From Pseudomonadota bacterium (lineage in GTDB: Bacteria > Pseudomonadota > Gammaproteobacteria > Burkholderiales > Burkholderiaceae_C): a DNA stretch of 44,082 bases. Under the pieces are notes generated by a model, which saw only the letters and a program-made list of their open reading frames with translations, did not search any database and was not told the origin of the DNA. The position numbers and the translations under genes are program-made. Positions 1 to 44,082 of this stretch are shown piece by piece; positions within the stretch are counted from its first letter, which is position 1, and each line of letters opens with the position of its first letter. The stretch spans positions 1-44,082 of the forward strand of contig JAKANU010000001.1 in assembly GCA_021812315.1 (NCBI GenBank). The letters run 5' to 3'.

Positions 1-96
1 CGGTGGAATCGTGATTCGGAATTCATTGAACTACTGTTTGGCCTTCAGCTCCCGCATTGGCGCGGGTTATTCAGATGTTCCTTAGCAATATCTCCT

Positions 97-921
97 ATGG
101 CCAATATCTCCGTCATTATTCTCACAAAAAACGAGCAGCAGGATTTACCCGGCTGTCTGGAGAGCGTTGCGTGGTCGGACGATATTCATGTGTACGACTC
201 GGTTAGCACCGACCGCACGGTCGAAATTGCCGAGCAGTTTGGTGCCAAGGTAACGCCGCGCCCCTTTGACAATTGGGCAGCCCACCAAAACTGGGGCTTA
301 CAAAACATCAAGTTCAAGCACGAGTGGGTTTTTTACATCGATGCCGACGAACGCATGACGCCCGAGCTGGTGCAGGCGGTGCAGGCGGCGGTGGTGTCGC
401 CGGGCGACTTTGTGGCGTTCCGGCTGCAGAGGCGGGATTTCTTTTTGGGCACGTGGCTGAAGCATGTGCAAGCGTCACCGTTCTATATGCGGCTGTTTAA
501 GCCGCAGCACATGCGCTATGAGCGGCTGGTGAACCCCATTTCCATTGCCGATGGCCCGGTGGGCGAAGTGGCGGGTTATTTGGACCACTTCCCGTTCAGC
601 AAGGGCATGGGCCAGTGGGTGGAGCGGCACAACTCCTACAGCCGGTTTGAGGCGCAGCAGATTGTGGAGAACCGTGTCAAGGGCGGGGCGTTCAGCATCG
701 CCAAGGCGTTTACTGCGTCAGATTTTCACGAGCGCCGCTACCACCAGAAAGAGCTGTTTTACCGCCTGCCGGCTCGCCCGCTGGTCAAGTTTTTGCTGCT
801 GTATTTGGGCAAGCTGGGTTTTCTGGACGGGCGCGCCGGTTTTACCTACGCGGTGTTGCAGGCCATTTACGAGTATTTCATTGTGCTGAAGGTGCGCGAG
901 TTGGAGCAGGAGGCGGAATGA
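97..921 (+). CDS. Glycosyltransferase family 2 (WaaE/KdtX-like)
   Basis: N-terminal ISVIILTKNE, YDSVSTDRT and WVFYIDADE (DxD) motifs, and a C-terminal GFLDGRAGF segment typical of this GT2 subgroup. Confidence 0.9.
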   Translation: MANISVIILTKNEQQDLPGCLESVAWSDDIHVYDSVSTDRTVEIAEQFGAKVTPRPFDNWAAHQNWGLQNIKFKHEWVFYIDADERMTPELVQAVQAAVVSPGDFVAFRLQRRDFFLGTWLKHVQASPFYMRLFKPQHMRYERLVNPISIADGPVGEVAGYLDHFPFSKGMGQWVERHNSYSRFEAQQIVENRVKGGAFSIAKAFTASDFHERRYHQKELFYRLPARPLVKFLLLYLGKLGFLDGRAGFTYAVLQAIYEYFIVLKVRELEQEAE

Positions 922-932
922 TTGCCGCGCGA

Positions 933-971
933 AGGTTGTCACTTGACAACCTAACCGATATTTACTATTCT
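933..971 (+). promoter_or_regulatory. Sigma70-like promoter with palindromic operator upstream of the HicA-like pair
   Basis: Perfect inverted repeat AGGTTGTCA-CT-TGACAACCT (933-952) overlapping TTGACA (943-948). TATTCT lies 17 bp downstream (966-971). Confidence 0.65.
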
Positions 972-981
972 GGAGGCTTCA

Positions 982-1266
982 ATGGCTCGTTCGGCGCACC
1001 CCAAGAAGGAGGTTGAAGAAGCGCTCCGCCACGCCGAGGCCAACGGGTGGCGGGTGGAGCAAGGTGGCTCGCATGCATGGGGGCGCATTTACTGCCCCTA
1101 CAACGATGAAGAATGCCGGTGCGGTGAGTTTTGCATTGCCGGCATTTGGAGCACGCCCAAAAATGCTGGCAACCACGCGCGGGCCATTCGGCGGGTAGTA
1201 GACAACTGCAGCACCCACAAGGTGCAGGGCGAAAGCGGCGGCAGTGAGGACCAGATTAAGGAATAG
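982..1266 (+). CDS. Small Cys-rich HicA-like putative toxin
   Basis: 94 aa. EALRHAEANGWRVEQGGSHAW resembles the HicA GW..GSH motif and TP follows later. GGAGG lies upstream. The gene is coupled to a downstream HTH gene. Confidence 0.55.
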   Translation: MARSAHPKKEVEEALRHAEANGWRVEQGGSHAWGRIYCPYNDEECRCGEFCIAGIWSTPKNAGNHARAIRRVVDNCSTHKVQGESGGSEDQIKE

Positions 1267-1268
1267 CA

Positions 1269-1793
1269 ATGGAATACACCTTCACCCTTAAATACCGGCT
1301 GACGCCGGACGACGGCACCCCACACGAAGTGGCCGAACGCCTGGGCGCCGCGGGTTGCACCGATGCGCTGGTGGGCGTGGGCCTAAGCGGGCGGCTGGCG
1401 TTGGAATTTACCCGCGAGGCACCGTCGGCCGAGGCAGCGTTGCTGAGCGCGCTGACCGACGTGAAAACCGCTGTACCCCACGCGCAGCTGATCGAGGCCG
1501 CCCCGGACTTCGTGGGGCTGACCGATGTGGCCGAAGTGGTAGGCGTTACCCGGCAAAACCTGCGCAAGCTGATGCTGGGCTACAGCGCCAACTTTCCGCT
1601 GCCGGTGCACGAGGGCAGCGCCACGGTGTGGCATTTGGCCGACCTGCTGGAGTGGCTCAAGACCCGCGTGGCCTACCAGGTCGAGCCCACCACCCTGGCC
1701 GTGGCCCAGGCCACCAAGCAAATCAACCTGGCCAAGCTGGCCCTGCAAATTGCGCCATCCACCACGCAAGAAGTCCATGCGCTGCTGGTATAA
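1269..1793 (+). CDS. Putative antitoxin / DNA-binding protein with C-terminal AlpA/excisionase-like HTH
   Basis: VGLTDVAEVVGVTRQNLRKL..FPLPV..VWHLADLLEWL is AlpA-like. RBS AAGGA, 2 bp after the upstream stop. Confidence 0.65.
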   Translation: MEYTFTLKYRLTPDDGTPHEVAERLGAAGCTDALVGVGLSGRLALEFTREAPSAEAALLSALTDVKTAVPHAQLIEAAPDFVGLTDVAEVVGVTRQNLRKLMLGYSANFPLPVHEGSATVWHLADLLEWLKTRVAYQVEPTTLAVAQATKQINLAKLALQIAPSTTQEVHALLV

Positions 1794-1843
1794 AAATAGT
1801 AGCACCCCACGCAGGCTGCACGGGCGCTGCAGCCTGATTCGAC
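1787..1843 (+). repeat. ~58 bp dispersed motif, family A (GCTA-N9-TAGC), intergenic copy
   Basis: Colinear with the reverse complement of 4253-4311, including an exact 20-mer GCTGCACGGGCGCTGCAGCC (1815-1834 vs 4264-4283). Confidence 0.8.
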
Positions 1844-1844
1844 T

Positions 1845-3086
1845 ATGAAGATTCTGCAAATCATCCCCACCCTCGACCCCAAGGCGGGCGGCCCGGTAGA
1901 AGGGCTTATCCAGCAGGGTATTGAGATGGAGCGCATGGGCCACGAGCCGCAAACGCTGTGTCTGGATGCGCCTGGTACGCCCATGGACCTGCGGCTGGCG
2001 TCGGCGGCGGTGTATCTGCTGGGGCCTGCTTACCTGAGATATGGCCTGGCGCCGCGGCTGGAGCCCTGGCTGCGCGAGCACGGGCGCAAGTTTGACGTGC
2101 TCATCATCCACGGCATGTGGGGCTACCACGGACTGTGCGCGGCCACGGTGGCGCGGCAGCTGGGCTTGCCGTATGTGATTTTTCTGCACGGCATGCTGGA
2201 CCCGTGGTTTGCCCGCCAGTACCCGCTCAAGCACCTCAAGAAGTGGTTGTATTGGCCGTGGGCAGAGTACCGCACGCTGCGCGATGCGCGGCTGGTGCTG
2301 TTTACCACGGCCGAAGAGCTGCGGCTGGCGCGGCAGTCGTTTTGGCTGTACCGCGCCCGCGAACGGCTGGTGGGCTACGGCATCCGCGAGCGCGAGCTGC
2401 CCCCCGGGCACGCGCGCGAGGCCTTTTTGCAGCGCTTTGCGCACCTGCGGCACACGCGCAACCTGTTGTACTTGTCGCGCATACACCCCAAAAAGGGGTG
2501 CGATTTGCTGATTGCGGCCTTTGCCAAGGTGGCCGCGCAAGACCCGGCGCTGCACCTGGTGCTGGCCGGCCCGGGCGATGCCGACTGGGTGGCGCGGCTG
2601 CAGGCGCAGGCGGCCCAGCTGGGGGTGCAGGCGCGCGTCACGTTTACCGGGATGGTGCAGGGCGAGGCCAAGTGGGGCGCCTACGACGCGGCCGATGCCT
2701 TTGTGCTGCCGTCGCACCAGGAGAACTTTGGTATTGTGGTGGCCGAGGCGCTGGCCTCCGGCGTGCCGGTGCTGACTACCCACCAGGTCAACATCTGGCG
2801 CGAGGTGCAGCAAGGGGGTGCGGGCATAATCCACCCCGACACGCAGGCCGGCGCGGACCAGTTGCTTACCGACTGGCTGGCGCTGGCGCCCGAGCAAAAA
2901 ACTGCCATGAGGGCGCAGGCGCAGCTGTGTTTTCAAAAGCATTTCAAGGTGCAGACGGTGACGCAACATTTGCTGGCCGCCCTGCACGACGCGGTGGCCC
3001 AGAACCCGCCACCGCGACATACGTTTGTGGGTTCGCCGTTCAAAGGGCGGCGCAGTGTAGGAGTGGTTGGTGATGACGGTGTTTAG
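1845..3086 (+). CDS. Glycosyltransferase family 4
   Basis: GGP N-terminal motif, LSRIHPKKG, and LPSHQENFGIVVAEALASGVPV (E-X7-E). The C-terminal tail overlaps the next gene. Confidence 0.92.
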   Translation: MKILQIIPTLDPKAGGPVEGLIQQGIEMERMGHEPQTLCLDAPGTPMDLRLASAAVYLLGPAYLRYGLAPRLEPWLREHGRKFDVLIIHGMWGYHGLCAATVARQLGLPYVIFLHGMLDPWFARQYPLKHLKKWLYWPWAEYRTLRDARLVLFTTAEELRLARQSFWLYRARERLVGYGIRERELPPGHAREAFLQRFAHLRHTRNLLYLSRIHPKKGCDLLIAAFAKVAAQDPALHLVLAGPGDADWVARLQAQAAQLGVQARVTFTGMVQGEAKWGAYDAADAFVLPSHQENFGIVVAEALASGVPVLTTHQVNIWREVQQGGAGIIHPDTQAGADQLLTDWLALAPEQKTAMRAQAQLCFQKHFKVQTVTQHLLAALHDAVAQNPPPRHTFVGSPFKGRRSVGVVGDDGV

Positions 3087-3426
3087 GCGTAACGCCTCGA
3101 TGTGGGCTTATGTAGCTTTGTCGCTGGGTATAGCGGCGTTGGACACCTGGCGCGGCGTGCGCTTTAGCCTGTGGGCGCTGCACTTTGTGCCTATGGGGTT
3201 GGCGGCCTGGAACCTGGGTGCAAAGGCTGGCTGCACCATGGCCGGGCTTGCCGTAGGCCTGCTGTGTGCCGAGGCGTTTTGGGCCGGGCACCCGTACAGC
3301 AGCGTTTACAACCTGGCGTGGTCTTATGCCTCCAAGGCCGTGGCGTATGCGTTGGTGGTGTACTTTGTAAGTGCCCTGCGCAAGAAGGAAGTGGTTCGTG
3401 CCTATGTGCCGCCGCGTGGCAGTTAG
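3073..3426 (+). CDS. Small multi-pass membrane protein (DUF4118-like sensor-type TM bundle, tentative)
   Basis: About 3-4 hydrophobic segments. AGGAG at 3059-3063 precedes ATG 3073. Confidence 0.55.
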   Translation: MTVFRRNASMWAYVALSLGIAALDTWRGVRFSLWALHFVPMGLAAWNLGAKAGCTMAGLAVGLLCAEAFWAGHPYSSVYNLAWSYASKAVAYALVVYFVSALRKKEVVRAYVPPRGS

Positions 3427-3429
3427 TTC

Positions 3430-3485
3430 GCTACATATTTGCTAGCAGCCAACGCAAGCTGCACAACGGTTGGCCGATGATTTTC
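3430..3485 (+). repeat. Family A motif, intergenic copy
   Basis: GCTACATATTTGCTAGCAGCCAACGCAAGCTGCAC is colinear with the other family A copies. Confidence 0.7.
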
Positions 3486-3487
3486 TT

Positions 3488-4768
3488 ATGAAGATCCTGC
3501 TCTGCGGCATCAACTTCGCGCCGGAGCTGACCGGCATCGGCAAATACACTGGCGAGTTGGCGGCGTGGTTGGCCGCGCGGGGGCATGCGGTGCGCGTGGT
3601 CACTGCCCCGCCGTATTACCCGGCCTGGGCAGTCAGCGCTGGCTACAGCGCCAGCACGTGGCGCACCGAGCGCTGGCAGGGCGTGCAGGTGCTGCGCTGC
3701 CCGCTGTGGGTGCCGCGCCAGCCTGGTGGCATTAAGCGGCTGTTGCACCTGGCCAGCTTTGCCTTGAGCTCTTTACCGGTGCTGCTGCGTCAGGTTTTTT
3801 GGCGGCCCGATGTGGTGTGGGTGGTGGAGCCTGCGCTGTTTTGTGCGCCCACTGCGCTGGCGGTAGCGCGGCTGTGTGGCGCCAAGGCCTGGCTGCATGT
3901 ACAGGACTTTGAGGTTGATGCGGCGTTTGACTTGGGTCTGCTGCGCGGTGCTTGGCTGCGCCGCGTGGTGACGGGGGCCGAGCGCTGGCTGATGCGAGGG
4001 TTTGACGTGGTGTCAACTATTTCGCAGAGGATGCATCAGCGGCTGCTGGACAAGGGGGTGGATGCTGCAAAGGCAAGGCTCGCGGTGAACTGGGTGGACT
4101 TGGCGGCTTTCGCCGCTGGGGCACATGGATTGCCGCGCTACGCTCGCAATGACGGGTACCGGGCTGAGCTGGGCATTGCGCCTGATGCGGTGGTGGCGCT
4201 TTACAGCGGCAACATGGGTGGCAAGCAGGGCCTGGAAATTCTTGCGGAAATTGCATCAAATATGGCTGCAGCGCCCGTGCAGCAAGCGCAGGCTGCTACT
4301 GATTCCGTAGCGGTCGATTTTGTATTTTGTGGCGACGGTGTTGGACGTGCTGACTTGGTCAGGCGCTGCAAGGGCTTGCCCAATGTTCGCTTTCTGGATC
4401 TGCAACCGACCGAGCGGTTGCCAGACTTGCTGGCGATGGCCGACATCCACCTGCTACCCCAGCGCGCCGACGCGGCCGATTTGGTGATGCCCAGCAAGCT
4501 CACAGGCATGCTGGCCAGCGCTCGCCCGGTGGTGGCCACCGCCCATGAGGGCACGGAGCTGGCAACGGTGGTGCAAAACTGTGGTGTGGTGGTGCCACCC
4601 GAAGACCCCGCTGCGTTTGCCAAGGCGGTGCGCGCCCTGGCCGCAGACCCGGCGCTGCGCCAACGCCTGGGTGCCGCTGGCTACGTGTATGCCCAGACGC
4701 ACCTGGACCGGGAGGCGGTGTTGGGGCGGTTTGAGACGGATGTGCTGGGGCTGCTTGGAGGCCAATAG
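3488..4768 (+). CDS. wcaI: Colanic-acid-type glycosyltransferase WcaI (GT4)
   Basis: MKILLCGINFAPELTGIGKYTGE, APPYYPAW, RCPLWVP and AADLVMPSKLTGMLAS are WcaI signature segments. Confidence 0.9.
   Translation: MKILLCGINFAPELTGIGKYTGELAAWLAARGHAVRVVTAPPYYPAWAVSAGYSASTWRTERWQGVQVLRCPLWVPRQPGGIKRLLHLASFALSSLPVLLRQVFWRPDVVWVVEPALFCAPTALAVARLCGAKAWLHVQDFEVDAAFDLGLLRGAWLRRVVTGAERWLMRGFDVVSTISQRMHQRLLDKGVDAAKARLAVNWVDLAAFAAGAHGLPRYARNDGYRAELGIAPDAVVALYSGNMGGKQGLEILAEIASNMAAAPVQQAQAATDSVAVDFVFCGDGVGRADLVRRCKGLPNVRFLDLQPTERLPDLLAMADIHLLPQRADAADLVMPSKLTGMLASARPVVATAHEGTELATVVQNCGVVVPPEDPAAFAKAVRALAADPALRQRLGAAGYVYAQTHLDREAVLGRFETDVLGLLGGQ
4125..4154 (-). repeat. CGTC-type REP half-element (family B), in frame inside wcaI
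   Basis: ATGGATTGCCGCGCTACGCTCGCAATGACG matches 20290-20324 and translates as HGLPRYARND. Confidence 0.75.
4253..4311 (-). repeat. Family A motif, in frame inside wcaI
   Basis: GCTA-N9-TAGC at 4295-4311. Its reverse complement aligns with 1787-1843. It encodes ASNMAAAPVQQAQAATDSVA. Confidence 0.8.
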
Positions 4769-4817
4769 TTCGTCGTCCCTGAAAAGCCCCCACAACCCGC
4801 ATAAACATTGAGTTGTA

Positions 4818-5024
4818 GTGGTGAAAAGCGCCAAACAAGACGGCCCACAAGACATTACGGTGCATGGCAAATCGGTGGCCGTCGTGCTGTCACGCGATTT
4901 GTTTGATCAGCTCAGTGGCAATTCGCAATCCCTGGTGGAGTTCATGCAGCGCTCCCCCTTGTTTGGCCTGGATGACCTGACTTTCGAGCGCGATCAAAGT
5001 TTGACGCGTGAGCTCGGTCTTTGA
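4818..5024 (+). pseudogene. Phd/YefM antitoxin, N-terminally truncated
   Basis: VVKSAKQDGPQDITVHGKSVAVV is the Phd core. The usual N-terminal xEAKxxLS segment and an RBS are absent. Confidence 0.7.
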
Positions 5025-5225
5025 GTTATCTGATTGATACCAATGTGATTTCTGAGTTGCGTCGCAAGCAGCCAGAAATTCGAAAAGGCATTGCAACCGT
5101 GGGCGATGCCAGCCATCGACAGTTTGTTGGTCGCGACGGCTCTGCATCACAACCTGAGCTTGGTCACCCGCAATGTGCGTGACTTTGCAGGCTTTGGTTT
5201 GAACATCATCAATCCGTGGGATTAA
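5021..5225 (+). pseudogene. vapC: VapC (PIN) toxin pseudogene with internal deletions and a frameshift
   Basis: TTG start overlaps the antitoxin stop. It reads MSYLIDTNVISELRRKQP|EIRKGI, then continues in another frame as MPAIDSLLVATALHHNLSLVTRNVRDFAGFGLNIINPWD*. Total length is only 205 nt. Confidence 0.85.
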
Positions 5226-5234
5226 ATCAAGGTA

Positions 5235-5255
5235 ATTAAGGGGGCGCTACCCTTT
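5235..5255 (+). repeat. Short palindromic junction site, family C
   Basis: ATTAAGGGGGCGCTACCCTTT resembles 6176-6197 and 7770-7791. Confidence 0.55.
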
Positions 5256-5295
5256 GTGGGTAAGCATGCCGGCCCTCTGCCCGCATAATGCAGGC

Positions 5296-5598
5296 ATGCG
5301 ACTAAGCACTGATCAAATCCAGGCAATACGCCATGCTGCCACGGCAGCTTTTGGTGTGGACGCTGCGGTGTGGCTATTCGGCTCGCGCGTGGACGACGGC
5401 AAAAAAGGCGGCGACATTGACCTGCTCGTGCGCCCCAGCGCCGCTGCGGCAGACCAGCCATTTGCCAAGAAAGTCAAAATGCTCAGCCTGCTGGAGCGCG
5501 AACTCGGCGAGCGCAAGATTGACCTTGTCGTTGAACAGCCCGGCGACCCCCGATCCATTGTGATGGTGGCTCATGCCACCGGCATCCAAATCCAATGA
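5296..5598 (+). CDS. Minimal nucleotidyltransferase (MNT) antitoxin
   Basis: MRLSTDQ start, VWLFGSRVDDGKKGGDIDLLV (GS..DxD) and KIDLVV. About 100 aa. Confidence 0.88.
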   Translation: MRLSTDQIQAIRHAATAAFGVDAAVWLFGSRVDDGKKGGDIDLLVRPSAAAADQPFAKKVKMLSLLERELGERKIDLVVEQPGDPRSIVMVAHATGIQIQ

Positions 5599-6068
5599 AG
5601 CCCACGCCAGACCAACTGGCACTGCAGCAAATCGACGCCGTGTGCCAAACCCACGCTGAGACGCTTGACGAAGTCCTGCAGGATATGCATAGGCGTGCGC
5701 TCACGCTTGCCGACTACAGCCATCTGTCCAAAGAAGACCGCCGTTTGCTCGACCAGTTTGCCTACCGCTACACCCGGCTACAAGACGACATCGGTGCCCG
5801 GCTGATGCCCGCGGTGCTCAAAGCCCTGGGCGAAGACGTTGGCCCCATGTCTGCCATCGACCGCTTTACCCGCCTTGAACAACTCGGCTGGCTGAGCAGC
5901 GCAGACGAATGGCTTGCCACGCGGCAAGTGGGCAACCAGTTTGCCCACGACTACCCCGACAGCGCCGCAGAACGGTTTGATCGCCTGCAAGCCGCCACCC
6001 AGGCTGCGCGCCAATTGCTGACCACGATGCACCAATTCAGAAGCAAACTGGCGTCAGACTTCAACTAA
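5595..6068 (+). CDS. HEPN-domain toxin partner of the MNT (catalytic R replaced by G)
   Basis: ATGA overlap with the MNT gene. DQFAYRYTRLQD segment. GNQFAHDY sits where RX4HXY is expected. Confidence 0.8.
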   Translation: MKPTPDQLALQQIDAVCQTHAETLDEVLQDMHRRALTLADYSHLSKEDRRLLDQFAYRYTRLQDDIGARLMPAVLKALGEDVGPMSAIDRFTRLEQLGWLSSADEWLATRQVGNQFAHDYPDSAAERFDRLQAATQAARQLLTTMHQFRSKLASDFN

Positions 6069-6127
6069 CCGAAGAGGCGCGAAAAAAGCAGCCACTCTTG
6101 TCTGTCCCCCTTCCTTGCGGGGACCAC

Positions 6128-6176
6128 GATGCTATTGAATAGATAGCTGCCCACGAAGGCTGCATGGGCACTAAAC
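6128..6176 (+). repeat. Family A motif, intergenic copy truncated at a family C site
   Basis: GATGCTATTGAATAGATAGC is 18/20 identical to the reverse complement of 38158-38177. It continues GGCTGCATGGGCACT like the 1787 copy. Confidence 0.75.
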
Positions 6177-6197
6177 ATTAAAGGGGACGTTACCCAT
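6176..6197 (+). repeat. Family C site, left of the Fic gene
   Basis: CATTAAAGGGGACGTTACCC is 18/20 identical to 7770-7789 in direct orientation. Confidence 0.7.
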
Positions 6198-6285
6198 TTA
6201 TTGAGGCGCACGTTTTTGACCTGATCGAGCCGAATATCAATTTACGCGACAATACGAAGCCGTTAACACCAGTAAAAACGACAAA

Positions 6286-7836
6286 ATGGCCATGGTCAAA
6301 AAATTAGAAGCCAAAAACACGACAAGACGGGACAACTCCCTCTTGCTTTACGCGGAGATGGACAGCGCCCAGGTGCGCGCCGTTCAGCGCAGGCTTCAAT
6401 TGGGCGAGCTTGCGCTTATTGCCAAAGGTATCGCGTCCGACCGCCCACCTGAAGAATGGCCCGCCCTGATTGCCCGCGAGCGTATTCGCGTGCTGGCAGC
6501 TTTGTTTGCAGGTGCCGTCTATGGCTACCGAAGCGCCTTTTCTGGGGGCTTGCCCCAGGACGGCTTGCTGTACCTGAGCTACACCTATAGCCGCACCGTG
6601 GCGCTGCCGGGCTTGACGGTGAGCGTTCTCAAGGGTGCGCCCAGGCAAGTGGGCGATATGCCCATGCAGGGCAAAGATCTGTATTTCCCATCGGAGCCCC
6701 GGCTTTTACTGGAAAACCTGACCCAGAGCCGTGGACCGGTAAAGAAGTCTGCAGGCCGCCAGGCTGTGGAAGCACGCTTGCTCAGCATTTGCGACTCGCG
6801 TGGAGAGGAGTCCTTGTCACGTTTGCGGGAGACTGCCCGAGCCTTGGCTCCTGCTTTGGGTTTTAACAAGGAATTCAACCTGCTTGATGCCATGGTGGGA
6901 AGCATCATCGGATCACGCGTATCGCAGCTCAGCACCCAGTTTGGCAAAGCGCGCACCGCCCAGATACCCTATGACCCAGATCGGCTTGCTTTGTTTGAAA
7001 AGCTGGCTGCCGAGTTACGCGCATGGCCACTGCGTCAACCAGCCAACGTCACTGCCACCAGTCAGGCGCGCGCGCACTTCGCATTTTTGGAATCCTATTT
7101 TTCCAACTTCATCGAAGGAACCGAGTTTGATATTCAGGACGCACGGGGTTTTGTGCTGGACGGCAAGCCCATTGAGGTGCGCCCTAAAGATTCGCATGAC
7201 ATCATCGGCGTCTACAGGCAGGCCCTCAACCCTGGCTGGGCCAACCAGGTGCTCGCTTCTGGTGAGCCGGTTGAGGTTCAATTGCGATCACGCCATGCAG
7301 ACCAGATGGCTGAGCGCCCCGAAACAGCCCCTGGTGAATTCAAGGTTAAAGCCAATCGCGCAGGCAATACCGAGTTTGTCCTGCCAAAGCTGGTTCGGGG
7401 CACGCTCATCGAGGGCTCCAAGCTGTTGCCATCGGTTCCCGCTGGAACAGGGCGTGCCTTGCTGGCCATGTTTTTGGTGTCCGAGGTTCACCCGTTCAAT
7501 GATGGCAATGGTAGGCTGGCCCGATTGGTGATGAACGCCGAGCTTTCCGTGGTTGGTGCGTGTCGCATCATTATTCCAACCCTGTTTCGCGAGGAATACC
7601 TGGACAGTCTGAGAGCGCTCACGCGGGACGCAAACCCCACCCCTTTTGTCGCCGCCATGCAGAAAATCCAAGGCTGGACAGCGGGGTTCAACTACTCCGA
7701 CCTGGATGCGGTCATTGCCCACATGAAAGCCTGCAACGCATTTGAGCGTTCGCGGGTGCAATTTGAGCTCATTAATGGGGACGCTACCCTTCTTCTTGGA
7801 AACATGGGTAGTAAGCAGGGTCTTGATACCATGTAA
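6286..7836 (+). CDS. Fic-domain protein with large N-terminal extension
   Basis: Canonical HPFNDGNGRLAR motif, and the inhibitory (S/T)xxxE(G/N) motif SNFIEG upstream of it. Confidence 0.9.
   Translation: MAMVKKLEAKNTTRRDNSLLLYAEMDSAQVRAVQRRLQLGELALIAKGIASDRPPEEWPALIARERIRVLAALFAGAVYGYRSAFSGGLPQDGLLYLSYTYSRTVALPGLTVSVLKGAPRQVGDMPMQGKDLYFPSEPRLLLENLTQSRGPVKKSAGRQAVEARLLSICDSRGEESLSRLRETARALAPALGFNKEFNLLDAMVGSIIGSRVSQLSTQFGKARTAQIPYDPDRLALFEKLAAELRAWPLRQPANVTATSQARAHFAFLESYFSNFIEGTEFDIQDARGFVLDGKPIEVRPKDSHDIIGVYRQALNPGWANQVLASGEPVEVQLRSRHADQMAERPETAPGEFKVKANRAGNTEFVLPKLVRGTLIEGSKLLPSVPAGTGRALLAMFLVSEVHPFNDGNGRLARLVMNAELSVVGACRIIIPTLFREEYLDSLRALTRDANPTPFVAAMQKIQGWTAGFNYSDLDAVIAHMKACNAFERSRVQFELINGDATLLLGNMGSKQGLDTM
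7770..7791 (+). repeat. Family C site, inside the 3' end of the Fic ORF
   Basis: CATTAATGGGGACGCTACCCTT is a direct repeat of 6176-6197. Confidence 0.7.
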
Positions 7837-7838
7837 CC

Positions 7839-8252
7839 ATGACTGATCGACTGGCCAAAAACTTGTTGCTGTTGCAACTGTTGGCGTTGTTGGCAGGCAC
7901 GCAGATGCCGGGGGCTTGGCGTGCCGCAGCATTGACAGAGCTGGGCCTGGGCGGTGGCATATCGTCGTGGGCGCATTTTGTCTTGTTTGGCGGTATGGCC
8001 GCCTTGGCCTACGCCCGGCCGCTGGCCTGGCCGCTGGTGCGGGTGGTATTGGTGGCGTTGGGGCTGGCTTTGCTGACCGAGGGGCTACAGTTTTTTGCAC
8101 AAGACCGGCACCCGCGTTGGCTGGATGTTGATATCGACATGGCCGGCGCTGCGGCCGGGTTGCTGGTGGTGACCCTCGCCCGCATGGCCCGGGCTCTGCG
8201 CGCGCGCCTGAAGTTTGTACTGAAATCTGCCCCCTATGACGCAAGCGACTGA
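7839..8252 (+). CDS. VanZ family membrane protein
   Basis: AHFVLFGGMA and TEGLQFFAQDRHPRWLDV follow the VanZ pattern H..E..Q..R..D. Hydrophobic helices. Confidence 0.8.
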   Translation: MTDRLAKNLLLLQLLALLAGTQMPGAWRAAALTELGLGGGISSWAHFVLFGGMAALAYARPLAWPLVRVVLVALGLALLTEGLQFFAQDRHPRWLDVDIDMAGAAAGLLVVTLARMARALRARLKFVLKSAPYDASD

Positions 8253-8958
8253 ACCCAAACAAGCCTTCCCTTACAAACCCCCCACCGCCGAGATCAGGGC
8301 CCGCTACGCGCATATTTTTGACCTGACCGAGCCGCTGGCGCCCCGGTTTTTCAAGTCTGCGTTTGACAAGCTGTTGGCGGCAGTCGTGTTGCTGGCGGCG
8401 GTGCCGGTTTTTGTGTTGCTCAAGCTGGCGTACTTGGTGGAGGGCTGGTTGCTGCCCGACAACGCCGGGCCGATGTTTTTTTATTACAACGCGGTCAGCG
8501 CCGGGCGCGTCTTCCCCAAATACAAGATGCGCCTGATCAAGATGAAATACATCGAGCCCGAGGGCGCCAGGCGGCACGACTGGATTGCCTTTTCAGCCGA
8601 GTGGACGCCCGAGAGCCGCACCCATGTGGGCGAGTTTGTGAAAAAGTTTTACCTCGACGAATTGCCCCAGTTTTTCAGCGTGCTAAAGGGCGACATGAGC
8701 GTGGTTGGCCCGCGCCCTTTGGCCATATTGCATTACGAGCGCGATAAGGCGCAGGGCAACGTGACCCGGTTTTTGTTGCGCGGCGGCTTGCTCGGGCTGG
8801 GGCACATCAACAAAGGCACGTCAGAGATGGGCAACCCCATTTATGAGTACGAGTACGTTGACCAGTACATCAAACGCACATCCTTCGGGCTGCTGCTGCT
8901 CGATTTGCGGATCATCTGGCGCGGCTTCTTGGTCATCATCAAGGGCGGCGGGCATTGA
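8236..8958 (+). CDS. Monotopic phosphoglycosyl transferase (priming sugar transferase, Bac_transf family)
   Basis: KSAFD followed by a re-entrant helix, and LDELPQFFSVLKGDMSVVGPRP. Other motifs are divergent. Confidence 0.85.
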   Translation: MTQATEPKQAFPYKPPTAEIRARYAHIFDLTEPLAPRFFKSAFDKLLAAVVLLAAVPVFVLLKLAYLVEGWLLPDNAGPMFFYYNAVSAGRVFPKYKMRLIKMKYIEPEGARRHDWIAFSAEWTPESRTHVGEFVKKFYLDELPQFFSVLKGDMSVVGPRPLAILHYERDKAQGNVTRFLLRGGLLGLGHINKGTSEMGNPIYEYEYVDQYIKRTSFGLLLLDLRIIWRGFLVIIKGGGH

Positions 8959-9060
8959 TACCTCACCGGCGGTGCCGGGAACATCGGCAGCCAAACCGCT
9001 GTGGCGCTGGCTGATGCGGCACTGGTGCCGGCCATCCTGGATGAATTTATTAGAGGGTAA
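8959..9060 (+). pseudogene. galE: 5' remnant of a galE gene
   Basis: Reads LTGGAGNIGSQTAVALADAALVPAILDEF, 20/29 aa identical to the N-terminus of the galE at 18414, then stops at 9060. Confidence 0.85.
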
Positions 9061-9078
9061 TGCCCCCAAAAAAGCTTC

Positions 9079-9107
9079 TTGCGTTGCCACAACGCGGCGT
9101 GTATACT
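9079..9107 (+). promoter_or_regulatory. Sigma70-like promoter of the export operon, with an overlapping inverted repeat
   Basis: TTGCGT (9079-84), 17 bp spacer, TATACT (9102-07). Palindrome GCGTTG-CCA-CAACGC at 9081-9095. Confidence 0.55.
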
Positions 9108-9164
9108 GTTTTCGTGCTGCTGGGTGAACGAGCCCGGAAGGCGGCTTTTGGAGGGAATACAGAT

Positions 9165-9614
9165 ATGAAAAAACTTACATTTGCGCTTTTATTGGCTGCG
9201 CTTGGCAGTGGTGGCGCTTTGGCGGCAGACCCGGTCGGTGTCGCCCAGACCGTGCAGGGCATCGTCACGGTAAGCCAGGGCAACACCATGGGCAACCTGG
9301 TCAAAGACCTGAAGATTTTCGACGGCATGCGCTTGGCGGCGGCGTCCACCGGCAGTGCGCTGATCAAGTTGAACAATGGCTGCGAAATCTCGCTAGCTGC
9401 CAACGAGTCCATCCTCATAGACGCCGCGCTTGACTGCAAGGCGCTGGTGGCCAGCATCACAAAGCCGCCGGCTGGCGGCGGACTTGCTGGTGGTGGTGGT
9501 GGCGGCGCCTTTGCCGGTGGCGGCTTTGGCGGCGGTTTGCCCATCGCGCTGGGTGTGGGTTACGGCGCCAGCGTCAGACACTGGACTAAGCGGCCAAACT
9601 CCAGCGGTAGTTGA
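9165..9614 (+). CDS. Small secreted protein: signal peptide, beta-rich (FecR N-terminal-like) domain, Gly-rich linker, hydrophobic stretch, C-terminal Ser
   Basis: GAGGGA RBS. MKKLTFALLLAALGSGGALA|A is a Sec signal. Two Cys. The tail is GGLPIALGVGYGASVRHWTKRPNSSGS*. Confidence 0.8.
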   Translation: MKKLTFALLLAALGSGGALAADPVGVAQTVQGIVTVSQGNTMGNLVKDLKIFDGMRLAAASTGSALIKLNNGCEISLAANESILIDAALDCKALVASITKPPAGGGLAGGGGGGAFAGGGFGGGLPIALGVGYGASVRHWTKRPNSSGS

Positions 9615-10984
9615 CCTTGCAGCGGCTACAGGCAAAGCAGACGGGGCTCTTGGGCCCCGTTTCTTTTGGTGCCGGAGTGCTGCTGCTGGTTCTTGTTCCG
9701 ATCTTTCGTGCGGGTAATCGATATGTGCCGCTGATCGGGCTTGAGTGGCTGGCGCTGTTGGTGCTTTGGCTGCTTGCAATGCGATCTTTGGCTGGCTCGC
9801 CAACGCTGGCCAATCGCCGCGACGTGGCGCCGTTGGGCATCGGCGAATGGCTGCTGGTCTTGTCGCCGCTTTGGGCTGCGCTGCTCTTTCTCACGCCCTT
9901 GCCCATGGCGTTCTGGGCCGGGTTGCCCGGGCACGCCGCATATCCGAGTGCGCCGGGTGTTGGCTGGCGCTCTCTCTCGCTCACACCCGATGCCACTGTT
10001 GCATCTTTGCTGGCGGGCATCTTACCGGTCACTGGGTTCATGCTTGCGCGTACGGCTACTTCAGCACAGTTGCGCACACTCGCCACTGTCTGGGTGCTGC
10101 TGGCTTTGTTGCAGTCCGTTTGGGGATTGCTGCAGGCGGGGCCATTCAAGGAGCTTGGCTTCGGTGTTAGTGTTGATGCCGCTGGCGGGGTGATTGGCAG
10201 CTTTGGTGGTCGCAACAATTTTGCGAACTTCATTGCCATGGCCTTGCCGCTGGCAATATTGATGCTCTGGCGGTCCTTGCCTGGGGTGGGCAGGGCGCAG
10301 TCACGGCGTTCGATGTGGGTTACAGCGCTTTGGTCGCTGGCGCTATTGGTGTTGGCCGCGGCGGTGCTGGCATCGCTTTCGCGAGCTGGCACTGTCGCCG
10401 CGATAGTCGTGTCGTTGCTTACGGTGCTGCTGCTTCTGAACACGGTTGCCAAACCGCACCGCCGTTGGTACGCACTTGGCGCCGCGGTTCTTGTGGTTCT
10501 GGCAGTATTGATAAGCGCCGGGGTGATGACCCTTATTGCGCGCTTTGAGGACGATGCTTTGACGCAGGGAGTGGCGGGCCGTTGGCAACTGACCGAGAGT
10601 AGTTGGCAAGCGGCGCAGGCGTTTTGGCCCACAGGCAGCGGCCCCGGCAGTTTTGCCAACGTTTACCCGCAATTCCAGCCCCCGGGAATGCTGGCTTCGA
10701 TTGAGCATGCGCACAATGACTATGTTGAACTGCTGATGGAGTTTGGTGCCCTGTTTGTTGTGGTTGCGGCGTTGGCCGCCGGCTTGATTGCGCGCCAGGC
10801 TATTTGGTTGTGGCATCAGGCGAGCCGCGTGAGCCGTATGCCGGGTTCGCTGCAGTTGCAATTGTGCTGTGCACTGGGTTTGCTGGCAGTGCTTTTGCAC
10901 AGTTGGGTGGACTACAATTTTCGCATTCCCGCCAACGCCACGCTTGCGGCCTGCCTGCTCGGTGCTTTTTTGCGCCGCAAATGA
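9611..10984 (+). CDS. O-antigen ligase / O-oligosaccharyltransferase family membrane protein (Wzy_C)
   Basis: About 11-12 TM segments, GSFGGRNNFA, SLSRAG, GSGPGSF, HAHNDYVELLMEFG and HSWVDYNFRIPAN. TTGA overlap with the upstream gene. Confidence 0.88.
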   Translation: MTLQRLQAKQTGLLGPVSFGAGVLLLVLVPIFRAGNRYVPLIGLEWLALLVLWLLAMRSLAGSPTLANRRDVAPLGIGEWLLVLSPLWAALLFLTPLPMAFWAGLPGHAAYPSAPGVGWRSLSLTPDATVASLLAGILPVTGFMLARTATSAQLRTLATVWVLLALLQSVWGLLQAGPFKELGFGVSVDAAGGVIGSFGGRNNFANFIAMALPLAILMLWRSLPGVGRAQSRRSMWVTALWSLALLVLAAAVLASLSRAGTVAAIVVSLLTVLLLLNTVAKPHRRWYALGAAVLVVLAVLISAGVMTLIARFEDDALTQGVAGRWQLTESSWQAAQAFWPTGSGPGSFANVYPQFQPPGMLASIEHAHNDYVELLMEFGALFVVVAALAAGLIARQAIWLWHQASRVSRMPGSLQLQLCCALGLLAVLLHSWVDYNFRIPANATLAACLLGAFLRRK

Positions 10985-11028
10985 AATATGATCCCCTCTC
11001 GGACTTTATTGAAGGCAGGGACGGATTG

Positions 11029-11829
11029 ATGATCAGATTTTTGCTCGGTGCGCTGGCTCTGTGGCTGGCCCTGTCGCAGCCGATGTTGGTCTTCGCGCAA
11101 GGCTCCGGCTCTGCCAAGACGCCCGGGATGACATTCACGCAATCACTTGCCCCCGTGAGCGCACCGGCAGCTGAATCAGTGCCCGGGGTGCCGATGACGG
11201 CGGCATCTTCACCAACGGCGGGCCGTGCAGTCCCGCTGGGTACGTTGGCCAGTTTGGGTGCCGACTATCGCATCGGCCCCAATGATTTGCTCGACGTTGA
11301 AGTGTTCGGCGTGCCAGACCTGAAGCGCTCGGTGCGTGTCAATTCGTCGGGCCAGATCTCGCTGGCGCTGGTGGGCAATGTGGTGGTGGCGGGGCTGTCG
11401 GCACAGCAGGCCGAGGAACTGGTTGCCGAAAAATACTCAAAGAACTATTTGCAAGACCCGCAGGTGTCAGTGTTCATTCGCGAGTTCACCACGCAGCGCA
11501 TTACTGTCGAAGGTGCAGTAGCGCGGCCCGGGATTTACCCGGTCACGGGGCAGGTGACGCTGTTGCGTGCCCTGGCGCTGGCTGGCGGCGGCGCGCCGAT
11601 GGCCAACTTGAGCGAGATCATGGTGTTTCGTGACGCACCTGGCGCAGCCCGGGTAACTCAGATCTACGACCTGGAGAAAATTCGTGCTGGGGAACTGCCG
11701 GACCCGCTGGTGCTGGCCGACGATGTGATTGTGGTCAAGCGCGATTCGGCACGTGCCGCGTTGCGCGACTCCTTGTTCCGCGATGTGATTGATTCGATCA
11801 ATCCGTTTTCAGTGCTTGTGCCCCGCTAG
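11029..11829 (+). CDS. wza: Polysaccharide export protein (Wza/OPX family, Poly_export + SLBB)
   Basis: DYRIGPNDLLDVEVF..RVNSSGQISLALVG..YLQDPQVSV..VEGAVARPGIYP. Signal peptide without a lipobox Cys. Start chosen from the RBS; 10981 is possible. Confidence 0.88.
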   Translation: MIRFLLGALALWLALSQPMLVFAQGSGSAKTPGMTFTQSLAPVSAPAAESVPGVPMTAASSPTAGRAVPLGTLASLGADYRIGPNDLLDVEVFGVPDLKRSVRVNSSGQISLALVGNVVVAGLSAQQAEELVAEKYSKNYLQDPQVSVFIREFTTQRITVEGAVARPGIYPVTGQVTLLRALALAGGGAPMANLSEIMVFRDAPGAARVTQIYDLEKIRAGELPDPLVLADDVIVVKRDSARAALRDSLFRDVIDSINPFSVLVPR

Positions 11830-11864
11830 ATTTCGTTGGCCTGTTTGTCCTCCAACACTTACCT

Positions 11865-14279
11865 ATGACTACCTCTGACAATTCTGTTGCCGGACCTGGC
11901 GGGCCGACGGTCCCGGACCAGGGCCCGGTGACTATACCGGCCAACGGTCGCGCTACCGCAGTGCAATTGCGGCAGCAGTCGTTTGCTTTGCAAGCCAACC
12001 TGGCGCGAGCTGAGGCGACGCAGGAATTTGATGATTCTGTCTCCATCCGGGAGCTGTTTCATATCCTCACCCGTTACAAATGGGTGCTGCTGGCCATGGC
12101 TGTTCTTGGCGTCGCGGCGGCTCTGGTGTTTGGCCTGACCAGCACGCCGGTGTATCAGGCCACTGCGGTGCTGCAAATTGACCGTGCTACGCAGCGCGTT
12201 GTCCAGTTTGCCAAGGACATTGACCCGTTTCAGGAAAGCGACACGCTGATTCTGCAGACGCAATACGAGTTGTTGCGCAGCCGTTCGCTGGCCGAGCGCG
12301 TGATTGACGACTTGCGTCTTGATGCGCCAAACGGTGGGGGCGTGGGCGTGGAACCAGGAGCACCTGTCGCGGTAGCGGCGCAAGCCAGTGCCAGCGCTGC
12401 TTCGGCAAGCAAGGTCGGCTGGTGGGACGAACTGGTTGCCGGGTACGACCGGTTGGGCAAGCCATCGGTAAATGATCGTACCGTCTTGGGCCACGAAGAA
12501 GTGCTGCGCCGTTTTATGAAAGCGTTGACGGTCGAACCTGTGCGCAATTCGCGCCTGGTCAAGGTCAAGTTCAAGGACGCAAGCGCTGCGCATGCCGCCC
12601 GTGTCACGAATGCCATTGCCCAAACATTTATTACCCTTGGAATGGAGCGACGTACCCAGTCGTCGGATTACGCCAAGTCGTTCTTGGAAGATCAGATCAA
12701 GGCCACCAAGGCCAAGCTTGAGGCGTCGGAGCGCGCGCTCAACACCTATGCCCGGGAAAATTCGCTGTTGACGCTGGATGAGAAGACCAATGTCATCAAT
12801 CAGACTTACACGGATTATTCGTCGGCAATCGCGGCAGCGGAGCAGGAGCGGGTAAAGGCAGAGTCGATCTATATCGGCGTGGCGGCGAATCCGGCGGGTG
12901 CGACGCAGGTTCTTGAAAACAGGACGGTGCAGGCGTATAAGGAGCAGAGGGCGAAGATCGAGGCCGAATACCTTGCCAACCTTGCCACCTACAAGCCCGA
13001 ATTTCCGAAGATGCAGCAGTTGAGAGCGCAGATCAAGGAAATCGATCAGCTCATCAAGGCGGAGACCGCTTCCGTAGTGGCGTCCATCAAGGGCCACTTT
13101 GACGCGGCAAAGAAGCAGGAAGACCAGTTGCGCGCGCGCCTGCAGGCTACGCGCAAGGAAGTGCTGATCGCGCAGGACAAGAACGTGAACATGAACCTGC
13201 TCAAGCGCGAGGTTGACACGAACCGCCAGTTGTACGACGGGCTGTTGCAACGCATCAAGGAAGTGGGCGTGACCAGTGGCGTCACGTCGAACAACATCTC
13301 GGTGGTGGACAGCGCGACGACGCCCTTGTTCCCGGTTTCGCCCAATTTCTTGCTCAATGCCGGTATTGGTCTGCTGGCGGGTTTGCTGCTTGGCATGGGC
13401 TTTATCGTGCTGCGCGAGCAACTCGACGATTCGGTGCACGACGCCGTCACCATCGAGACCAAGCTTGGGCTGGCGCTGCTGGGGATCATTCCCCTGGTGA
13501 AGAAGAAGGGGCAGCAAACCTTCTTGGCGCTGCTGGCGGTGGAAGACCCGCGCAGCATGTTCTCGGAGGCGTATCGGTCGATGCGCACGGCTTTGCAGTT
13601 CTCGACCGCTGAGGGTGCGCCACGGCGGCTGATGGTGACGAGCAGCGTCAAGGGCGAGGGCAAATCGACCACGGCGCTGGCGCTGTCGATCAATTTTGCG
13701 CAGTTGGGCGAGCGCGTGCTGCTGATTGACGCGGATCTGCGCAATCCATCGCTGCACCGGGCAGTGGCGCGCTCCAACGAGGCCGGCTTGTCGACTTATT
13801 TGTCGGGCGATACGCGGATGGTGGAATTGATCCAGACCGTGGACATCCCGAACCTGGCGGTGATGACGGCTGGCAGGCATCCACCTAACCCGGTGGACCT
13901 GCTGATGGGACCGCGTCTGATGGAACTGTTTGAACGCGCCGAAGCACTGGGCTTTGAACGCATCGTGATCGACGCGCCGCCGATTCTGGGGATTGCGGAC
14001 TCGATCGTGCTGGGCAATCAGGTGCAGAACATTCTGTTTGTGGTGAAGTCGGGCGAAACGCGGCTATCGAGCATCCGCGACGCGCTGCGGCGCTTGCGCC
14101 TGAGTGGCCTCGTGCCCTTGGGTGTGGCGCTGACCCGGGTGGGGAGCACCAGCAGCTACGGCTACTACTACAACTACTACGGCGGATCTTACGGCGATTC
14201 GAAAGCAGCGCCCAAGGCAGATCGCCAACTGACCGGTAGCCCGTCGCGGCGCAAGGAGCCTGCTGGCCAAGCGGCTTGA
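11865..14279 (+). CDS. wzc: Polysaccharide co-polymerase / BY tyrosine kinase Wzc
   Basis: Two TM segments flanking a coiled coil, Walker A GEGKST, LIDADLRNP, VIDAPP, and the C-terminal Tyr cluster SSYGYYYNYYGGSYG. Confidence 0.95.
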   Translation: MTTSDNSVAGPGGPTVPDQGPVTIPANGRATAVQLRQQSFALQANLARAEATQEFDDSVSIRELFHILTRYKWVLLAMAVLGVAAALVFGLTSTPVYQATAVLQIDRATQRVVQFAKDIDPFQESDTLILQTQYELLRSRSLAERVIDDLRLDAPNGGGVGVEPGAPVAVAAQASASAASASKVGWWDELVAGYDRLGKPSVNDRTVLGHEEVLRRFMKALTVEPVRNSRLVKVKFKDASAAHAARVTNAIAQTFITLGMERRTQSSDYAKSFLEDQIKATKAKLEASERALNTYARENSLLTLDEKTNVINQTYTDYSSAIAAAEQERVKAESIYIGVAANPAGATQVLENRTVQAYKEQRAKIEAEYLANLATYKPEFPKMQQLRAQIKEIDQLIKAETASVVASIKGHFDAAKKQEDQLRARLQATRKEVLIAQDKNVNMNLLKREVDTNRQLYDGLLQRIKEVGVTSGVTSNNISVVDSATTPLFPVSPNFLLNAGIGLLAGLLLGMGFIVLREQLDDSVHDAVTIETKLGLALLGIIPLVKKKGQQTFLALLAVEDPRSMFSEAYRSMRTALQFSTAEGAPRRLMVTSSVKGEGKSTTALALSINFAQLGERVLLIDADLRNPSLHRAVARSNEAGLSTYLSGDTRMVELIQTVDIPNLAVMTAGRHPPNPVDLLMGPRLMELFERAEALGFERIVIDAPPILGIADSIVLGNQVQNILFVVKSGETRLSSIRDALRRLRLSGLVPLGVALTRVGSTSSYGYYYNYYGGSYGDSKAAPKADRQLTGSPSRRKEPAGQAA

Positions 14280-15691
14280 GTGCAGGCGCTGATGCCATGG
14301 CTGCGCTCGCTAGCAACAGCTCAGGCAATGCCGGGCAGCATCGTCTGCTGGAGGCACTGTTTGACTTTGAAGCCTTGCCTGGGCGCTACCCGCTGACCTT
14401 GCGCGAGCCGCGCGCGCTGTTTGACCACAGCCACCAGGTGCTCATGCTGGCGGCGGGCCGCCCGGTGAAGGAACTGGAACTGGCTGCGGAGGACGCGGCA
14501 CGGGCGCAGCGCGCTGCCTGCTTCTTTGTGCGCATGGCCATGCTCCGATCCGGCGCCGACCATTACACCTTGCTTGGGCTGCCGCGGGACTTTCAGGCCG
14601 ATACCCTGCGTGATCATTACCGGCTTCTGATGCGGCTGACGCATCCGGACTTTGCTGGCGACGCAAGCCAGTGGCCACGCGATGCTGCGACGCGCATCAA
14701 TCAGGCCAATGATGTGTTAAGTTCGCGCGCACAGCGCGGCGAGTACGACCGGCAACTGGCAAGCGTGGCACCGCGGCCGATGCCAGTCAACAGCCTGGCC
14801 GCCGTGTTGCCCACGCCGCGCAAGCCTCGACCGGTGAAAGTGAAATGGGTTTGGGTAATGGGCACCGGGGCGGCCGGTGCGGTGCTGCTGGGGCTGAGCT
14901 TCATGCTGACCGGGAGCCCGGACGTTGCCGAGACCAGTGAGTTGGCCAGCACGGCGCAAGGCGTGGCGGTACGTGCTGACGAGCCGGTGCCGGCTTCCGT
15001 GCCGGCACAAGCCTCGACCCATGCCCTGCTGCCAACGCTGCGGATAGATCATGATTTGGTAGTCTCTGCGCCGGTGGCCCCGGCAATTCGCCCGGCCAGG
15101 GTGGCGCGGGTCAGGACCGAAGACCCGGCACCGGCGAGCCCGGTTGAACAGGCGCTGGCACCGCGCCGTGTCGAGCCTGCCGCCCCGGACCCTGTGCGGG
15201 CCGAACCAGCGCCAGTGTTGGCGCCTGTGGCCGAGCCGTTGATGGTGGTCGCGCCTGCGGTGGTGGCCCCGACTGTGTCTGTGACACCGGTTGCGACTGC
15301 GGCCGTGCCCGCCAGCAAGCCGGCGCGCCGTCTTAGTCTGGCCGATGCGCAGTCGGCGATGGGTGAGCTGATGCAGGCCATGCAGGCGGGCCGTGGTGAG
15401 GATCTGCTCGCGGCGATGGATCGGGCGCTGCGGCGCAGTGAGGGTGCCATCAATCTGGTCAATGCGTACAACCTGCTGGTGGGCGATTCGCGCGCCGTGC
15501 GCCTGGGGCCGGTGCGGCTGCGTGGCTATCCGGATGCGGACCGTCTGGTGGTTGATGGCACGGTGCAATTGGTGTTGTACGACCAGGGTCAGCCCGCGCC
15601 GGTGCGCGAGTTGCGCTTGCGTGCGCTGTTTGCCCAGCGTGGCGGACAGGTGGTGATGACGGATATTTCTGCCGGAGGGGCGCGGCCATGA
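14276..15691 (+). CDS. Membrane-anchored J-domain (DnaJ-like) protein with Pro/Ala-rich linker and C-terminal domain
   Basis: DHYTLLGL..LRDHYRLLMRLTHPDF..RINQANDVLS..RGEYD is a J domain with intact HPD. TM segment WVWVMGTGAAGAVLLGLSFML. Start codon uncertain. Confidence 0.8.
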   Translation: MSAGADAMAALASNSSGNAGQHRLLEALFDFEALPGRYPLTLREPRALFDHSHQVLMLAAGRPVKELELAAEDAARAQRAACFFVRMAMLRSGADHYTLLGLPRDFQADTLRDHYRLLMRLTHPDFAGDASQWPRDAATRINQANDVLSSRAQRGEYDRQLASVAPRPMPVNSLAAVLPTPRKPRPVKVKWVWVMGTGAAGAVLLGLSFMLTGSPDVAETSELASTAQGVAVRADEPVPASVPAQASTHALLPTLRIDHDLVVSAPVAPAIRPARVARVRTEDPAPASPVEQALAPRRVEPAAPDPVRAEPAPVLAPVAEPLMVVAPAVVAPTVSVTPVATAAVPASKPARRLSLADAQSAMGELMQAMQAGRGEDLLAAMDRALRRSEGAINLVNAYNLLVGDSRAVRLGPVRLRGYPDADRLVVDGTVQLVLYDQGQPAPVRELRLRALFAQRGGQVVMTDISAGGARP

Positions 15692-15695
15692 GCCT

Positions 15696-16847
15696 ATGGG
15701 TTCAGTGAGCATCCGTGTTGCGCTGGGCATCGCGGCCACGGCATTGGCGCTGGCTTTGGGCTGGCTGGCGTGGGGCTACAACCTGGAGCGCGCCTGCACG
15801 CTGGGTCAGTGGCCCGAGTTGCCTTCTTGCGCCAGCCCGACCAACGATGTGCAGGCACAGGCGAGTGCGCTGCGCAAACGCATTGCGCGCAACCCCGGGG
15901 ACTCCGAGGCGTGGATCAATCTGGCGATGCTGGAGCAGGGCGCGGCGCTGGAGATGGCAACGAAGCTGGCCGGGCAGGATTATCGTGTCCAGCGCTTGCA
16001 GGCGGGCCGTGCCATTGAGCGGCAGCAGTGGCCACAGGCCGTCGGTTGGTTGGTGCGGCTGGTGCAGGACAACCGCGACGCCCCGGCCGCGTTGGCGTTG
16101 GCGAAGATGGTGCTCGAGCCCAGCGCGTTGGCGGCGATGATTGCGCAACTTGAAAATGACTCGCGCTGGCTGGAGCCGGTCATCAACTCGATGCCGCAGG
16201 CCCGCGTACCGGTGATCAAGGCGATGCCGCTGGTGGTGCGTGCGCTGGCGCTGAAAGCGGTTCCGCCCGCCCTGTTGCAGCGCCTGTTGACGGGGTTGAA
16301 AGCCGAGGGCCAATGGATGGAGGCGCACGCTTTGTGGCTGGCCTCGCTGGGGCATTCGGTGCCGCTGATATTCAACGGCGATTTTGAGCAGGGCTTCATG
16401 CCTGGCGGCTTTGATTGGGAAGTGCTGCCGGTGCTGCCATCGAGGGCCGGGGCGCTGGTGCATCAGGCCACCGCCAGCGGGCGTGGCGGCGTGCTCGAGG
16501 TTGACTTCACCGGCCGCGCGGTGACCTTGCCGATCGTGCGCCAGTATGTGATGTTGATGGGCAACCGCTATACGCTGAGCGGAGAATTCATGACGATGCG
16601 CTTGCGTACCGAGCAGGGCCTGACCTGGGCGCTGCGCTGCGTGGTGGGTGGCCGCGAAGTGGCGCATACGCCACCGTTGAAGGACACCTCCGGCCAGTGG
16701 CAGCCGATGGAACTTGCGTTTGATGTGCCGGCGGGTTGTGGGCCGGCGCTGGTTCTGCAATTGCAAACGGTGTTGCCCGAGGAGGCGCTTGGCGGCCTGC
16801 GCGGGGAGGTTCGTTTTGACAATCTGCAATTGCAGGTGCGACCATGA
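15696..16847 (+). CDS. Membrane-anchored periplasmic protein, TPR-like helices plus C-terminal CBM_4_9-like beta domain
   Basis: N-terminal TM segment, RNPGDSEAWINLA (TPR-like), and LIFNGDFE...EVRFDNLQL (CBM-like ends). Confidence 0.65.
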   Translation: MGSVSIRVALGIAATALALALGWLAWGYNLERACTLGQWPELPSCASPTNDVQAQASALRKRIARNPGDSEAWINLAMLEQGAALEMATKLAGQDYRVQRLQAGRAIERQQWPQAVGWLVRLVQDNRDAPAALALAKMVLEPSALAAMIAQLENDSRWLEPVINSMPQARVPVIKAMPLVVRALALKAVPPALLQRLLTGLKAEGQWMEAHALWLASLGHSVPLIFNGDFEQGFMPGGFDWEVLPVLPSRAGALVHQATASGRGGVLEVDFTGRAVTLPIVRQYVMLMGNRYTLSGEFMTMRLRTEQGLTWALRCVVGGREVAHTPPLKDTSGQWQPMELAFDVPAGCGPALVLQLQTVLPEEALGGLRGEVRFDNLQLQVRP

Positions 16848-17638
16848 TCGACCTGCATAGTCACATTTTGCCCGGCATCGATGACGGCGCGCCGACGCTG
16901 GAGGTGGCGCTGGAGATGGCACGGCTGGCGGTTGGCGATGGTATTCGGACCATGGCCTGCACGCCGCATATTTATCCCGGGCTGTACATGAACGACGCGC
17001 CGGGCATTGCGACTGCACGTGTGGCGTTGCAACGCGAACTCGACGCACGCGGCATCGGCTTGCAACTGGTCAGCGGTGCCGATGTGCATCTGGTGCCGGG
17101 TTTGCTTGAGGGCCTGCGCGGCGGAACCATACCGACGCTGCATGGCTCGCGCTACCTGTTGCTGGAGCCACCGCACCATGTGGCCCCGCCGCGGTTTGCC
17201 GAATCGGTACGGCAACTGATGATGGCGGACTATGTGCCGGTGATCACGCATCCGGAGCGGCTGAGCTGGATCGAAACGCATTACAAGGTTTTTGTCGAAC
17301 TCGTCGGCCAGGGTGCCTGGATGCAGGTGACAGCCGGTGCCGTGGCAGGGCATTTTGGGCAACGCCCGCGGTATTGGGGCGAGAAGTTTCTGGGCGAGGG
17401 CCACACGCATATTCTCGCCACCGACGCGCACGCGAGTTCCGGGCGAATTCCCTGCTTGTCGCAAGGGCGCGTGGTGGCCGAGCGGCTGCTCGGTGCCGAC
17501 GAGGCGCGCCGGCTGGTGCAGGAACGTCCGCAGGCGATTGTGGACAATCTTGCCCCCAACGCCTGCCCCCTACCGCCCCGAAGTGAAGCACCGCGCAGTT
17601 GGTGGCAAAGGCTGTGGCCAGGCCGGGGCGAGGCGTGA
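16844..17638 (+). CDS. PHP-family protein tyrosine phosphatase (CpsB/CapC/YwqE type)
   Basis: MIDLHSHILPGIDDGA, CTPH, ITHPER and ATDAH metal-binding motifs. Confidence 0.93.
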   Translation: MIDLHSHILPGIDDGAPTLEVALEMARLAVGDGIRTMACTPHIYPGLYMNDAPGIATARVALQRELDARGIGLQLVSGADVHLVPGLLEGLRGGTIPTLHGSRYLLLEPPHHVAPPRFAESVRQLMMADYVPVITHPERLSWIETHYKVFVELVGQGAWMQVTAGAVAGHFGQRPRYWGEKFLGEGHTHILATDAHASSGRIPCLSQGRVVAERLLGADEARRLVQERPQAIVDNLAPNACPLPPRSEAPRSWWQRLWPGRGEA

Positions 17639-17656
17639 TCGCCTGAAGCAACGCGC

Positions 17657-18400
17657 ATGTTCTCGAAGATCGTGATCTTTCTGGTCTCGCCGCTGGGTGC
17701 CGCGCTTTGTTTGGGTGCCCTGGCGTTGCTGCTGGCCTGGCGCAAGTGCTTGCGCGCCGGCTTCAGGGTCGGGCTGCTGGCTCTGCTGTGGTTGTGGCTC
17801 TGGTCAACCCCGGTGCCAAGCCTGTGGCTGCGCGGCTGGATTGAGGACGAGTATTTACCGCTGCCATTGTCGGCCATTGCACCCGCGCAGGCGCTGGTGG
17901 TGCTGGGTGGCGGCGTTGCTCCGGCCACCGGTCGATCGGCCGACATCAACCTGTATGCTGCGGCTGACCGTGTTTGGTATGCGGCCAGGCTTTTTCATGC
18001 GGGCAAGGCGCCGTTGTTGCTCCTTAGCGGGGGCAGCGTGCCCGGGCGCGATCTGTTTTCGGAAGCCCGTGCCATGGCCATCTTGCTGCATGACTTGGGT
18101 GTGCCGGAGCAGGCTTTGCTGCTGGAAGAGGCCAGTCACAACACCCGAGAGAATGCGGCGTTCAGTGCGTCGTTGCTCAAGGCGCGTGGCATCGAGCGCA
18201 TTGTGCTGGTGACCTCGGCCCTGCATATGCCGCGTGCCCAGGCGTTGTTTGCCGCGCAGGGGTTGCAGGTCGTGCCCGCACCGACCGACTTTGAGGCCCA
18301 TTTGCGACCCCCTGGTCTTCAGGCCTGGTTACCCGATGCGCAGGCTTTGGAGGGCAGCGGCCGGGCGATGAAGGAATGGGTTGGCAAGTGGTCACGATGA
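17657..18400 (+). CDS. YdcF/DUF218 (ElyC-like) membrane protein
   Basis: Two N-terminal TM segments, LVVLGGG, LLSGG, EEASHNTRENA and LVTSALHMPRA. Confidence 0.9.
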   Translation: MFSKIVIFLVSPLGAALCLGALALLLAWRKCLRAGFRVGLLALLWLWLWSTPVPSLWLRGWIEDEYLPLPLSAIAPAQALVVLGGGVAPATGRSADINLYAAADRVWYAARLFHAGKAPLLLLSGGSVPGRDLFSEARAMAILLHDLGVPEQALLLEEASHNTRENAAFSASLLKARGIERIVLVTSALHMPRAQALFAAQGLQVVPAPTDFEAHLRPPGLQAWLPDAQALEGSGRAMKEWVGKWSR

Positions 18401-18413
18401 AGGTAGTGAAGCC

Positions 18414-19448
18414 ATGAACATTCTTCTTACCGGTGGCGCGGGATATATTGGCAGCCACACGTTTGTGGCGCTGGCTGCTGCGGGATTCACGCCGATGATC
18501 CTTGACGACTTTTCAAACAGCAGTGCGGATGTGTTGGCACGGCTTGAGGCGCTGACCGGTACGCCGGTGCTGTGCGAGCGAGGCGATGTGGCCGACGTGG
18601 CGCTGGTGGGCGCGCTCATCGCGCAGCACACCATCGCGGCGGTGGTGCATTTTGCGGGCTTCAAGGCGGTCGGCGAGAGTGTGGCGCAACCGCTCAAGTA
18701 CTACCGCAACAATGTGGGTGGCATTATCGCCTTGCTGCAGGCGATGGACGCGGCCAACTGCCGCACGCTGGTGTTCTCCAGCAGCGCCACCGTGTATGGC
18801 GACCCGGCTTCGGTGCCCATTACCGAAGACTTTGCGCGCAGCCACACCAACCCGTATGGCCACGGCAAGCTGGTATGCGAGGACATGCTTGCGGCGCTGG
18901 GCACGTCAAACAAGGCCTGGCGCTTTGGCGTGTTGCGCTACTTCAACCCGGTGGGGGCGCACCCCAGCGGTCTGATTGGCGAAGACCCGGCCGGTGTGCC
19001 CAACAACCTGATGCCTTACGTGGCGCAGGTGGCGGTGGGGCAGCGCGAGTTTTTGAACGTGTGGGGCAACGATTACGCCACGCCCGATGGCACCGGCGTG
19101 CGCGACTACATCCACGTGCAGGACCTGGCCGCTGGCCATGTGGCGGCGTTGCAGGCGCTGCTGCACGGCGGTGCCGGTGGCGGCAGCTTTACTGTGAATC
19201 TGGGTACTGGCAAGGGTCACAGCGTACTGGAGGTGGTGCGCGCTTTTGAGCAGGCCAGCGGCAAAAAGGTGCCGTACCGCATCGGCCCGCGCCGTGCCGG
19301 TGATGTGGCGCAGTGTTATGCCGACGCCTCGCTGGCCGCGCGCCTACTTGGCTGGCGCGCCACCCAAACCCTGCCCGACATGTGCCGCGATGCGTGGCGC
19401 TGGCAATCCAGAATCCATGGATCGCCACGACCTGCGGCCTCGCGATGA
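18414..19448 (+). CDS. galE: UDP-glucose 4-epimerase
   Basis: TGGAGYIGSH, HFAGFKAVGESV, FSSSATVYG, YGHGK (YxxxK), LRYFNPVGAH and DGTGVRDYIHV. The C-terminus runs into a repeat. Confidence 0.95.
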   Translation: MNILLTGGAGYIGSHTFVALAAAGFTPMILDDFSNSSADVLARLEALTGTPVLCERGDVADVALVGALIAQHTIAAVVHFAGFKAVGESVAQPLKYYRNNVGGIIALLQAMDAANCRTLVFSSSATVYGDPASVPITEDFARSHTNPYGHGKLVCEDMLAALGTSNKAWRFGVLRYFNPVGAHPSGLIGEDPAGVPNNLMPYVAQVAVGQREFLNVWGNDYATPDGTGVRDYIHVQDLAAGHVAALQALLHGGAGGGSFTVNLGTGKGHSVLEVVRAFEQASGKKVPYRIGPRRAGDVAQCYADASLAARLLGWRATQTLPDMCRDAWRWQSRIHGSPRPAASR

Positions 19449-19485
19449 CGGGGGTGCGATGACGGCGTAGTGCCTCGCGACGATG
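19401..19485 (-). repeat. CGTC-type REP (family B) plus degenerate tandem ends, left of brnTA
   Basis: ATGGATCGCCACG..CTCGCGATGACG (19417-19450) is the inverted copy of 20252-20280. Partial GCGATGACG-like ends at 19454 and 19474. Confidence 0.75.
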
Positions 19486-19490
19486 GGCGG

Positions 19491-19577
19491 GGTGTGCTGG
19501 TGCTTGCACTGATACCCGCGCCACCACGCCTGCTCAGCCCAGGCTGGGACAAGTCAAACCATCTCCTGGCGTTTTCG
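19491..19577 (+). pseudogene. VanZ-family gene fragment
   Basis: Reads GVLVLALIPAPPRLLSPGWDKSNHLLAFS. DK..H..AF is the VanZ N-terminal motif. The rest of the gene is missing. Confidence 0.65.
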
Positions 19578-19614
19578 GGGCAGCACCTTCGCGCCATACC
19601 AAGTGGCAGGATGG

Positions 19615-19635
19615 TGTACATTATGGTAATATACA
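19615..19635 (+). promoter_or_regulatory. Putative BrnA operator
   Basis: Imperfect palindrome TGTACATTA-TGG-TAATATACA, 3 bp upstream of the brnT ATG. Confidence 0.55.
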
Positions 19636-19638
19636 AAA

Positions 19639-19938
19639 ATGATTGACCTGAGCAAGCTGACCGGGTTCAACTGGGATGATGGCAATACCCGAAAGAACGA
19701 AAAGCACGGCGTCTCGATGGCCGAGGCCGAACAAGTATTCTTCAACGCTCCCTTGCTGATATTGGAGGATGGAGCCCACAGTCAAGAAGTACCGCGGCTT
19801 CACGCTTTGGGTCAGACGGACGACGGGCGAAGGCTGCACATCAGCTTCACCCTGCGCCAGTCCCAAAGTTTGATTCGTATCATCTCGGCCCGGGACATGC
19901 ATCGAAAGGAGCGCGTCAGTTATGAACAAGCCGACTAA
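19639..19938 (+). CDS. brnT: BrnT family ribonuclease toxin
   Basis: GFNWDDGN..NEKHGVS..EAEQVF..RIISAR..KER motifs. Confidence 0.9.
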   Translation: MIDLSKLTGFNWDDGNTRKNEKHGVSMAEAEQVFFNAPLLILEDGAHSQEVPRLHALGQTDDGRRLHISFTLRQSQSLIRIISARDMHRKERVSYEQAD

Positions 19939-20188
19939 GGTCACCCCAAAGTTCGCCAATGAAGCGCAAGAGCGCGCGTTTTGGGAAGCGAATGATTCCG
20001 CTGAGTACCTTGACTGGTCGAAAGCCCGCAAGGTAACTCTTCCAAACTTGAAGCCCACGACCAAGACGATTTCGCTGCGTTTGCCCCAGCATCTGCTCGA
20101 TTCCATCAAAGCCGCCGCGAACGCCCGTGATGTGCCCTATCAATCGCTGATCAAAGTCTGGTTGAAAGAGAAGTTGCACAGTCACTAG
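19922..20188 (+). CDS. brnA: BrnA/CopG-family antitoxin (RHH)
   Basis: PKFANEAQERAFW..KTISLRLP..DVPYQSLIKVWL. Overlaps brnT. Confidence 0.88.
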   Translation: MNKPTKVTPKFANEAQERAFWEANDSAEYLDWSKARKVTLPNLKPTTKTISLRLPQHLLDSIKAAANARDVPYQSLIKVWLKEKLHSH

Positions 20189-20205
20189 CGTCGCACACTC
20201 GGGGA

Positions 20206-20324
20206 GTCATCGCGGCGCCACTTTTCACGGTTATCGCGACCCACACCGGTTGTCATCGCGAGCGGAGCGTGGCGATCCATGCCTTCATGTGGATTGCCGC
20301 GTCGCTTTGCTGGTTGCAATGACG
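20206..20324 (+). repeat. CGTC-type REP doublet hairpin (family B) with two partial tandem starts
   Basis: GTCATCGCGAGCGGAGCGTGGCGATCCA (20252) pairs with TGGATTGCCGCG..GCAATGACG (20290-20324). Extra GTCATCGCG at 20206 and GTTATCGCG at 20230. Confidence 0.8.
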
Positions 20325-20352
20325 GACCTTCCTTCTCAGTGACGGGGATGGG

Positions 20353-23061
20353 TCAGGCGCCAAACACCACGCGCCACAGCGTCAGCACGGCGTCGCGTTC
20401 GGCTTGCAACTCGGTGGCGGGGACGTGCGTGGGTTCCTCGTTGAGGCGGGCGCGGTGTTGCACGCGGCGCAGTTCGCGGTAGGCGTTGGCCGCGGCGTGG
20501 CCCACGCCCGGAGGTAGCAGCGCGGCGGCCTCGGCGCGTTCGAGCAGGGCGATGTTGCCCAGGTTGTCGATCAGCTGCGGGTGCGCTGCTGACTGCGAGA
20601 GCACCAGATACTGGGTGGCGAACTCGACGTCGATCATGCCCCCGGCGCTGTGCTTGACATCAAAGCGAGCCGTGTTGCCCGTGCCCTTGATCGGATGCGC
20701 GGCGCGCACACGCTCGCGCATGGCGACGATCTCGTGCTTGAGCGCGGCGTTGTCGCGCCCGGCGCTGATGACGGCTTGGCGCACCGCGTCAAAGCGCTGG
20801 CGCAGCGCCTCATCGCCGAGGACGAATCGGGCCCGCGTCATGGCCTGGTGTTCCCAGGTCCAGGCGGTGTTGCTGCCGCGCTGTTGCTGGTAGTGGGCGT
20901 AGGCGTCGAAGCTCGTGATCAAGAGGCCGGAGTTGCCGTTGGGGCGCAGGGCGGTGTCGATTTCGTAGAGGTCGCCCTCGCCGGTCTTGACGGTGAGCCA
21001 GTTGATGAGCTTGCGCACCAGCGCGCCGTAAGTTTCCTGCGCCATCTCGTGCTCGTCGTGGTAGACGAAGACGATGTCGAGATCGCTGCCGTAGCCGAGC
21101 TCCTTGCCACCGAGTTTGCCGTAGGCGATGATGGCAAATTGCGGCGTTTCGCGATGCCGGCTTTTCAGGCGGCTCCAGCACCAGCGGGTGGTGACGCGCA
21201 GCACCGCGTCGGCGAGTGAACTCAGGTCGTCGGCGACCTGTTCGACGCTGAGTTTGCCCTCCACATCGCGAGCGAGGGTGCGAAACACTTCCGCATGGTG
21301 TGCGCGGCGCAACAGGTTGAGCAGTACTTCATCGTCGTCCTCGCCGCCACTGGCCAGCGCGACGCGGCGGGCGTCGAGCTCGCGCTCGAAATCTGCGGAG
21401 TTGAAGCGCTCGTCGAGCAGGGCCGCGCCAGCGAGTTCGTCGATCACGCCCGGATGCTGCAGGAGGTAGCGTGCCGGCCAGCGCGCGGCGCCGAGCATGT
21501 GCAGCAGCCGCTCGTGCACGCTGGGGCGCTCCAGCAGCAGTGCTAGGTAGCTTTCCCGGCGCAGCAGTGGCTCGATCCAGTCGGCCAGGCACACCGCTGC
21601 GTGCTCGCTGATGCGTCCTTCTCCGATCCACTGGGCGGTGCGCCAGAGCAGGCGCAACAGGCGCAGGCGTGAGTCCTCGCGCAGCCCGAGCACGCGCGGG
21701 TGCGCGCGCCAGGGCGCCACGCGCGCGCGAAAGTCGGCGCTCAGGCGCTCCAGCAGGTCGTCAAAGCTGTGTGGCGCGGCATTCCTGGGCGGCCCGTTGC
21801 AAGCCTTGCATTCGCTCTCGGCACCGCCGAGCAGAGCGTCAAATTCCTGCGCCACGAATTCGCGGTGCATGTCGAGCTCGCCAAGTAGTTGCGAGGTGCT
21901 GGCGCGACCCATGGTGGCGGCAATCCAGGCCAGGTCGGCGTCGGCGCTGGGCAGCACGTGGGTCTGCTGGTCATCGAGGTACTGGATGCGGTGTTCGACG
22001 CGGCGCAGGAATTCATACGCCTGCGCGAGCGACTGAGCCGCTGCTTCGGGCATCAGACCAGCCTTGACCAGACGTTGCAGCGCGCTGAGCGTGGGGCGCG
22101 TGCGCAATTCCGGAAACTGGCCGCCGCGCACCACCTGCAGCAGTTGCACGATGAATTCAATTTCGCGGATGCCGCCGCGCCCGAGCTTGACGTCGTTGGC
22201 GCGCTCGGGGTGGCCGCTGCTGCGTTTGCTGGCATGGTCGCGGATCTGCCGGTGCAGCACGCGCAGCGAGTCAAACACGCTGTAGTCGAGGTAGCGGCGA
22301 AAGACAAACGGCAAGACCACGTCGCGCAGGTCCTGGGCGACGGCGTTGTCGGGTGCGCCCAGGCGCGCCACGACGCGGCTCTTGAGCCAGGCAAAGCGCT
22401 CCCACTCGCGGCCCTGAACATGAAAATATTCTTCCAGCGCGCCCAGCGAGACCACCGGCGGGCCCGAGTTGCCGTTCGGGCGCAGCGCCAGGTCAACGCG
22501 AAACACGAAGCCGTGTTCGGTGCTGTCGCCAATCAGGGTGTACAGCGCGCGTACCGCCTTGGCGAAGTATTCCTGGTTGGAAATCCGGCCCCGGCCCTGT
22601 GCGTCGCCGACAGTTTCGCCGTCTTCGTCGTAGACGTAGATCAGGTCGATGTCGCTTGAGACATTGAGCTCGCGCGCGCCGAGCTTGCCCATGCCAACGA
22701 CCCAGAGCTGGGCGCGGCTGGCGTCGGCGCGCAGTGGTGCGCCGTAGCGCTGGTCGAGTTCGCACTGCGCCTGCTGGCACGCCCGCGTCAACGCAAACTC
22801 GGCCAGGTCGGTCATCGCCTGGGTGACTTGTTGCAGGCTGGCCTGACCCTGGCAGTCCAGACTCAGCAAACGCTCGAGCACGAGCTGACGGGTGATGCGC
22901 AAAGCCACGCCGACGTCAGGGTTGCTGGCCAGCAGCGCGTCAAAGGTTTGGGCCAGCGTGGCCGGATCGGGCACGCCCGGGGGCAGCAGTTGCAGCTGGC
23001 TCTGATAGCGACGGCGCACGCGTTGCGACCAGCGCGACTGCTCCGGCACCGGGCCGGTCAT
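20353..23061 (-). CDS. glnE: Bifunctional glutamine synthetase adenylyltransferase / deadenylase
   Basis: Two nucleotidyltransferase repeats: GMGKLGARELNVSSDIDL and AYGKLGGKELGYGSDLD. VKLGRGGIREIEF. Start at 23061 (AGGA upstream) or 23073. Confidence 0.95.
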   Translation of the reverse strand: MTGPVPEQSRWSQRVRRRYQSQLQLLPPGVPDPATLAQTFDALLASNPDVGVALRITRQLVLERLLSLDCQGQASLQQVTQAMTDLAEFALTRACQQAQCELDQRYGAPLRADASRAQLWVVGMGKLGARELNVSSDIDLIYVYDEDGETVGDAQGRGRISNQEYFAKAVRALYTLIGDSTEHGFVFRVDLALRPNGNSGPPVVSLGALEEYFHVQGREWERFAWLKSRVVARLGAPDNAVAQDLRDVVLPFVFRRYLDYSVFDSLRVLHRQIRDHASKRSSGHPERANDVKLGRGGIREIEFIVQLLQVVRGGQFPELRTRPTLSALQRLVKAGLMPEAAAQSLAQAYEFLRRVEHRIQYLDDQQTHVLPSADADLAWIAATMGRASTSQLLGELDMHREFVAQEFDALLGGAESECKACNGPPRNAAPHSFDDLLERLSADFRARVAPWRAHPRVLGLREDSRLRLLRLLWRTAQWIGEGRISEHAAVCLADWIEPLLRRESYLALLLERPSVHERLLHMLGAARWPARYLLQHPGVIDELAGAALLDERFNSADFERELDARRVALASGGEDDDEVLLNLLRRAHHAEVFRTLARDVEGKLSVEQVADDLSSLADAVLRVTTRWCWSRLKSRHRETPQFAIIAYGKLGGKELGYGSDLDIVFVYHDEHEMAQETYGALVRKLINWLTVKTGEGDLYEIDTALRPNGNSGLLITSFDAYAHYQQQRGSNTAWTWEHQAMTRARFVLGDEALRQRFDAVRQAVISAGRDNAALKHEIVAMRERVRAAHPIKGTGNTARFDVKHSAGGMIDVEFATQYLVLSQSAAHPQLIDNLGNIALLERAEAAALLPPGVGHAAANAYRELRRVQHRARLNEEPTHVPATELQAERDAVLTLWRVVFGA

Positions 23062-23088
23062 AATTCCTGTCATAGTTACCCGTTCTCC

Positions 23089-26000
23089 ATGCCGCACGCG
23101 AGCCCCGTTCCATCATCGAAGCTGCACCTGCTGGCACGCCTTGCCCGCTGGGCGCTTGGTCTGACGTTGGCGGCATGGTTCATCTTCGCAGTCACCTGGG
23201 CCGCGCTGCATTGGTTGATTGTGCCGCGAATCGGCGAATTGCGCCCGTGGCTGGAGGTGCGGGCCACGCGGATGCTGGGCGTGCCGGTGCGCATCGAGGC
23301 GATCGCCGCCAAATCGAGCGGCATGATGCCGTCGTTCGAACTCACCAACATTGAACTCTTTGATGCGCAGGGCCGCGCCGCCTTGCGCTTGCCGCGGGTG
23401 CTGGCGGCGTTGTCGCCACGCTCGATCCTGCGCCTGGGGTTTGAACAACTGTATGTGGACAGCCCGCAACTCGACATCCGCCGCGACAAGGCCGGCCGGA
23501 TCCTGGTGGCAGGTTTTGAGGTCTCGGGCAGTGCCGAGGCCGGGCCGGAGGCCAGCGACTGGCTCTTCTCGCAGATCGAGTTTGCGATTCATGACGGCAG
23601 TGTGCTGTGGACGGACGAACTGCGCGACGCACCACCGCTGGCCCTGGGTGGTGTGGAACTGGTGCTGCGCAATGACCTGCGCGGGCACAAGCTGCGCCTG
23701 GATGCGACGCCGCCGCCCGCCTGGGGTGAGCGCTTTAGCCTGCGGGCGATATTTGCCCAGCCGCTGCTCTCGCGCCACAGCGGGCGCTGGCAGGATTGGG
23801 ATGGCCAGATGTATGCGCAGTTTGCCCGGGTTGATCTGTCCGAATTGCGCCGCTATGCCGACATCGGCGTGAGTTTGCAGCAGGGCCACGGCGCCATGAC
23901 GGCCTGGGTCGACATCCGCCGCGCCCGGGTCCAGGGTGCGCTGGCCGATGTGGCGCTAGGCGCGGTCAGCGTCACGCTGGGTTCCGGCCTGCGGCCACTG
24001 GAGTTGCAGTCGGTGCGCGGACGCCTGGGGGTGCGTGCCCTGGCCGCAGGGTTCGAGTTTTCTACTCAGGCCCTGGAATTTGAGACGCGCGAGGGTCTGC
24101 GTTGGCCCGGCGGCAATGTCAATGTGCGTTATCTCGGTGCCGAGGGGCGGGTGGCGGCGAGCGGCGAGGTCAAGGCGGATCGCCTCGATCTGGCCGCGTT
24201 ATCGCAGATTGCCGACCGGCTGCCGGTGGACCCGGCGCTGCGCACGCTCCTGGCGGCACACATGCCCCGTGGTCTGGTGGAGCAGATCGAGGCGCGCTGG
24301 CAGGGACCGGCGCAGGCGCCGGTGAGTTACGACGTCAGGGGCCTGGTGCGCGGGCTTGAGTTGGCGCCGGCGTCGGGCCTGCCCGGCGTTGCCGGGGCAC
24401 GGGTCGAGTTCGACTTCAACCAGTCGGGCGGTCGCGCCAGCGTGGACGTGGCCGACGGTCGGCTGGCCCTGCCCGAGGTTTTTGAAGAAGCGCAGGTACC
24501 GGTGGCGCAACTCTCGAGCGACGTGCGCTGGCAAATTCTGGGCGAACGCATCACGCTGCAGATGCCGAACCTGAAATTCAGCAATGCCGACGCCCAGGGG
24601 CAGGCACAGCTCAAGTGGGAGACCAGCGACCCGGCCAAGTCGCCCGCGCACGCACGCTTTCCCGGTGTGCTGGATCTGCAGGGCACATTGAGCCGCGCCA
24701 ACGGCACGCGCGTGTATCGCTATCTGCCGCTGGTGGTTCACAAATCGGTGCGCGACTATGTGCGCGACGCGGTGCAGGCAGGCAGCGTGAGTGCGGCACG
24801 TTTCAAGGTGCGCGGTGATTTGCACAACATGCCGTTTACCGACCCGAAGCTTGGCGAGTTCCGGATTGCTGCCGATGTGCAGAACGCCAGCTATGCCTAT
24901 GTGCCGCGCAGCCTGCAGCCGCACGAGGCCCTGCCTTGGCCGGTGTTGACGCAACTCAGCGGCGAACTGGTCTTTGAGCGCGCGCAGATGCGCGTCAAGG
25001 ACGCGCGCAGCAGGATCGGCACCGGCGCGAACCTGCAGGCAAGTCATGTGCAGGCGCTGATCGCTGATCTAAAGGAGCCGGTGGTCACGGTGGAGGCCCA
25101 ACTGGGCGGCCCGCTTGGCGAGGCGCTGGCGCTGGTCAACGGTTCGCCGATCGGCGCGCTGAGCGCGCATGCGCTGGCACGCGCCAGCGCCGCCGGTGTG
25201 GCGCAATACAAGCTGGCGCTGACGCTGCCGATAGCCGCTCTGGAGAAGTCGCAGGTGCGTGGCAGTGTGCTGCTCTCGGGCAACGAACTGCAGATGACAC
25301 CGGAGACACCGCGGCTGAGCCGCGCCCGCGGCACGGTCAATTTCTCGGAGAGCGGGTTTTCCATTGTGGGTGGGCAGGCGCGAATGCTTGGTGGCGACGC
25401 ACGCATCGAGGGCGGCTCCGTGGCGACGCCGGGAGCGGCGTCACCGTTGATACGTGCCAGCGGCAGCGTCTCGGCCGAAGGACTGCGTCAGGCCCGGGAG
25501 CTGGGGTTTGTGGCACGGCTGGCGCGCGGGGCCAACGGGACCGCAGCCTACAGTGCTGTGCTTGGGTTCAGGCGCGGCGAGCCCGAGCTGAACGTGACGA
25601 GTACGCTACAGGGACTGGCGCTGGGGCTGCCCGCGCCGTTGAACAAGAGTGCCGAGAGCAGCCTGCCGCTGCGCCTGGAGACGGCGCTGGTGCGCGAGCC
25701 GGCAGCGGGCGCGCCGGGGGCAGCGTTGCGGCTGCGCGACCAGTTCAATCTTGAGCTGGGGCGTGTGCTCTCGATCGCGTATTTGCGCGATCTGTCTTCG
25801 GGCGAGCCGCGGGTGCTGCGTGGCAGCGTTGGCGTGGGTCTGAACCCGCAGGAGTCGGCGCCGATGCCCGAGGAGGGGGTCGCGGCGAACATCAATCTGA
25901 ACAGTTTTGACATCGACGCATGGAGCGAACTGCTCTCGCAGGCGGCGCGTACACCCCTGGGGGTGGTCAGTGCCAACAGCACGCCGCTGAGCTATTTGCC

Positions 26001-27180
26001 GAGTACCTTGGCGGTGCGCGCCAGCGAGCTGACGTTTGGCGGGCGCAAGCTGCATAACGTGGTGGTCGGTGGTTCGCGCGAGGGCACGCTGTGGCGTGCC
26101 AATCTGGATGCCACAGAGCTCAATGGTTATCTGCAATATCGTCCTTCGCTCGATGCCAGTGCCGGGCGCGTGTACGCGCGTTTGTCGCGTTTGTTGATGG
26201 AGCCCAAGGCGGCCAGCGAGGTGGAGGCGCTGTTGAGCGAGCAACCGGCAAGCATTCCGGCACTTGATGTGGTGGTGGAGGATTTCGAGCTGCGCGGCAA
26301 GCGTCTGGGCCGGGTGGAAATCGAGGCGGTCAACCGTGGCGCGCTGGCCGAGTCGGCCGAGAGCGGTGCGCGCGAGTGGCGACTCAACAAGTTCAACATG
26401 ATCACGCCCGAAGCCACCCTGAGTGCGAGTGGCAACTGGGCCAAGCTTGATGCCCAGGCGGCACAGCCGGCGCGCGGCGCCGCCGAGCGTCGGCGCACGG
26501 CGCTGAAGTTCAGGCTCGAGATCGCCGACGCTGGTGAACTGCTCACGCGTCTGGGCATGAAAGGGGTGGTTCGGAAGGGTCGCGGCAAGATGGAGGGGCA
26601 ACTGGCCTGGCTGGGCTCGCCCTTGAGTCTGGATTACGCCTCGATGAGTGGCGCCTTTGCGGTGAACGTTGAAAACGGGCAATTTCTCAAGGCCGAACCG
26701 GGCATCGCCAAATTGCTTGGGGTGCTCAGCCTGCAGTCGCTGCCGCGACGCCTCACGCTGGATTTTCGTGACGTGTTCAGTGAAGGCTTTGCGTTTGATT
26801 TTCTGCGCGGCGATATCGGCATCGAGCAGGGAATTGCGCGTACCAACAACCTGCAGATGAAGGGCATCAATGCCGCGGTGCTGATGGAGGGGCAGGCCGA
26901 TATTGCCCAGGAAACGCAGGACATCAAGGTCGTGGTGGTGCCCGAGATCAACGCCGGAACGGCCTCGCTGATTGCCACCGTGATCAACCCGGCTGTGGGT
27001 TTGGGAACTTTTCTGGCGCAGTGGTTCTTGCGTCGGCCCCTGACGGAGGCGGCAACGCAGGAGTTTCATATTGACGGTGGCTGGGCCGAACCGAAGATCA
27101 CCAAGGTGGAGCGCAAGACGGCCTCCGGCGAGGCTGCAGCGCCCGGGGTGGCGGCACGCGCCAGCGAGGTGGCGCGTTGA
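23089..27180 (+). CDS. yhdP: YhdP / AsmA-like phospholipid transport protein
   Basis: N-terminal TM segment, about 1360 aa beta-rich. C-terminal LLGVLSLQSLPRRLTLDFRDVFSEGFAFD. Divergent from glnE. Confidence 0.92.
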   Translation: MPHASPVPSSKLHLLARLARWALGLTLAAWFIFAVTWAALHWLIVPRIGELRPWLEVRATRMLGVPVRIEAIAAKSSGMMPSFELTNIELFDAQGRAALRLPRVLAALSPRSILRLGFEQLYVDSPQLDIRRDKAGRILVAGFEVSGSAEAGPEASDWLFSQIEFAIHDGSVLWTDELRDAPPLALGGVELVLRNDLRGHKLRLDATPPPAWGERFSLRAIFAQPLLSRHSGRWQDWDGQMYAQFARVDLSELRRYADIGVSLQQGHGAMTAWVDIRRARVQGALADVALGAVSVTLGSGLRPLELQSVRGRLGVRALAAGFEFSTQALEFETREGLRWPGGNVNVRYLGAEGRVAASGEVKADRLDLAALSQIADRLPVDPALRTLLAAHMPRGLVEQIEARWQGPAQAPVSYDVRGLVRGLELAPASGLPGVAGARVEFDFNQSGGRASVDVADGRLALPEVFEEAQVPVAQLSSDVRWQILGERITLQMPNLKFSNADAQGQAQLKWETSDPAKSPAHARFPGVLDLQGTLSRANGTRVYRYLPLVVHKSVRDYVRDAVQAGSVSAARFKVRGDLHNMPFTDPKLGEFRIAADVQNASYAYVPRSLQPHEALPWPVLTQLSGELVFERAQMRVKDARSRIGTGANLQASHVQALIADLKEPVVTVEAQLGGPLGEALALVNGSPIGALSAHALARASAAGVAQYKLALTLPIAALEKSQVRGSVLLSGNELQMTPETPRLSRARGTVNFSESGFSIVGGQARMLGGDARIEGGSVATPGAASPLIRASGSVSAEGLRQARELGFVARLARGANGTAAYSAVLGFRRGEPELNVTSTLQGLALGLPAPLNKSAESSLPLRLETALVREPAAGAPGAALRLRDQFNLELGRVLSIAYLRDLSSGEPRVLRGSVGVGLNPQESAPMPEEGVAANINLNSFDIDAWSELLSQAARTPLGVVSANSTPLSYLPSTLAVRASELTFGGRKLHNVVVGGSREGTLWRANLDATELNGYLQYRPSLDASAGRVYARLSRLLMEPKAASEVEALLSEQPASIPALDVVVEDFELRGKRLGRVEIEAVNRGALAESAESGAREWRLNKFNMITPEATLSASGNWAKLDAQAAQPARGAAERRRTALKFRLEIADAGELLTRLGMKGVVRKGRGKMEGQLAWLGSPLSLDYASMSGAFAVNVENGQFLKAEPGIAKLLGVLSLQSLPRRLTLDFRDVFSEGFAFDFLRGDIGIEQGIARTNNLQMKGINAAVLMEGQADIAQETQDIKVVVVPEINAGTASLIATVINPAVGLGTFLAQWFLRRPLTEAATQEFHIDGGWAEPKITKVERKTASGEAAAPGVAARASEVAR

Positions 27181-27202
27181 TGGCGCGCCCGGGCATCGGA
27201 AC

Positions 27203-27331
27203 TCAGGGTTGCCCTGGCGGTTTGCGCGCGGTGGGCGGCTCGCCGCCCTTGCGGCCGCTAAACATGGTCCACCAGACGATCAGTGCCAGCAGCGCGAGTG
27301 CGCCGAGTGACTCAAGCAGGAGCCAGATCAT
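27203..27331 (-). CDS. Small single-pass membrane protein (42 aa)
   Basis: MIWLLLESLGALALLALIVWWTMFSGRKGG: one clean TM helix plus a basic/Pro tail. It fills the yhdP-mltA gap. Confidence 0.55.
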   Translation of the reverse strand: MIWLLLESLGALALLALIVWWTMFSGRKGGEPPTARKPPGQP

Positions 27332-28487
27332 GAAGTGGCTGGTGATTGGCGTGACGCATGGCGTCATTTTAGGGATGCTCGCGGCCTGCACCAGCGCGAG
27401 CGCGCCGACGCCGCAGATCGAGGTCCCGCTGGCGCAGACGCCGCCAGCGCCCCTGCCTGCCGTCGTGCCTGATGCGACCGTACTGCAACCCAGAAGCCGC
27501 TGGAGCGCCGTGCCCTGGGAACAGTTGCCGGGTTGGAATGAGGATCCTCTGCATGAGGCCTGGAATGCCTGGCTCCAAAGTTGCCAGCGCCCCAACACCG
27601 CACTGGCGGGCAGTTGTCCGCAGGTGCGCCGCTTGAGCGTGGGCAGCGATGAGGAGCGGCGTGCCTGGATGATGCAGCAATTTCAGCCGTACCGGGTCGA
27701 GGCGCTCGCCGATGGTGCCGCCGAGGGTTTGCTGACGGCCTATTTCGAGCCGGTGTTTGAGGCCTCGCGCCGCCCCAGTGCCAGGTTTTCCGTGCCACTG
27801 TACCGGCCGCCGGCGGACCTGGCGCAGCGCCGGCCCTGGTACTCGCGTCGGGAGATCGATACGCAGGCTTCGGTGCAGGCCTTGCTGAGGGGGCGGGAGA
27901 TCGCTTTTCTGGCGGACCCGGTGGACGCACTGATCCTGCAGATCCAGGGCTCCGGGCGGCTGCGCATCACCGAGCCGGAGGGCACGCAGCACATGGTGCG
28001 GGTGGCCTACGCGGGCTCGAACGAGCAGCCCTACGTGAGTGTTGGCAAGTGGCTGCTTGAGCAGGGCGCTGTGCGCGAGGCCTCCTGGCCGAGCATCAAG
28101 GCCTGGGTGGCACGCAACCCCGGGCGCGTCAACGAGATGCTTTGGAGCAATCCGCGCACTGTGTTCTTTCGTGAGGAGCCGCTGTCGGAACTGGACGCGG
28201 GCGCCGGCCCCCGAGGTGCGCAGGGCGTGGCGCTGACACCGGGTCGCTCGATCGCCGTGGACCCGCTGAGCATTCCGTACGGTACGCCGGTGTGGCTGGT
28301 CTCACAGGGTGCGGCGATTCAATTGCGCAAATTGGTGCTGGCTCAGGACACGGGCAGCGCCATCGTCGGGGCCGTGCGCGCCGACTACTTTGCCGGTTGG
28401 GATGCGGCGGCGGCTGAACTGGCCGGACGTCTGAAGCAGTCGCTGCAGTTGTGGGTCCTTTGGCCACGCCAGGACGGCCCACGTTAA
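27330..28487 (+). CDS. mltA: Membrane-bound lytic murein transglycosylase A
   Basis: Lipobox LAAC at residue 20, GLLTAYFEP, LQIQGSG, SIAVDP and AQDTGSAIVGAVRADYF (3D domain). Confidence 0.92.
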   Translation: MKWLVIGVTHGVILGMLAACTSASAPTPQIEVPLAQTPPAPLPAVVPDATVLQPRSRWSAVPWEQLPGWNEDPLHEAWNAWLQSCQRPNTALAGSCPQVRRLSVGSDEERRAWMMQQFQPYRVEALADGAAEGLLTAYFEPVFEASRRPSARFSVPLYRPPADLAQRRPWYSRREIDTQASVQALLRGREIAFLADPVDALILQIQGSGRLRITEPEGTQHMVRVAYAGSNEQPYVSVGKWLLEQGAVREASWPSIKAWVARNPGRVNEMLWSNPRTVFFREEPLSELDAGAGPRGAQGVALTPGRSIAVDPLSIPYGTPVWLVSQGAAIQLRKLVLAQDTGSAIVGAVRADYFAGWDAAAAELAGRLKQSLQLWVLWPRQDGPR

Positions 28488-28525
28488 TATCAAACTTCCG
28501 CGCCCGGCCAGGAGATCCTCGAACC

Positions 28526-31500
28526 ATGAACGCACCGCTGCCCCAACACGTCGCCCACGCCCTGGAGACTGTGACGCTGGATGACAAGTATGCGCTGGAG
28601 ACCGGCAGCGCTTTCATGAGCGGGGTGCAGGCGCTGGTCAGACTGCCGATCCTGCAACAGGTGCGGGACCAGCGCGCGGGCAAGAACACCGCAGGTTTCA
28701 TCAGCGGCTATCGTGGCTCGCCGCTGGGCGGCTACGATCAGGCGCTGGTGCGGGCCGAAAAGCACCTCAAGGCGCACAACATTGTGTTTCAGCCCGGCGT
28801 CAATGAAGAGTTGGCGGCGACCGCCTTGTGGGGCACGCAGCAGTTGGGATTTGCGCCCCCGGGCAGCAACCGCTTCGATGGTGTGTTCGGGATTTGGTAC
28901 GGGAAGGGGCCGGGCGTGGATCGCTGCGGTGACGTCTTCAAGCACGCGAACATGGCCGGTACCACGCCTTGGGGTGGCGTGATCGCCGTTGCCGGCGATG
29001 ACCATATGTCGAAAAGCTCGACCGCAGCGCATCAAAGCGATCACATTTTCAAGGCCTGCGGCACGCCGGTGTTCTTCCCGGCGAGCGTGCAGGAGATTCT
29101 CGATCTGGGCCTGCACGCGTGGGCCATGAGCCGCTTTTCCGGGGTCTGGGCGGGCATGAAGACAATCCAGGAAATTGTCGAGTCCAGCGCCGCAGTTTCG
29201 CTGGACCCGCATCGGGTGCAGATCAAGGTGCCGACGGACTTTCAGTTGCCAAGCGGGGGCCTGCACATCCGCTGGCCCGACCAGCCGCTGGAGCAGGAGG
29301 CGCGGCTGTTTCATTACAAGTGGTACGCCGCGCTGGCCTATCTTCGGGCGAATCGGCTGAACTACAACGTGATCGAAAGCGCCGACGATCGGCTGGGCCT
29401 GATTGCGAGCGGCAAGGCGTACAACGATACACGCCAGGCGCTGATGGACTTGGGTCTGGACGAGGCGGCTTGCAAGCGTGCCGGAATTCGCCTGCACAAG
29501 GTCGGCGTGGTCTGGCCTCTGGAGGCGCAGACGACGCGCGAATTTGCCACCGGGCTGCAGGAGATTCTGGTGATCGAGGAAAAGCGCCAGATCATCGAGT
29601 ACCAGATCAAGGAGGAACTCTACAACTGGCGCGCCGATGTGCGTCCAAACGTGCTTGGCAAGTTCAACGAGGGCAGCGATGCGCTGGGCGGTGGCGAGTG
29701 GTCGATGGCGAATCCGACCGCGAATACCTTGCTGCGTGCGAATGCCGATCTGTCGCCGGCGATCATCGCGCGCGCCATCGCGCAGCGCCTGAAAAAACTC
29801 GGCGTGCCGGCCGATCTGCAGGTGCGTATCGACGCGCAACTGGCGCTGCTGCAGGCCAAGGAGCATGCCATGCAGACCATCAGCGTGCAGGCGGAGCGCC
29901 AGCCGTGGTTCTGCTCGGGCTGCCCCCACAACACCTCGACGCGCGTGCCCGAGGGTTCACGGGCCATGGCCGGCATCGGCTGCCATTTCATGAGTGTGTG
30001 GATGGACCGCGCCACAGTGGGTTTCACGCAGATGGGCGGCGAGGGCGTGCCCTGGGTCGGCCAGCAACCCTTCAGCACGCAGCGGCACATGTTCGCGAAT
30101 CTGGGTGATGGCACCTACTTTCACAGCGGCTTGCTGGCGGTGCGCCAGAGCATCGCCGCCGGGGTCAACATCACCTACAAGATTCTTTACAACGACGCGG
30201 TGGCCATGACCGGCGGTCAGCAGGTCGGCGAGCGCGCGCAGGGCCATTCGGTGGCGCAGATTGCGCAAAGCGTGCAGGCCGAAGGGGCACAAGAGGTGGT
30301 GGTGGTGACCGACGACCCGCAGAAGTACGCCGGGGTGAGGCTGGTGGCTGGCGTGAGCGTGCACCCGCGCGAGGAACTCGATGCGATCCAGCGCGAATTG
30401 CGCAATATCGAGGGCACCACTGTCATCATCTACGACCAGACCTGCGCGACCGAGAAGCGGCGCCGGCGCAAACGCGGCATGCTGGCCGACCCGGCGCGGC
30501 GGGTGTTCATCAACGAACTGGTCTGCGAGGGTTGCGGCGATTGTGGTGTGCAGTCGAATTGTCTGAGTGTCGAGCCAGTGGAGACCGAGTTCGGGCGCAA
30601 GCGGCGCATCAACCAGAGTACCTGCAACAAAGATTTCTCCTGCATCAAGGGCTTCTGCCCGAGTTTCGTGACCGTTGAAGGTGGTCAGGTGCGCAAGAAG
30701 GTCGGCCCGGCACCGGTCAAGGCAGAGTTCAGTTCGGTCTTGCCCGAGCCCGATCCGGTCTCCAGCCAGGAGGCTCCTGGCGGTGTCTGGGGGATCGTGG
30801 TTGCCGGGGTCGGCGGTACCGGTGTCATCACCATTGGGCAGTTGCTTGGTGTCGCGGCGCATCTCGAGGGTCAGGGCATCGTGACCCAGGATGCCGGTGG
30901 CCTGGCGCAAAAAGGTGGCGCGACCTGGAGCCATGTGCTGATCGCCGCGAAGCAGGAAATGATCAGCACCAGCCGCGTCAGCATGGCCGCGGCCGACCTG
31001 ATCATTGGTTGCGATCCGGTGGTCACTGCCAGCCGCGAGACGGTGCTGCGCATGTGTCAGGGGCGCACGCGGGTGGCAATCAATTCGCAGGGCACGCCAA
31101 CGGCTGCTTCGGTGGCCAACCTCAACTGGCGCGATGCCTCGCAGGCCTGTGTCGATGCGGTGGCCGCTGCCGTGGGAGCCGGCGCCGTGGGCGCCTTCAA
31201 CGCCGACCGTGCGGCCACGCTGCTGATGGGCGACAGCATTTACACGAACCCGATGCTGCTGGGCTATGCCTGGCAAAAGGGCTGGATTCCGCTGCAGAAG
31301 GCATCGCTGATTCGCGCCATCGAGCTGAATGCCGTCGCCGTGGAGCAAAACAAGGCTGCTTTTGAACTGGGCCGGCGCGCCGCGCACGAGCCGCAGGCGA
31401 TCGAACGTGCCTGCGCGGCCGACAAGGTGGTGAGGCTGGGCCGGCGCACCGGCCTGGAGGATCTGATCGCCAGGCGGGTTGAGTTCCTGAGCGGCTATCA

Positions 31501-32122
31501 GGACGCGGCGTACGCGCAGTGTTATCAGGCCTTTGTGCAACGGGTCAGGGACGTGGAACAGGGCTGGGGCAAGCAGGATCTTGCGTTGACCGAGGCCGTG
31601 GCTCGCAATCTGTTCAAGCTGATGGCGTACAAGGACGAGTATGAGGTGGCACGCCTGCACACGGACCCGGCCTTTCTGGCGAGGATCGACGCGATGTTCG
31701 AAGGGGAGTACCGGCTGGTCCACCACCTCGCACCGCCGCTGCTGGCCAAGAAAGACGCGCAGGGACACTTGCAAAAGCGTCCCTATGGACCGGCGGTGCG
31801 GATCGCCTTTCGGGTGCTTGCCAGACTAAAAGGTTTGCGCGGCGGCTGGCTCGACATTTTCGGCAAGACCGCCGAGCGGCGTCAGGAGCGGGCGCTGATT
31901 GTCGAATATCGCGCCGGCGTAGAGGAGATTCTTGGTGTCCTCGGTCATGGCCAGGGCGGCGACGCCGCGGGCTATGCCTGCGCCCTGGAACTGGCACGCA
32001 GCCCCGAGCAGATTCGCGGCTTTGGACACATCAAGGAGCGCAACGTGGCCTTGTTCCGGTCACAGTGGAGCGCGCAAATGGCGCGGTTTCACAGCCCCGA
32101 ACGGGTTCAAAAGGTGGCGTGA
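28526..32122 (+). CDS. Indolepyruvate ferredoxin oxidoreductase family protein (fused alpha/beta)
   Basis: GFISGYRGSPLGG, FCSGCPHN, GDGTYFHSG (TPP-binding), CEGCGDC (Fe-S), GVGGTGV and IRGFGHIK. Confidence 0.93.
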   Translation: MNAPLPQHVAHALETVTLDDKYALETGSAFMSGVQALVRLPILQQVRDQRAGKNTAGFISGYRGSPLGGYDQALVRAEKHLKAHNIVFQPGVNEELAATALWGTQQLGFAPPGSNRFDGVFGIWYGKGPGVDRCGDVFKHANMAGTTPWGGVIAVAGDDHMSKSSTAAHQSDHIFKACGTPVFFPASVQEILDLGLHAWAMSRFSGVWAGMKTIQEIVESSAAVSLDPHRVQIKVPTDFQLPSGGLHIRWPDQPLEQEARLFHYKWYAALAYLRANRLNYNVIESADDRLGLIASGKAYNDTRQALMDLGLDEAACKRAGIRLHKVGVVWPLEAQTTREFATGLQEILVIEEKRQIIEYQIKEELYNWRADVRPNVLGKFNEGSDALGGGEWSMANPTANTLLRANADLSPAIIARAIAQRLKKLGVPADLQVRIDAQLALLQAKEHAMQTISVQAERQPWFCSGCPHNTSTRVPEGSRAMAGIGCHFMSVWMDRATVGFTQMGGEGVPWVGQQPFSTQRHMFANLGDGTYFHSGLLAVRQSIAAGVNITYKILYNDAVAMTGGQQVGERAQGHSVAQIAQSVQAEGAQEVVVVTDDPQKYAGVRLVAGVSVHPREELDAIQRELRNIEGTTVIIYDQTCATEKRRRRKRGMLADPARRVFINELVCEGCGDCGVQSNCLSVEPVETEFGRKRRINQSTCNKDFSCIKGFCPSFVTVEGGQVRKKVGPAPVKAEFSSVLPEPDPVSSQEAPGGVWGIVVAGVGGTGVITIGQLLGVAAHLEGQGIVTQDAGGLAQKGGATWSHVLIAAKQEMISTSRVSMAAADLIIGCDPVVTASRETVLRMCQGRTRVAINSQGTPTAASVANLNWRDASQACVDAVAAAVGAGAVGAFNADRAATLLMGDSIYTNPMLLGYAWQKGWIPLQKASLIRAIELNAVAVEQNKAAFELGRRAAHEPQAIERACAADKVVRLGRRTGLEDLIARRVEFLSGYQDAAYAQCYQAFVQRVRDVEQGWGKQDLALTEAVARNLFKLMAYKDEYEVARLHTDPAFLARIDAMFEGEYRLVHHLAPPLLAKKDAQGHLQKRPYGPAVRIAFRVLARLKGLRGGWLDIFGKTAERRQERALIVEYRAGVEEILGVLGHGQGGDAAGYACALELARSPEQIRGFGHIKERNVALFRSQWSAQMARFHSPERVQKVA

Positions 32123-32240
32123 TGCCACGAATGGGGTTTTTGCGGGGCCGCATACAATAACCGGCTGCCGGTTTACTGGCGTGAGCGGGGGCGGCCCCCG
32201 CCTGTGACGACGCCTGCGGTTCAACCCTCTGGAGTGTATT

Positions 32241-32573
32241 GTGTTCATTTCTTCTGCTTTCGCCCAAACCGCCCCCGCTGCAACCGCTGGTGGGGACCTG
32301 CAGTCCACGCTCACAAGCATGTTGCCACTGGTGTTGATGTTCGTGGTGCTGTATTTTGTGATGATCCGGCCACAAATGAAAAAGCAAAAGGAGCACCGCG
32401 CCATGATCGACGCGCTGGCCAAGGGCGACGAGGTCGCCACAGTGGGGGGCGTGTTGGGCAAGGTGGTCAAGCTCGACGAGGCTTACATCAAGCTCGAGAT
32501 TGCCAGCGGCGTTGAAGTCCAACTGCAGCGCTCGGCGGTGGTGCAGGTGTTGCCGCGGGGAAGCCTGAAGTAG
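32241..32573 (+). CDS. yajC: Preprotein translocase subunit YajC
   Basis: YFVMIRPQMKKQKEH..LAKGDEVATVGG. GGAG RBS. Precedes secD. Confidence 0.95.
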   Translation: MFISSAFAQTAPAATAGGDLQSTLTSMLPLVLMFVVLYFVMIRPQMKKQKEHRAMIDALAKGDEVATVGGVLGKVVKLDEAYIKLEIASGVEVQLQRSAVVQVLPRGSLK

Positions 32574-32607
32574 TGCTGGCATTGATCATTCCAACAGAAG
32601 AGCGTTC

Positions 32608-34488
32608 ATGAATCGGTACCCGATGTGGAAATACGCGATCATTGTGGTCGCGCTGGTGGTGGGCTTCTTGTACACGCTGCCGAACTTTTTTGGCGAAGCA
32701 CCGGCGGTCCAGGTGTCTTCGGCCAAGGTGACCTTCAAGGTTGACGCCGGCACACGTCAGCGTGTCGAGGAAGCCCTCAAGGCGGCAGGCATCGAACCCG
32801 ATCTTGTGAGCCTCGATGGCGGCTCGGTGCGGGCGCGTTTTGCCAGTACCGACACGCAGCTCAAAGCCAAGGACGCGATCCAAAAGGCGCTGATCCCCGA
32901 TGCCGCCAACGCAGGGTACATCGTGGCACTGAATTTGCTGTCACGCTCACCGGGCTGGTTGACCGCATTGCATGCGTTTCCGATGTATCTCGGGCTGGAT
33001 TTGCGCGGTGGCGTGCACTTCATGCTGCAGGTCGACATGCAGGCGGCCCTGGCCAAGAAGGCCGAGTCGCTGGCCGGCGATATTCGCACCTCCTTGCGCG
33101 AGAAGAATGTCCGCCATAGCGGCATCAGCCGCAATGGCCAGACCATTGAAATCCGGTTTAGGGACATGGCCACGTTGAACGCGGGCAAGGCGCTGGTCGC
33201 CGATCTGTTTGCCGACCTGCAAACGGTTGAGGCAACGGACGGGGCTGAATTCAAGTTGACGGCGAGTATCAAGCCTGAGGCCGCGCGGCGGGTGCAGGAG
33301 CAGTCGCTCAAGCAGAACATCACCACCTTGCACAACCGGATCAACGAGTTGGGTGTGGCCGAACCGGTGATCCAGCAGCAGGGGCTCGATCGCATTGTGG
33401 TGCAGTTGCCGGGGGTGCAGGACACCGCCAAGGCGAAAGACATCCTGGGGCGTACCGCGACCCTGGAAGTGCGCATGGTCGACGAGAGCACGGAAGCGCG
33501 CAACGCCGAGGGCGGCGTGGCTGCCGTGCCGTTTGGTTCGGAGCGCTATCTGGAGCGCAACGGGCAGACGGTGATCGTCAAGAAGCAGGTGATCCTGACG
33601 GGGGAAAATCTGACCGACGCCCAGCCTGGCTTTGATAACCAGACCCAGGAGGCGGTCGTAAATCTGACGCTGGACGCCAAAGGTGCCCGGATTTTCCGTG
33701 ACATCACCCGGGAAAACGTCGGCAAGCGCATGGCTATCCTGCTGTTCGAAAAGGGCAAGGGCGAGGTCGTCACGGCACCGGTCATTCGCTCGGAGATCGG
33801 TGGCGGGCGGGTGCAGATTTCCGGGCGCATGACTTCGGTTGAGGCCAACGATACGGCTTTGTTGCTGCGGGCCGGTTCGCTGGCGGCGCCGATGGAGATC
33901 ATTGAGGAGACCACCATCGGTCCGAGCCTGGGTGCGGAGAACATCACCAAGGGCTTCCACAGCGTAGCCTGGGGTTTTGCCGCGGTGGCCGTGTTCATGT
34001 GTGTGTATTACGTTTTGTTCGGCATGTTTTCCAGCGTCTCGCTAGCCGTCAACCTGTTGTTGCTGGTGGCGATCCTCTCGATGCTGCAGGCGACACTGAC
34101 GCTGCCGGGCATGGCCGCCATGGCGCTGGTTCTAGGTATGGCGATTGACTCCAACGTGCTGATCAACGAGCGGGTGCGCGAAGAGCTGCGCAACGGCGCC
34201 TCGGCGCAAGCCGCCATTCACGCGGGCTACGACCGCGCCTGGGCGACCATCCTGGATTCCAATGTCACCACGCTGATCGCCGGTCTGGCCTTGCTGGCCT
34301 TTGGCTCGGGGCCGGTGCGCGGCTTTGCCGTGGTGCATGTGCTGGGGATTCTGACAAGCATGTTTTCCGGTGTATTTTTCTCACGCGGACTGGTCAACTT
34401 GTGGTACGGTAGGAAAAACAGGCTAAAAAGCGTGTCCATTGGTACCGTTTGGCGCCCGGAGCCGGATGCCAAGGTGAGTTCGCAATAG
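32608..34488 (+). CDS. secD: Protein translocase subunit SecD
   Basis: LGLDLRGGVHF, RINELGVAEP, IGPSLG and GMAIDSNVLINERVREE. Confidence 0.97.
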   Translation: MNRYPMWKYAIIVVALVVGFLYTLPNFFGEAPAVQVSSAKVTFKVDAGTRQRVEEALKAAGIEPDLVSLDGGSVRARFASTDTQLKAKDAIQKALIPDAANAGYIVALNLLSRSPGWLTALHAFPMYLGLDLRGGVHFMLQVDMQAALAKKAESLAGDIRTSLREKNVRHSGISRNGQTIEIRFRDMATLNAGKALVADLFADLQTVEATDGAEFKLTASIKPEAARRVQEQSLKQNITTLHNRINELGVAEPVIQQQGLDRIVVQLPGVQDTAKAKDILGRTATLEVRMVDESTEARNAEGGVAAVPFGSERYLERNGQTVIVKKQVILTGENLTDAQPGFDNQTQEAVVNLTLDAKGARIFRDITRENVGKRMAILLFEKGKGEVVTAPVIRSEIGGGRVQISGRMTSVEANDTALLLRAGSLAAPMEIIEETTIGPSLGAENITKGFHSVAWGFAAVAVFMCVYYVLFGMFSSVSLAVNLLLLVAILSMLQATLTLPGMAAMALVLGMAIDSNVLINERVREELRNGASAQAAIHAGYDRAWATILDSNVTTLIAGLALLAFGSGPVRGFAVVHVLGILTSMFSGVFFSRGLVNLWYGRKNRLKSVSIGTVWRPEPDAKVSSQ

Positions 34489-34500
34489 GGAGTTGCCGCC

Positions 34501-35454
34501 ATGGAATTTTTCAAGATCCGACGCGACATACCGTTCATGCGGCATGCGATCGTCTTTAACCTGATCTCGGGGGTCACGTTTTTGGCGGCGGTCTTCTTTC
34601 TGTTCTCTCGCGGCCTGCATTTGTCGGTTGAGTTCACTGGCGGCACGCTGATGGAAGTCAGTTACGCGCAGGCGGCCGATGTGGCGGCAGTGCGCGGTGC
34701 CGTGGCCAAACTGGGGCTCGAAGACGTTCAGGTACAAAACTTCGGCACCGTGCGCGATGTACTGATTCGCCTGCCGGTGCAAAAAGGTGTGAGTTCGGCA
34801 CAGCAAAGCGAGCAGGTGATGACGGTGCTCAAGGCGGCGGATGGCTCGGCGGTGATGCGCCGCACCGAGTTCGTCGGACCGCAGGTGGGCGATGAACTCG
34901 CCACTGACGGCCTGAAGGCCCTGGGCTCGGTGGTCATTGGCATCATGCTGTATCTGGCGATGCGCTTTGAGTGGAAGTTTGCTGTGGCGGCGATCATTGC
35001 CAACTTGCACGACGTCATCATCATTCTTGGATTCTTTGCCTTCTTCCAGTGGGAGTTCTCGCTGCCGGTGCTCGCGGCGGTGCTTGCCGTGCTGGGTTAT
35101 TCGGTCAACGAATCGGTGGTCATCTTTGATCGGATTCGGGAGAACTTCCGCCGCTATCGCAAGATGAATACGATGCAGATCATCGACAGCTCGATCACAT
35201 CCACCATCAGCCGGACCATCATCACCCACGGGTGCACGCAGTTGATGGTGCTGTCCATGCTCCTGTTTGGCGGTGCGACGCTTCACTACTTCGCGTTGGC
35301 GTTGACGATCGGGATTTTGTTTGGTATTTATTCCTCAGTCTTTGTGGCTGCTGCGATTGCCATGTGGCTCGGCATCCAGCGCGAGGATCTGGTCAAGGGC
35401 GGCGCCAGGAAGGAAGTCGACCCGAATGATCCGAACGCCGGCGCGACGGTCTGA
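34501..35454 (+). CDS. secF: Protein translocase subunit SecF
   Basis: SVEFTGGT, VGPQVG and GYSVNESVVIFDRIRE. Confidence 0.97.
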   Translation: MEFFKIRRDIPFMRHAIVFNLISGVTFLAAVFFLFSRGLHLSVEFTGGTLMEVSYAQAADVAAVRGAVAKLGLEDVQVQNFGTVRDVLIRLPVQKGVSSAQQSEQVMTVLKAADGSAVMRRTEFVGPQVGDELATDGLKALGSVVIGIMLYLAMRFEWKFAVAAIIANLHDVIIILGFFAFFQWEFSLPVLAAVLAVLGYSVNESVVIFDRIRENFRRYRKMNTMQIIDSSITSTISRTIITHGCTQLMVLSMLLFGGATLHYFALALTIGILFGIYSSVFVAAAIAMWLGIQREDLVKGGARKEVDPNDPNAGATV

Positions 35455-35468
35455 GGACCCCTTCAGCC

Positions 35469-37916
35469 ATGGCCACTCAGCCATCTTCTGCGCAACGGGC
35501 GGTTCTTGCCAGGGAGACGCGCAAGCGCTTTCTCAGTGAGCTCGCAGGTTCGATGGCGGAGCTCGGTGGCGCCGTCTATGAGCGCCTCACCAATCTGCTC
35601 GATGAAGCGGCGCCGTCGCGCGAGATGCAGGACCGGCGCGACGCCTGGACCGTGTATCGCGAGCAGCGTCAGGCCTGGGTTGATGGCACGCTGAGCGCCT
35701 GGGAGGCGTTGGCTACACCAACCCCGGCGACACACGCCAAACCGCTGGAAATGCAGTTGGAGCTGGTCGGTACCGACACGGTCGAGAACAAAATCGTTGC
35801 TTCCCGGCTGGCACAGGGCATGCTTGAAGCAGTGAAGGCCGAGCTCGACGACCTGCGCTTGCGCATGAAGCAGCTCGATGGCGAAGTTGCGGTCGAACAA
35901 AAGGACATTCTCGAACCCGAAGTCCTGGCCTTGGCGTTGGTGGAACGTTGGGCCGAAGTCGGCCTGCAGCGAAGCGTCTGGCCGATGATTACCGAAGTGG
36001 TGCAAAAGCAGTTGTCGCAGGCGCTGCAGCGGGGCTACGCAAATTGCAACGCATTCCTGATCGGGCAAGGCGTGCTGCCAACCATTGATTTGGCGCATCG
36101 CGTCAGGCGCGCCGCCCCGGCTCCCGCCCGCACGGCCTCGGCGGCCGGGCACGGGTTTGCCGATACCATCGATGGCGCTGAGTTCCGCAATACCAGCGGG
36201 CGCCCGGGCTTGCAGCCCGACGGTTCCCCTTCCGGAGCGGGTTCAGGTTCCGGCGGCTCCTTTGCCCGCACCGGATCCGGCTGGGACGAGGAAACCCGCC
36301 CGGGTAACAACCTTGCCGGCGGTCCCGGAAGTCGGCAGTTTGCTCACACGCCTGGCGTCCCGCATGGGGGCTACGCCAGTGCGGCCGAAGAAACACGGAT
36401 GATGACTTCGACCACGCCACTGGCGCGGGCACGCAGCCGCGCGCTGGGGGTGATGGGTCAGCTCAAGCGCCTGCTTGCGGGTGCGGGAGGCGACAACGTT
36501 GATGGCTCGGGGCATGCGCCGCCGTCCCCGGAACTGGCAGCGGCCATCGCCGTCAGGCCAGGAGCAGACTCCGCAGGAAGTTCTGACGGAGGCACGATCA
36601 GGCACGAATACGGCGCGGAGGCTGTGACGCGCGTGGCCAGCGAGTTGCGCGAGCGCAGCATCGAGCTCAAGAGCAAGGCACAGACCAAGAATGAAAAGGC
36701 GACGATCGAGATTGTGGCCTTGATGTTTCAGGCGATCTTGCAGGAAAGCCGGATCCCGGCCGCCATCCGCGTCTGGTTTGCGCGCCTGCAAATGCCGGTG
36801 CTCAGGGTGGCGCTGGCGGAGCCGGATTTTTTCGGAACCCTGGATCACCCGGCGCGCCAGTTGATCGATCGCATGGGCTCCTGCGTCATGGGGTTTGACG
36901 CCAGTGGCATCAGTGGCAGTGCGCTGGAGGCTGAAATCAAGCGCGTGGTGCAGGTCATCGAACAGTATCCCGAGACGGGTAAACGCGTTTTCCAGCTGGT
37001 CTACAAGGAATTCCAGAAGTTTCTCGAGCAATTCCTGACCGACAAGGCCAGCACCCAAAAGGTGGTTGGTGTGGCGCAGCAAGTCGAGCAGAAGGAAACG
37101 CTGACGATCCAGTACACGATCGAAATGCGCAACATGCTCAAGGAACTCCCGGTGCGCGACGAGATACGCCAGTTCCTGTTCAAGGTCTGGGCTGAGGTGC
37201 TGGCGGTGGCGGCGGTGCGGCGTGGTCCGCAACATGCCGAGACACAGACGATGAAGAAGGTCTCGACCGAGCTGGTGTGGGCGGCCAGCGCCAAGCCCAA
37301 TCGCAGCGATCGTGCACGGGTGATTGCAGAGTTGCCGCAGTTGCTGCAGAAGCTGCGCGCCGGGATGTCGCTGTTGGGCCTGCCCGCTGGCGAACAGGAG
37401 GCGCATATCAAGATTGTCAGCGCCACGCTGGCGGATGCCTTTTTGTCCAAGACGCAAGCCATTTCCCAGAAGCAGATCACGGCCATGACGCAAAGGCTGG
37501 AAAACCTCGAGGCGTTTGTCGGCGAGGCTGGCCCGGGTGATTTGCCGCTGGATGCCCAGAGCATCGAAATGATGGTCGGGGTCGACGCCTCGATGATCGA
37601 GGTCGTTGCCGACGGTGGCTCCAAGCCCGGTGCGGCGATGCTGGCCTGGGCGCAGGAGTTGCAACCGGGCGCGTGGTTCACTCTGGACCATAGCGGTCGG
37701 GTGGCCCAGGTTCAGTTCGTCTGGCGCAGCGAAGGCAAACACTTGAATTTGTTCGCCAGCGCCGACGGGCGCAGTTATCTGCTGCAGGCCGGACGCCTGG
37801 CGGCGTATCTGCAGGCCGGCCTGCTGCTGCCTCAGGAGCAGGAGACGCTGACGGTGCGCGCCACGCGCGACGCCCTGGGCAAGATCGAGGCCAATCCGGA
37901 GCGCTTGCTCGGGTAG
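35469..37916 (+). CDS. DUF1631 family protein
   Basis: IEIVALMFQAIL..RLQMPVLRVAL..FF...HPARQLIDR pattern. Helical, 815 aa. Confidence 0.8.
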   Translation: MATQPSSAQRAVLARETRKRFLSELAGSMAELGGAVYERLTNLLDEAAPSREMQDRRDAWTVYREQRQAWVDGTLSAWEALATPTPATHAKPLEMQLELVGTDTVENKIVASRLAQGMLEAVKAELDDLRLRMKQLDGEVAVEQKDILEPEVLALALVERWAEVGLQRSVWPMITEVVQKQLSQALQRGYANCNAFLIGQGVLPTIDLAHRVRRAAPAPARTASAAGHGFADTIDGAEFRNTSGRPGLQPDGSPSGAGSGSGGSFARTGSGWDEETRPGNNLAGGPGSRQFAHTPGVPHGGYASAAEETRMMTSTTPLARARSRALGVMGQLKRLLAGAGGDNVDGSGHAPPSPELAAAIAVRPGADSAGSSDGGTIRHEYGAEAVTRVASELRERSIELKSKAQTKNEKATIEIVALMFQAILQESRIPAAIRVWFARLQMPVLRVALAEPDFFGTLDHPARQLIDRMGSCVMGFDASGISGSALEAEIKRVVQVIEQYPETGKRVFQLVYKEFQKFLEQFLTDKASTQKVVGVAQQVEQKETLTIQYTIEMRNMLKELPVRDEIRQFLFKVWAEVLAVAAVRRGPQHAETQTMKKVSTELVWAASAKPNRSDRARVIAELPQLLQKLRAGMSLLGLPAGEQEAHIKIVSATLADAFLSKTQAISQKQITAMTQRLENLEAFVGEAGPGDLPLDAQSIEMMVGVDASMIEVVADGGSKPGAAMLAWAQELQPGAWFTLDHSGRVAQVQFVWRSEGKHLNLFASADGRSYLLQAGRLAAYLQAGLLLPQEQETLTVRATRDALGKIEANPERLLG

Positions 37917-37937
37917 GCGCACGCGAGCGAACGGCAT

Positions 37938-39122
37938 TCAGACTTGCGTGCGGCTCAGGCGCTGGAACAATCCGCCCGGCAAGCGTTTGAGCGTGCCGTC
38001 GAGTTCGAGAGACATCAGCTGTGCCTGCAGTTCGGGCGTCGACAGGCCACTTCGTGCCTGCAGTGCATCGAGTCCGACGGGGTCAAAACCGAGTGCATCG
38101 AGCAACCCGCTTTCATGTGGAAAAGAGCCTGAAGCGCTTTGTTGAAAGGCATCGTGTGCTATCGAATCAATAGCATCTTGGGAGCCGTCGACGAGCCTCA
38201 GCTCTTCCAGAATATCGGCGACCGACTCCACCAGTTTGGCGCCCTGGCGGATCAGCGCATGGCAGCCGCGTGACTGCGGCGAGTGAATCGAACCGGGAAT
38301 TGCGAAGACCTCCCGACCCTGTTCGGCGGCCAGTCGCGCGGTGATCAGCGAGCCCGATTTCAAGGCCGCTTCAACGACCAGGGTGCCCTGCGCCAGACCG
38401 GCAATCAGTCGATTGCGCCTGGGGAAGTTCGTCATCAGGGCCGGTGTGCCCAGTGGATATTCGCTCAGCAGCAGGCCATTGGTGGCAATGCGTCGCGCCA
38501 GATCGAGATGTTGCTTCGGATACACGCGGTCGACGCCTGTGCCAAGCACTGCCACCGTGGCCAAGAAGGGACTGTCCGGCGCCGCCCCCTGCAGTGCGCC
38601 CTCATGAGCCGCAGCGTCGATTCCCAAGGCCAGGCCGGAGACCACGGTCAGCCCGGCCTGCACGAGTGCCTTGGCAAAGTGGCGGGCGTTGTCCGCGCCT
38701 TGCGCGGTTGGGTTGCGGCTGCCGACCACGGCAATGCTGTCGGGGAGAGAGGCGTTTGCCACTCCAGGCGCCGGAAAAGTCCCGTTGCCCAGCAGGTACA
38801 GCAGCAGTGGAGGGTCGTCGATCCGCAGCAGGGCGGCAGGATACTGGGCGTCGCCCAGAGCAAGGATCCGGTGTCTGAGAGCATCGTTGTTCGAGGCCTG
38901 CAGCCAGTCCCAGGACATATCGAGTTGCGCGGGCAACTGCGCGGGTGCACTGCGCAGCGCGCCGGCCTGCGCCGCAGAGACCACTTGTTCGAGTGCCTGT
39001 GTGGACTGGCCAAATATCGCCTCGGGCAGGGCAAAGGCGCTCAGCAGCCGGCGTGCACTGGCGTTGCCGATACCCGGGGTCAGGCTCAGGCGCAGCCAGC
39101 TACCGAGTTCGGTCCGATCCAT
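37938..39122 (-). CDS. dprA: DNA-processing protein DprA
   Basis: IAVVGSRNPT, VSGLALGIDAAAH, FPRRNRLIAG, VVEAALKSGSLITA and a C-terminal winged helix. Confidence 0.95.
   Translation of the reverse strand: MDRTELGSWLRLSLTPGIGNASARRLLSAFALPEAIFGQSTQALEQVVSAAQAGALRSAPAQLPAQLDMSWDWLQASNNDALRHRILALGDAQYPAALLRIDDPPLLLYLLGNGTFPAPGVANASLPDSIAVVGSRNPTAQGADNARHFAKALVQAGLTVVSGLALGIDAAAHEGALQGAAPDSPFLATVAVLGTGVDRVYPKQHLDLARRIATNGLLLSEYPLGTPALMTNFPRRNRLIAGLAQGTLVVEAALKSGSLITARLAAEQGREVFAIPGSIHSPQSRGCHALIRQGAKLVESVADILEELRLVDGSQDAIDSIAHDAFQQSASGSFPHESGLLDALGFDPVGLDALQARSGLSTPELQAQLMSLELDGTLKRLPGGLFQRLSRTQV
38119..38177 (-). repeat. Family A motif, in frame inside the dprA linker
   Basis: GCTA-N9-TAGC at 38158-38174, 18/20 identical to 6128-6147. 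It encodes DAIDSIAHDAFQQSASGSF. Confidence 0.7.
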
Positions 39123-39151
39123 TGCGCGGACTCGCCTTGGCCGGGCAACGC

Positions 39152-40366
39152 TCAGCGTGGGTTGATCAGGCGGTCGCCGACCTTGACGCCATCGGTGATT
39201 TCGAGCACCAGCCCGTAGGAGAGCTTTTCGAAGGTGCGAAACACCATCAGCAGACCGTTTCGTTCATCGGGCAATTTGATCGGCGTGCGGGCTTCGTCGG
39301 TCTTGTCGATCACGCGTTGGCCATGCTTGAGGATGGCCAGTACCTGGCCATTGTCTATTCCATCGCGGCGGCCACGGTTGATTGCCACGACCTGATTTTG
39401 CCCGGCGTTGGCCACCGCGTTGCCGTAGATGGAAATGATGAGTGCGTCGACCTTGCCGGCCGGAGCATGCGGGGTATAGCTCTGAAACTCACGCGGCGGC
39501 TCGGGTAACAGCCGGTCGCCGGTGCGGGCCTCTTCGCGGGATGTCACCAGGTCGATGGTTGCCGGCACGAGCTCGGTCACCGGATTGCCCTCCTTGTTGG
39601 TGGAGGTTTCAGTGCTTTCGCCCCGCACCAGGACCGCCTTGCCCACATACTGCGCTTCGTAGCCGAGCACCTCCCCGGTCACCGGGTCTTTCAGGGGCGT
39701 GGCGTTGCGAAAGATTCGCAGCATTTGCTGCTTTTGCCCGGGCTCATCCTTGACCGGCACATCGGCCGGACCGCGAATGTAGGCCCGATCACCGCGCGAG
39801 AGCAGAACGCGCCCTTCCTGTGCCGCCACGATGCGCGGTGCGAGCTGGAGTTGGTTTTCCTCGACGATCACCGGCTGCGTCAGGAAGGGTTCGATCAAAT
39901 GGCTCTTGAGCGTGGTCAGGCTTTCTTCGCCCAGCGGCTCGGAGCGCACGCGCGGCGACAGGCGCACGGTCTCGGTGGGCATCTGCGCGCCGTCCGGGGC
40001 GGTGGTGCGCAGCCGGGCACGACCATCGATTTTCTCGAGGTATAGCTTCTGCCCGGGGTAGATCAGATGCGGGTTCCTGATTTCGTTGAGGTTCATGCCC
40101 CACAACTCGGGCCAGCGCCACGGCTTCTTGAGGTACATGCCAGAGATTGCCCACAGCGTGTCGCCGCGGCGAACCGTATAGGTATCCGGAGCATTGGCGG
40201 CGAGTTCGCTCAGCGGGACACCGGCTTGGGCAACTTCGTTGGCAATGGCCTTTTGCTGCGCGGTCACCGGGTATGGCTGTGCCAGGCACGGCTGCACCAG
40301 CCAGCCGCTGCCGAGCACCGCCAGCGCCGCGCCGGCGAAGCTTGCGACTTTGGATTTCACCATCAT
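39152..40366 (-). CDS. LysM peptidoglycan-binding protein (TsaP-like)
   Basis: Signal peptide and LysM YTVRRGDTLWAIS..PWRWPELW..NPHLIYPG. Located between dprA and def. Start uncertain (40363-40378). Confidence 0.85.
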   Translation of the reverse strand: MMVKSKVASFAGAALAVLGSGWLVQPCLAQPYPVTAQQKAIANEVAQAGVPLSELAANAPDTYTVRRGDTLWAISGMYLKKPWRWPELWGMNLNEIRNPHLIYPGQKLYLEKIDGRARLRTTAPDGAQMPTETVRLSPRVRSEPLGEESLTTLKSHLIEPFLTQPVIVEENQLQLAPRIVAAQEGRVLLSRGDRAYIRGPADVPVKDEPGQKQQMLRIFRNATPLKDPVTGEVLGYEAQYVGKAVLVRGESTETSTNKEGNPVTELVPATIDLVTSREEARTGDRLLPEPPREFQSYTPHAPAGKVDALIISIYGNAVANAGQNQVVAINRGRRDGIDNGQVLAILKHGQRVIDKTDEARTPIKLPDERNGLLMVFRTFEKLSYGLVLEITDGVKVGDRLINPR

Positions 40367-40622
40367 GTCTATTGTCATAGTTGGTAGCACTGCAAATGCC
40401 TCTCAAGCGGTTCGCGAGTCTGCGCTTACACCCCGCAGGGTCACGGAAAATCTTGATAAATCACACGCGATTCTGCGCTCAAGCCATTGATTGAGCAACG
40501 TTTTTGGCAGAGAACAGGTGCCCGCGGGTAGAAAAGTGGCGAAAATAGCGACATCCTGAAACCTGGCGTTACAGACCGCGCCTGCACCACCAGCATGCCA
40601 AGTCTGTACTCGAACTTAGAAC

Positions 40623-41132
40623 ATGGCCCTATTATCCATCCTTTGCTTTCCAGACCCCCGGCTGCACAAGCTGGCCAAACCTGTGGCTGACGTGGATGCG
40701 CGCGTGCGCAGGCTTGTCGCCGACATGCTCGAGACCATGTACGCGGCCAAGGGCATTGGGCTGGCGGCCACGCAGGTCGACGTGCATGAGCGAGTGATCG
40801 TCATCGATGTCTCCGATGAGCGCGACCAGCCGCAGGTTTTCATCAATCCGCAGCTCGTCTGGACCAGTGAGCAAACGCATCTCAACGAGGAAGGTTGTCT
40901 GTCGGTGCCCGGAATTTATGACGGCGTGCAACGGTTTGATGCCGTCACCGTGAAGGCGCTTGACGTTGATGGAGGGGAGCGTGTGGTCGAGGCCACGGAC
41001 CTGCTCTCGGTCTGTCTGCAACATGAGATGGATCATCTGCTGGGCAAGGTTTTTGTGGAGTATCTGTCGCCGCTCAAGCGCAGTCGCATCAAGAAGAAAA
41101 TGCTGAAGGCGCAACGCGAGGACGCGTCGTGA
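40623..41132 (+). CDS. def: Peptide deformylase
   Basis: [13 protein letters not shown] and QHEMDH motifs. Confidence 0.97.
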
Positions 41133-42097
41133 GGTTGATCTTTGCCGGCACGCCCGAGTTTGCCCGCACGGCATTGGAGCAACTGCACGGCGCGGGCCAC
41201 GAGATCGCCCTGGTGCTGACGCAGCCCGACCGTCCCGGCGGGCGTGGACTGCGCTTGCAGGCTTCTGCGGTCAAGCGGTTCGCCCAGGAGAACGGTCTGG
41301 CGATCGCCCAGCCGCGCAGTTTGCGGGTGGACGGCAAATACGTCGACGATGCGGTGGCCGCGGGTGCGTTGATCAAGGCTGCGCAGGCCCAGGCGATGGT
41401 GGTGGCAGCCTACGGCCTGATGCTGCCGCAGTGGGTACTCGATGTCCCCGACAAGGGCTGCTTCAACGTCCATGCCTCGCTGCTGCCGCGCTGGCGCGGT
41501 GCCGCGCCGATTCAGCGCGCCATCGAAGCTGGGGACGCGCACAGCGGTGTGACGATCATGCAGATGGATGCCGGCCTGGATACCGGTGCCATGCTGATGG
41601 CGCATGCCACGCCGATCGCGGCCAGTGATACCGCGGGCACCTTGCATGACCGACTCGCGGCGCTGGGCGCGCGTTTGTTGCTGTTGACCCTGGAGAAGGC
41701 TGCAGCCGGCACGCTGCGCCCGGTGGCGCAAGAGGCTCAGGCAGCGACTTACGCAAGGAAGGTGGACAAGGCGGAAGCGGCCATCGACTGGGCACAGCCG
41801 GCGCAGGTCATCGTGCGGCGCGTGCGGGCTTTCAATCCGGCACCGGGCGCGCACTGCAGCTGGCACGGACAGATGCTGAAGGTATGGGCCGCCGCAGCCT
41901 GCGACGCGGTTCCTGGCGCCACCCCGGATTGTGGGACCATTATGGCTGTAGAGCCCGAAGGGATTGCTGTTGCCGCTATGAATTCGATAGTAGTGTTGAC
42001 ACAGTTGCAGCGCCCGGGAGGCCGCGCTCTGGCGGCGGAGGAGTTTGTCCGCGGCTGCGACCTGCGCGCGGGCATGGCTTTTGACCGGCGCGGCTGA
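41129..42097 (+). CDS. fmt: Methionyl-tRNA formyltransferase
   Basis: [34 protein letters not shown] and GLDTG. Confidence 0.97.
41941..41991 (-). repeat. Family A motif overlaid on fmt coding sequence
   Basis: 31/50 ungapped identity to 4261-4310, with GCTA-N9-TAG conserved at the same spacing. Confidence 0.55.
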
Positions 42098-42100
42098 TTC

Positions 42101-42832
42101 GTGTTCTGGTCCCGCGCTCACTACCGTCACCCCGAATTTCGCCAGGGGGCCCGCGATGCCATGGATGCCGCGCCGGGGCTGTCTGCCTGGGGTTTGATGA
42201 TGGGGGTGGCCATGGTCAAGTCGGGGATGAGCATCGTTAACGCCTTGTTGATGGGCGTGGTGGTCTTCGCCGGCAGCTCGCAACTCGCGGCCATTCCGCT
42301 GCTGGTGGCCGGCGCACCGATGTGGGTGATTCTGGCCACGGGTGCCTGCGTCAACCTGCGCTTTGTTGTCTTCAGCGTGCACCTGCGACCGTACATGATG
42401 CACCTTCCCCTGGGTCAGCGCCTGCTCGCGGGTTACCTGACGACTGACCTGAGCTATGTGCTGTTCACGCGGCGTTTTCCGCAGCATGGGGGCAGCGCCG
42501 CGCAATTGCTCGCGCAACAGGCATACCTGGCCGGCAATTGTGGGGTCACCTGGGCATCATGGGTCGGTTGCAGCATCATCGGCGTGGTGCTGGCGAACTT
42601 CATCCCGACGCAATGGGGCCTGGGCTTTGCCGGGATCCTGGCCTTGGTGGGTGTCATGTGCTCGCTGGCAACCGACCGTTTGCGTCGCGTTTCGGCGCTG
42701 GTCGCGGCGCTGGCGGCGATCGCGACGCTGGCGCTGCCGTTCAAGCTGAACATTCTGGTGGCGATCGCCTCGGCCGTGGCGCTGTGCCTGTTGCTGGAGA
42801 CCGGCACGGTCGACACCGGGGCAGGTTCATGA
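42101..42832 (+). CDS. azlC: AzlC family branched-chain amino acid exporter permease
   Basis: VFAGSSQLA, VNLRF and LTTD motifs. Multi-pass membrane protein. Confidence 0.88.
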   Translation: MFWSRAHYRHPEFRQGARDAMDAAPGLSAWGLMMGVAMVKSGMSIVNALLMGVVVFAGSSQLAAIPLLVAGAPMWVILATGACVNLRFVVFSVHLRPYMMHLPLGQRLLAGYLTTDLSYVLFTRRFPQHGGSAAQLLAQQAYLAGNCGVTWASWVGCSIIGVVLANFIPTQWGLGFAGILALVGVMCSLATDRLRRVSALVAALAAIATLALPFKLNILVAIASAVALCLLLETGTVDTGAGS

Positions 42833-43179
42833 GCAAGAACTTCGACTGGTGGAGCCTGGCGGTCATCCTCGGCCTGACGCTGGTCACCGTGCTGACTCGC
42901 TGCTTCTTTTTTATTTCCAGCAAACCATGGAGTCTGCCGCGCTGGGTACAGCGTGGCTTGCAGTACGCCCCTATCGCCGCGCTGGCTGCGGTGATTGCGC
43001 CCGAGGTTCTGACCATTCAGGGTCATCTCATTGAGAATTGGCAGGATGCGCGGATTTTTGGCGTCGCGGCCGGGGCGGGCTGGTTTTTCTGGCGACGTGG
43101 CCGCGGCCAGGCGGTGATGGGCACCATTGCGATCGGCATGTCCGTCTACTTGCCCCTGCATTTGGCGCTGGGTTGGTGA
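42829..43179 (+). CDS. azlD: AzlD domain protein
   Basis: VTVLTR..LP..LQYAPIAALAAVIAP. ATGA overlap with azlC. Confidence 0.85.
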   Translation: MSKNFDWWSLAVILGLTLVTVLTRCFFFISSKPWSLPRWVQRGLQYAPIAALAAVIAPEVLTIQGHLIENWQDARIFGVAAGAGWFFWRRGRGQAVMGTIAIGMSVYLPLHLALGW

Positions 43180-43242
43180 TCCTCGCGACCGGCGCACTTC
43201 TACAATCGAAGTCCGATCCAAATTTCAATGCCGGGTGGTTCC

Positions 43243-44082
43243 ATGAAAGTCATTCGTTTTTCCGATCTGTGCCAGCGCGCCGAGGTGCAGGGCAAGCGCG
43301 TGCTGATCCGTGCCGATCTGAATGTGCCGCTTGATGCCCAGGGCAACATCACTGAGGATACCCGCGTTCGCGCGTCCCTGGCCTGCGTGAGCATGGCGCT
43401 GCAGGCTGGTGCGGCGGTGATGGTGACTTCGCATCTGGGTCGACCCACCGAGGGCCAGTTTAAACCGGCTGATTCGCTCGCCCCGGTGGCCAGGCGCATG
43501 GGTGAATTGATGGGTCGCGAAGTGCCGCTGCTTTCCAACTGGACCGACGGTGTGCAGGTCAACCCGGGGCAAGTGGTGTTGCTCGAAAACTGCCGACTCA
43601 ACAAGGGTGAGAAGAAGAACGACGAGGCCCTGGCACGGAAGATGGCGGCCTTGTGCGACATCTTTGTGCACGACGCCTTTGGCACCGCGCATCGCGCGGA
43701 AGCGTCGACCTACGGCGTGGCACAGTTTGCCGCGGTGGCGTGCGCCGGTCCTTTGCTGGCCGCGGAAGTGGATGCCATCGCCTTGGCACTGGCGAATCCG
43801 AAGCGGCCACTGGTTGCAATTGTGGGTGGCTCGAAGGTGTCGACCAAGCTCACCGTTCTCAGGAGTCTGGCCGCTCGCGTGGATCAACTGATCGTCGGCG
43901 GCGGCATTGCCAACACCTTCATGCTCGCTGCCGGTCTGAAGATTGGCAAAAGCCTGGCCGAACCCGATCTGATGGCCGAGGCCCGGGCGGTGATGGACTT
44001 GATGCAGGCGCGCGGCGCCGCCGTGCCGATACCGGTCGATGTGGTCACGGCAAAGTCCTTTGCCAGCGATGCGGTGGCGACG
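43243..44082 (+). CDS. pgk: Phosphoglycerate kinase (partial, runs off the window)
   Basis: Translated by hand from ATG 43243: [39 protein letters not shown] and GGGIANTF. Confidence 0.95.

What the first reader, a model, noticed from the sequence alone, without database searches (positions are those of the whole stretch)
1787..41991. ~58 bp dispersed motif (GCTA-N9-TAGC) found between genes, inserted in frame, and overlaid on a housekeeping gene
Seen: six colinear copies, at 1787, 3430 and 6128 (intergenic, at accessory-gene junctions), 4253 (wcaI), 38119 (dprA linker) and 41941 (fmt). Spacing is strictly conserved while sequence varies. In fmt, [20 protein letters not shown] appears to occupy the normal Fmt C-terminal strands rather than adding a loop, and it uses AT-rich codons unusual for the gene. 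Inference: this behaves less like a simple MITE and more like a selected protein-binding or structural site (nucleoid, topoisomerase, uptake or recombination) that coding sequence accommodates.
Basis: partly seen in the sequence, partly recalled or inferred. Interest (0 to 1): 0.7.

Follow-up and report, generated by a model that had tools for sequence, protein, structure and literature searches.

The report
Long DNA signal rewriting Comamonadaceae proteins
This genome carries about 345 copies of a 65-base DNA pattern, most of them written over protein-coding genes without changing protein length and kept or lost genome-wide across related bacteria, likely because a protein complex recognises it, most probably as a "take up my own DNA" signal.

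Summary
The motif is real and larger than reported. All six copies score 33-56 bits on a 67-bp, 40-bit matrix that finds 346 sites in the 3.07-Mb genome and 0 in the reversed genome. 208 of 346 lie inside genes, 104 on each strand. The fmt copy aligns without gaps to E. coli Fmt, and 0 of 20,000 synonymous recodings reach its score. Of 116 in-gene sites aligned to a motif-poor relative, 83 show no length change; a minority are insertions. There is no hairpin covariation, no target-site duplication, no young copy and no flanked transposase. The motif is abundant in 58 of 200 family genomes and at background in 24 of 24 from other families. The fmt site tracks the genome-wide count. Fragments were listed in 2017 as unexplained. 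Best reading: a protein-recognised double-stranded site, likely an uptake-sequence-like signal kept by molecular drive (0.42). An intracellular DNA-architecture site is the close rival (0.33). Nine candidate factors failed.

The parts
1785..1851 (+). Motif copy; core GGTA-N9-TAGC at 1787-1803; overlaps the stop of ORF 1269-1793 and the start of the glycosyltransferase at 1845
   Evidence: 51.2 bits; ORFs and Pfam
3428..3494 (+). Motif copy; exact core at 3430-3446; in the gap before the wcaI-like glycosyltransferase
   Evidence: 42.9 bits; exact match
4247..4313 (-). Motif copy antisense inside the wcaI-like gene (3488-4768); core 4295-4311; about 20 aa replacing about 10 aa
   Evidence: 56.4 bits; +10/+11 aa against 4 of 4 motif-free orthologues
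6129..6195 (+). Intergenic motif copy between the nucleotidyltransferase pair and the Fic gene; core 6131-6147
   Evidence: 33.4 bits; Pfam
38110..38176 (-). Motif copy, sense, in the dprA linker before the winged-helix domain; core 38158-38174; overlay
   Evidence: 40.9 bits; linker within about 2 aa of motif-free G007, G019 and outgroup G029; same site >=14 bits in 4 of 19 relatives' loci
41927..41993 (-). Motif copy antisense in the Fmt C-terminal domain; core 41975-41991; gapless overlay
   Evidence: 40.4 bits; >=26 bits at the same place in 14 of 24 genus genomes; gapless against 1FMT; 0 of 20,000 recodings
3488..4768 (+).
   Evidence: Pfam PF13579/PF13692
37938..39122 (-). Host gene: dprA
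   Evidence: Pfam PF02481 and PF17782
41129..42097 (+). Host gene: fmt
   Evidence: Pfam PF00551/PF02911; PDB 1FMT E 1.1e-84

Best explanation
The motif is a 65-bp site found at about 345 places, mostly inside genes, that is likely read as double-stranded DNA by a lineage-restricted protein complex and most probably acts as a self-DNA uptake signal, so that better-matching alleles would be preferentially taken up and recombined (molecular drive). Anatomy (shown): an inverted core YGCTAY-N7-RTAGC with an A/T-rich centre at position 9, a second GC-flanked unit centred at 32, and a third A/T-centred unit at about 52.5. The units are roughly two helical turns apart and occur together. Origin (inferred): a new site is seeded when a short strand carrying an existing site anneals at a chance look-alike and replaces or adds 30-66 bases; SPDIR is a described process of that size. 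In genes only in-frame, tolerated outcomes persist, and codon and residue changes then tune them. Maintenance (pattern shown, cause inferred): sites stay at the same codons across genera while neutral positions saturate. Loss (pattern shown, cause inferred): in several lineages all sites decay together, as expected if the recognising factor or its specificity was lost. Uptake itself and the receptor are untested.
For: DNA-level, not RNA or peptide: 104 sense and 104 antisense in-gene copies, all six frames used, 155 of 208 in the two frames reading A-I/T-x-x-I/V-A. No base-pair covariation in any tested stem; the strongest dependencies are between neighbouring bases. Kept under selection or drive: 204 of 206 in-gene sites beat all 300 recodings; core Ala codon GCT in 13 of 13 site-bearing fmt genes examined, against 92 of 711 Ala codons in those genes; one comEC site >=20 bits in 16 of 31 genomes from several genera. 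Genome-wide on/off: fmt score against genome count, Spearman 0.89 over 24 related genomes; 8 of 8 motif-poor genomes score <= -22. The Fmt tree needs 6 changes of state, at least 3 forced by well-supported branches. Features shared with uptake sequences (PMC2817400 passages): 60% in ORFs, frame bias, 9-20 sites per 100 kb in genes 55-85% identical to G007, 0.9 in genes >=85% identical, 1.4 in low-GC3 genes. 40.5 bits against 14.1 needed to locate 346 sites; the genomic USS logo likewise exceeds the real uptake bias (PMC3458573). Arm sequence differs between lineages. ComEC found in 77 of 80 genomes. A. temperans, A. facilis and V. eiseniae are naturally transformable, with indirect evidence of selective uptake in V. 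eiseniae (PMC4212676). Repair, recombination and uptake genes hold 14 sites against 8.1 expected (P=0.04; gene list partly chosen knowing the hosts).
Against: No uptake experiment and no receptor. ComEC is present with a long open frame in most motif-poor genomes too. ComP_DUS-family pilins (69 of 80) and TfoX_N (54 of 80) do not track the motif. V. eiseniae, the family member with evidence of selective uptake, has one unrelated pair and none of these pentamer pairs in the 2017 supplement. Known uptake sequences are 9-32 bp and often form terminator hairpins; this one is 65 bp, has an inverted core like a cytoplasmic dimer's site, and forms no hairpins. Symmetric 104-bp pairs and depletion of pairs under 300 bp (1 seen, 11.9 expected) fit a wrapped intracellular complex at least as well. 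No evenness of spacing at kilobase scale. Six named transformation genes hold only 2 sites in 8 kb in this genome.
Confidence: 0.42

Rival explanations
1. The site binds a dispensable cytoplasmic multi-subunit DNA-binding protein (nucleoid-organising or topology-related) that wraps about 65-105 bp. Each site gives a small direct benefit, new ones are seeded by rare ectopic copying, and all decay when the protein is lost.
For: The inverted core has T3 and A15 at 99-100% (a T-N11-A spacing, recalled as the LysR-type signature), with further units about 22 bp apart. Tail-to-tail pairs with a 69-70-nt spacer share a central dyad in 13 of the 80 listed loci, and Polaromonas-type genomes add a second core 49-52 nt on (70 was the upper bound of my pattern). 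Close pairs are depleted. Sites avoid divergent promoter regions: 6 of 287 against 11 of 100 convergent gaps, P=0.0006. Adjacent-base dependencies suggest shape reading.
Against: Counts among motif-rich genomes span 29-640, a wide range for a structural spacing. No regional or strand pattern in complete genome G020 (161 forward, 182 reverse; origin and terminus not located). No excess behind the most conserved genes (18 of 208 against 35 of 378). Sites go with lower protein identity (41% against 67%), although part of that is a preference for variable regions. SlmA, ArgP and KTSC do not track the motif.
Confidence: 0.33
2. An unknown enzyme rewrites chromosomal DNA from a template (reverse-transcriptase-, retron- or recombinase-based conversion) and repeatedly refreshes look-alike sites, with no benefit to the cell.
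For: No intermediates: core-only hits outside full sites are 13 against 14 in the null, and arm-only hits at >=20 bits are 0 of 167. Both equal-length replacement and block insertion occur. The four island copies share GCTGCA at positions 29-34, found in 16 of 345 sites.
Against: A template should give even conservation and near-identical young copies. Conservation is strongly position-specific, nearest-neighbour identity is 0.629 against 0.608 for shuffled columns, and the one 97% pair is a contig overlap. No long-range linkage marking subfamilies. No template locus was found.
Confidence: 0.12
3. The copies are decayed remains of an old MITE, REP or RPE-type mobile palindrome with no present function.
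For: Some copies are in-frame insertions of about motif length: a second dprA site in relatives adds about 17-25 aa, and 7 of 116 sites add 14-22 aa. Rare symmetric 104-bp pairs resemble an element with inverted ends. Sites favour non-coding DNA (77 of 345 against 7.4% expected).
Against: 83 of 116 show no length change, and universal residues lie inside sites (transketolase gapless against 5VRB). Sites persist where third positions are saturated and vanish in motif-poor genomes. No target-site duplication and no hairpin covariation. The single Y1_Tnp gene is in 36 of 36 genus genomes regardless of motif count and its nearest site is about 5 kb away. No Rfam match.
Confidence: 0.08

Closest known systems
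DNA uptake sequences of Pasteurellaceae (USS) and Neisseriaceae (DUS)
   Same: Hundreds of dispersed copies on both strands, about 60% in ORFs with reading-frame bias, overlay without indels, bias to moderately conserved core genes, lineage variants, core plus phased A/T tracts (PMC2817400 and PMC3458573 passages).
   Different: 65 bp and 40 bits against 9-32 bp; inverted core; about one site per 9 kb; no terminator hairpins; larger local change to proteins; some block insertions; uptake function and receptor not shown.
Spaced pentamer pairs of Tong, Schliekelman and Mrazek 2017 (PMC5217627)
   Same: GCTTAT-N5-AAGCG in A. ebreus maps to positions 25-40, TGCTA-N8-GTAGC in R. ferrireducens to 0-17, and TAGCT-N32-ATTTG in P. 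naphthalenivorans to 14-55. These are fragments of this motif, listed as 'potential novel motifs'.
   Different: In the parts I read they are separate, mostly intergenic pairs of unknown function. They are not joined into one unit, and overlay on proteins, conserved sites and genome-wide loss are not discussed.
REP/REPIN-RAYT, including GTAG/CGTC-tagged repeats
   Same: Hundreds of copies, lineage-restricted, preference for convergent gaps, an RTAG next to a weakly self-complementary stretch.
   Different: Mostly intragenic, no stem covariation, no near-identical copies, no flanked RAYT. Six Comamonadaceae/Burkholderiales names have 0 occurrences in the main text of PMC3733652.
Rickettsia palindromic elements and similar in-frame repeats (recalled, no call)
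   Same: In-frame presence in housekeeping proteins.
   Different: Those are net insertions of hairpin-forming sequence; here 83 of 116 are length-neutral and no hairpin is selected.
Chromosome-organising sites: matS, SlmA and Noc sites, parS, KOPS, Chi (recalled, no call)
   Same: Protein-bound DNA sites that often lie in coding sequence.
   Different: Those are 8-16 bp and regional or polar; this one is long, non-polar and spread along the chromosome.

Membership tests
DNA uptake sequence (USS/DUS) | Strongly over-represented, dispersed, both strands, lineage-restricted | tested here: met
   346 against 0; 58 of 200 family genomes >=29 matches; 0-6 in 24 of 24 genomes of other families
DNA uptake sequence (USS/DUS) | Accommodated in coding sequence without indels, with frame bias | tested here: met
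   83 of 116 net zero; 155 of 208 in two frames
DNA uptake sequence (USS/DUS) | Scarce in foreign genes and in the most conserved genes | tested here: met
   1.4 per 100 kb at GC3 0.55-0.65; 0.9 per 100 kb at >=85% identity
DNA uptake sequence (USS/DUS) | Bias to genome-maintenance genes | tested here: inconclusive
   14 against 8.1, P=0.04, incomplete and partly informed gene list
DNA uptake sequence (USS/DUS) | Receptor or competence genes co-occur with the motif | tested here: inconclusive
   ComEC 77 of 80 and ComP_DUS 69 of 80, in motif-rich and motif-poor genomes alike; sequence-level differences not examined
DNA uptake sequence (USS/DUS) | Fragments carrying the site are preferentially taken up | not testable with these tools
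   Needs an uptake assay; membership stays open
REP/REPIN-RAYT | Stem-loop kept by covariation | tested here: not met
   Watson-Crick pairing equals expectation in six stem registers and in the core
REP/REPIN-RAYT | Mostly extragenic, often in inverted doublets | tested here: not met
   208 of 346 inside genes; 0 pairs under 200 bp
REP/REPIN-RAYT | RAYT gene flanked by copies and tracking them | tested here: not met
   Y1_Tnp in 36 of 36 genus genomes; not flanked in G000
MITE | Target-site duplication | tested here: not met
   Best case 5 of 135 non-coding copies for a 4-mer, over 189 boundary pairs
MITE | Terminal inverted repeats at both ends; young near-identical copies | tested here: not met
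   One-ended in G000; 3 pairs in five motif-rich genomes for spacers 60-90; no young copies
RPE-type coding repeat | Net in-frame insertion of element length | tested here: not met
   7 of 116 add >=14 aa and 1 adds 22 aa
KOPS/Chi/matS/SlmA-type site | Replichore polarity or regional confinement | tested here: not met
   G020: 161 forward and 182 reverse; listed rows spread over 0-3.1 Mb, exact matches up to 4.9 Mb; origin not located
LysR-type operator | T-N11-A box | tested here: met
   T3 99%, A15 100%; the signature itself is recalled
LysR-type operator | Located at promoters, with a cognate regulator | tested here: not met
   Depleted in divergent gaps; ArgP does not track it; the other LysR-type genes listed were not profiled

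The most novel reading that the evidence does not exclude
Comamonadaceae have a third, independently evolved self-DNA recognition code: a 65-bp multi-part uptake or transfer signal that seeds its own copies by short-patch recombination, has rewritten about 200 proteins per genome including Fmt, MutS, MutL, PolA and transketolase, and is switched off repeatedly, leaving fossils in protein sequence.
Probability: 0.35. Interest if true: 0.92.

Novelty: new variant of a known kind. Interest (0 to 1): 0.8.

Why it matters
Sequence-specific uptake signals are described for two bacterial families in the papers I read. A third, much longer one in a major freshwater, soil and wastewater family would bear on how gene flow is restricted there and how such signals arise. 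Whatever reads it, the site overrides codon choice and local protein sequence in about 7% of called genes. Close relatives with and without it give a natural experiment, and naturally transformable strains exist, so the question is directly testable. It also explains A-I/T-x-x-I/V-A patches and odd insertions in Comamonadaceae protein alignments.

Tried and rejected
Nine candidate trans-acting factors did not track the motif. Y1_Tnp/RAYT-like: 36 of 36 genus genomes. SlmA: over cut-off in 1 of 2 rich and 1 of 3 poor. ComEC: 77 of 80. KTSC: in poor G023. TfoX_N: matched 5 of 5 in a small panel but failed on 80 genomes, absent from rich G075, G087, G090, G116 and present in many poor ones. ComP_DUS: 69 of 80. 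ArgP: in poor G023, absent from rich G087. DnaE2: in poor G008 and G023, absent from rich G116. HerA_C: 5 of 5. Gene-content subtraction against G007 used 2.11 Mb of about 2.8 Mb and left hundreds of candidates; reading their N-termini by eye gave no clear lead. RNA hairpin rejected; Rfam 0 matches. The tandem cores in G178 score under 14 bits and are unrelated. The 97%-identical pair is a 156-bp contig overlap. A dif search did not locate the terminus of G020. No RNA holder listed, which is no evidence on expression. Laid contigs showed no joint skipping a motif. Low-score tails were below the reversed-sequence null, which does not keep dinucleotide direction, so I draw only 'no excess'. Earlier scan findings: three look-ups, nothing returned. 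Dropped rows: 92 of 208 in-gene sites had no usable G007 alignment (83 no orthologue, 9 not covered); 2 sites near gene ends; one duplicate site; the codon comparison used 13 of the 14 site-bearing fmt rows.
Full report
OBSERVATION. The window (G000:C28) holds four exact GCTA-N9-TAGC cores where shuffles give 0.15. The 3.07-Mb, 61% GC genome holds 214, against 0-12 for each of 24 other spacers. Orienting them gave an asymmetric 67-column matrix of 40.5 bits, consensus nYGCTAYnRWWWYnRTAGCKSnYnRYGCWnnnnnnRYRRGSnYTnSnRSSnnWWW. It finds 346 sites at >=16 bits against 0 in the reversed genome; one site is a contig-overlap duplicate. All six reported copies score 33-56 bits, three per strand, and there are no others in the window. 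Rfam gives 0 matches.

ANATOMY. Unit A is the inverted core (centre 9, 21.8 bits). Unit B is GC-flanked (centre 32, 12.3 bits). Unit C is A/T-centred (about 52.5, 7.0 bits). They come together: 324 of 337 core-only hits lie in full sites (13 outside, null 14), and 167 of 167 arm hits at >=20 bits do too. The strongest dependencies are between neighbouring bases, and base pairing in candidate stems equals chance, so a hairpin is not selected. Among these, 13 from Acidovorax, Comamonas, Simplicispira, Alicycliphilus, Xylophilus and unnamed Burkholderiales are tail-to-tail pairs with a 69-70-nt spacer and a shared central dyad; Polaromonas-type genomes carry a second core 49-52 nt on. Hits in unrelated taxa were mostly simple tandem repeats without the arm. 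These pairs sit beside many different genes. In G000, pairs under 300 bp are depleted (1 against 11.9) and there is a post-hoc excess at 700-1000 bp (25 against about 11).

PLACEMENT. With my own gene caller (3,125 genes), 208 sites are inside genes, 61 overlap an end and 77 are intergenic. In-gene sites are 104 sense and 104 antisense, and 155 use the frames reading A-I/T-x-x-I/V-A. Random windows would be 83% inside and 7% intergenic. Convergent gaps are favoured over divergent ones (11 of 100 against 6 of 287). Complete genome G020 shows 161 forward and 182 reverse matches and no large gap in the listed rows.

OVERLAY OR INSERTION. Fmt aligns without gaps across the site to five of six other-family orthologues (one has a single extra residue) and to E. 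coli 1FMT. Transketolase does so against 5VRB, with RVVSMPS inside the site. Against 2.11 Mb of motif-poor G007 (2 sites), 116 of 208 in-gene sites could be aligned. Of these, 83 are net zero, 13 within 3 aa, 14 longer by >=4 and 6 shorter by >=4; control windows give 86%, 7%, 4% and 2.5%. Identity is 41% in the site against 67% elsewhere. G007's orthologous windows score -32 against -62 for controls, so G007 probably lost the motif and keeps traces; it is not a clean outgroup. True insertions exist: wcaI gains 10-11 aa against 4 of 4 orthologues, and a second dprA site in relatives adds about 17-25 aa against outgroup G029 and shrinks where the motif is lost.

MAINTENANCE AND LOSS. 204 of 206 in-gene sites beat all 300 synonymous recodings (means 39.7 against -2.0 bits); fmt beats 20,000 of 20,000. 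Fourfold third positions are 0.79 identical in the fmt core against 0.49 outside, and 0.71 against 0.49 for a comEC site present in 16 of 31 genomes; these pairs are not independent. Among 36 other genus genomes, 17 have >=34 core matches, 5 have 15-24 and 14 have <=11; 24 genomes of other families have 0-6. Of 200 family genomes, 58 have 29-640, 5 have 14-24 and 137 have <=9; the control maximum is 11. The fmt score follows the genome count (rho 0.89, 24 related genomes). A single-gene tree with the motif columns removed needs 6 changes of state, at least 3 forced by strong branches. Named records carrying it include Acidovorax, Comamonas, Polaromonas, Rhodoferax, Simplicispira and Xylophilus. 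Viral contigs hold 90 matching stretches against 5 for the reversed pattern; several of 19 examined lie in long open frames with no G000 homologue.

NOT A MITE OR REP. There is no target-site duplication, no young copy, and the one Y1_Tnp gene is unflanked and present throughout the genus.

MECHANISM. Shown: a double-strand-symmetric, three-part site, held at fixed codons across genera, mostly length-neutral, lost genome-wide several times. Inferred: a trans-acting reader, seeding by short ectopic patches, and tuning in place. SPDIR yields 3 to about 100-bp microindels at microhomologies and rises during transformation (10.1101/2023.11.22.568220, passages); applying it here is my inference. 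I favour uptake-type drive because one process would supply motif-bearing single strands, reward better alleles, and give the 40-versus-14-bit excess (the bit comparison is a recalled concept), the core-gene bias and the wide range of copy numbers. The inverted core, two-turn spacing and symmetric pairs favour a cytoplasmic wrapping protein nearly as strongly. V. eiseniae lacks these pairs in the 2017 supplement, and none of nine tested factors tracks the motif.

LITERATURE. PMC5217627: I read passages, section 13 and supplement rows; it lists fragments of this motif as unexplained in three named genomes. PMC4212676, PMC2817400, PMC3458573 and two bioRxiv preprints (10.1101/2025.10.24.684340, 10.1101/2023.11.22.568220): passages only; I did not see the preprints' supplements. 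PMC3733652: term search of the main text only; its supplements were not searched and could list this repeat. Ten full-text searches showed no description of the whole motif or of its overlay on proteins; six exact sub-sequences gave 0 papers, and 'Comamonadaceae' with 'uptake sequence' gave 0. Subscription papers are not covered. Host-gene names other than those come from recalled sequence signatures.

VERDICT. Real, strong and general. It works like an uptake sequence in its genomic behaviour, but membership is untested. It is not a REP, MITE or polar chromosome site. Interest 0.8.

Noticed in passing
window 4128-4158 (- strand); also about 20252-20330: A second, unrelated repeat (GTCATTGCGAGC...GCAATCC, REP-like by recall) lies in frame in the same wcaI-like gene, which is 5-7 aa longer there than 3 of 4 orthologues. 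24 loose matches in the genome, including an inverted pair near 20252-20330. Contigs of other organisms pile up on it.
   Followed up: partly
window 5238, 6181, 7775; G000 C231 about 16720-18230: A 15-bp direct repeat (AAGGGGRCGYTACCC, up to one mismatch) occurs three times, bracketing the nucleotidyltransferase pair and the Fic gene like cassette ends. A second triple is on C231; 6 matches in the genome.
   Followed up: partly
window 1785-6195: All four copies in the polysaccharide/toxin-antitoxin region share GCTGCA at motif positions 29-34, seen in 16 of 345 sites. This suggests a donor with another variant or local copying; noticed post hoc.
   Followed up: partly
window 6200-38100: 32 kb without any site, against a genome mean of one per 8.9 kb.
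   Followed up: no
window 4818-5225: A short antitoxin-like ORF followed by what looks like a broken PIN-like toxin gene (two fragments, 5021-5225), judged by eye; not scanned.
   Followed up: no
G000 C131:6367-7065: A single-copy Y1_Tnp (RAYT-like) gene beside a glutamate synthase-like gene, syntenic in G007; a match is found in 36 of 36 genus genomes.
   Followed up: partly
L069, L070, L071, L074, L075 (IMG/VR): Sites lie in low-complexity linkers of very long open frames in viral contigs; L071 has three within 460 bp.
   Followed up: partly
G000 C253 and C408: Two SlmA-like genes in G000, yet 0 matches to the recalled E. coli SlmA site. The G005 SlmA match has an internal TGA.
   Followed up: no
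L324 (G021 comEC locus): Five sites in 3.8 kb around comEC.
   Followed up: partly

Follow-up and report, generated by a model that had tools for sequence, protein, structure and literature searches.

A Widespread Wza-Wzc Module Pairing a Wzy_C Enzyme with a Serine-Tailed Secreted Protein: A Candidate Means of Capsule Anchoring

Introduction

The gene block at positions 9165–18400 of the window (the whole stretch of DNA analysed, 44,082 nucleotides) belongs to a widespread module that has no name and consists of a GumB/Wza-type channel, a Wzc, a TM-TPR-CBM4-like protein and a Wzy_C enzyme. Since this ligase is paired with a small secreted protein that has a fixed serine near its C-terminus, the cells are likely to anchor their sugar coat to that protein. 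Transfer of the completed chain from undecaprenyl-PP to this serine by the enzyme, which would tether the capsule through a bond that we infer, is in our judgement as likely as not. Somewhat more doubtful is a fuller reading, in which the capsule would be a giant glycoprotein, the transferase bonding the reducing end of the chain to a serine within a C-terminal signal that would constitute a new sorting motif on several unlinked proteins per genome; this signal would comprise a hydrophobic segment, a free linker and S-x or S-x-x-COOH, with an adhesin-type retention plug on some carriers.

According to PMC12220298, it is unknown by what route a Wzy-made capsule is freed from its lipid carrier and kept on the Gram-negative cell. 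By pointing to a particular enzyme, its acceptor and a single residue, the module turns this question of capsule retention into a testable one. A protein-bonded sugar coat is a way of holding a capsule for which, like the gene set itself, no description was found in the literature searched, mostly outside subscription journals; if true, Gram-negative bacteria would possess a novel route for completing and anchoring their Wzy-dependent capsules. The module is common in aquatic and soil bacteria, full-length TPR-CBM genes being present in 31 of the 401 genomes of a phylum-wide sample and also on plasmids. Should the enzyme prove to transfer full-length polymer natively onto a short C-terminal tag, it would offer a new glycoconjugate tool, and many 'wzy' or 'O-antigen ligase' genes beside wza-wzc would need renaming.

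Organization of the Gene Block

ORF reading combined with Pfam/NCBIfam profile searches recovered all eight tightly packed plus-strand genes of the initial annotation, including the several 4-bp overlaps it had described: there are four, at small gene/ligase, ligase/wza, wzc/J-protein (given a TTG start) and TPR/PHP, the remaining junctions having gaps of 35, 4 and 18 nt. The block opens with the small secreted protein (9165–9614, 149 aa, without a Pfam or NCBIfam match), our predicted glycan acceptor, followed by the Wzy_C ligase or O-oligosaccharyltransferase-like enzyme (9611–10984; Wzy_C E 3e-18) and a short Wza/OPX protein with Poly_export (E 5e-24) and one SLBB domain (10981–11829). Wza homologues carry a C-terminal amphipathic helix, and no lipobox Cys was seen in the window's copy. 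The Wzc co-polymerase/tyrosine kinase (11865–14279) has Wzz, GNVR and kinase domains, a Walker A motif (GEGKST) and a Tyr cluster. Next come a J-domain membrane protein (14276–15691; DnaJ PF00226, E 1.5e-9), the TM-TPR-CBM4-like periplasmic protein (15696–16847), which serves as the core marker of the module, a CpsB/CapC PHP-family tyrosine phosphatase (16844–17638; CpsB_CapC E 4e-46) and a DUF218 (ElyC/YdcF-like) protein (17657–18400; E 8e-36). The ATG of galE, found by profile search to encode a UDP-glucose 4-epimerase (18414–19448, plus strand), lies 13 nt past DUF218, which makes the run one of nine genes.

The promoter previously assigned to the block is plausible as judged from the letters: a candidate extended -10 element, TTGCGT-17-TATACT with TG before the -10, can be read by eye on the plus strand at 9079–9107, and with it a GGAGGG ribosome site within 9079–9156. 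It falls under the threshold of the promoter scanner, which listed no site before 9165 and one site in 8800–20400 against 1.8 expected. A family search found no glycosyltransferase inside the eight-gene block, as had been stated; the plus-strand genes upstream (97–8958), identified by profile search, include a GT2 (97–921), a GT4 (1845–3086), a WcaI-like GT4 (3470–4768), a VanZ gene (7839–8252) and a phosphoglycosyl transferase (8236–8958), and probably supply the sugar units. Neither a Wzx flippase nor a Wzy polymerase is in the window, and the contig breaks off among the sugar genes. C80 carries a Wzx-like ORF with 10 TM segments, and flippases are also present at related loci.

The Wzy_C Enzyme

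The ligase keeps the catalytic Arg/Arg/His of WaaL/PglL, aligned to 7TPG and 9RMK, at R258, R324 and H368 (74, 77 and 77 of 77 homologues, respectively), together with N202 (76/77), H430 (76/77) and D/E434 (77/77; Asp in the window), equivalent to residues termed PglL-specific (PMC3643930). Within the PglL_A/PglL_B motifs, the N180, H400 and E404 equivalents are kept and Q178 and P406 mostly are not; the family's N200 is Gly in the window's enzyme. PglL_A (PF15864) matched 11 of the 77 ligases weakly, the window's copy not being among them, and TIGR03097, a model connected with PEP-CTERM systems, weakly matched 8 of the 77. A PDB search with the single ligase sequence gave no matches and a profile was needed, which hit WaaL (7TPG, E 8e-12) best and an O-OTase (9RMK, E 3e-10) as well. 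In a quick tree the ligases were monophyletic with a support of 88, which is not firm.

The WaaL match is what speaks for a reading in which the enzyme is a WaaL paralogue ligating capsule units to lipid A-core in a K-LPS-like manner, the small gene being a co-regulated passenger. We regard this as highly improbable, given the PglL-type N202/H430/D434, the strict pairing with a serine-tailed protein, and a separate WaaL-like gene in genome G000, where it adjoins an ABC (MsbA-like) gene and where PglL-like genes are also present. The least probable reading is that of an ordinary group 1-like capsule locus whose Wzy_C gene is the polymerase and whose extra genes are loose neighbours. It can draw on the fact that Wzy_C covers polymerases too, on the absence of a visible polymerase from the window, and on RS19300 of Sphingomonas sp. 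LM7 ('wzyB'), which its authors read as a polymerase (PMC11340318). However, one profile recovers the Wzy_C gene (E < 1e-25) at 39 of 48 loci while the flanking sugar genes vary, the gene leaves wza-wzc together with the small gene, and a second, divergent Wzy-like gene lies in the fetched stretch at 8 loci. This second gene and the separate WaaL-like gene of G000 imply that the enzyme is needed neither as polymerase nor as WaaL.

The Serine-Tailed Secreted Protein

The small protein consists of a signal peptide, a beta-domain (approximately aa 21–96, retention-module/FecR-like, with Cys73-Cys91), a Gly/Ala-rich, weakly hydrophobic segment and the tail S-S-G-S. Homologue conservation points to Ser147, third from the C-terminus (codon at 9603–9605), as the predicted glycosylation site: Ser stands at -3 in 141 of 164 homologues against a background Ser frequency of 8.7%, and still in 96 of the 116 whose profile match ends before the tail. 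The last residue is mostly Q, S, R or N. It is the distance of the serine from the C-terminus that is fixed, whatever the length of the linker preceding it. Among 30 profile matches in the phylum sample, 26 were short proteins with ends ranging from S-x to S-P-G-x, and the other four matched through the signal peptide only. None of 18 FecR-type matches had the serine tail or a ligase. A scan of the protein's own genome yielded five candidates for further serine-tailed substrates, none convincing, and no pilin family matched the small protein.

Fold comparison places the beta-domain next to 5IX9 (Z 10.3, rmsd 2.2 over 72 aligned residues; next match Z 3.7), which the family profile also detects (E 1.6e-4), and retention_LapA was matched in 48 of 83; the similarity of the small protein to this model is below the NCBIfam cut-off. 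The fold also occurs in FecR-type proteins, in 133 of 301 genomes, and the plug domain is absent from many members; in alphaproteobacteria the domain is lost and the serine tail kept. The hydrophobic segment is weak, its median being +2.8 where the helices of TPR-CBM and Wzc score -0.7 to -1.8, on a crude scale that also gave +1.9 to the J-protein TM helix. Tail charge was dropped as a topology test, being uninformative: K/R exceeded D/E in 73 tails, equalled it in 37 and fell below it in 34 (n = 144), and some segments had been misplaced by window-picking. Directly past the small gene lies a terminator-like hairpin with a T tract (9639–9662, plus strand); by hairpin statistics, z < -2 was reached at 11 of 22 small-gene ends and at 0 of 15 other junctions, and the hairpin is predicted to act as an attenuator giving excess small protein.

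Among alphaproteobacterial members this segment makes a good TM helix. Following a signal peptide, such a helix would place the serine on the cytoplasmic side and so out of reach of the enzyme, whose site is periplasmic. This suits a different role, in which the small protein is a non-covalent single-pass subunit whose serine tail signals docking or proteolysis to the ligase, a PDZ-M48 peptidase or a cytoplasmic partner, the enzyme releasing the chain to water or another acceptor. PDZ-M48 peptidase genes do adjoin small genes at four loci (L142, L168, L169 and L181), and an abundance hairpin would fit a structural subunit too. The peptidase has no orthologue in G000, so it was rejected as a universal processing step and kept as a lineage partner; moreover, an invariant hydroxyl residue beside a PglL-type enzyme is more simply a sequon, and the long Gly/Pro or acidic linkers look extracytoplasmic. 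The subunit role seems to us rather improbable.

Distribution and Linkage of the Module

The initial annotation had proposed a search for co-occurrence of its eight families, and this held for a part of them. The TPR-CBM gene directly follows wzc almost everywhere in module loci, whereas the J-protein (14 of 48 loci), the PHP phosphatase (14/48) and DUF218 (4/48) are, on these counts, optional rather than core parts. Any involvement of DnaK, which had been proposed to take part in assembly or regulation, would thus be a lineage-specific add-on. The HPD motif of the J-protein (residues 123–125, before the TM helix, a Pro-rich linker and a C-terminal domain) is intact in the window and in 12 of 12 homologues. 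The description of the neighbouring gene product as TPR/CBM-like was borne out by an AF2 model (pLDDT 94; no family match) with an N-terminal helix, helical repeats and a beta-sandwich whose best structural matches are CBM4 modules. A search of named genome contigs with this protein found nothing.

The ligase gene directly follows the small gene in 9 of the 10 other family genomes that have a full-length small gene, and the same adjacency is found in alphaproteobacterial and other loci. The proposed ligase/acceptor pair is accordingly upheld as a unit that travels together, with a fixed C-terminal serine and OTase-type residues, while the covalent link is what we infer from these. Of the 11 family genomes that carry the acceptor, 10 have TPR-CBM, and acceptor, ligase, TPR-CBM and Wzc type co-occur in 19 of 19 true A6 genomes, counts in which related genomes are not independent. 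A Wzy_C + TPR-CBM fusion cluster was also found in the atlas. Linkage is looser elsewhere: 5 of 15 held-out loci had a linked small gene, G248 has the pair without TPR-CBM or Wzc, and in G476 a stretch of 27 kb separates the small gene, the ligase and a short TPR gene from a distant Wzc.

An unlikely, but not negligible, reading is that the pair serves protein O-glycosylation as a system of its own, taking one or a few repeat units from the capsule pathway, as TfpO does on pilin. The small glycoprotein would then be part of the envelope or coat, and the bulk of the polymer would leave through Wza unlinked. Known O-OTases usually move a single repeat unit in the native host (PMC9829042); the pair lies away from wza-wzc-J-TPR in 6 of the 9 family genomes, besides G248, and genomes hold several unlinked acceptor copies. 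The tight co-occurrence above (10/11; 19/19) argues against it, as does the position of the ligase gene within the wza-wzc run at most alphaproteobacterial loci.

A Proposed Mechanism

In the anchoring reading, as the gene families suggest, the chain would be built on undecaprenyl-PP by the products of the GT/PGT genes at the flanks together with a flippase and a polymerase that is separate and variable, and Wzc and the PHP phosphatase would control its length and feed Wza. The small protein would reach the periplasm whole, its serine tail acting as a sequon; the enzyme would then end the chain by transferring its reducing end to the serine, freeing the lipid carrier, and the membrane-bound TPR-CBM protein would keep both the chain and the acceptor close to the enzyme and to Wzc. 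The least certain step is retention, in which the protein end may stay in the envelope with its hydrophobic segment lodged in a membrane; in proteins resembling the window's, a plug-like beta-domain too large for the secretion pore may help to retain it. In some lineages the cytoplasmic J-domain might bring DnaK to the Wzc kinase ring. This reading is supported by the pairing, the serine motif, the enzyme residues, the fold, the weak segment, the hairpin and the fusion cluster, and weakened by the alphaproteobacterial TM helix, the crude hydrophobicity scale, the single-unit transfer usual in known O-OTases, the missing plug domain and its FecR-shared fold, the G248 and G476 loci, the held-out loci, the Gly at N200 in the window's enzyme, the few weak PglL_A matches and the modest tree support. 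PMC9829042 gives precedent for OTase genes following acceptor genes and for C-terminal Ser/Thr sequons.

Comparison with Known Systems

The block had been put forward as a candidate undescribed system, and no characterised locus has been shown to match it. Group 1 export of E. coli and Klebsiella (Wza-Wzb-Wzc, Wzi) shares an OPX with a C-terminal helix, a PCP-2a Wzc kinase, a tyrosine phosphatase and nearby Wzx/Wzy-type genes, whereas the module has a short Wza, a PHP-type phosphatase, the ligase, the serine-tailed protein, TPR-CBM and the J-protein. Retention in group 1 is described as non-covalent and explained only partly by Wzi (PMC12220298, PMC13721041); a Wzi search gave 0 of 5 module genomes, and 0 of 14 control genomes as well. 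In TfpO/PilA, TfpM/Pil, PglS/ComP and PglL, a Wzy_C enzyme with the same catalytic Arg/Arg/His is likewise encoded right after its cognate acceptor, and in TfpO and TfpM the acceptor Ser/Thr is also at or near the C-terminus. The module's acceptor differs in being a non-pilin with a Sec-type signal peptide and a hydrophobic segment near the C-terminus, its serine is at -2/-3 rather than last as in TfpO/TfpM, and a Wza-Wzc exporter and a TPR-CBM protein accompany the pair.

The retention module of type 1-secreted adhesins (MpIBP RIN 5IX9; LapA NF033682), described as plugging the periplasmic side because it does not fit through TolC (PMC5550230), shares its beta-sandwich fold and detectable sequence similarity with the small protein's N-domain. 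The small protein, in contrast, has 149 aa, is Sec-exported, lacks repeats and a T1SS signal, and is not the N-terminus of a giant adhesin. PEP-CTERM/exosortase systems place a C-terminal signal on secreted proteins, with EPS loci that hold a ligase and a TPR protein. The module likewise has a predicted C-terminal signal on a secreted protein at a polysaccharide locus with a ligase and a TPR protein, but its tails have neither the PEP motif nor a basic cluster after the helix; no exosortase was found at the loci examined, and the PEP-CTERM model gave no match.

Caulobacter CCNA_00162-00168 also combines wza, wzc, a PHP phosphatase and an O-antigen ligase-like gene, the last needed for capsule besides a separate polymerase, CCNA_00470 (PMC4241560). 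It was ruled out as a characterised match and is a different system: the CCNA_00162 orthologue is an unrelated 422-aa beta-barrel-like protein ending in Phe, where the module has TM-TPR-CBM after wzc; the Wzc is only 24% identical; and neither TPR-CBM nor a serine-tailed protein was found in two Caulobacter genomes. On gene order alone, cluster B of Sphingomonas sp. LM7 may be a member of the module: its succession of an EpsG-family gene, GT4, RS19300, one further gene and wzc fits the ligase-wza-wzc order of named Sphingomonas plasmid loci. The study calls RS19300 a polymerase, describes no acceptor, and reports that deleting RS19300 removes cell-associated but not secreted polysaccharide (PMC11340318). 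If cluster B does belong to the module, one deletion study may already have hit it.

Conservation and Distribution of the Export Module

The eight closely packed genes that the initial annotation had described at 9165..18400 are real and packed as it stated, and its family assignments, among them a Wzy_C ligase, Wza, Wzc, a J-domain protein (J-protein), a PHP phosphatase and DUF218, were borne out by family searches. galE starts 13 nt past the end of this run, and the source genome (G000) contains one copy of each block gene. The unnamed 383-aa protein has a predicted fold (pLDDT 94) in which a membrane helix is followed by helical repeats and then by a beta-sandwich, the last being closest to CBM4 in comparisons of predicted structures. 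Many atlas clusters share this TPR-CBM build, either unnamed or named for the TPR, and one 857-aa cluster fuses it to a Wzy_C protein.

TPR-CBM matches were found in 14 of 301 family genomes, comprising 12 real matches and 2 weak, TPR-only ones. With a wider profile, matches at E < 1e-19 came from 31 of the 401 genomes sampled across the phylum, well separated from generic TPR matches at 5e-11. Gene content was counted in 48 loci, 31 from the first round and 17 fetched later, omitting one G252 duplicate and the two loci with weak, TPR-only matches; contig ends truncate three of the loci, and three genomes contribute two loci each. TPR-CBM is present in 47 of these, Wzc in 45, Wza in 42 and the ligase in 39, as compared with 14 each for PHP and the J-protein and 4 for DUF218. 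For six of the nine loci lacking a ligase, the genome carries one elsewhere, adjoining a small gene. TPR-CBM directly follows wzc in all 17 later loci, which derive mostly from three families and are hence not independent. Named loci lie on plasmids of Mesorhizobium, Bradyrhizobium, Sphingomonas and Sphingobium, and named protein matches include Polaromonas, Hydrogenophaga and Thiobacillus. Genome G252 carries the whole module twice (L024, L025); the copies are ~50 kb from each other, are inverted relative to one another, and have a tandem pair of small genes apiece. In some relatives (L018 6207-8629, L087/L118, L077) wzc or ligase genes are fragmented, suggesting frameshifts or sequence errors.

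The Serine-Tailed Small Protein

The small protein has 770 relatives at E <= 0.001, counted as 50%-identity representatives. Serine occupies the third-from-last position in 141 of 164 relatives examined, as well as in 96 of 116 whose profile match ends short of the tail, and the linker ahead of it varies from a few to ~40 residues. The alignment and profile A3 holds 83 sequences hand-picked from the 164, partly for complete tails, and its "invariant" serine is not counted as evidence. Seven homologues (P0126, P0127, P0134, P0198, P0238, P0254 and P0258) have two tandem beta-domains ahead of the same tail.

The N-domain resembles PDB 5IX9 by Foldseek (TM 0.80 by target, E 5e-3), by structural comparison (Z 10.3, next best 3.7) and by profile; 48 of the 83 A3 members match retention_LapA, below that model's cut-off. 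According to the portion of PMC5550230 available, 5IX9 is a periplasmic domain that retains an ice-binding adhesin in its pore. The fold is common to FecR-type proteins. A3 matches occur in 133 of the 301 family genomes, but are full-length at E < 1e-20 in only 11, ten of which have TPR-CBM; some of their proteins sat in the profile. All 18 partial matches examined lack both tail and ligase.

Alphaproteobacterial forms are shorter, with a signal peptide, polar stretch, hydrophobic helix and acidic tail ending in SP, SN, SD or similar, and family searches found no Pfam or NCBIfam family naming them. A profile of ten such proteins matched 22 of the same 401 phylum genomes. Among 30 matches read, 26 were truly serine-tailed, 16 of them from outside the profile, and all 19 genomes contributing these 26 have TPR-CBM; in the other four, the signal peptide alone aligned.

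The Small Gene and Its Ligase

The ligase lies directly 3' of the small gene in nine of the ten other family genomes with a full-length small gene, six of these pairs being far from wza-wzc. Even G476, chosen as a presumed negative, contains a small gene, a ligase and a short TPR gene. Two unlinked small-gene copies occur in G081, and in alphaproteobacteria two such copies precede a second ligase. Against pairing, a linked small gene was present in just 5 of the 15 later loci, and against the tie to the exporter, G248 has the pair (C18 51805-53668, L092), while no TPR-CBM or Wzc was found in that genome. Its small-gene tail continues without a stop, which, with the missing exporter genes, points to decay or an assembly error. 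In the window, a terminator scan places a terminator-like hairpin at 9639-9662, 3' of the small gene. Since such hairpins (z < -2) favour small-gene ends (11 of 22, versus 0 of 15 other junctions), the small protein appears to be produced in excess over the enzyme.

The ligase profile aligns with WaaL 7TPG and the O-OTase 9RMK. Excerpts of PMC3643930 list Arg/Arg/His for WaaL and PglL, and N180, H400 and E404 as PglL-specific. Module ligases retain the Arg/Arg/His set and the equivalents of N180, H400 and E404, but mostly not Q178 and P406 of the PglL motifs. In a quick tree, one branch (support 88) separates 27 module ligases from five other Wzy_C proteins. The enzyme might instead be an LPS ligase or a polymerase; however, it would be spare for both roles, because G000 has five further Wzy_C genes, including PglL-like genes and, next to an MsbA-like ABC gene, a WaaL-like one, and because divergent Wzy_C or Wzy polymerase-like proteins make up 8 of 40 other membrane proteins scanned from module loci (30 further candidates left out), at 8 loci.

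Proposed Mechanism

Since Wzy chains are extended at their reducing end while attached to undecaprenyl-PP, the opposite end is free to enter Wza first, and release of the reducing end has to come last. Both this release and an anchor would be provided by an OTase-like enzyme that has its own abundant partner protein bearing a serine tail. We give even chances to the reading that the ligase moves the finished chain onto the C-terminal serine, tethering the capsule. A precedent is offered by TfpO and TfpM, described in the part of PMC9829042 seen as modifying the C-terminal Ser/Thr of an adjacently encoded pilin. Topology is the weak point of serine transfer: the hydrophobic segment is marginal in the window's family, and could permit passage into the periplasm, whereas the alphaproteobacterial segment looks like a true membrane helix. 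Passage of a protein-capped chain through Wza is a further difficulty: a permanent plug would consume Wza channels and fits badly with an acceptor in excess.

The suggestion that DnaK takes part is plausible for Wzc, since all 13 J-protein copies retain the HPD motif, placed before the membrane helix, and the J-protein gene always lies between wzc and TPR-CBM; it loses generality with the absence of the J-protein from 34 of 48 loci.

Neighbouring Genes

The sugar genes of the window are interspersed with, and followed by, inserted genes of toxin-antitoxin-like and Fic type: an unnamed pair (982-1793), presumably HicA/HicB-like in look and with no match in family searches, a nucleotidyltransferase with a partner ORF (5254-6068), a Fic protein (6286-7836), and BrnT with a CopG/BrnA antitoxin (19639-20188). 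At sphingomonad-type loci, a second unnamed family of small secreted proteins with a repeated R-I-x-N-R motif lies directly 3' of TPR-CBM (L070 10213-10560, L072 10276-10713, L132 11122-11454 and L133 13116-13424), likewise without a match in family searches; the L133 copy also has a C-terminal S-P-R. Near serine-tailed small genes of two alphaproteobacterial families stands a secreted PDZ and M48 peptidase (L068 3156-4151, L142, L168, L169, L181) that could read or trim the tail; a search of G000 found no orthologue.

Comparison with Known Systems

As far as searched, the module is real, conserved and undescribed; its parts are known, and one step would be new. That it embodies a new anchoring principle we rate slightly short of an even bet. 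Our literature search found no description of the gene set. Capsule-retention reviews, in the sections available, give Wzi and LPS contacts and no protein linkage, one calling the mechanism not known. Cluster B of Sphingomonas LM7 (PMC11340318) may be a member of the module, judging by its gene order: its cell-associated polysaccharide is lost upon deletion of RS19300, which lies two tags ahead of wzc and downstream of EpsG-family and GT4 genes.

The Caulobacter capsule locus (CCNA_00162-00168), located in named Caulobacter records by primer search, looked similar on paper in the available part of PMC4241560, but was rejected as a match after sequence comparison. Neither a TPR-CBM nor a serine-tailed protein was found in two Caulobacter genomes, CCNA_00162 is beta-barrel-like, unlike the module's TPR-CBM, and the two Wzc proteins are 24% identical. 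Immediately 5' of the CCNA_00162 orthologue is an Ala-rich secreted 213-aa ORF with two C-terminal cysteines (L078 10095-10733, minus strand). The same excerpt of PMC4241560 indicates that in Caulobacter a ligase-like gene can be required alongside a separate polymerase.

Follow-up and report, generated by a model that had tools for sequence, protein, structure and literature searches.

Dedicated O-OTases are typically encoded beside their substrates, and a Wzy_C domain alone cannot separate ligases, OTases and polymerases (stated in a part of PMC12645811). In the closest described systems, TfpO/PilO and TfpM, a Wzy_C enzyme of 420–470 aa without PglL_A or Wzy_C_2 is encoded right after the gene of its dedicated substrate (as described in passages of PMC9829042 and PMC12645811). 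The target of TfpO is the terminal Ser, and residues added behind it block glycosylation (same passages of PMC9829042), while PglL and PglS modify internal Ser residues in disordered Ala/Pro-rich regions (from a section of PMC12645811). PEP-CTERM/exosortase systems with a TIGR03097 ligase link a C-terminal signal both to EPS clusters and to a ligase-like gene. In the LapA adhesin a retention module and a poly-Gly linker keep the protein in the outer-membrane pore (part of bioRxiv 10.1101/198937). How polysaccharides exported via Wza/Wzc are retained at the surface is an open question for many systems; for the group 4 capsule a glycosylated small protein was the subject of speculation, in which GfcA might carry O-antigen (a passage of PMC8592465), and PMC13712831, in the part that bears on the question, concerns a Gfc-type capsule different from the module presented here.

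The window, i.e., the whole 44,082-nt stretch of DNA that was analysed, is an entire contig of a 3.07-Mb genome (96.7% complete, 428 contigs), and its close relatives in the ligase scan carry the labels Polaromonas, Rhodoferax and Burkholderiaceae. A gene pair encoding a small secreted protein and a Wzy_C protein (hereafter the ligase) sits there in an export cluster (Table 1). Genes for a priming transferase, VanZ and glycosyltransferases occupy the upstream side of the pair, and those for the OPX, Wzc-like, J-domain, TPR-like, CpsB phosphatase and DUF218 proteins lie downstream. The flippase and the polymerase of the cluster are not seen because the contig end cuts it. The TPR-like protein gave no PDB sequence match.

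Table 1. Features of the gene pair and its surroundings in the window.
Feature	Position	Strand	Basis
Glycosyltransferases, further ones	97–921, 1845–3086, 3470–4768		domain matches
Priming phosphoglycosyl transferase (Bac_transf)	8236–8958	+	domain match
Small secreted protein, 149 aa, proposed glycan acceptor/anchor	9165–9614	+	sequence, homologue family
Predicted Sec signal peptide, about residues 1–21	9165–9227	+	by eye; architecture conserved in alignments
Beta-rich domain, about residues 21–100, with invariant Cys73/Cys91	9225–9464	+	predicted model
Gly-rich linker and weakly hydrophobic stretch, about residues 103–137	9471–9575	+	pLDDT, KD19
Ser147 (−3), conserved tail residue, proposed glycosylation site	9603–9605	+	alignment, representatives
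Wzy_C (O-antigen ligase family) polytopic membrane protein, proposed O-OTase	9611–10984	+	Pfam
Terminator-like hairpin and T-rich run	9639–9670	+	inside 5' end of ligase gene
OPX (Wza-like) export protein: Poly_export and SLBB, amphipathic C-terminal segment, no lipobox	11029–11829	+	
Wzc-like polysaccharide co-polymerase/tyrosine kinase	11865–14279	+	domain matches
J-domain protein, module-recurrent	14276–15691	+	domain match and gene lists
Membrane-anchored protein, weak TPR signal, without family, module-recurrent	15696–16847	+	
CpsB/CapC tyrosine phosphatase	16844–17638	+	domain match

An earlier note on this locus had described a 149-aa ORF with a Sec-like N-terminus, a Gly-rich linker and the end PNSSGS, and all these elements were read from the sequence again, the N-terminus being called by eye and with a crude hydropathy rule. 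The ORF is preceded by GGAGG at 9150–9154. In its C-terminal part the Gly-rich linker is followed by the stretch LPIALGVGYGASV, by RHWTKR and by PNSSGS directly before the stop codon, so that a weakly hydrophobic 13-mer and then RHWTKRPNSSGS form the C-terminus. The protein matched no Pfam or NCBIfam model over the cut-off. A profile search of 1.84 billion representatives returned 1066 clusters (50% identity) at E ≤ 1e-10, some of which may be FecR-type proteins.

The TGA stop codon (9612–9614) overlaps TTG 9611, the start of the 457-aa Wzy_C ORF. The junction reads TGACC in the window versus TGATG in most close homologues, hence the ligase may start either at TTG 9611 (4-nt overlap) or at TTG 9617 (2-nt gap); the overlap of stop and start claimed earlier stands with the first of these codons and falls with the second. 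The two genes may be translationally coupled. The hairpin was present in 12 of 12 aligned loci with 98% of cells paired (z −2.2), and the same stretch also encodes a conserved peptide. Covariation was slight, with a single pair changed on both sides and 40 of 500 shuffles equally high, and the terminator scan by itself was insignificant (6 found versus 4.8 expected). If the hairpin acted as a leaky terminator, the small protein would outnumber the ligase.

The co-occurrence of the two genes was analysed in 301 genomes of the window's family. A full-length small gene was present in 11 of them and a ligase orthologue (E ≤ 1.2e-85) in 12, namely the same 11 and one genome that is itself 63% complete; six of the seven ligase seeds had been taken from loci found via the small gene, therefore only five genomes of this test lay outside the seeds. 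The genes were adjacent in 10 of the 11 genomes and separated by approximately 59 kb in the remaining one. Of 14 close loci in a scan that started from the ligase, 11 had the small gene immediately upstream and two had it about 6.5 kb downstream, and one short contig lacked it; these loci come from related genomes and overlap the earlier ones, and several of them recur between the scans. Members also turned up outside this family, in that of G520 (same class, different family) and in the order to which G473 belongs, a genome with close relatives among named Rhizobiales records; the tails of these members include PVSR, PISP and PASP. Carriers known by name include Agrilutibacter, Mesorhizobium sp. 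113-3-3 and Agrobacterium leguminum. The linkage of the genes is conserved across Beta-, Gamma- and Alphaproteobacteria, and it bears out the earlier suggestion of a dedicated non-pilin partner of the Wzy_C protein. Searched against plasmids, the window ligase had a single partial match. No published description of the pair was returned by a full-text search of the main texts in a collection that covers few subscription papers; the small protein and the Wzy_C gene apparently constitute a widespread, previously undescribed enzyme–acceptor module.

The alignment of 36 homologues, from which three apparently frameshifted rows (P0005, P0027, L006) and five sequences closely related to included rows were left out, has four invariant columns: G32, C73, C91 and S147. 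Ser147, at position −3, was kept in 36 of 36 sequences and a terminal Ser in 23, close relatives mostly ending in SGS. L006 reads PVSAQ in its other frame. Among the best 150 representatives of the family, picked with a profile that contained the tail and so not blindly, Ser occupied position −3 in 123 and position −2 or −3 in 131. The earlier note had taken the terminal Ser for the signal and its conservation in homologues as the test; it was last in only 31 of the 150, each of which also has Ser at −2 or −3, and was rejected as the signal. The last residue was otherwise Q in 51, N in 23 and R in 20, and in no case Thr. As background, each of the last four positions holds Ser in 6–8% of 2933 called proteins. 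The motif [ILVAPST]-S-[GPSANR]-[QSNR]0-1 closed 103 of the 150 representatives versus 0–7 when the end was shifted by 3–8 residues.

Read together, the sequences suggest that the Wzy_C protein is probably a dedicated O-OTase and the small protein its acceptor, O-glycosylated subterminally, for the polysaccharide exported via Wza/Wzc. The small protein would leave the cytoplasm by Sec export, its disordered tail would reach the periplasmic active site of the Wzy_C protein, and the enzyme would move the lipid-linked glycan of the cluster onto Ser147, with the hairpin possibly keeping the output of the acceptor above that of the enzyme. Since this reading names an enzyme, its substrate and one residue, polysaccharide anchoring becomes open to direct tests in tractable non-pathogens.

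The main weakness of the acceptor reading is the topology of the tail. The best 19-residue Kyte–Doolittle mean of the hydrophobic stretch (KD19) was 1.16 in the window protein; among 130 family members the median was 1.68 and the value was at least 1.6 in 83, two Wzc helices giving 2.0–2.5 on the same scale. A stretch that spans the inner membrane places the tail in the cytoplasm, therefore beyond the reach of the enzyme, and this may be the case in many members. The helical-type tail proteins (described below) often have no hydrophobic stretch, so their tail should be periplasmic. Of the 130 members, 58 have a tail with a net positive charge and 34 one with a net negative charge, and in 38 the charges balance. 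Both the hydrophobic stretch and the basic residues pointed out earlier are present in the window protein, the former being weak and the latter unconserved in the family.

The high KD19 values, which could mark a stop-transfer segment in many members, also fit a reading in which the tail serves for recognition or processing (as a docking motif or as the site of a protease or transpeptidase) without being glycosylated, the small protein being a structural accessory of OPX/Wzc. Docking and sorting signals typically keep a fixed distance to the free C-terminus, as this motif does, and several Rhizobiales loci place the small gene by cpsB/OPX, away from the ligase. We consider this reading unlikely, since the one highly conserved position carries a hydroxyl amino acid, the tail accompanies the ligase even at loci with LapD and no OPX recognised in the flanks, and inspection of the gene lists by eye showed no recurrent dedicated protease.

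Two related ideas were tried and set aside. A PEP-CTERM-like anchor, composed of a hydrophobic stretch and a basic cluster, was unconserved among the 130 members. A sorting signal shared by many substrates in the window's own genome was sought with a loose filter, which passed 9 of 162 candidates, and only the window protein looked real; the genome search for further proteins with the same tail, proposed earlier as a check, yielded none that was convincing. In contrast to PEP-CTERM proteins, the tail has neither the PEP motif nor a conserved basic cluster and the module holds no exosortase, that of the genome being encoded on another contig. The window ligase did not match TIGR03097, and one homologue scored 23.5 bits versus a cut-off of 188. 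The claim of a C-terminal signal distinct from PEP-CTERM is upheld by the missing NCBIfam match and the unconserved charge, together with the module's lack of an exosortase.

Wzy_C (PF04932, E 3e-18) is the only Pfam domain of the ligase. The window ligase matched neither PglL_A nor Wzy_C_2 at E ≤ 0.05, no NCBIfam model names it and it gave no PDB sequence match; a sub-threshold PglL_A match was seen in one homologue. The conserved residues of its family are R324, H368 (HAHNDY) and H430. Such a protein might be the Wzy polymerase of the cluster, the small protein being its unmodified partner: a Wzy is expected in an OPX/Wzc/phosphatase setting, no EpsG-family match was found in the window's genome (at the completeness given above), two distant homologues weakly match polymerase models (TIGR04370, E 4e-7; ECA polymerase, E 0.007), and the candidate second polymerases of L076, L078 and L098 have no Pfam match. 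However, an EpsG-family gene (PF14897) directly follows the ligase in two Polaromonas loci (L063 and L068), and Wzm/Wzt genes (ABC-2/ATPase pair) lie within the cluster of G225. With a polymerase of the EpsG family or an ABC exporter already present in some clusters, a ligase or O-OTase function is the probable one for the Wzy_C protein. The window's genome has Wzm/Wzt-like pairs on unlinked contigs and no match to the Wzx or EpsG seeds tried. The ligase seeds are 43–50% identical to one another, a range far above that usual for Wzy polymerases, and the ligase recurs with differing sets of glycosyltransferases. These features make the polymerase role quite unlikely and favour, rather than prove, a transferase over a polymerase or WaaL. 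Of the two functions that the earlier note had named as fatal to its proposal, polymerase and lipid A-core ligase, the former is the one against which the separate polymerases and ABC exporters elsewhere argue.

Two further loci likewise speak against a polymerase: the Mesorhizobium cluster holds a second ligase-family gene, and in G252 the module is present with no glycosyltransferase seen in the flanks. In a FastTree tree of 58 rows, poorly resolved in its deep part, the tail-associated ligases did not come out as one clade, long-branch outgroups falling among them. The window's genome has six Wzy_C matches, including a PglL-type gene with PglL_A and Wzy_C_2 that follows a pilin gene and one gene that, by eye, stands beside an MsbA-like ABC gene; the LPS and pilin roles could thus fall to other Wzy_C genes, in favour of the acceptor reading.

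The pair resembles TfpO and TfpM in the size, domain content and position of the enzyme right after its substrate gene, and in the proposed acceptor region at the substrate C-terminus. In contrast to these systems, the substrate is non-pilin (no Pilin or N_methyl match, different fold), Ser is conserved at −3 or −2, and the pair sits in a Wza/Wzc export cluster. As TfpO requires a terminal Ser, the pair is not strictly of the TfpO type, and the 'TfpO-like logic' of the first reading has to be abandoned in its strict sense, the last residue being variable. That reading, with a TfpO-type enzyme glycosylating Ser149, draws on the TfpO-like size of a ligase without PglL_A and Wzy_C_2 and on the SGS-ending close relatives with their 23 of 36 terminal Ser residues, and appears very improbable in view of the count across the 150 representatives. 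An internal Ser as the proposed acceptor is shared with PglL and PglS, from which the window ligase differs in having neither PglL_A nor Wzy_C_2. Least credible of all is a lipid A-core ligase (WaaL) capping LPS with the glycan of the cluster, which has the Wzy_C domain in common with our protein, since E. coli WaaL scores 5.5 bits on the broad ligase profile, the genome has the other Wzy_C gene beside the MsbA-like one, and the tail would be left unexplained.

The structure of the small protein was predicted with pLDDT >90 for about residues 21–100 and <50 for residues 109–142. The single clear fold match was PDB 5IX9 ('cell surface anchoring domain'), with a Foldseek E of 2.6e-3 and a target TM-score of 0.80; VIA-align gave Z 11.0 and an rmsd of 2.2 Å over 72 residues (next Z 4.0), and the 5IX9 profile matched at E 6.3e-6. 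We take 5IX9 to be the MpIBP retention module of an RTX adhesin, and the N-domain, as modelled, has the fold of an RTX-adhesin retention module. The LapA retention-module model NF033682 weakly matched 16 of 28 members (best E 2e-5), the window protein scoring 11.5 bits versus a cut-off of 50. The same fold opens many FecR-type proteins, so the fold alone shows no plug role. The window protein shares with LapA and MpIBP the order of an N-domain of this fold and a Gly-rich linker, and other tail proteins carry the LapG motif [T/A/P]AA[G/V] before the linker, near a LapD-family gene. Unlike those adhesins, the window protein has 149 aa, a Sec-type signal and an added Cys pair, and lacks RTX repeats and the LapG motif; no T1SS genes were seen in the module.

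These likenesses raised a more tentative proposal of a widespread and undescribed kind of capsule anchoring, which we regard as possible rather than probable: the polysaccharide would be held on the subterminal Ser, the N-domain would plug a Wza-type pore, and LapG would release the polymer in one branch. More speculatively, the glycan and the disordered tail would thread the OPX pore, and the disulfide-stapled N-domain would remain on the periplasmic side, acting, like the retention module of LapA, as a stopper that ties the polymer to the cell as a capsule. The amphipathic C-terminal segment of the OPX protein has a moment of 0.64 versus 0.56 for GfcE. No BBP2_2 barrel partner was found in G000, G225 or G252, and BBP2_2 matches were obtained in G473 (on a different contig) and, weakly, in G520. 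The OPX segment and the search for a barrel are compatible with a Wza_C-like pore, the class being defined as in a part of PMC9603273.

An analogy may also be drawn with GfcA and YjbE of the E. coli group 4 capsule and EPS operons. They too are small first-gene products with a signal peptide, a low-complexity region, a Gly/Ala-rich hydrophobic stretch and a Ser/Thr tail, in YjbE with Ser at −3. Unlike the window protein, they have no folded N-domain and no adjoining Wzy_C gene, the GfcBCD barrel system being there instead. Among the tail family, none of 16 scanned members, all of them retention-module or Ala-rich in type, matched PF11106.

The tail was also found on unrelated N-termini. A broad ligase profile matched 98 of 401 Pseudomonadota genomes, and at 15 of 29 broad ligase loci besides the window a small upstream protein with Ser at −2 or −3 was recognised by eye, one of the 15 being a seed and one being cut by a contig end. 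The N-termini of these proteins were retention-module-like (window type), domain-less (75 aa) or helical; an Ala-rich N-terminal type occurs in L074 and L177. In 80 further, more distant ligase loci, searched 8 kb to each side, the motif ended 22 of 218 small secreted candidates, at 21 loci, compared with 2–6 for shifted ends and 7 of 220 in the window's own genome; no tail protein was detected within this distance in the other 59. A looser tail rule was barely separated from its control (97 versus 69 of 500). The acceptor has hence been found for a part of this broad ligase family only. If the acceptor reading is true, an O-OTase that handles long polymers and recognises a four-residue C-terminal tag would be a new class for bioconjugation.

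The helical type would represent the branch with regulated release. The sequence [TP]AAG, which fits the LapG motif given in a part of bioRxiv 10.1101/198937, precedes the Gly/Pro linker in five of six helical-type proteins at the broad loci and in one of three in another set. A LapD-family gene adjoins in G287, G121, G319, G534 and G673 and lies 9 kb off in G575. Here cleavage of the tether at [TP]AAG, under the control of a LapD/LapG c-di-GMP switch, would free the polysaccharide from the cell; if true, c-di-GMP-controlled release would apply to polysaccharides as well as to protein adhesins. A LapG site as a feature of the window-type family was rejected: [TP]AAG occurred in 6 and a loose motif in 40 of the 150 representatives, and the window protein has none. 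The genome of the window does encode LapG- and LapD-family proteins, on another contig.

The Ser tail, a serine at position -2 or -3 from the C-terminus and the putative glycosylation site, was also found on small proteins of other shapes. Helical proteins encoded directly upstream of related ligases carried it at ten loci (L172, L174, L175, L189, L201, L206, L207, L211, L261, and L266). Most of them contained the LapG-type [TP]AAG motif and a LapD-family gene often adjoined their genes; these proteins may be non-adhesin LapG substrates. The minimal form was represented by domain-less proteins of 75 aa, encoded directly upstream of the ligase and composed of a signal, a short linker, a hydrophobic stretch, an acidic run, and the end SP, SN, or SD; they would serve well as a test substrate. 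Five family members (P0040, P0043, P0069, P0107, and P0168) had the retention-module-like domain in three to five tandem copies, and four of them retained the Ser at -2 or -3. Ala-rich secreted proteins of 194–236 aa with the C-terminus SPS were encoded 2–5.5 kb from related ligases at L241, L246, L250, L264, and L277.

The terminator-like hairpin within the start of the ligase coding sequence had conserved third codon positions in all 12 loci (12/12).

Two proteins encoded together in the window, one with a J-domain and the other a TPR-like membrane protein that belongs to no family, recurred with the module at many loci. The accessory genes breaking up the sugar cluster of the window were a small two-gene pair without a Pfam match, genes for a nucleotidyltransferase and a partner, and those for a BrnT toxin and a Fic protein. 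At L062, L070, and L073, the genes immediately preceding the module resembled, as judged by eye, those for lasso-peptide-type biosynthesis (PqqD-like and asparagine synthetase-like). In genome G252, a form of the module in which the small gene is present as a tandem pair occurred twice, in inverted orientation, near a contig end (L093–L096); the second copy carried frameshifts, and the doubling is possibly an assembly artefact.

The window's own genome (G000) also encoded a Thr-ending type IV pilin followed by a 560-aa PglL_A/Wzy_C/Wzy_C_2 protein, probably its pilin glycosylation locus. An exosortase on a short contig scored 309.9 bits to XrtV versus a cut-off of 313.

Coordinates of the features discussed
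Feature	Location	Position	Strand
Terminator-like hairpin	window	9639-9670	
J-domain and TPR-like protein genes	window	14276-16847	
Accessory genes	window	982-1793, 5254-7836, 19639-19938	
75-aa domain-less members	L194, L196, L202, L209, L215	about 1170-1436	ligase strand
Doubled inverted module	L093-L096 (G252:C1)	5540000-5616800	
Pilin and PglL_A/Wzy_C/Wzy_C_2 genes	L084 (G000:C137)	847-3072	
Exosortase	L087 (G000:C397)	984-1886
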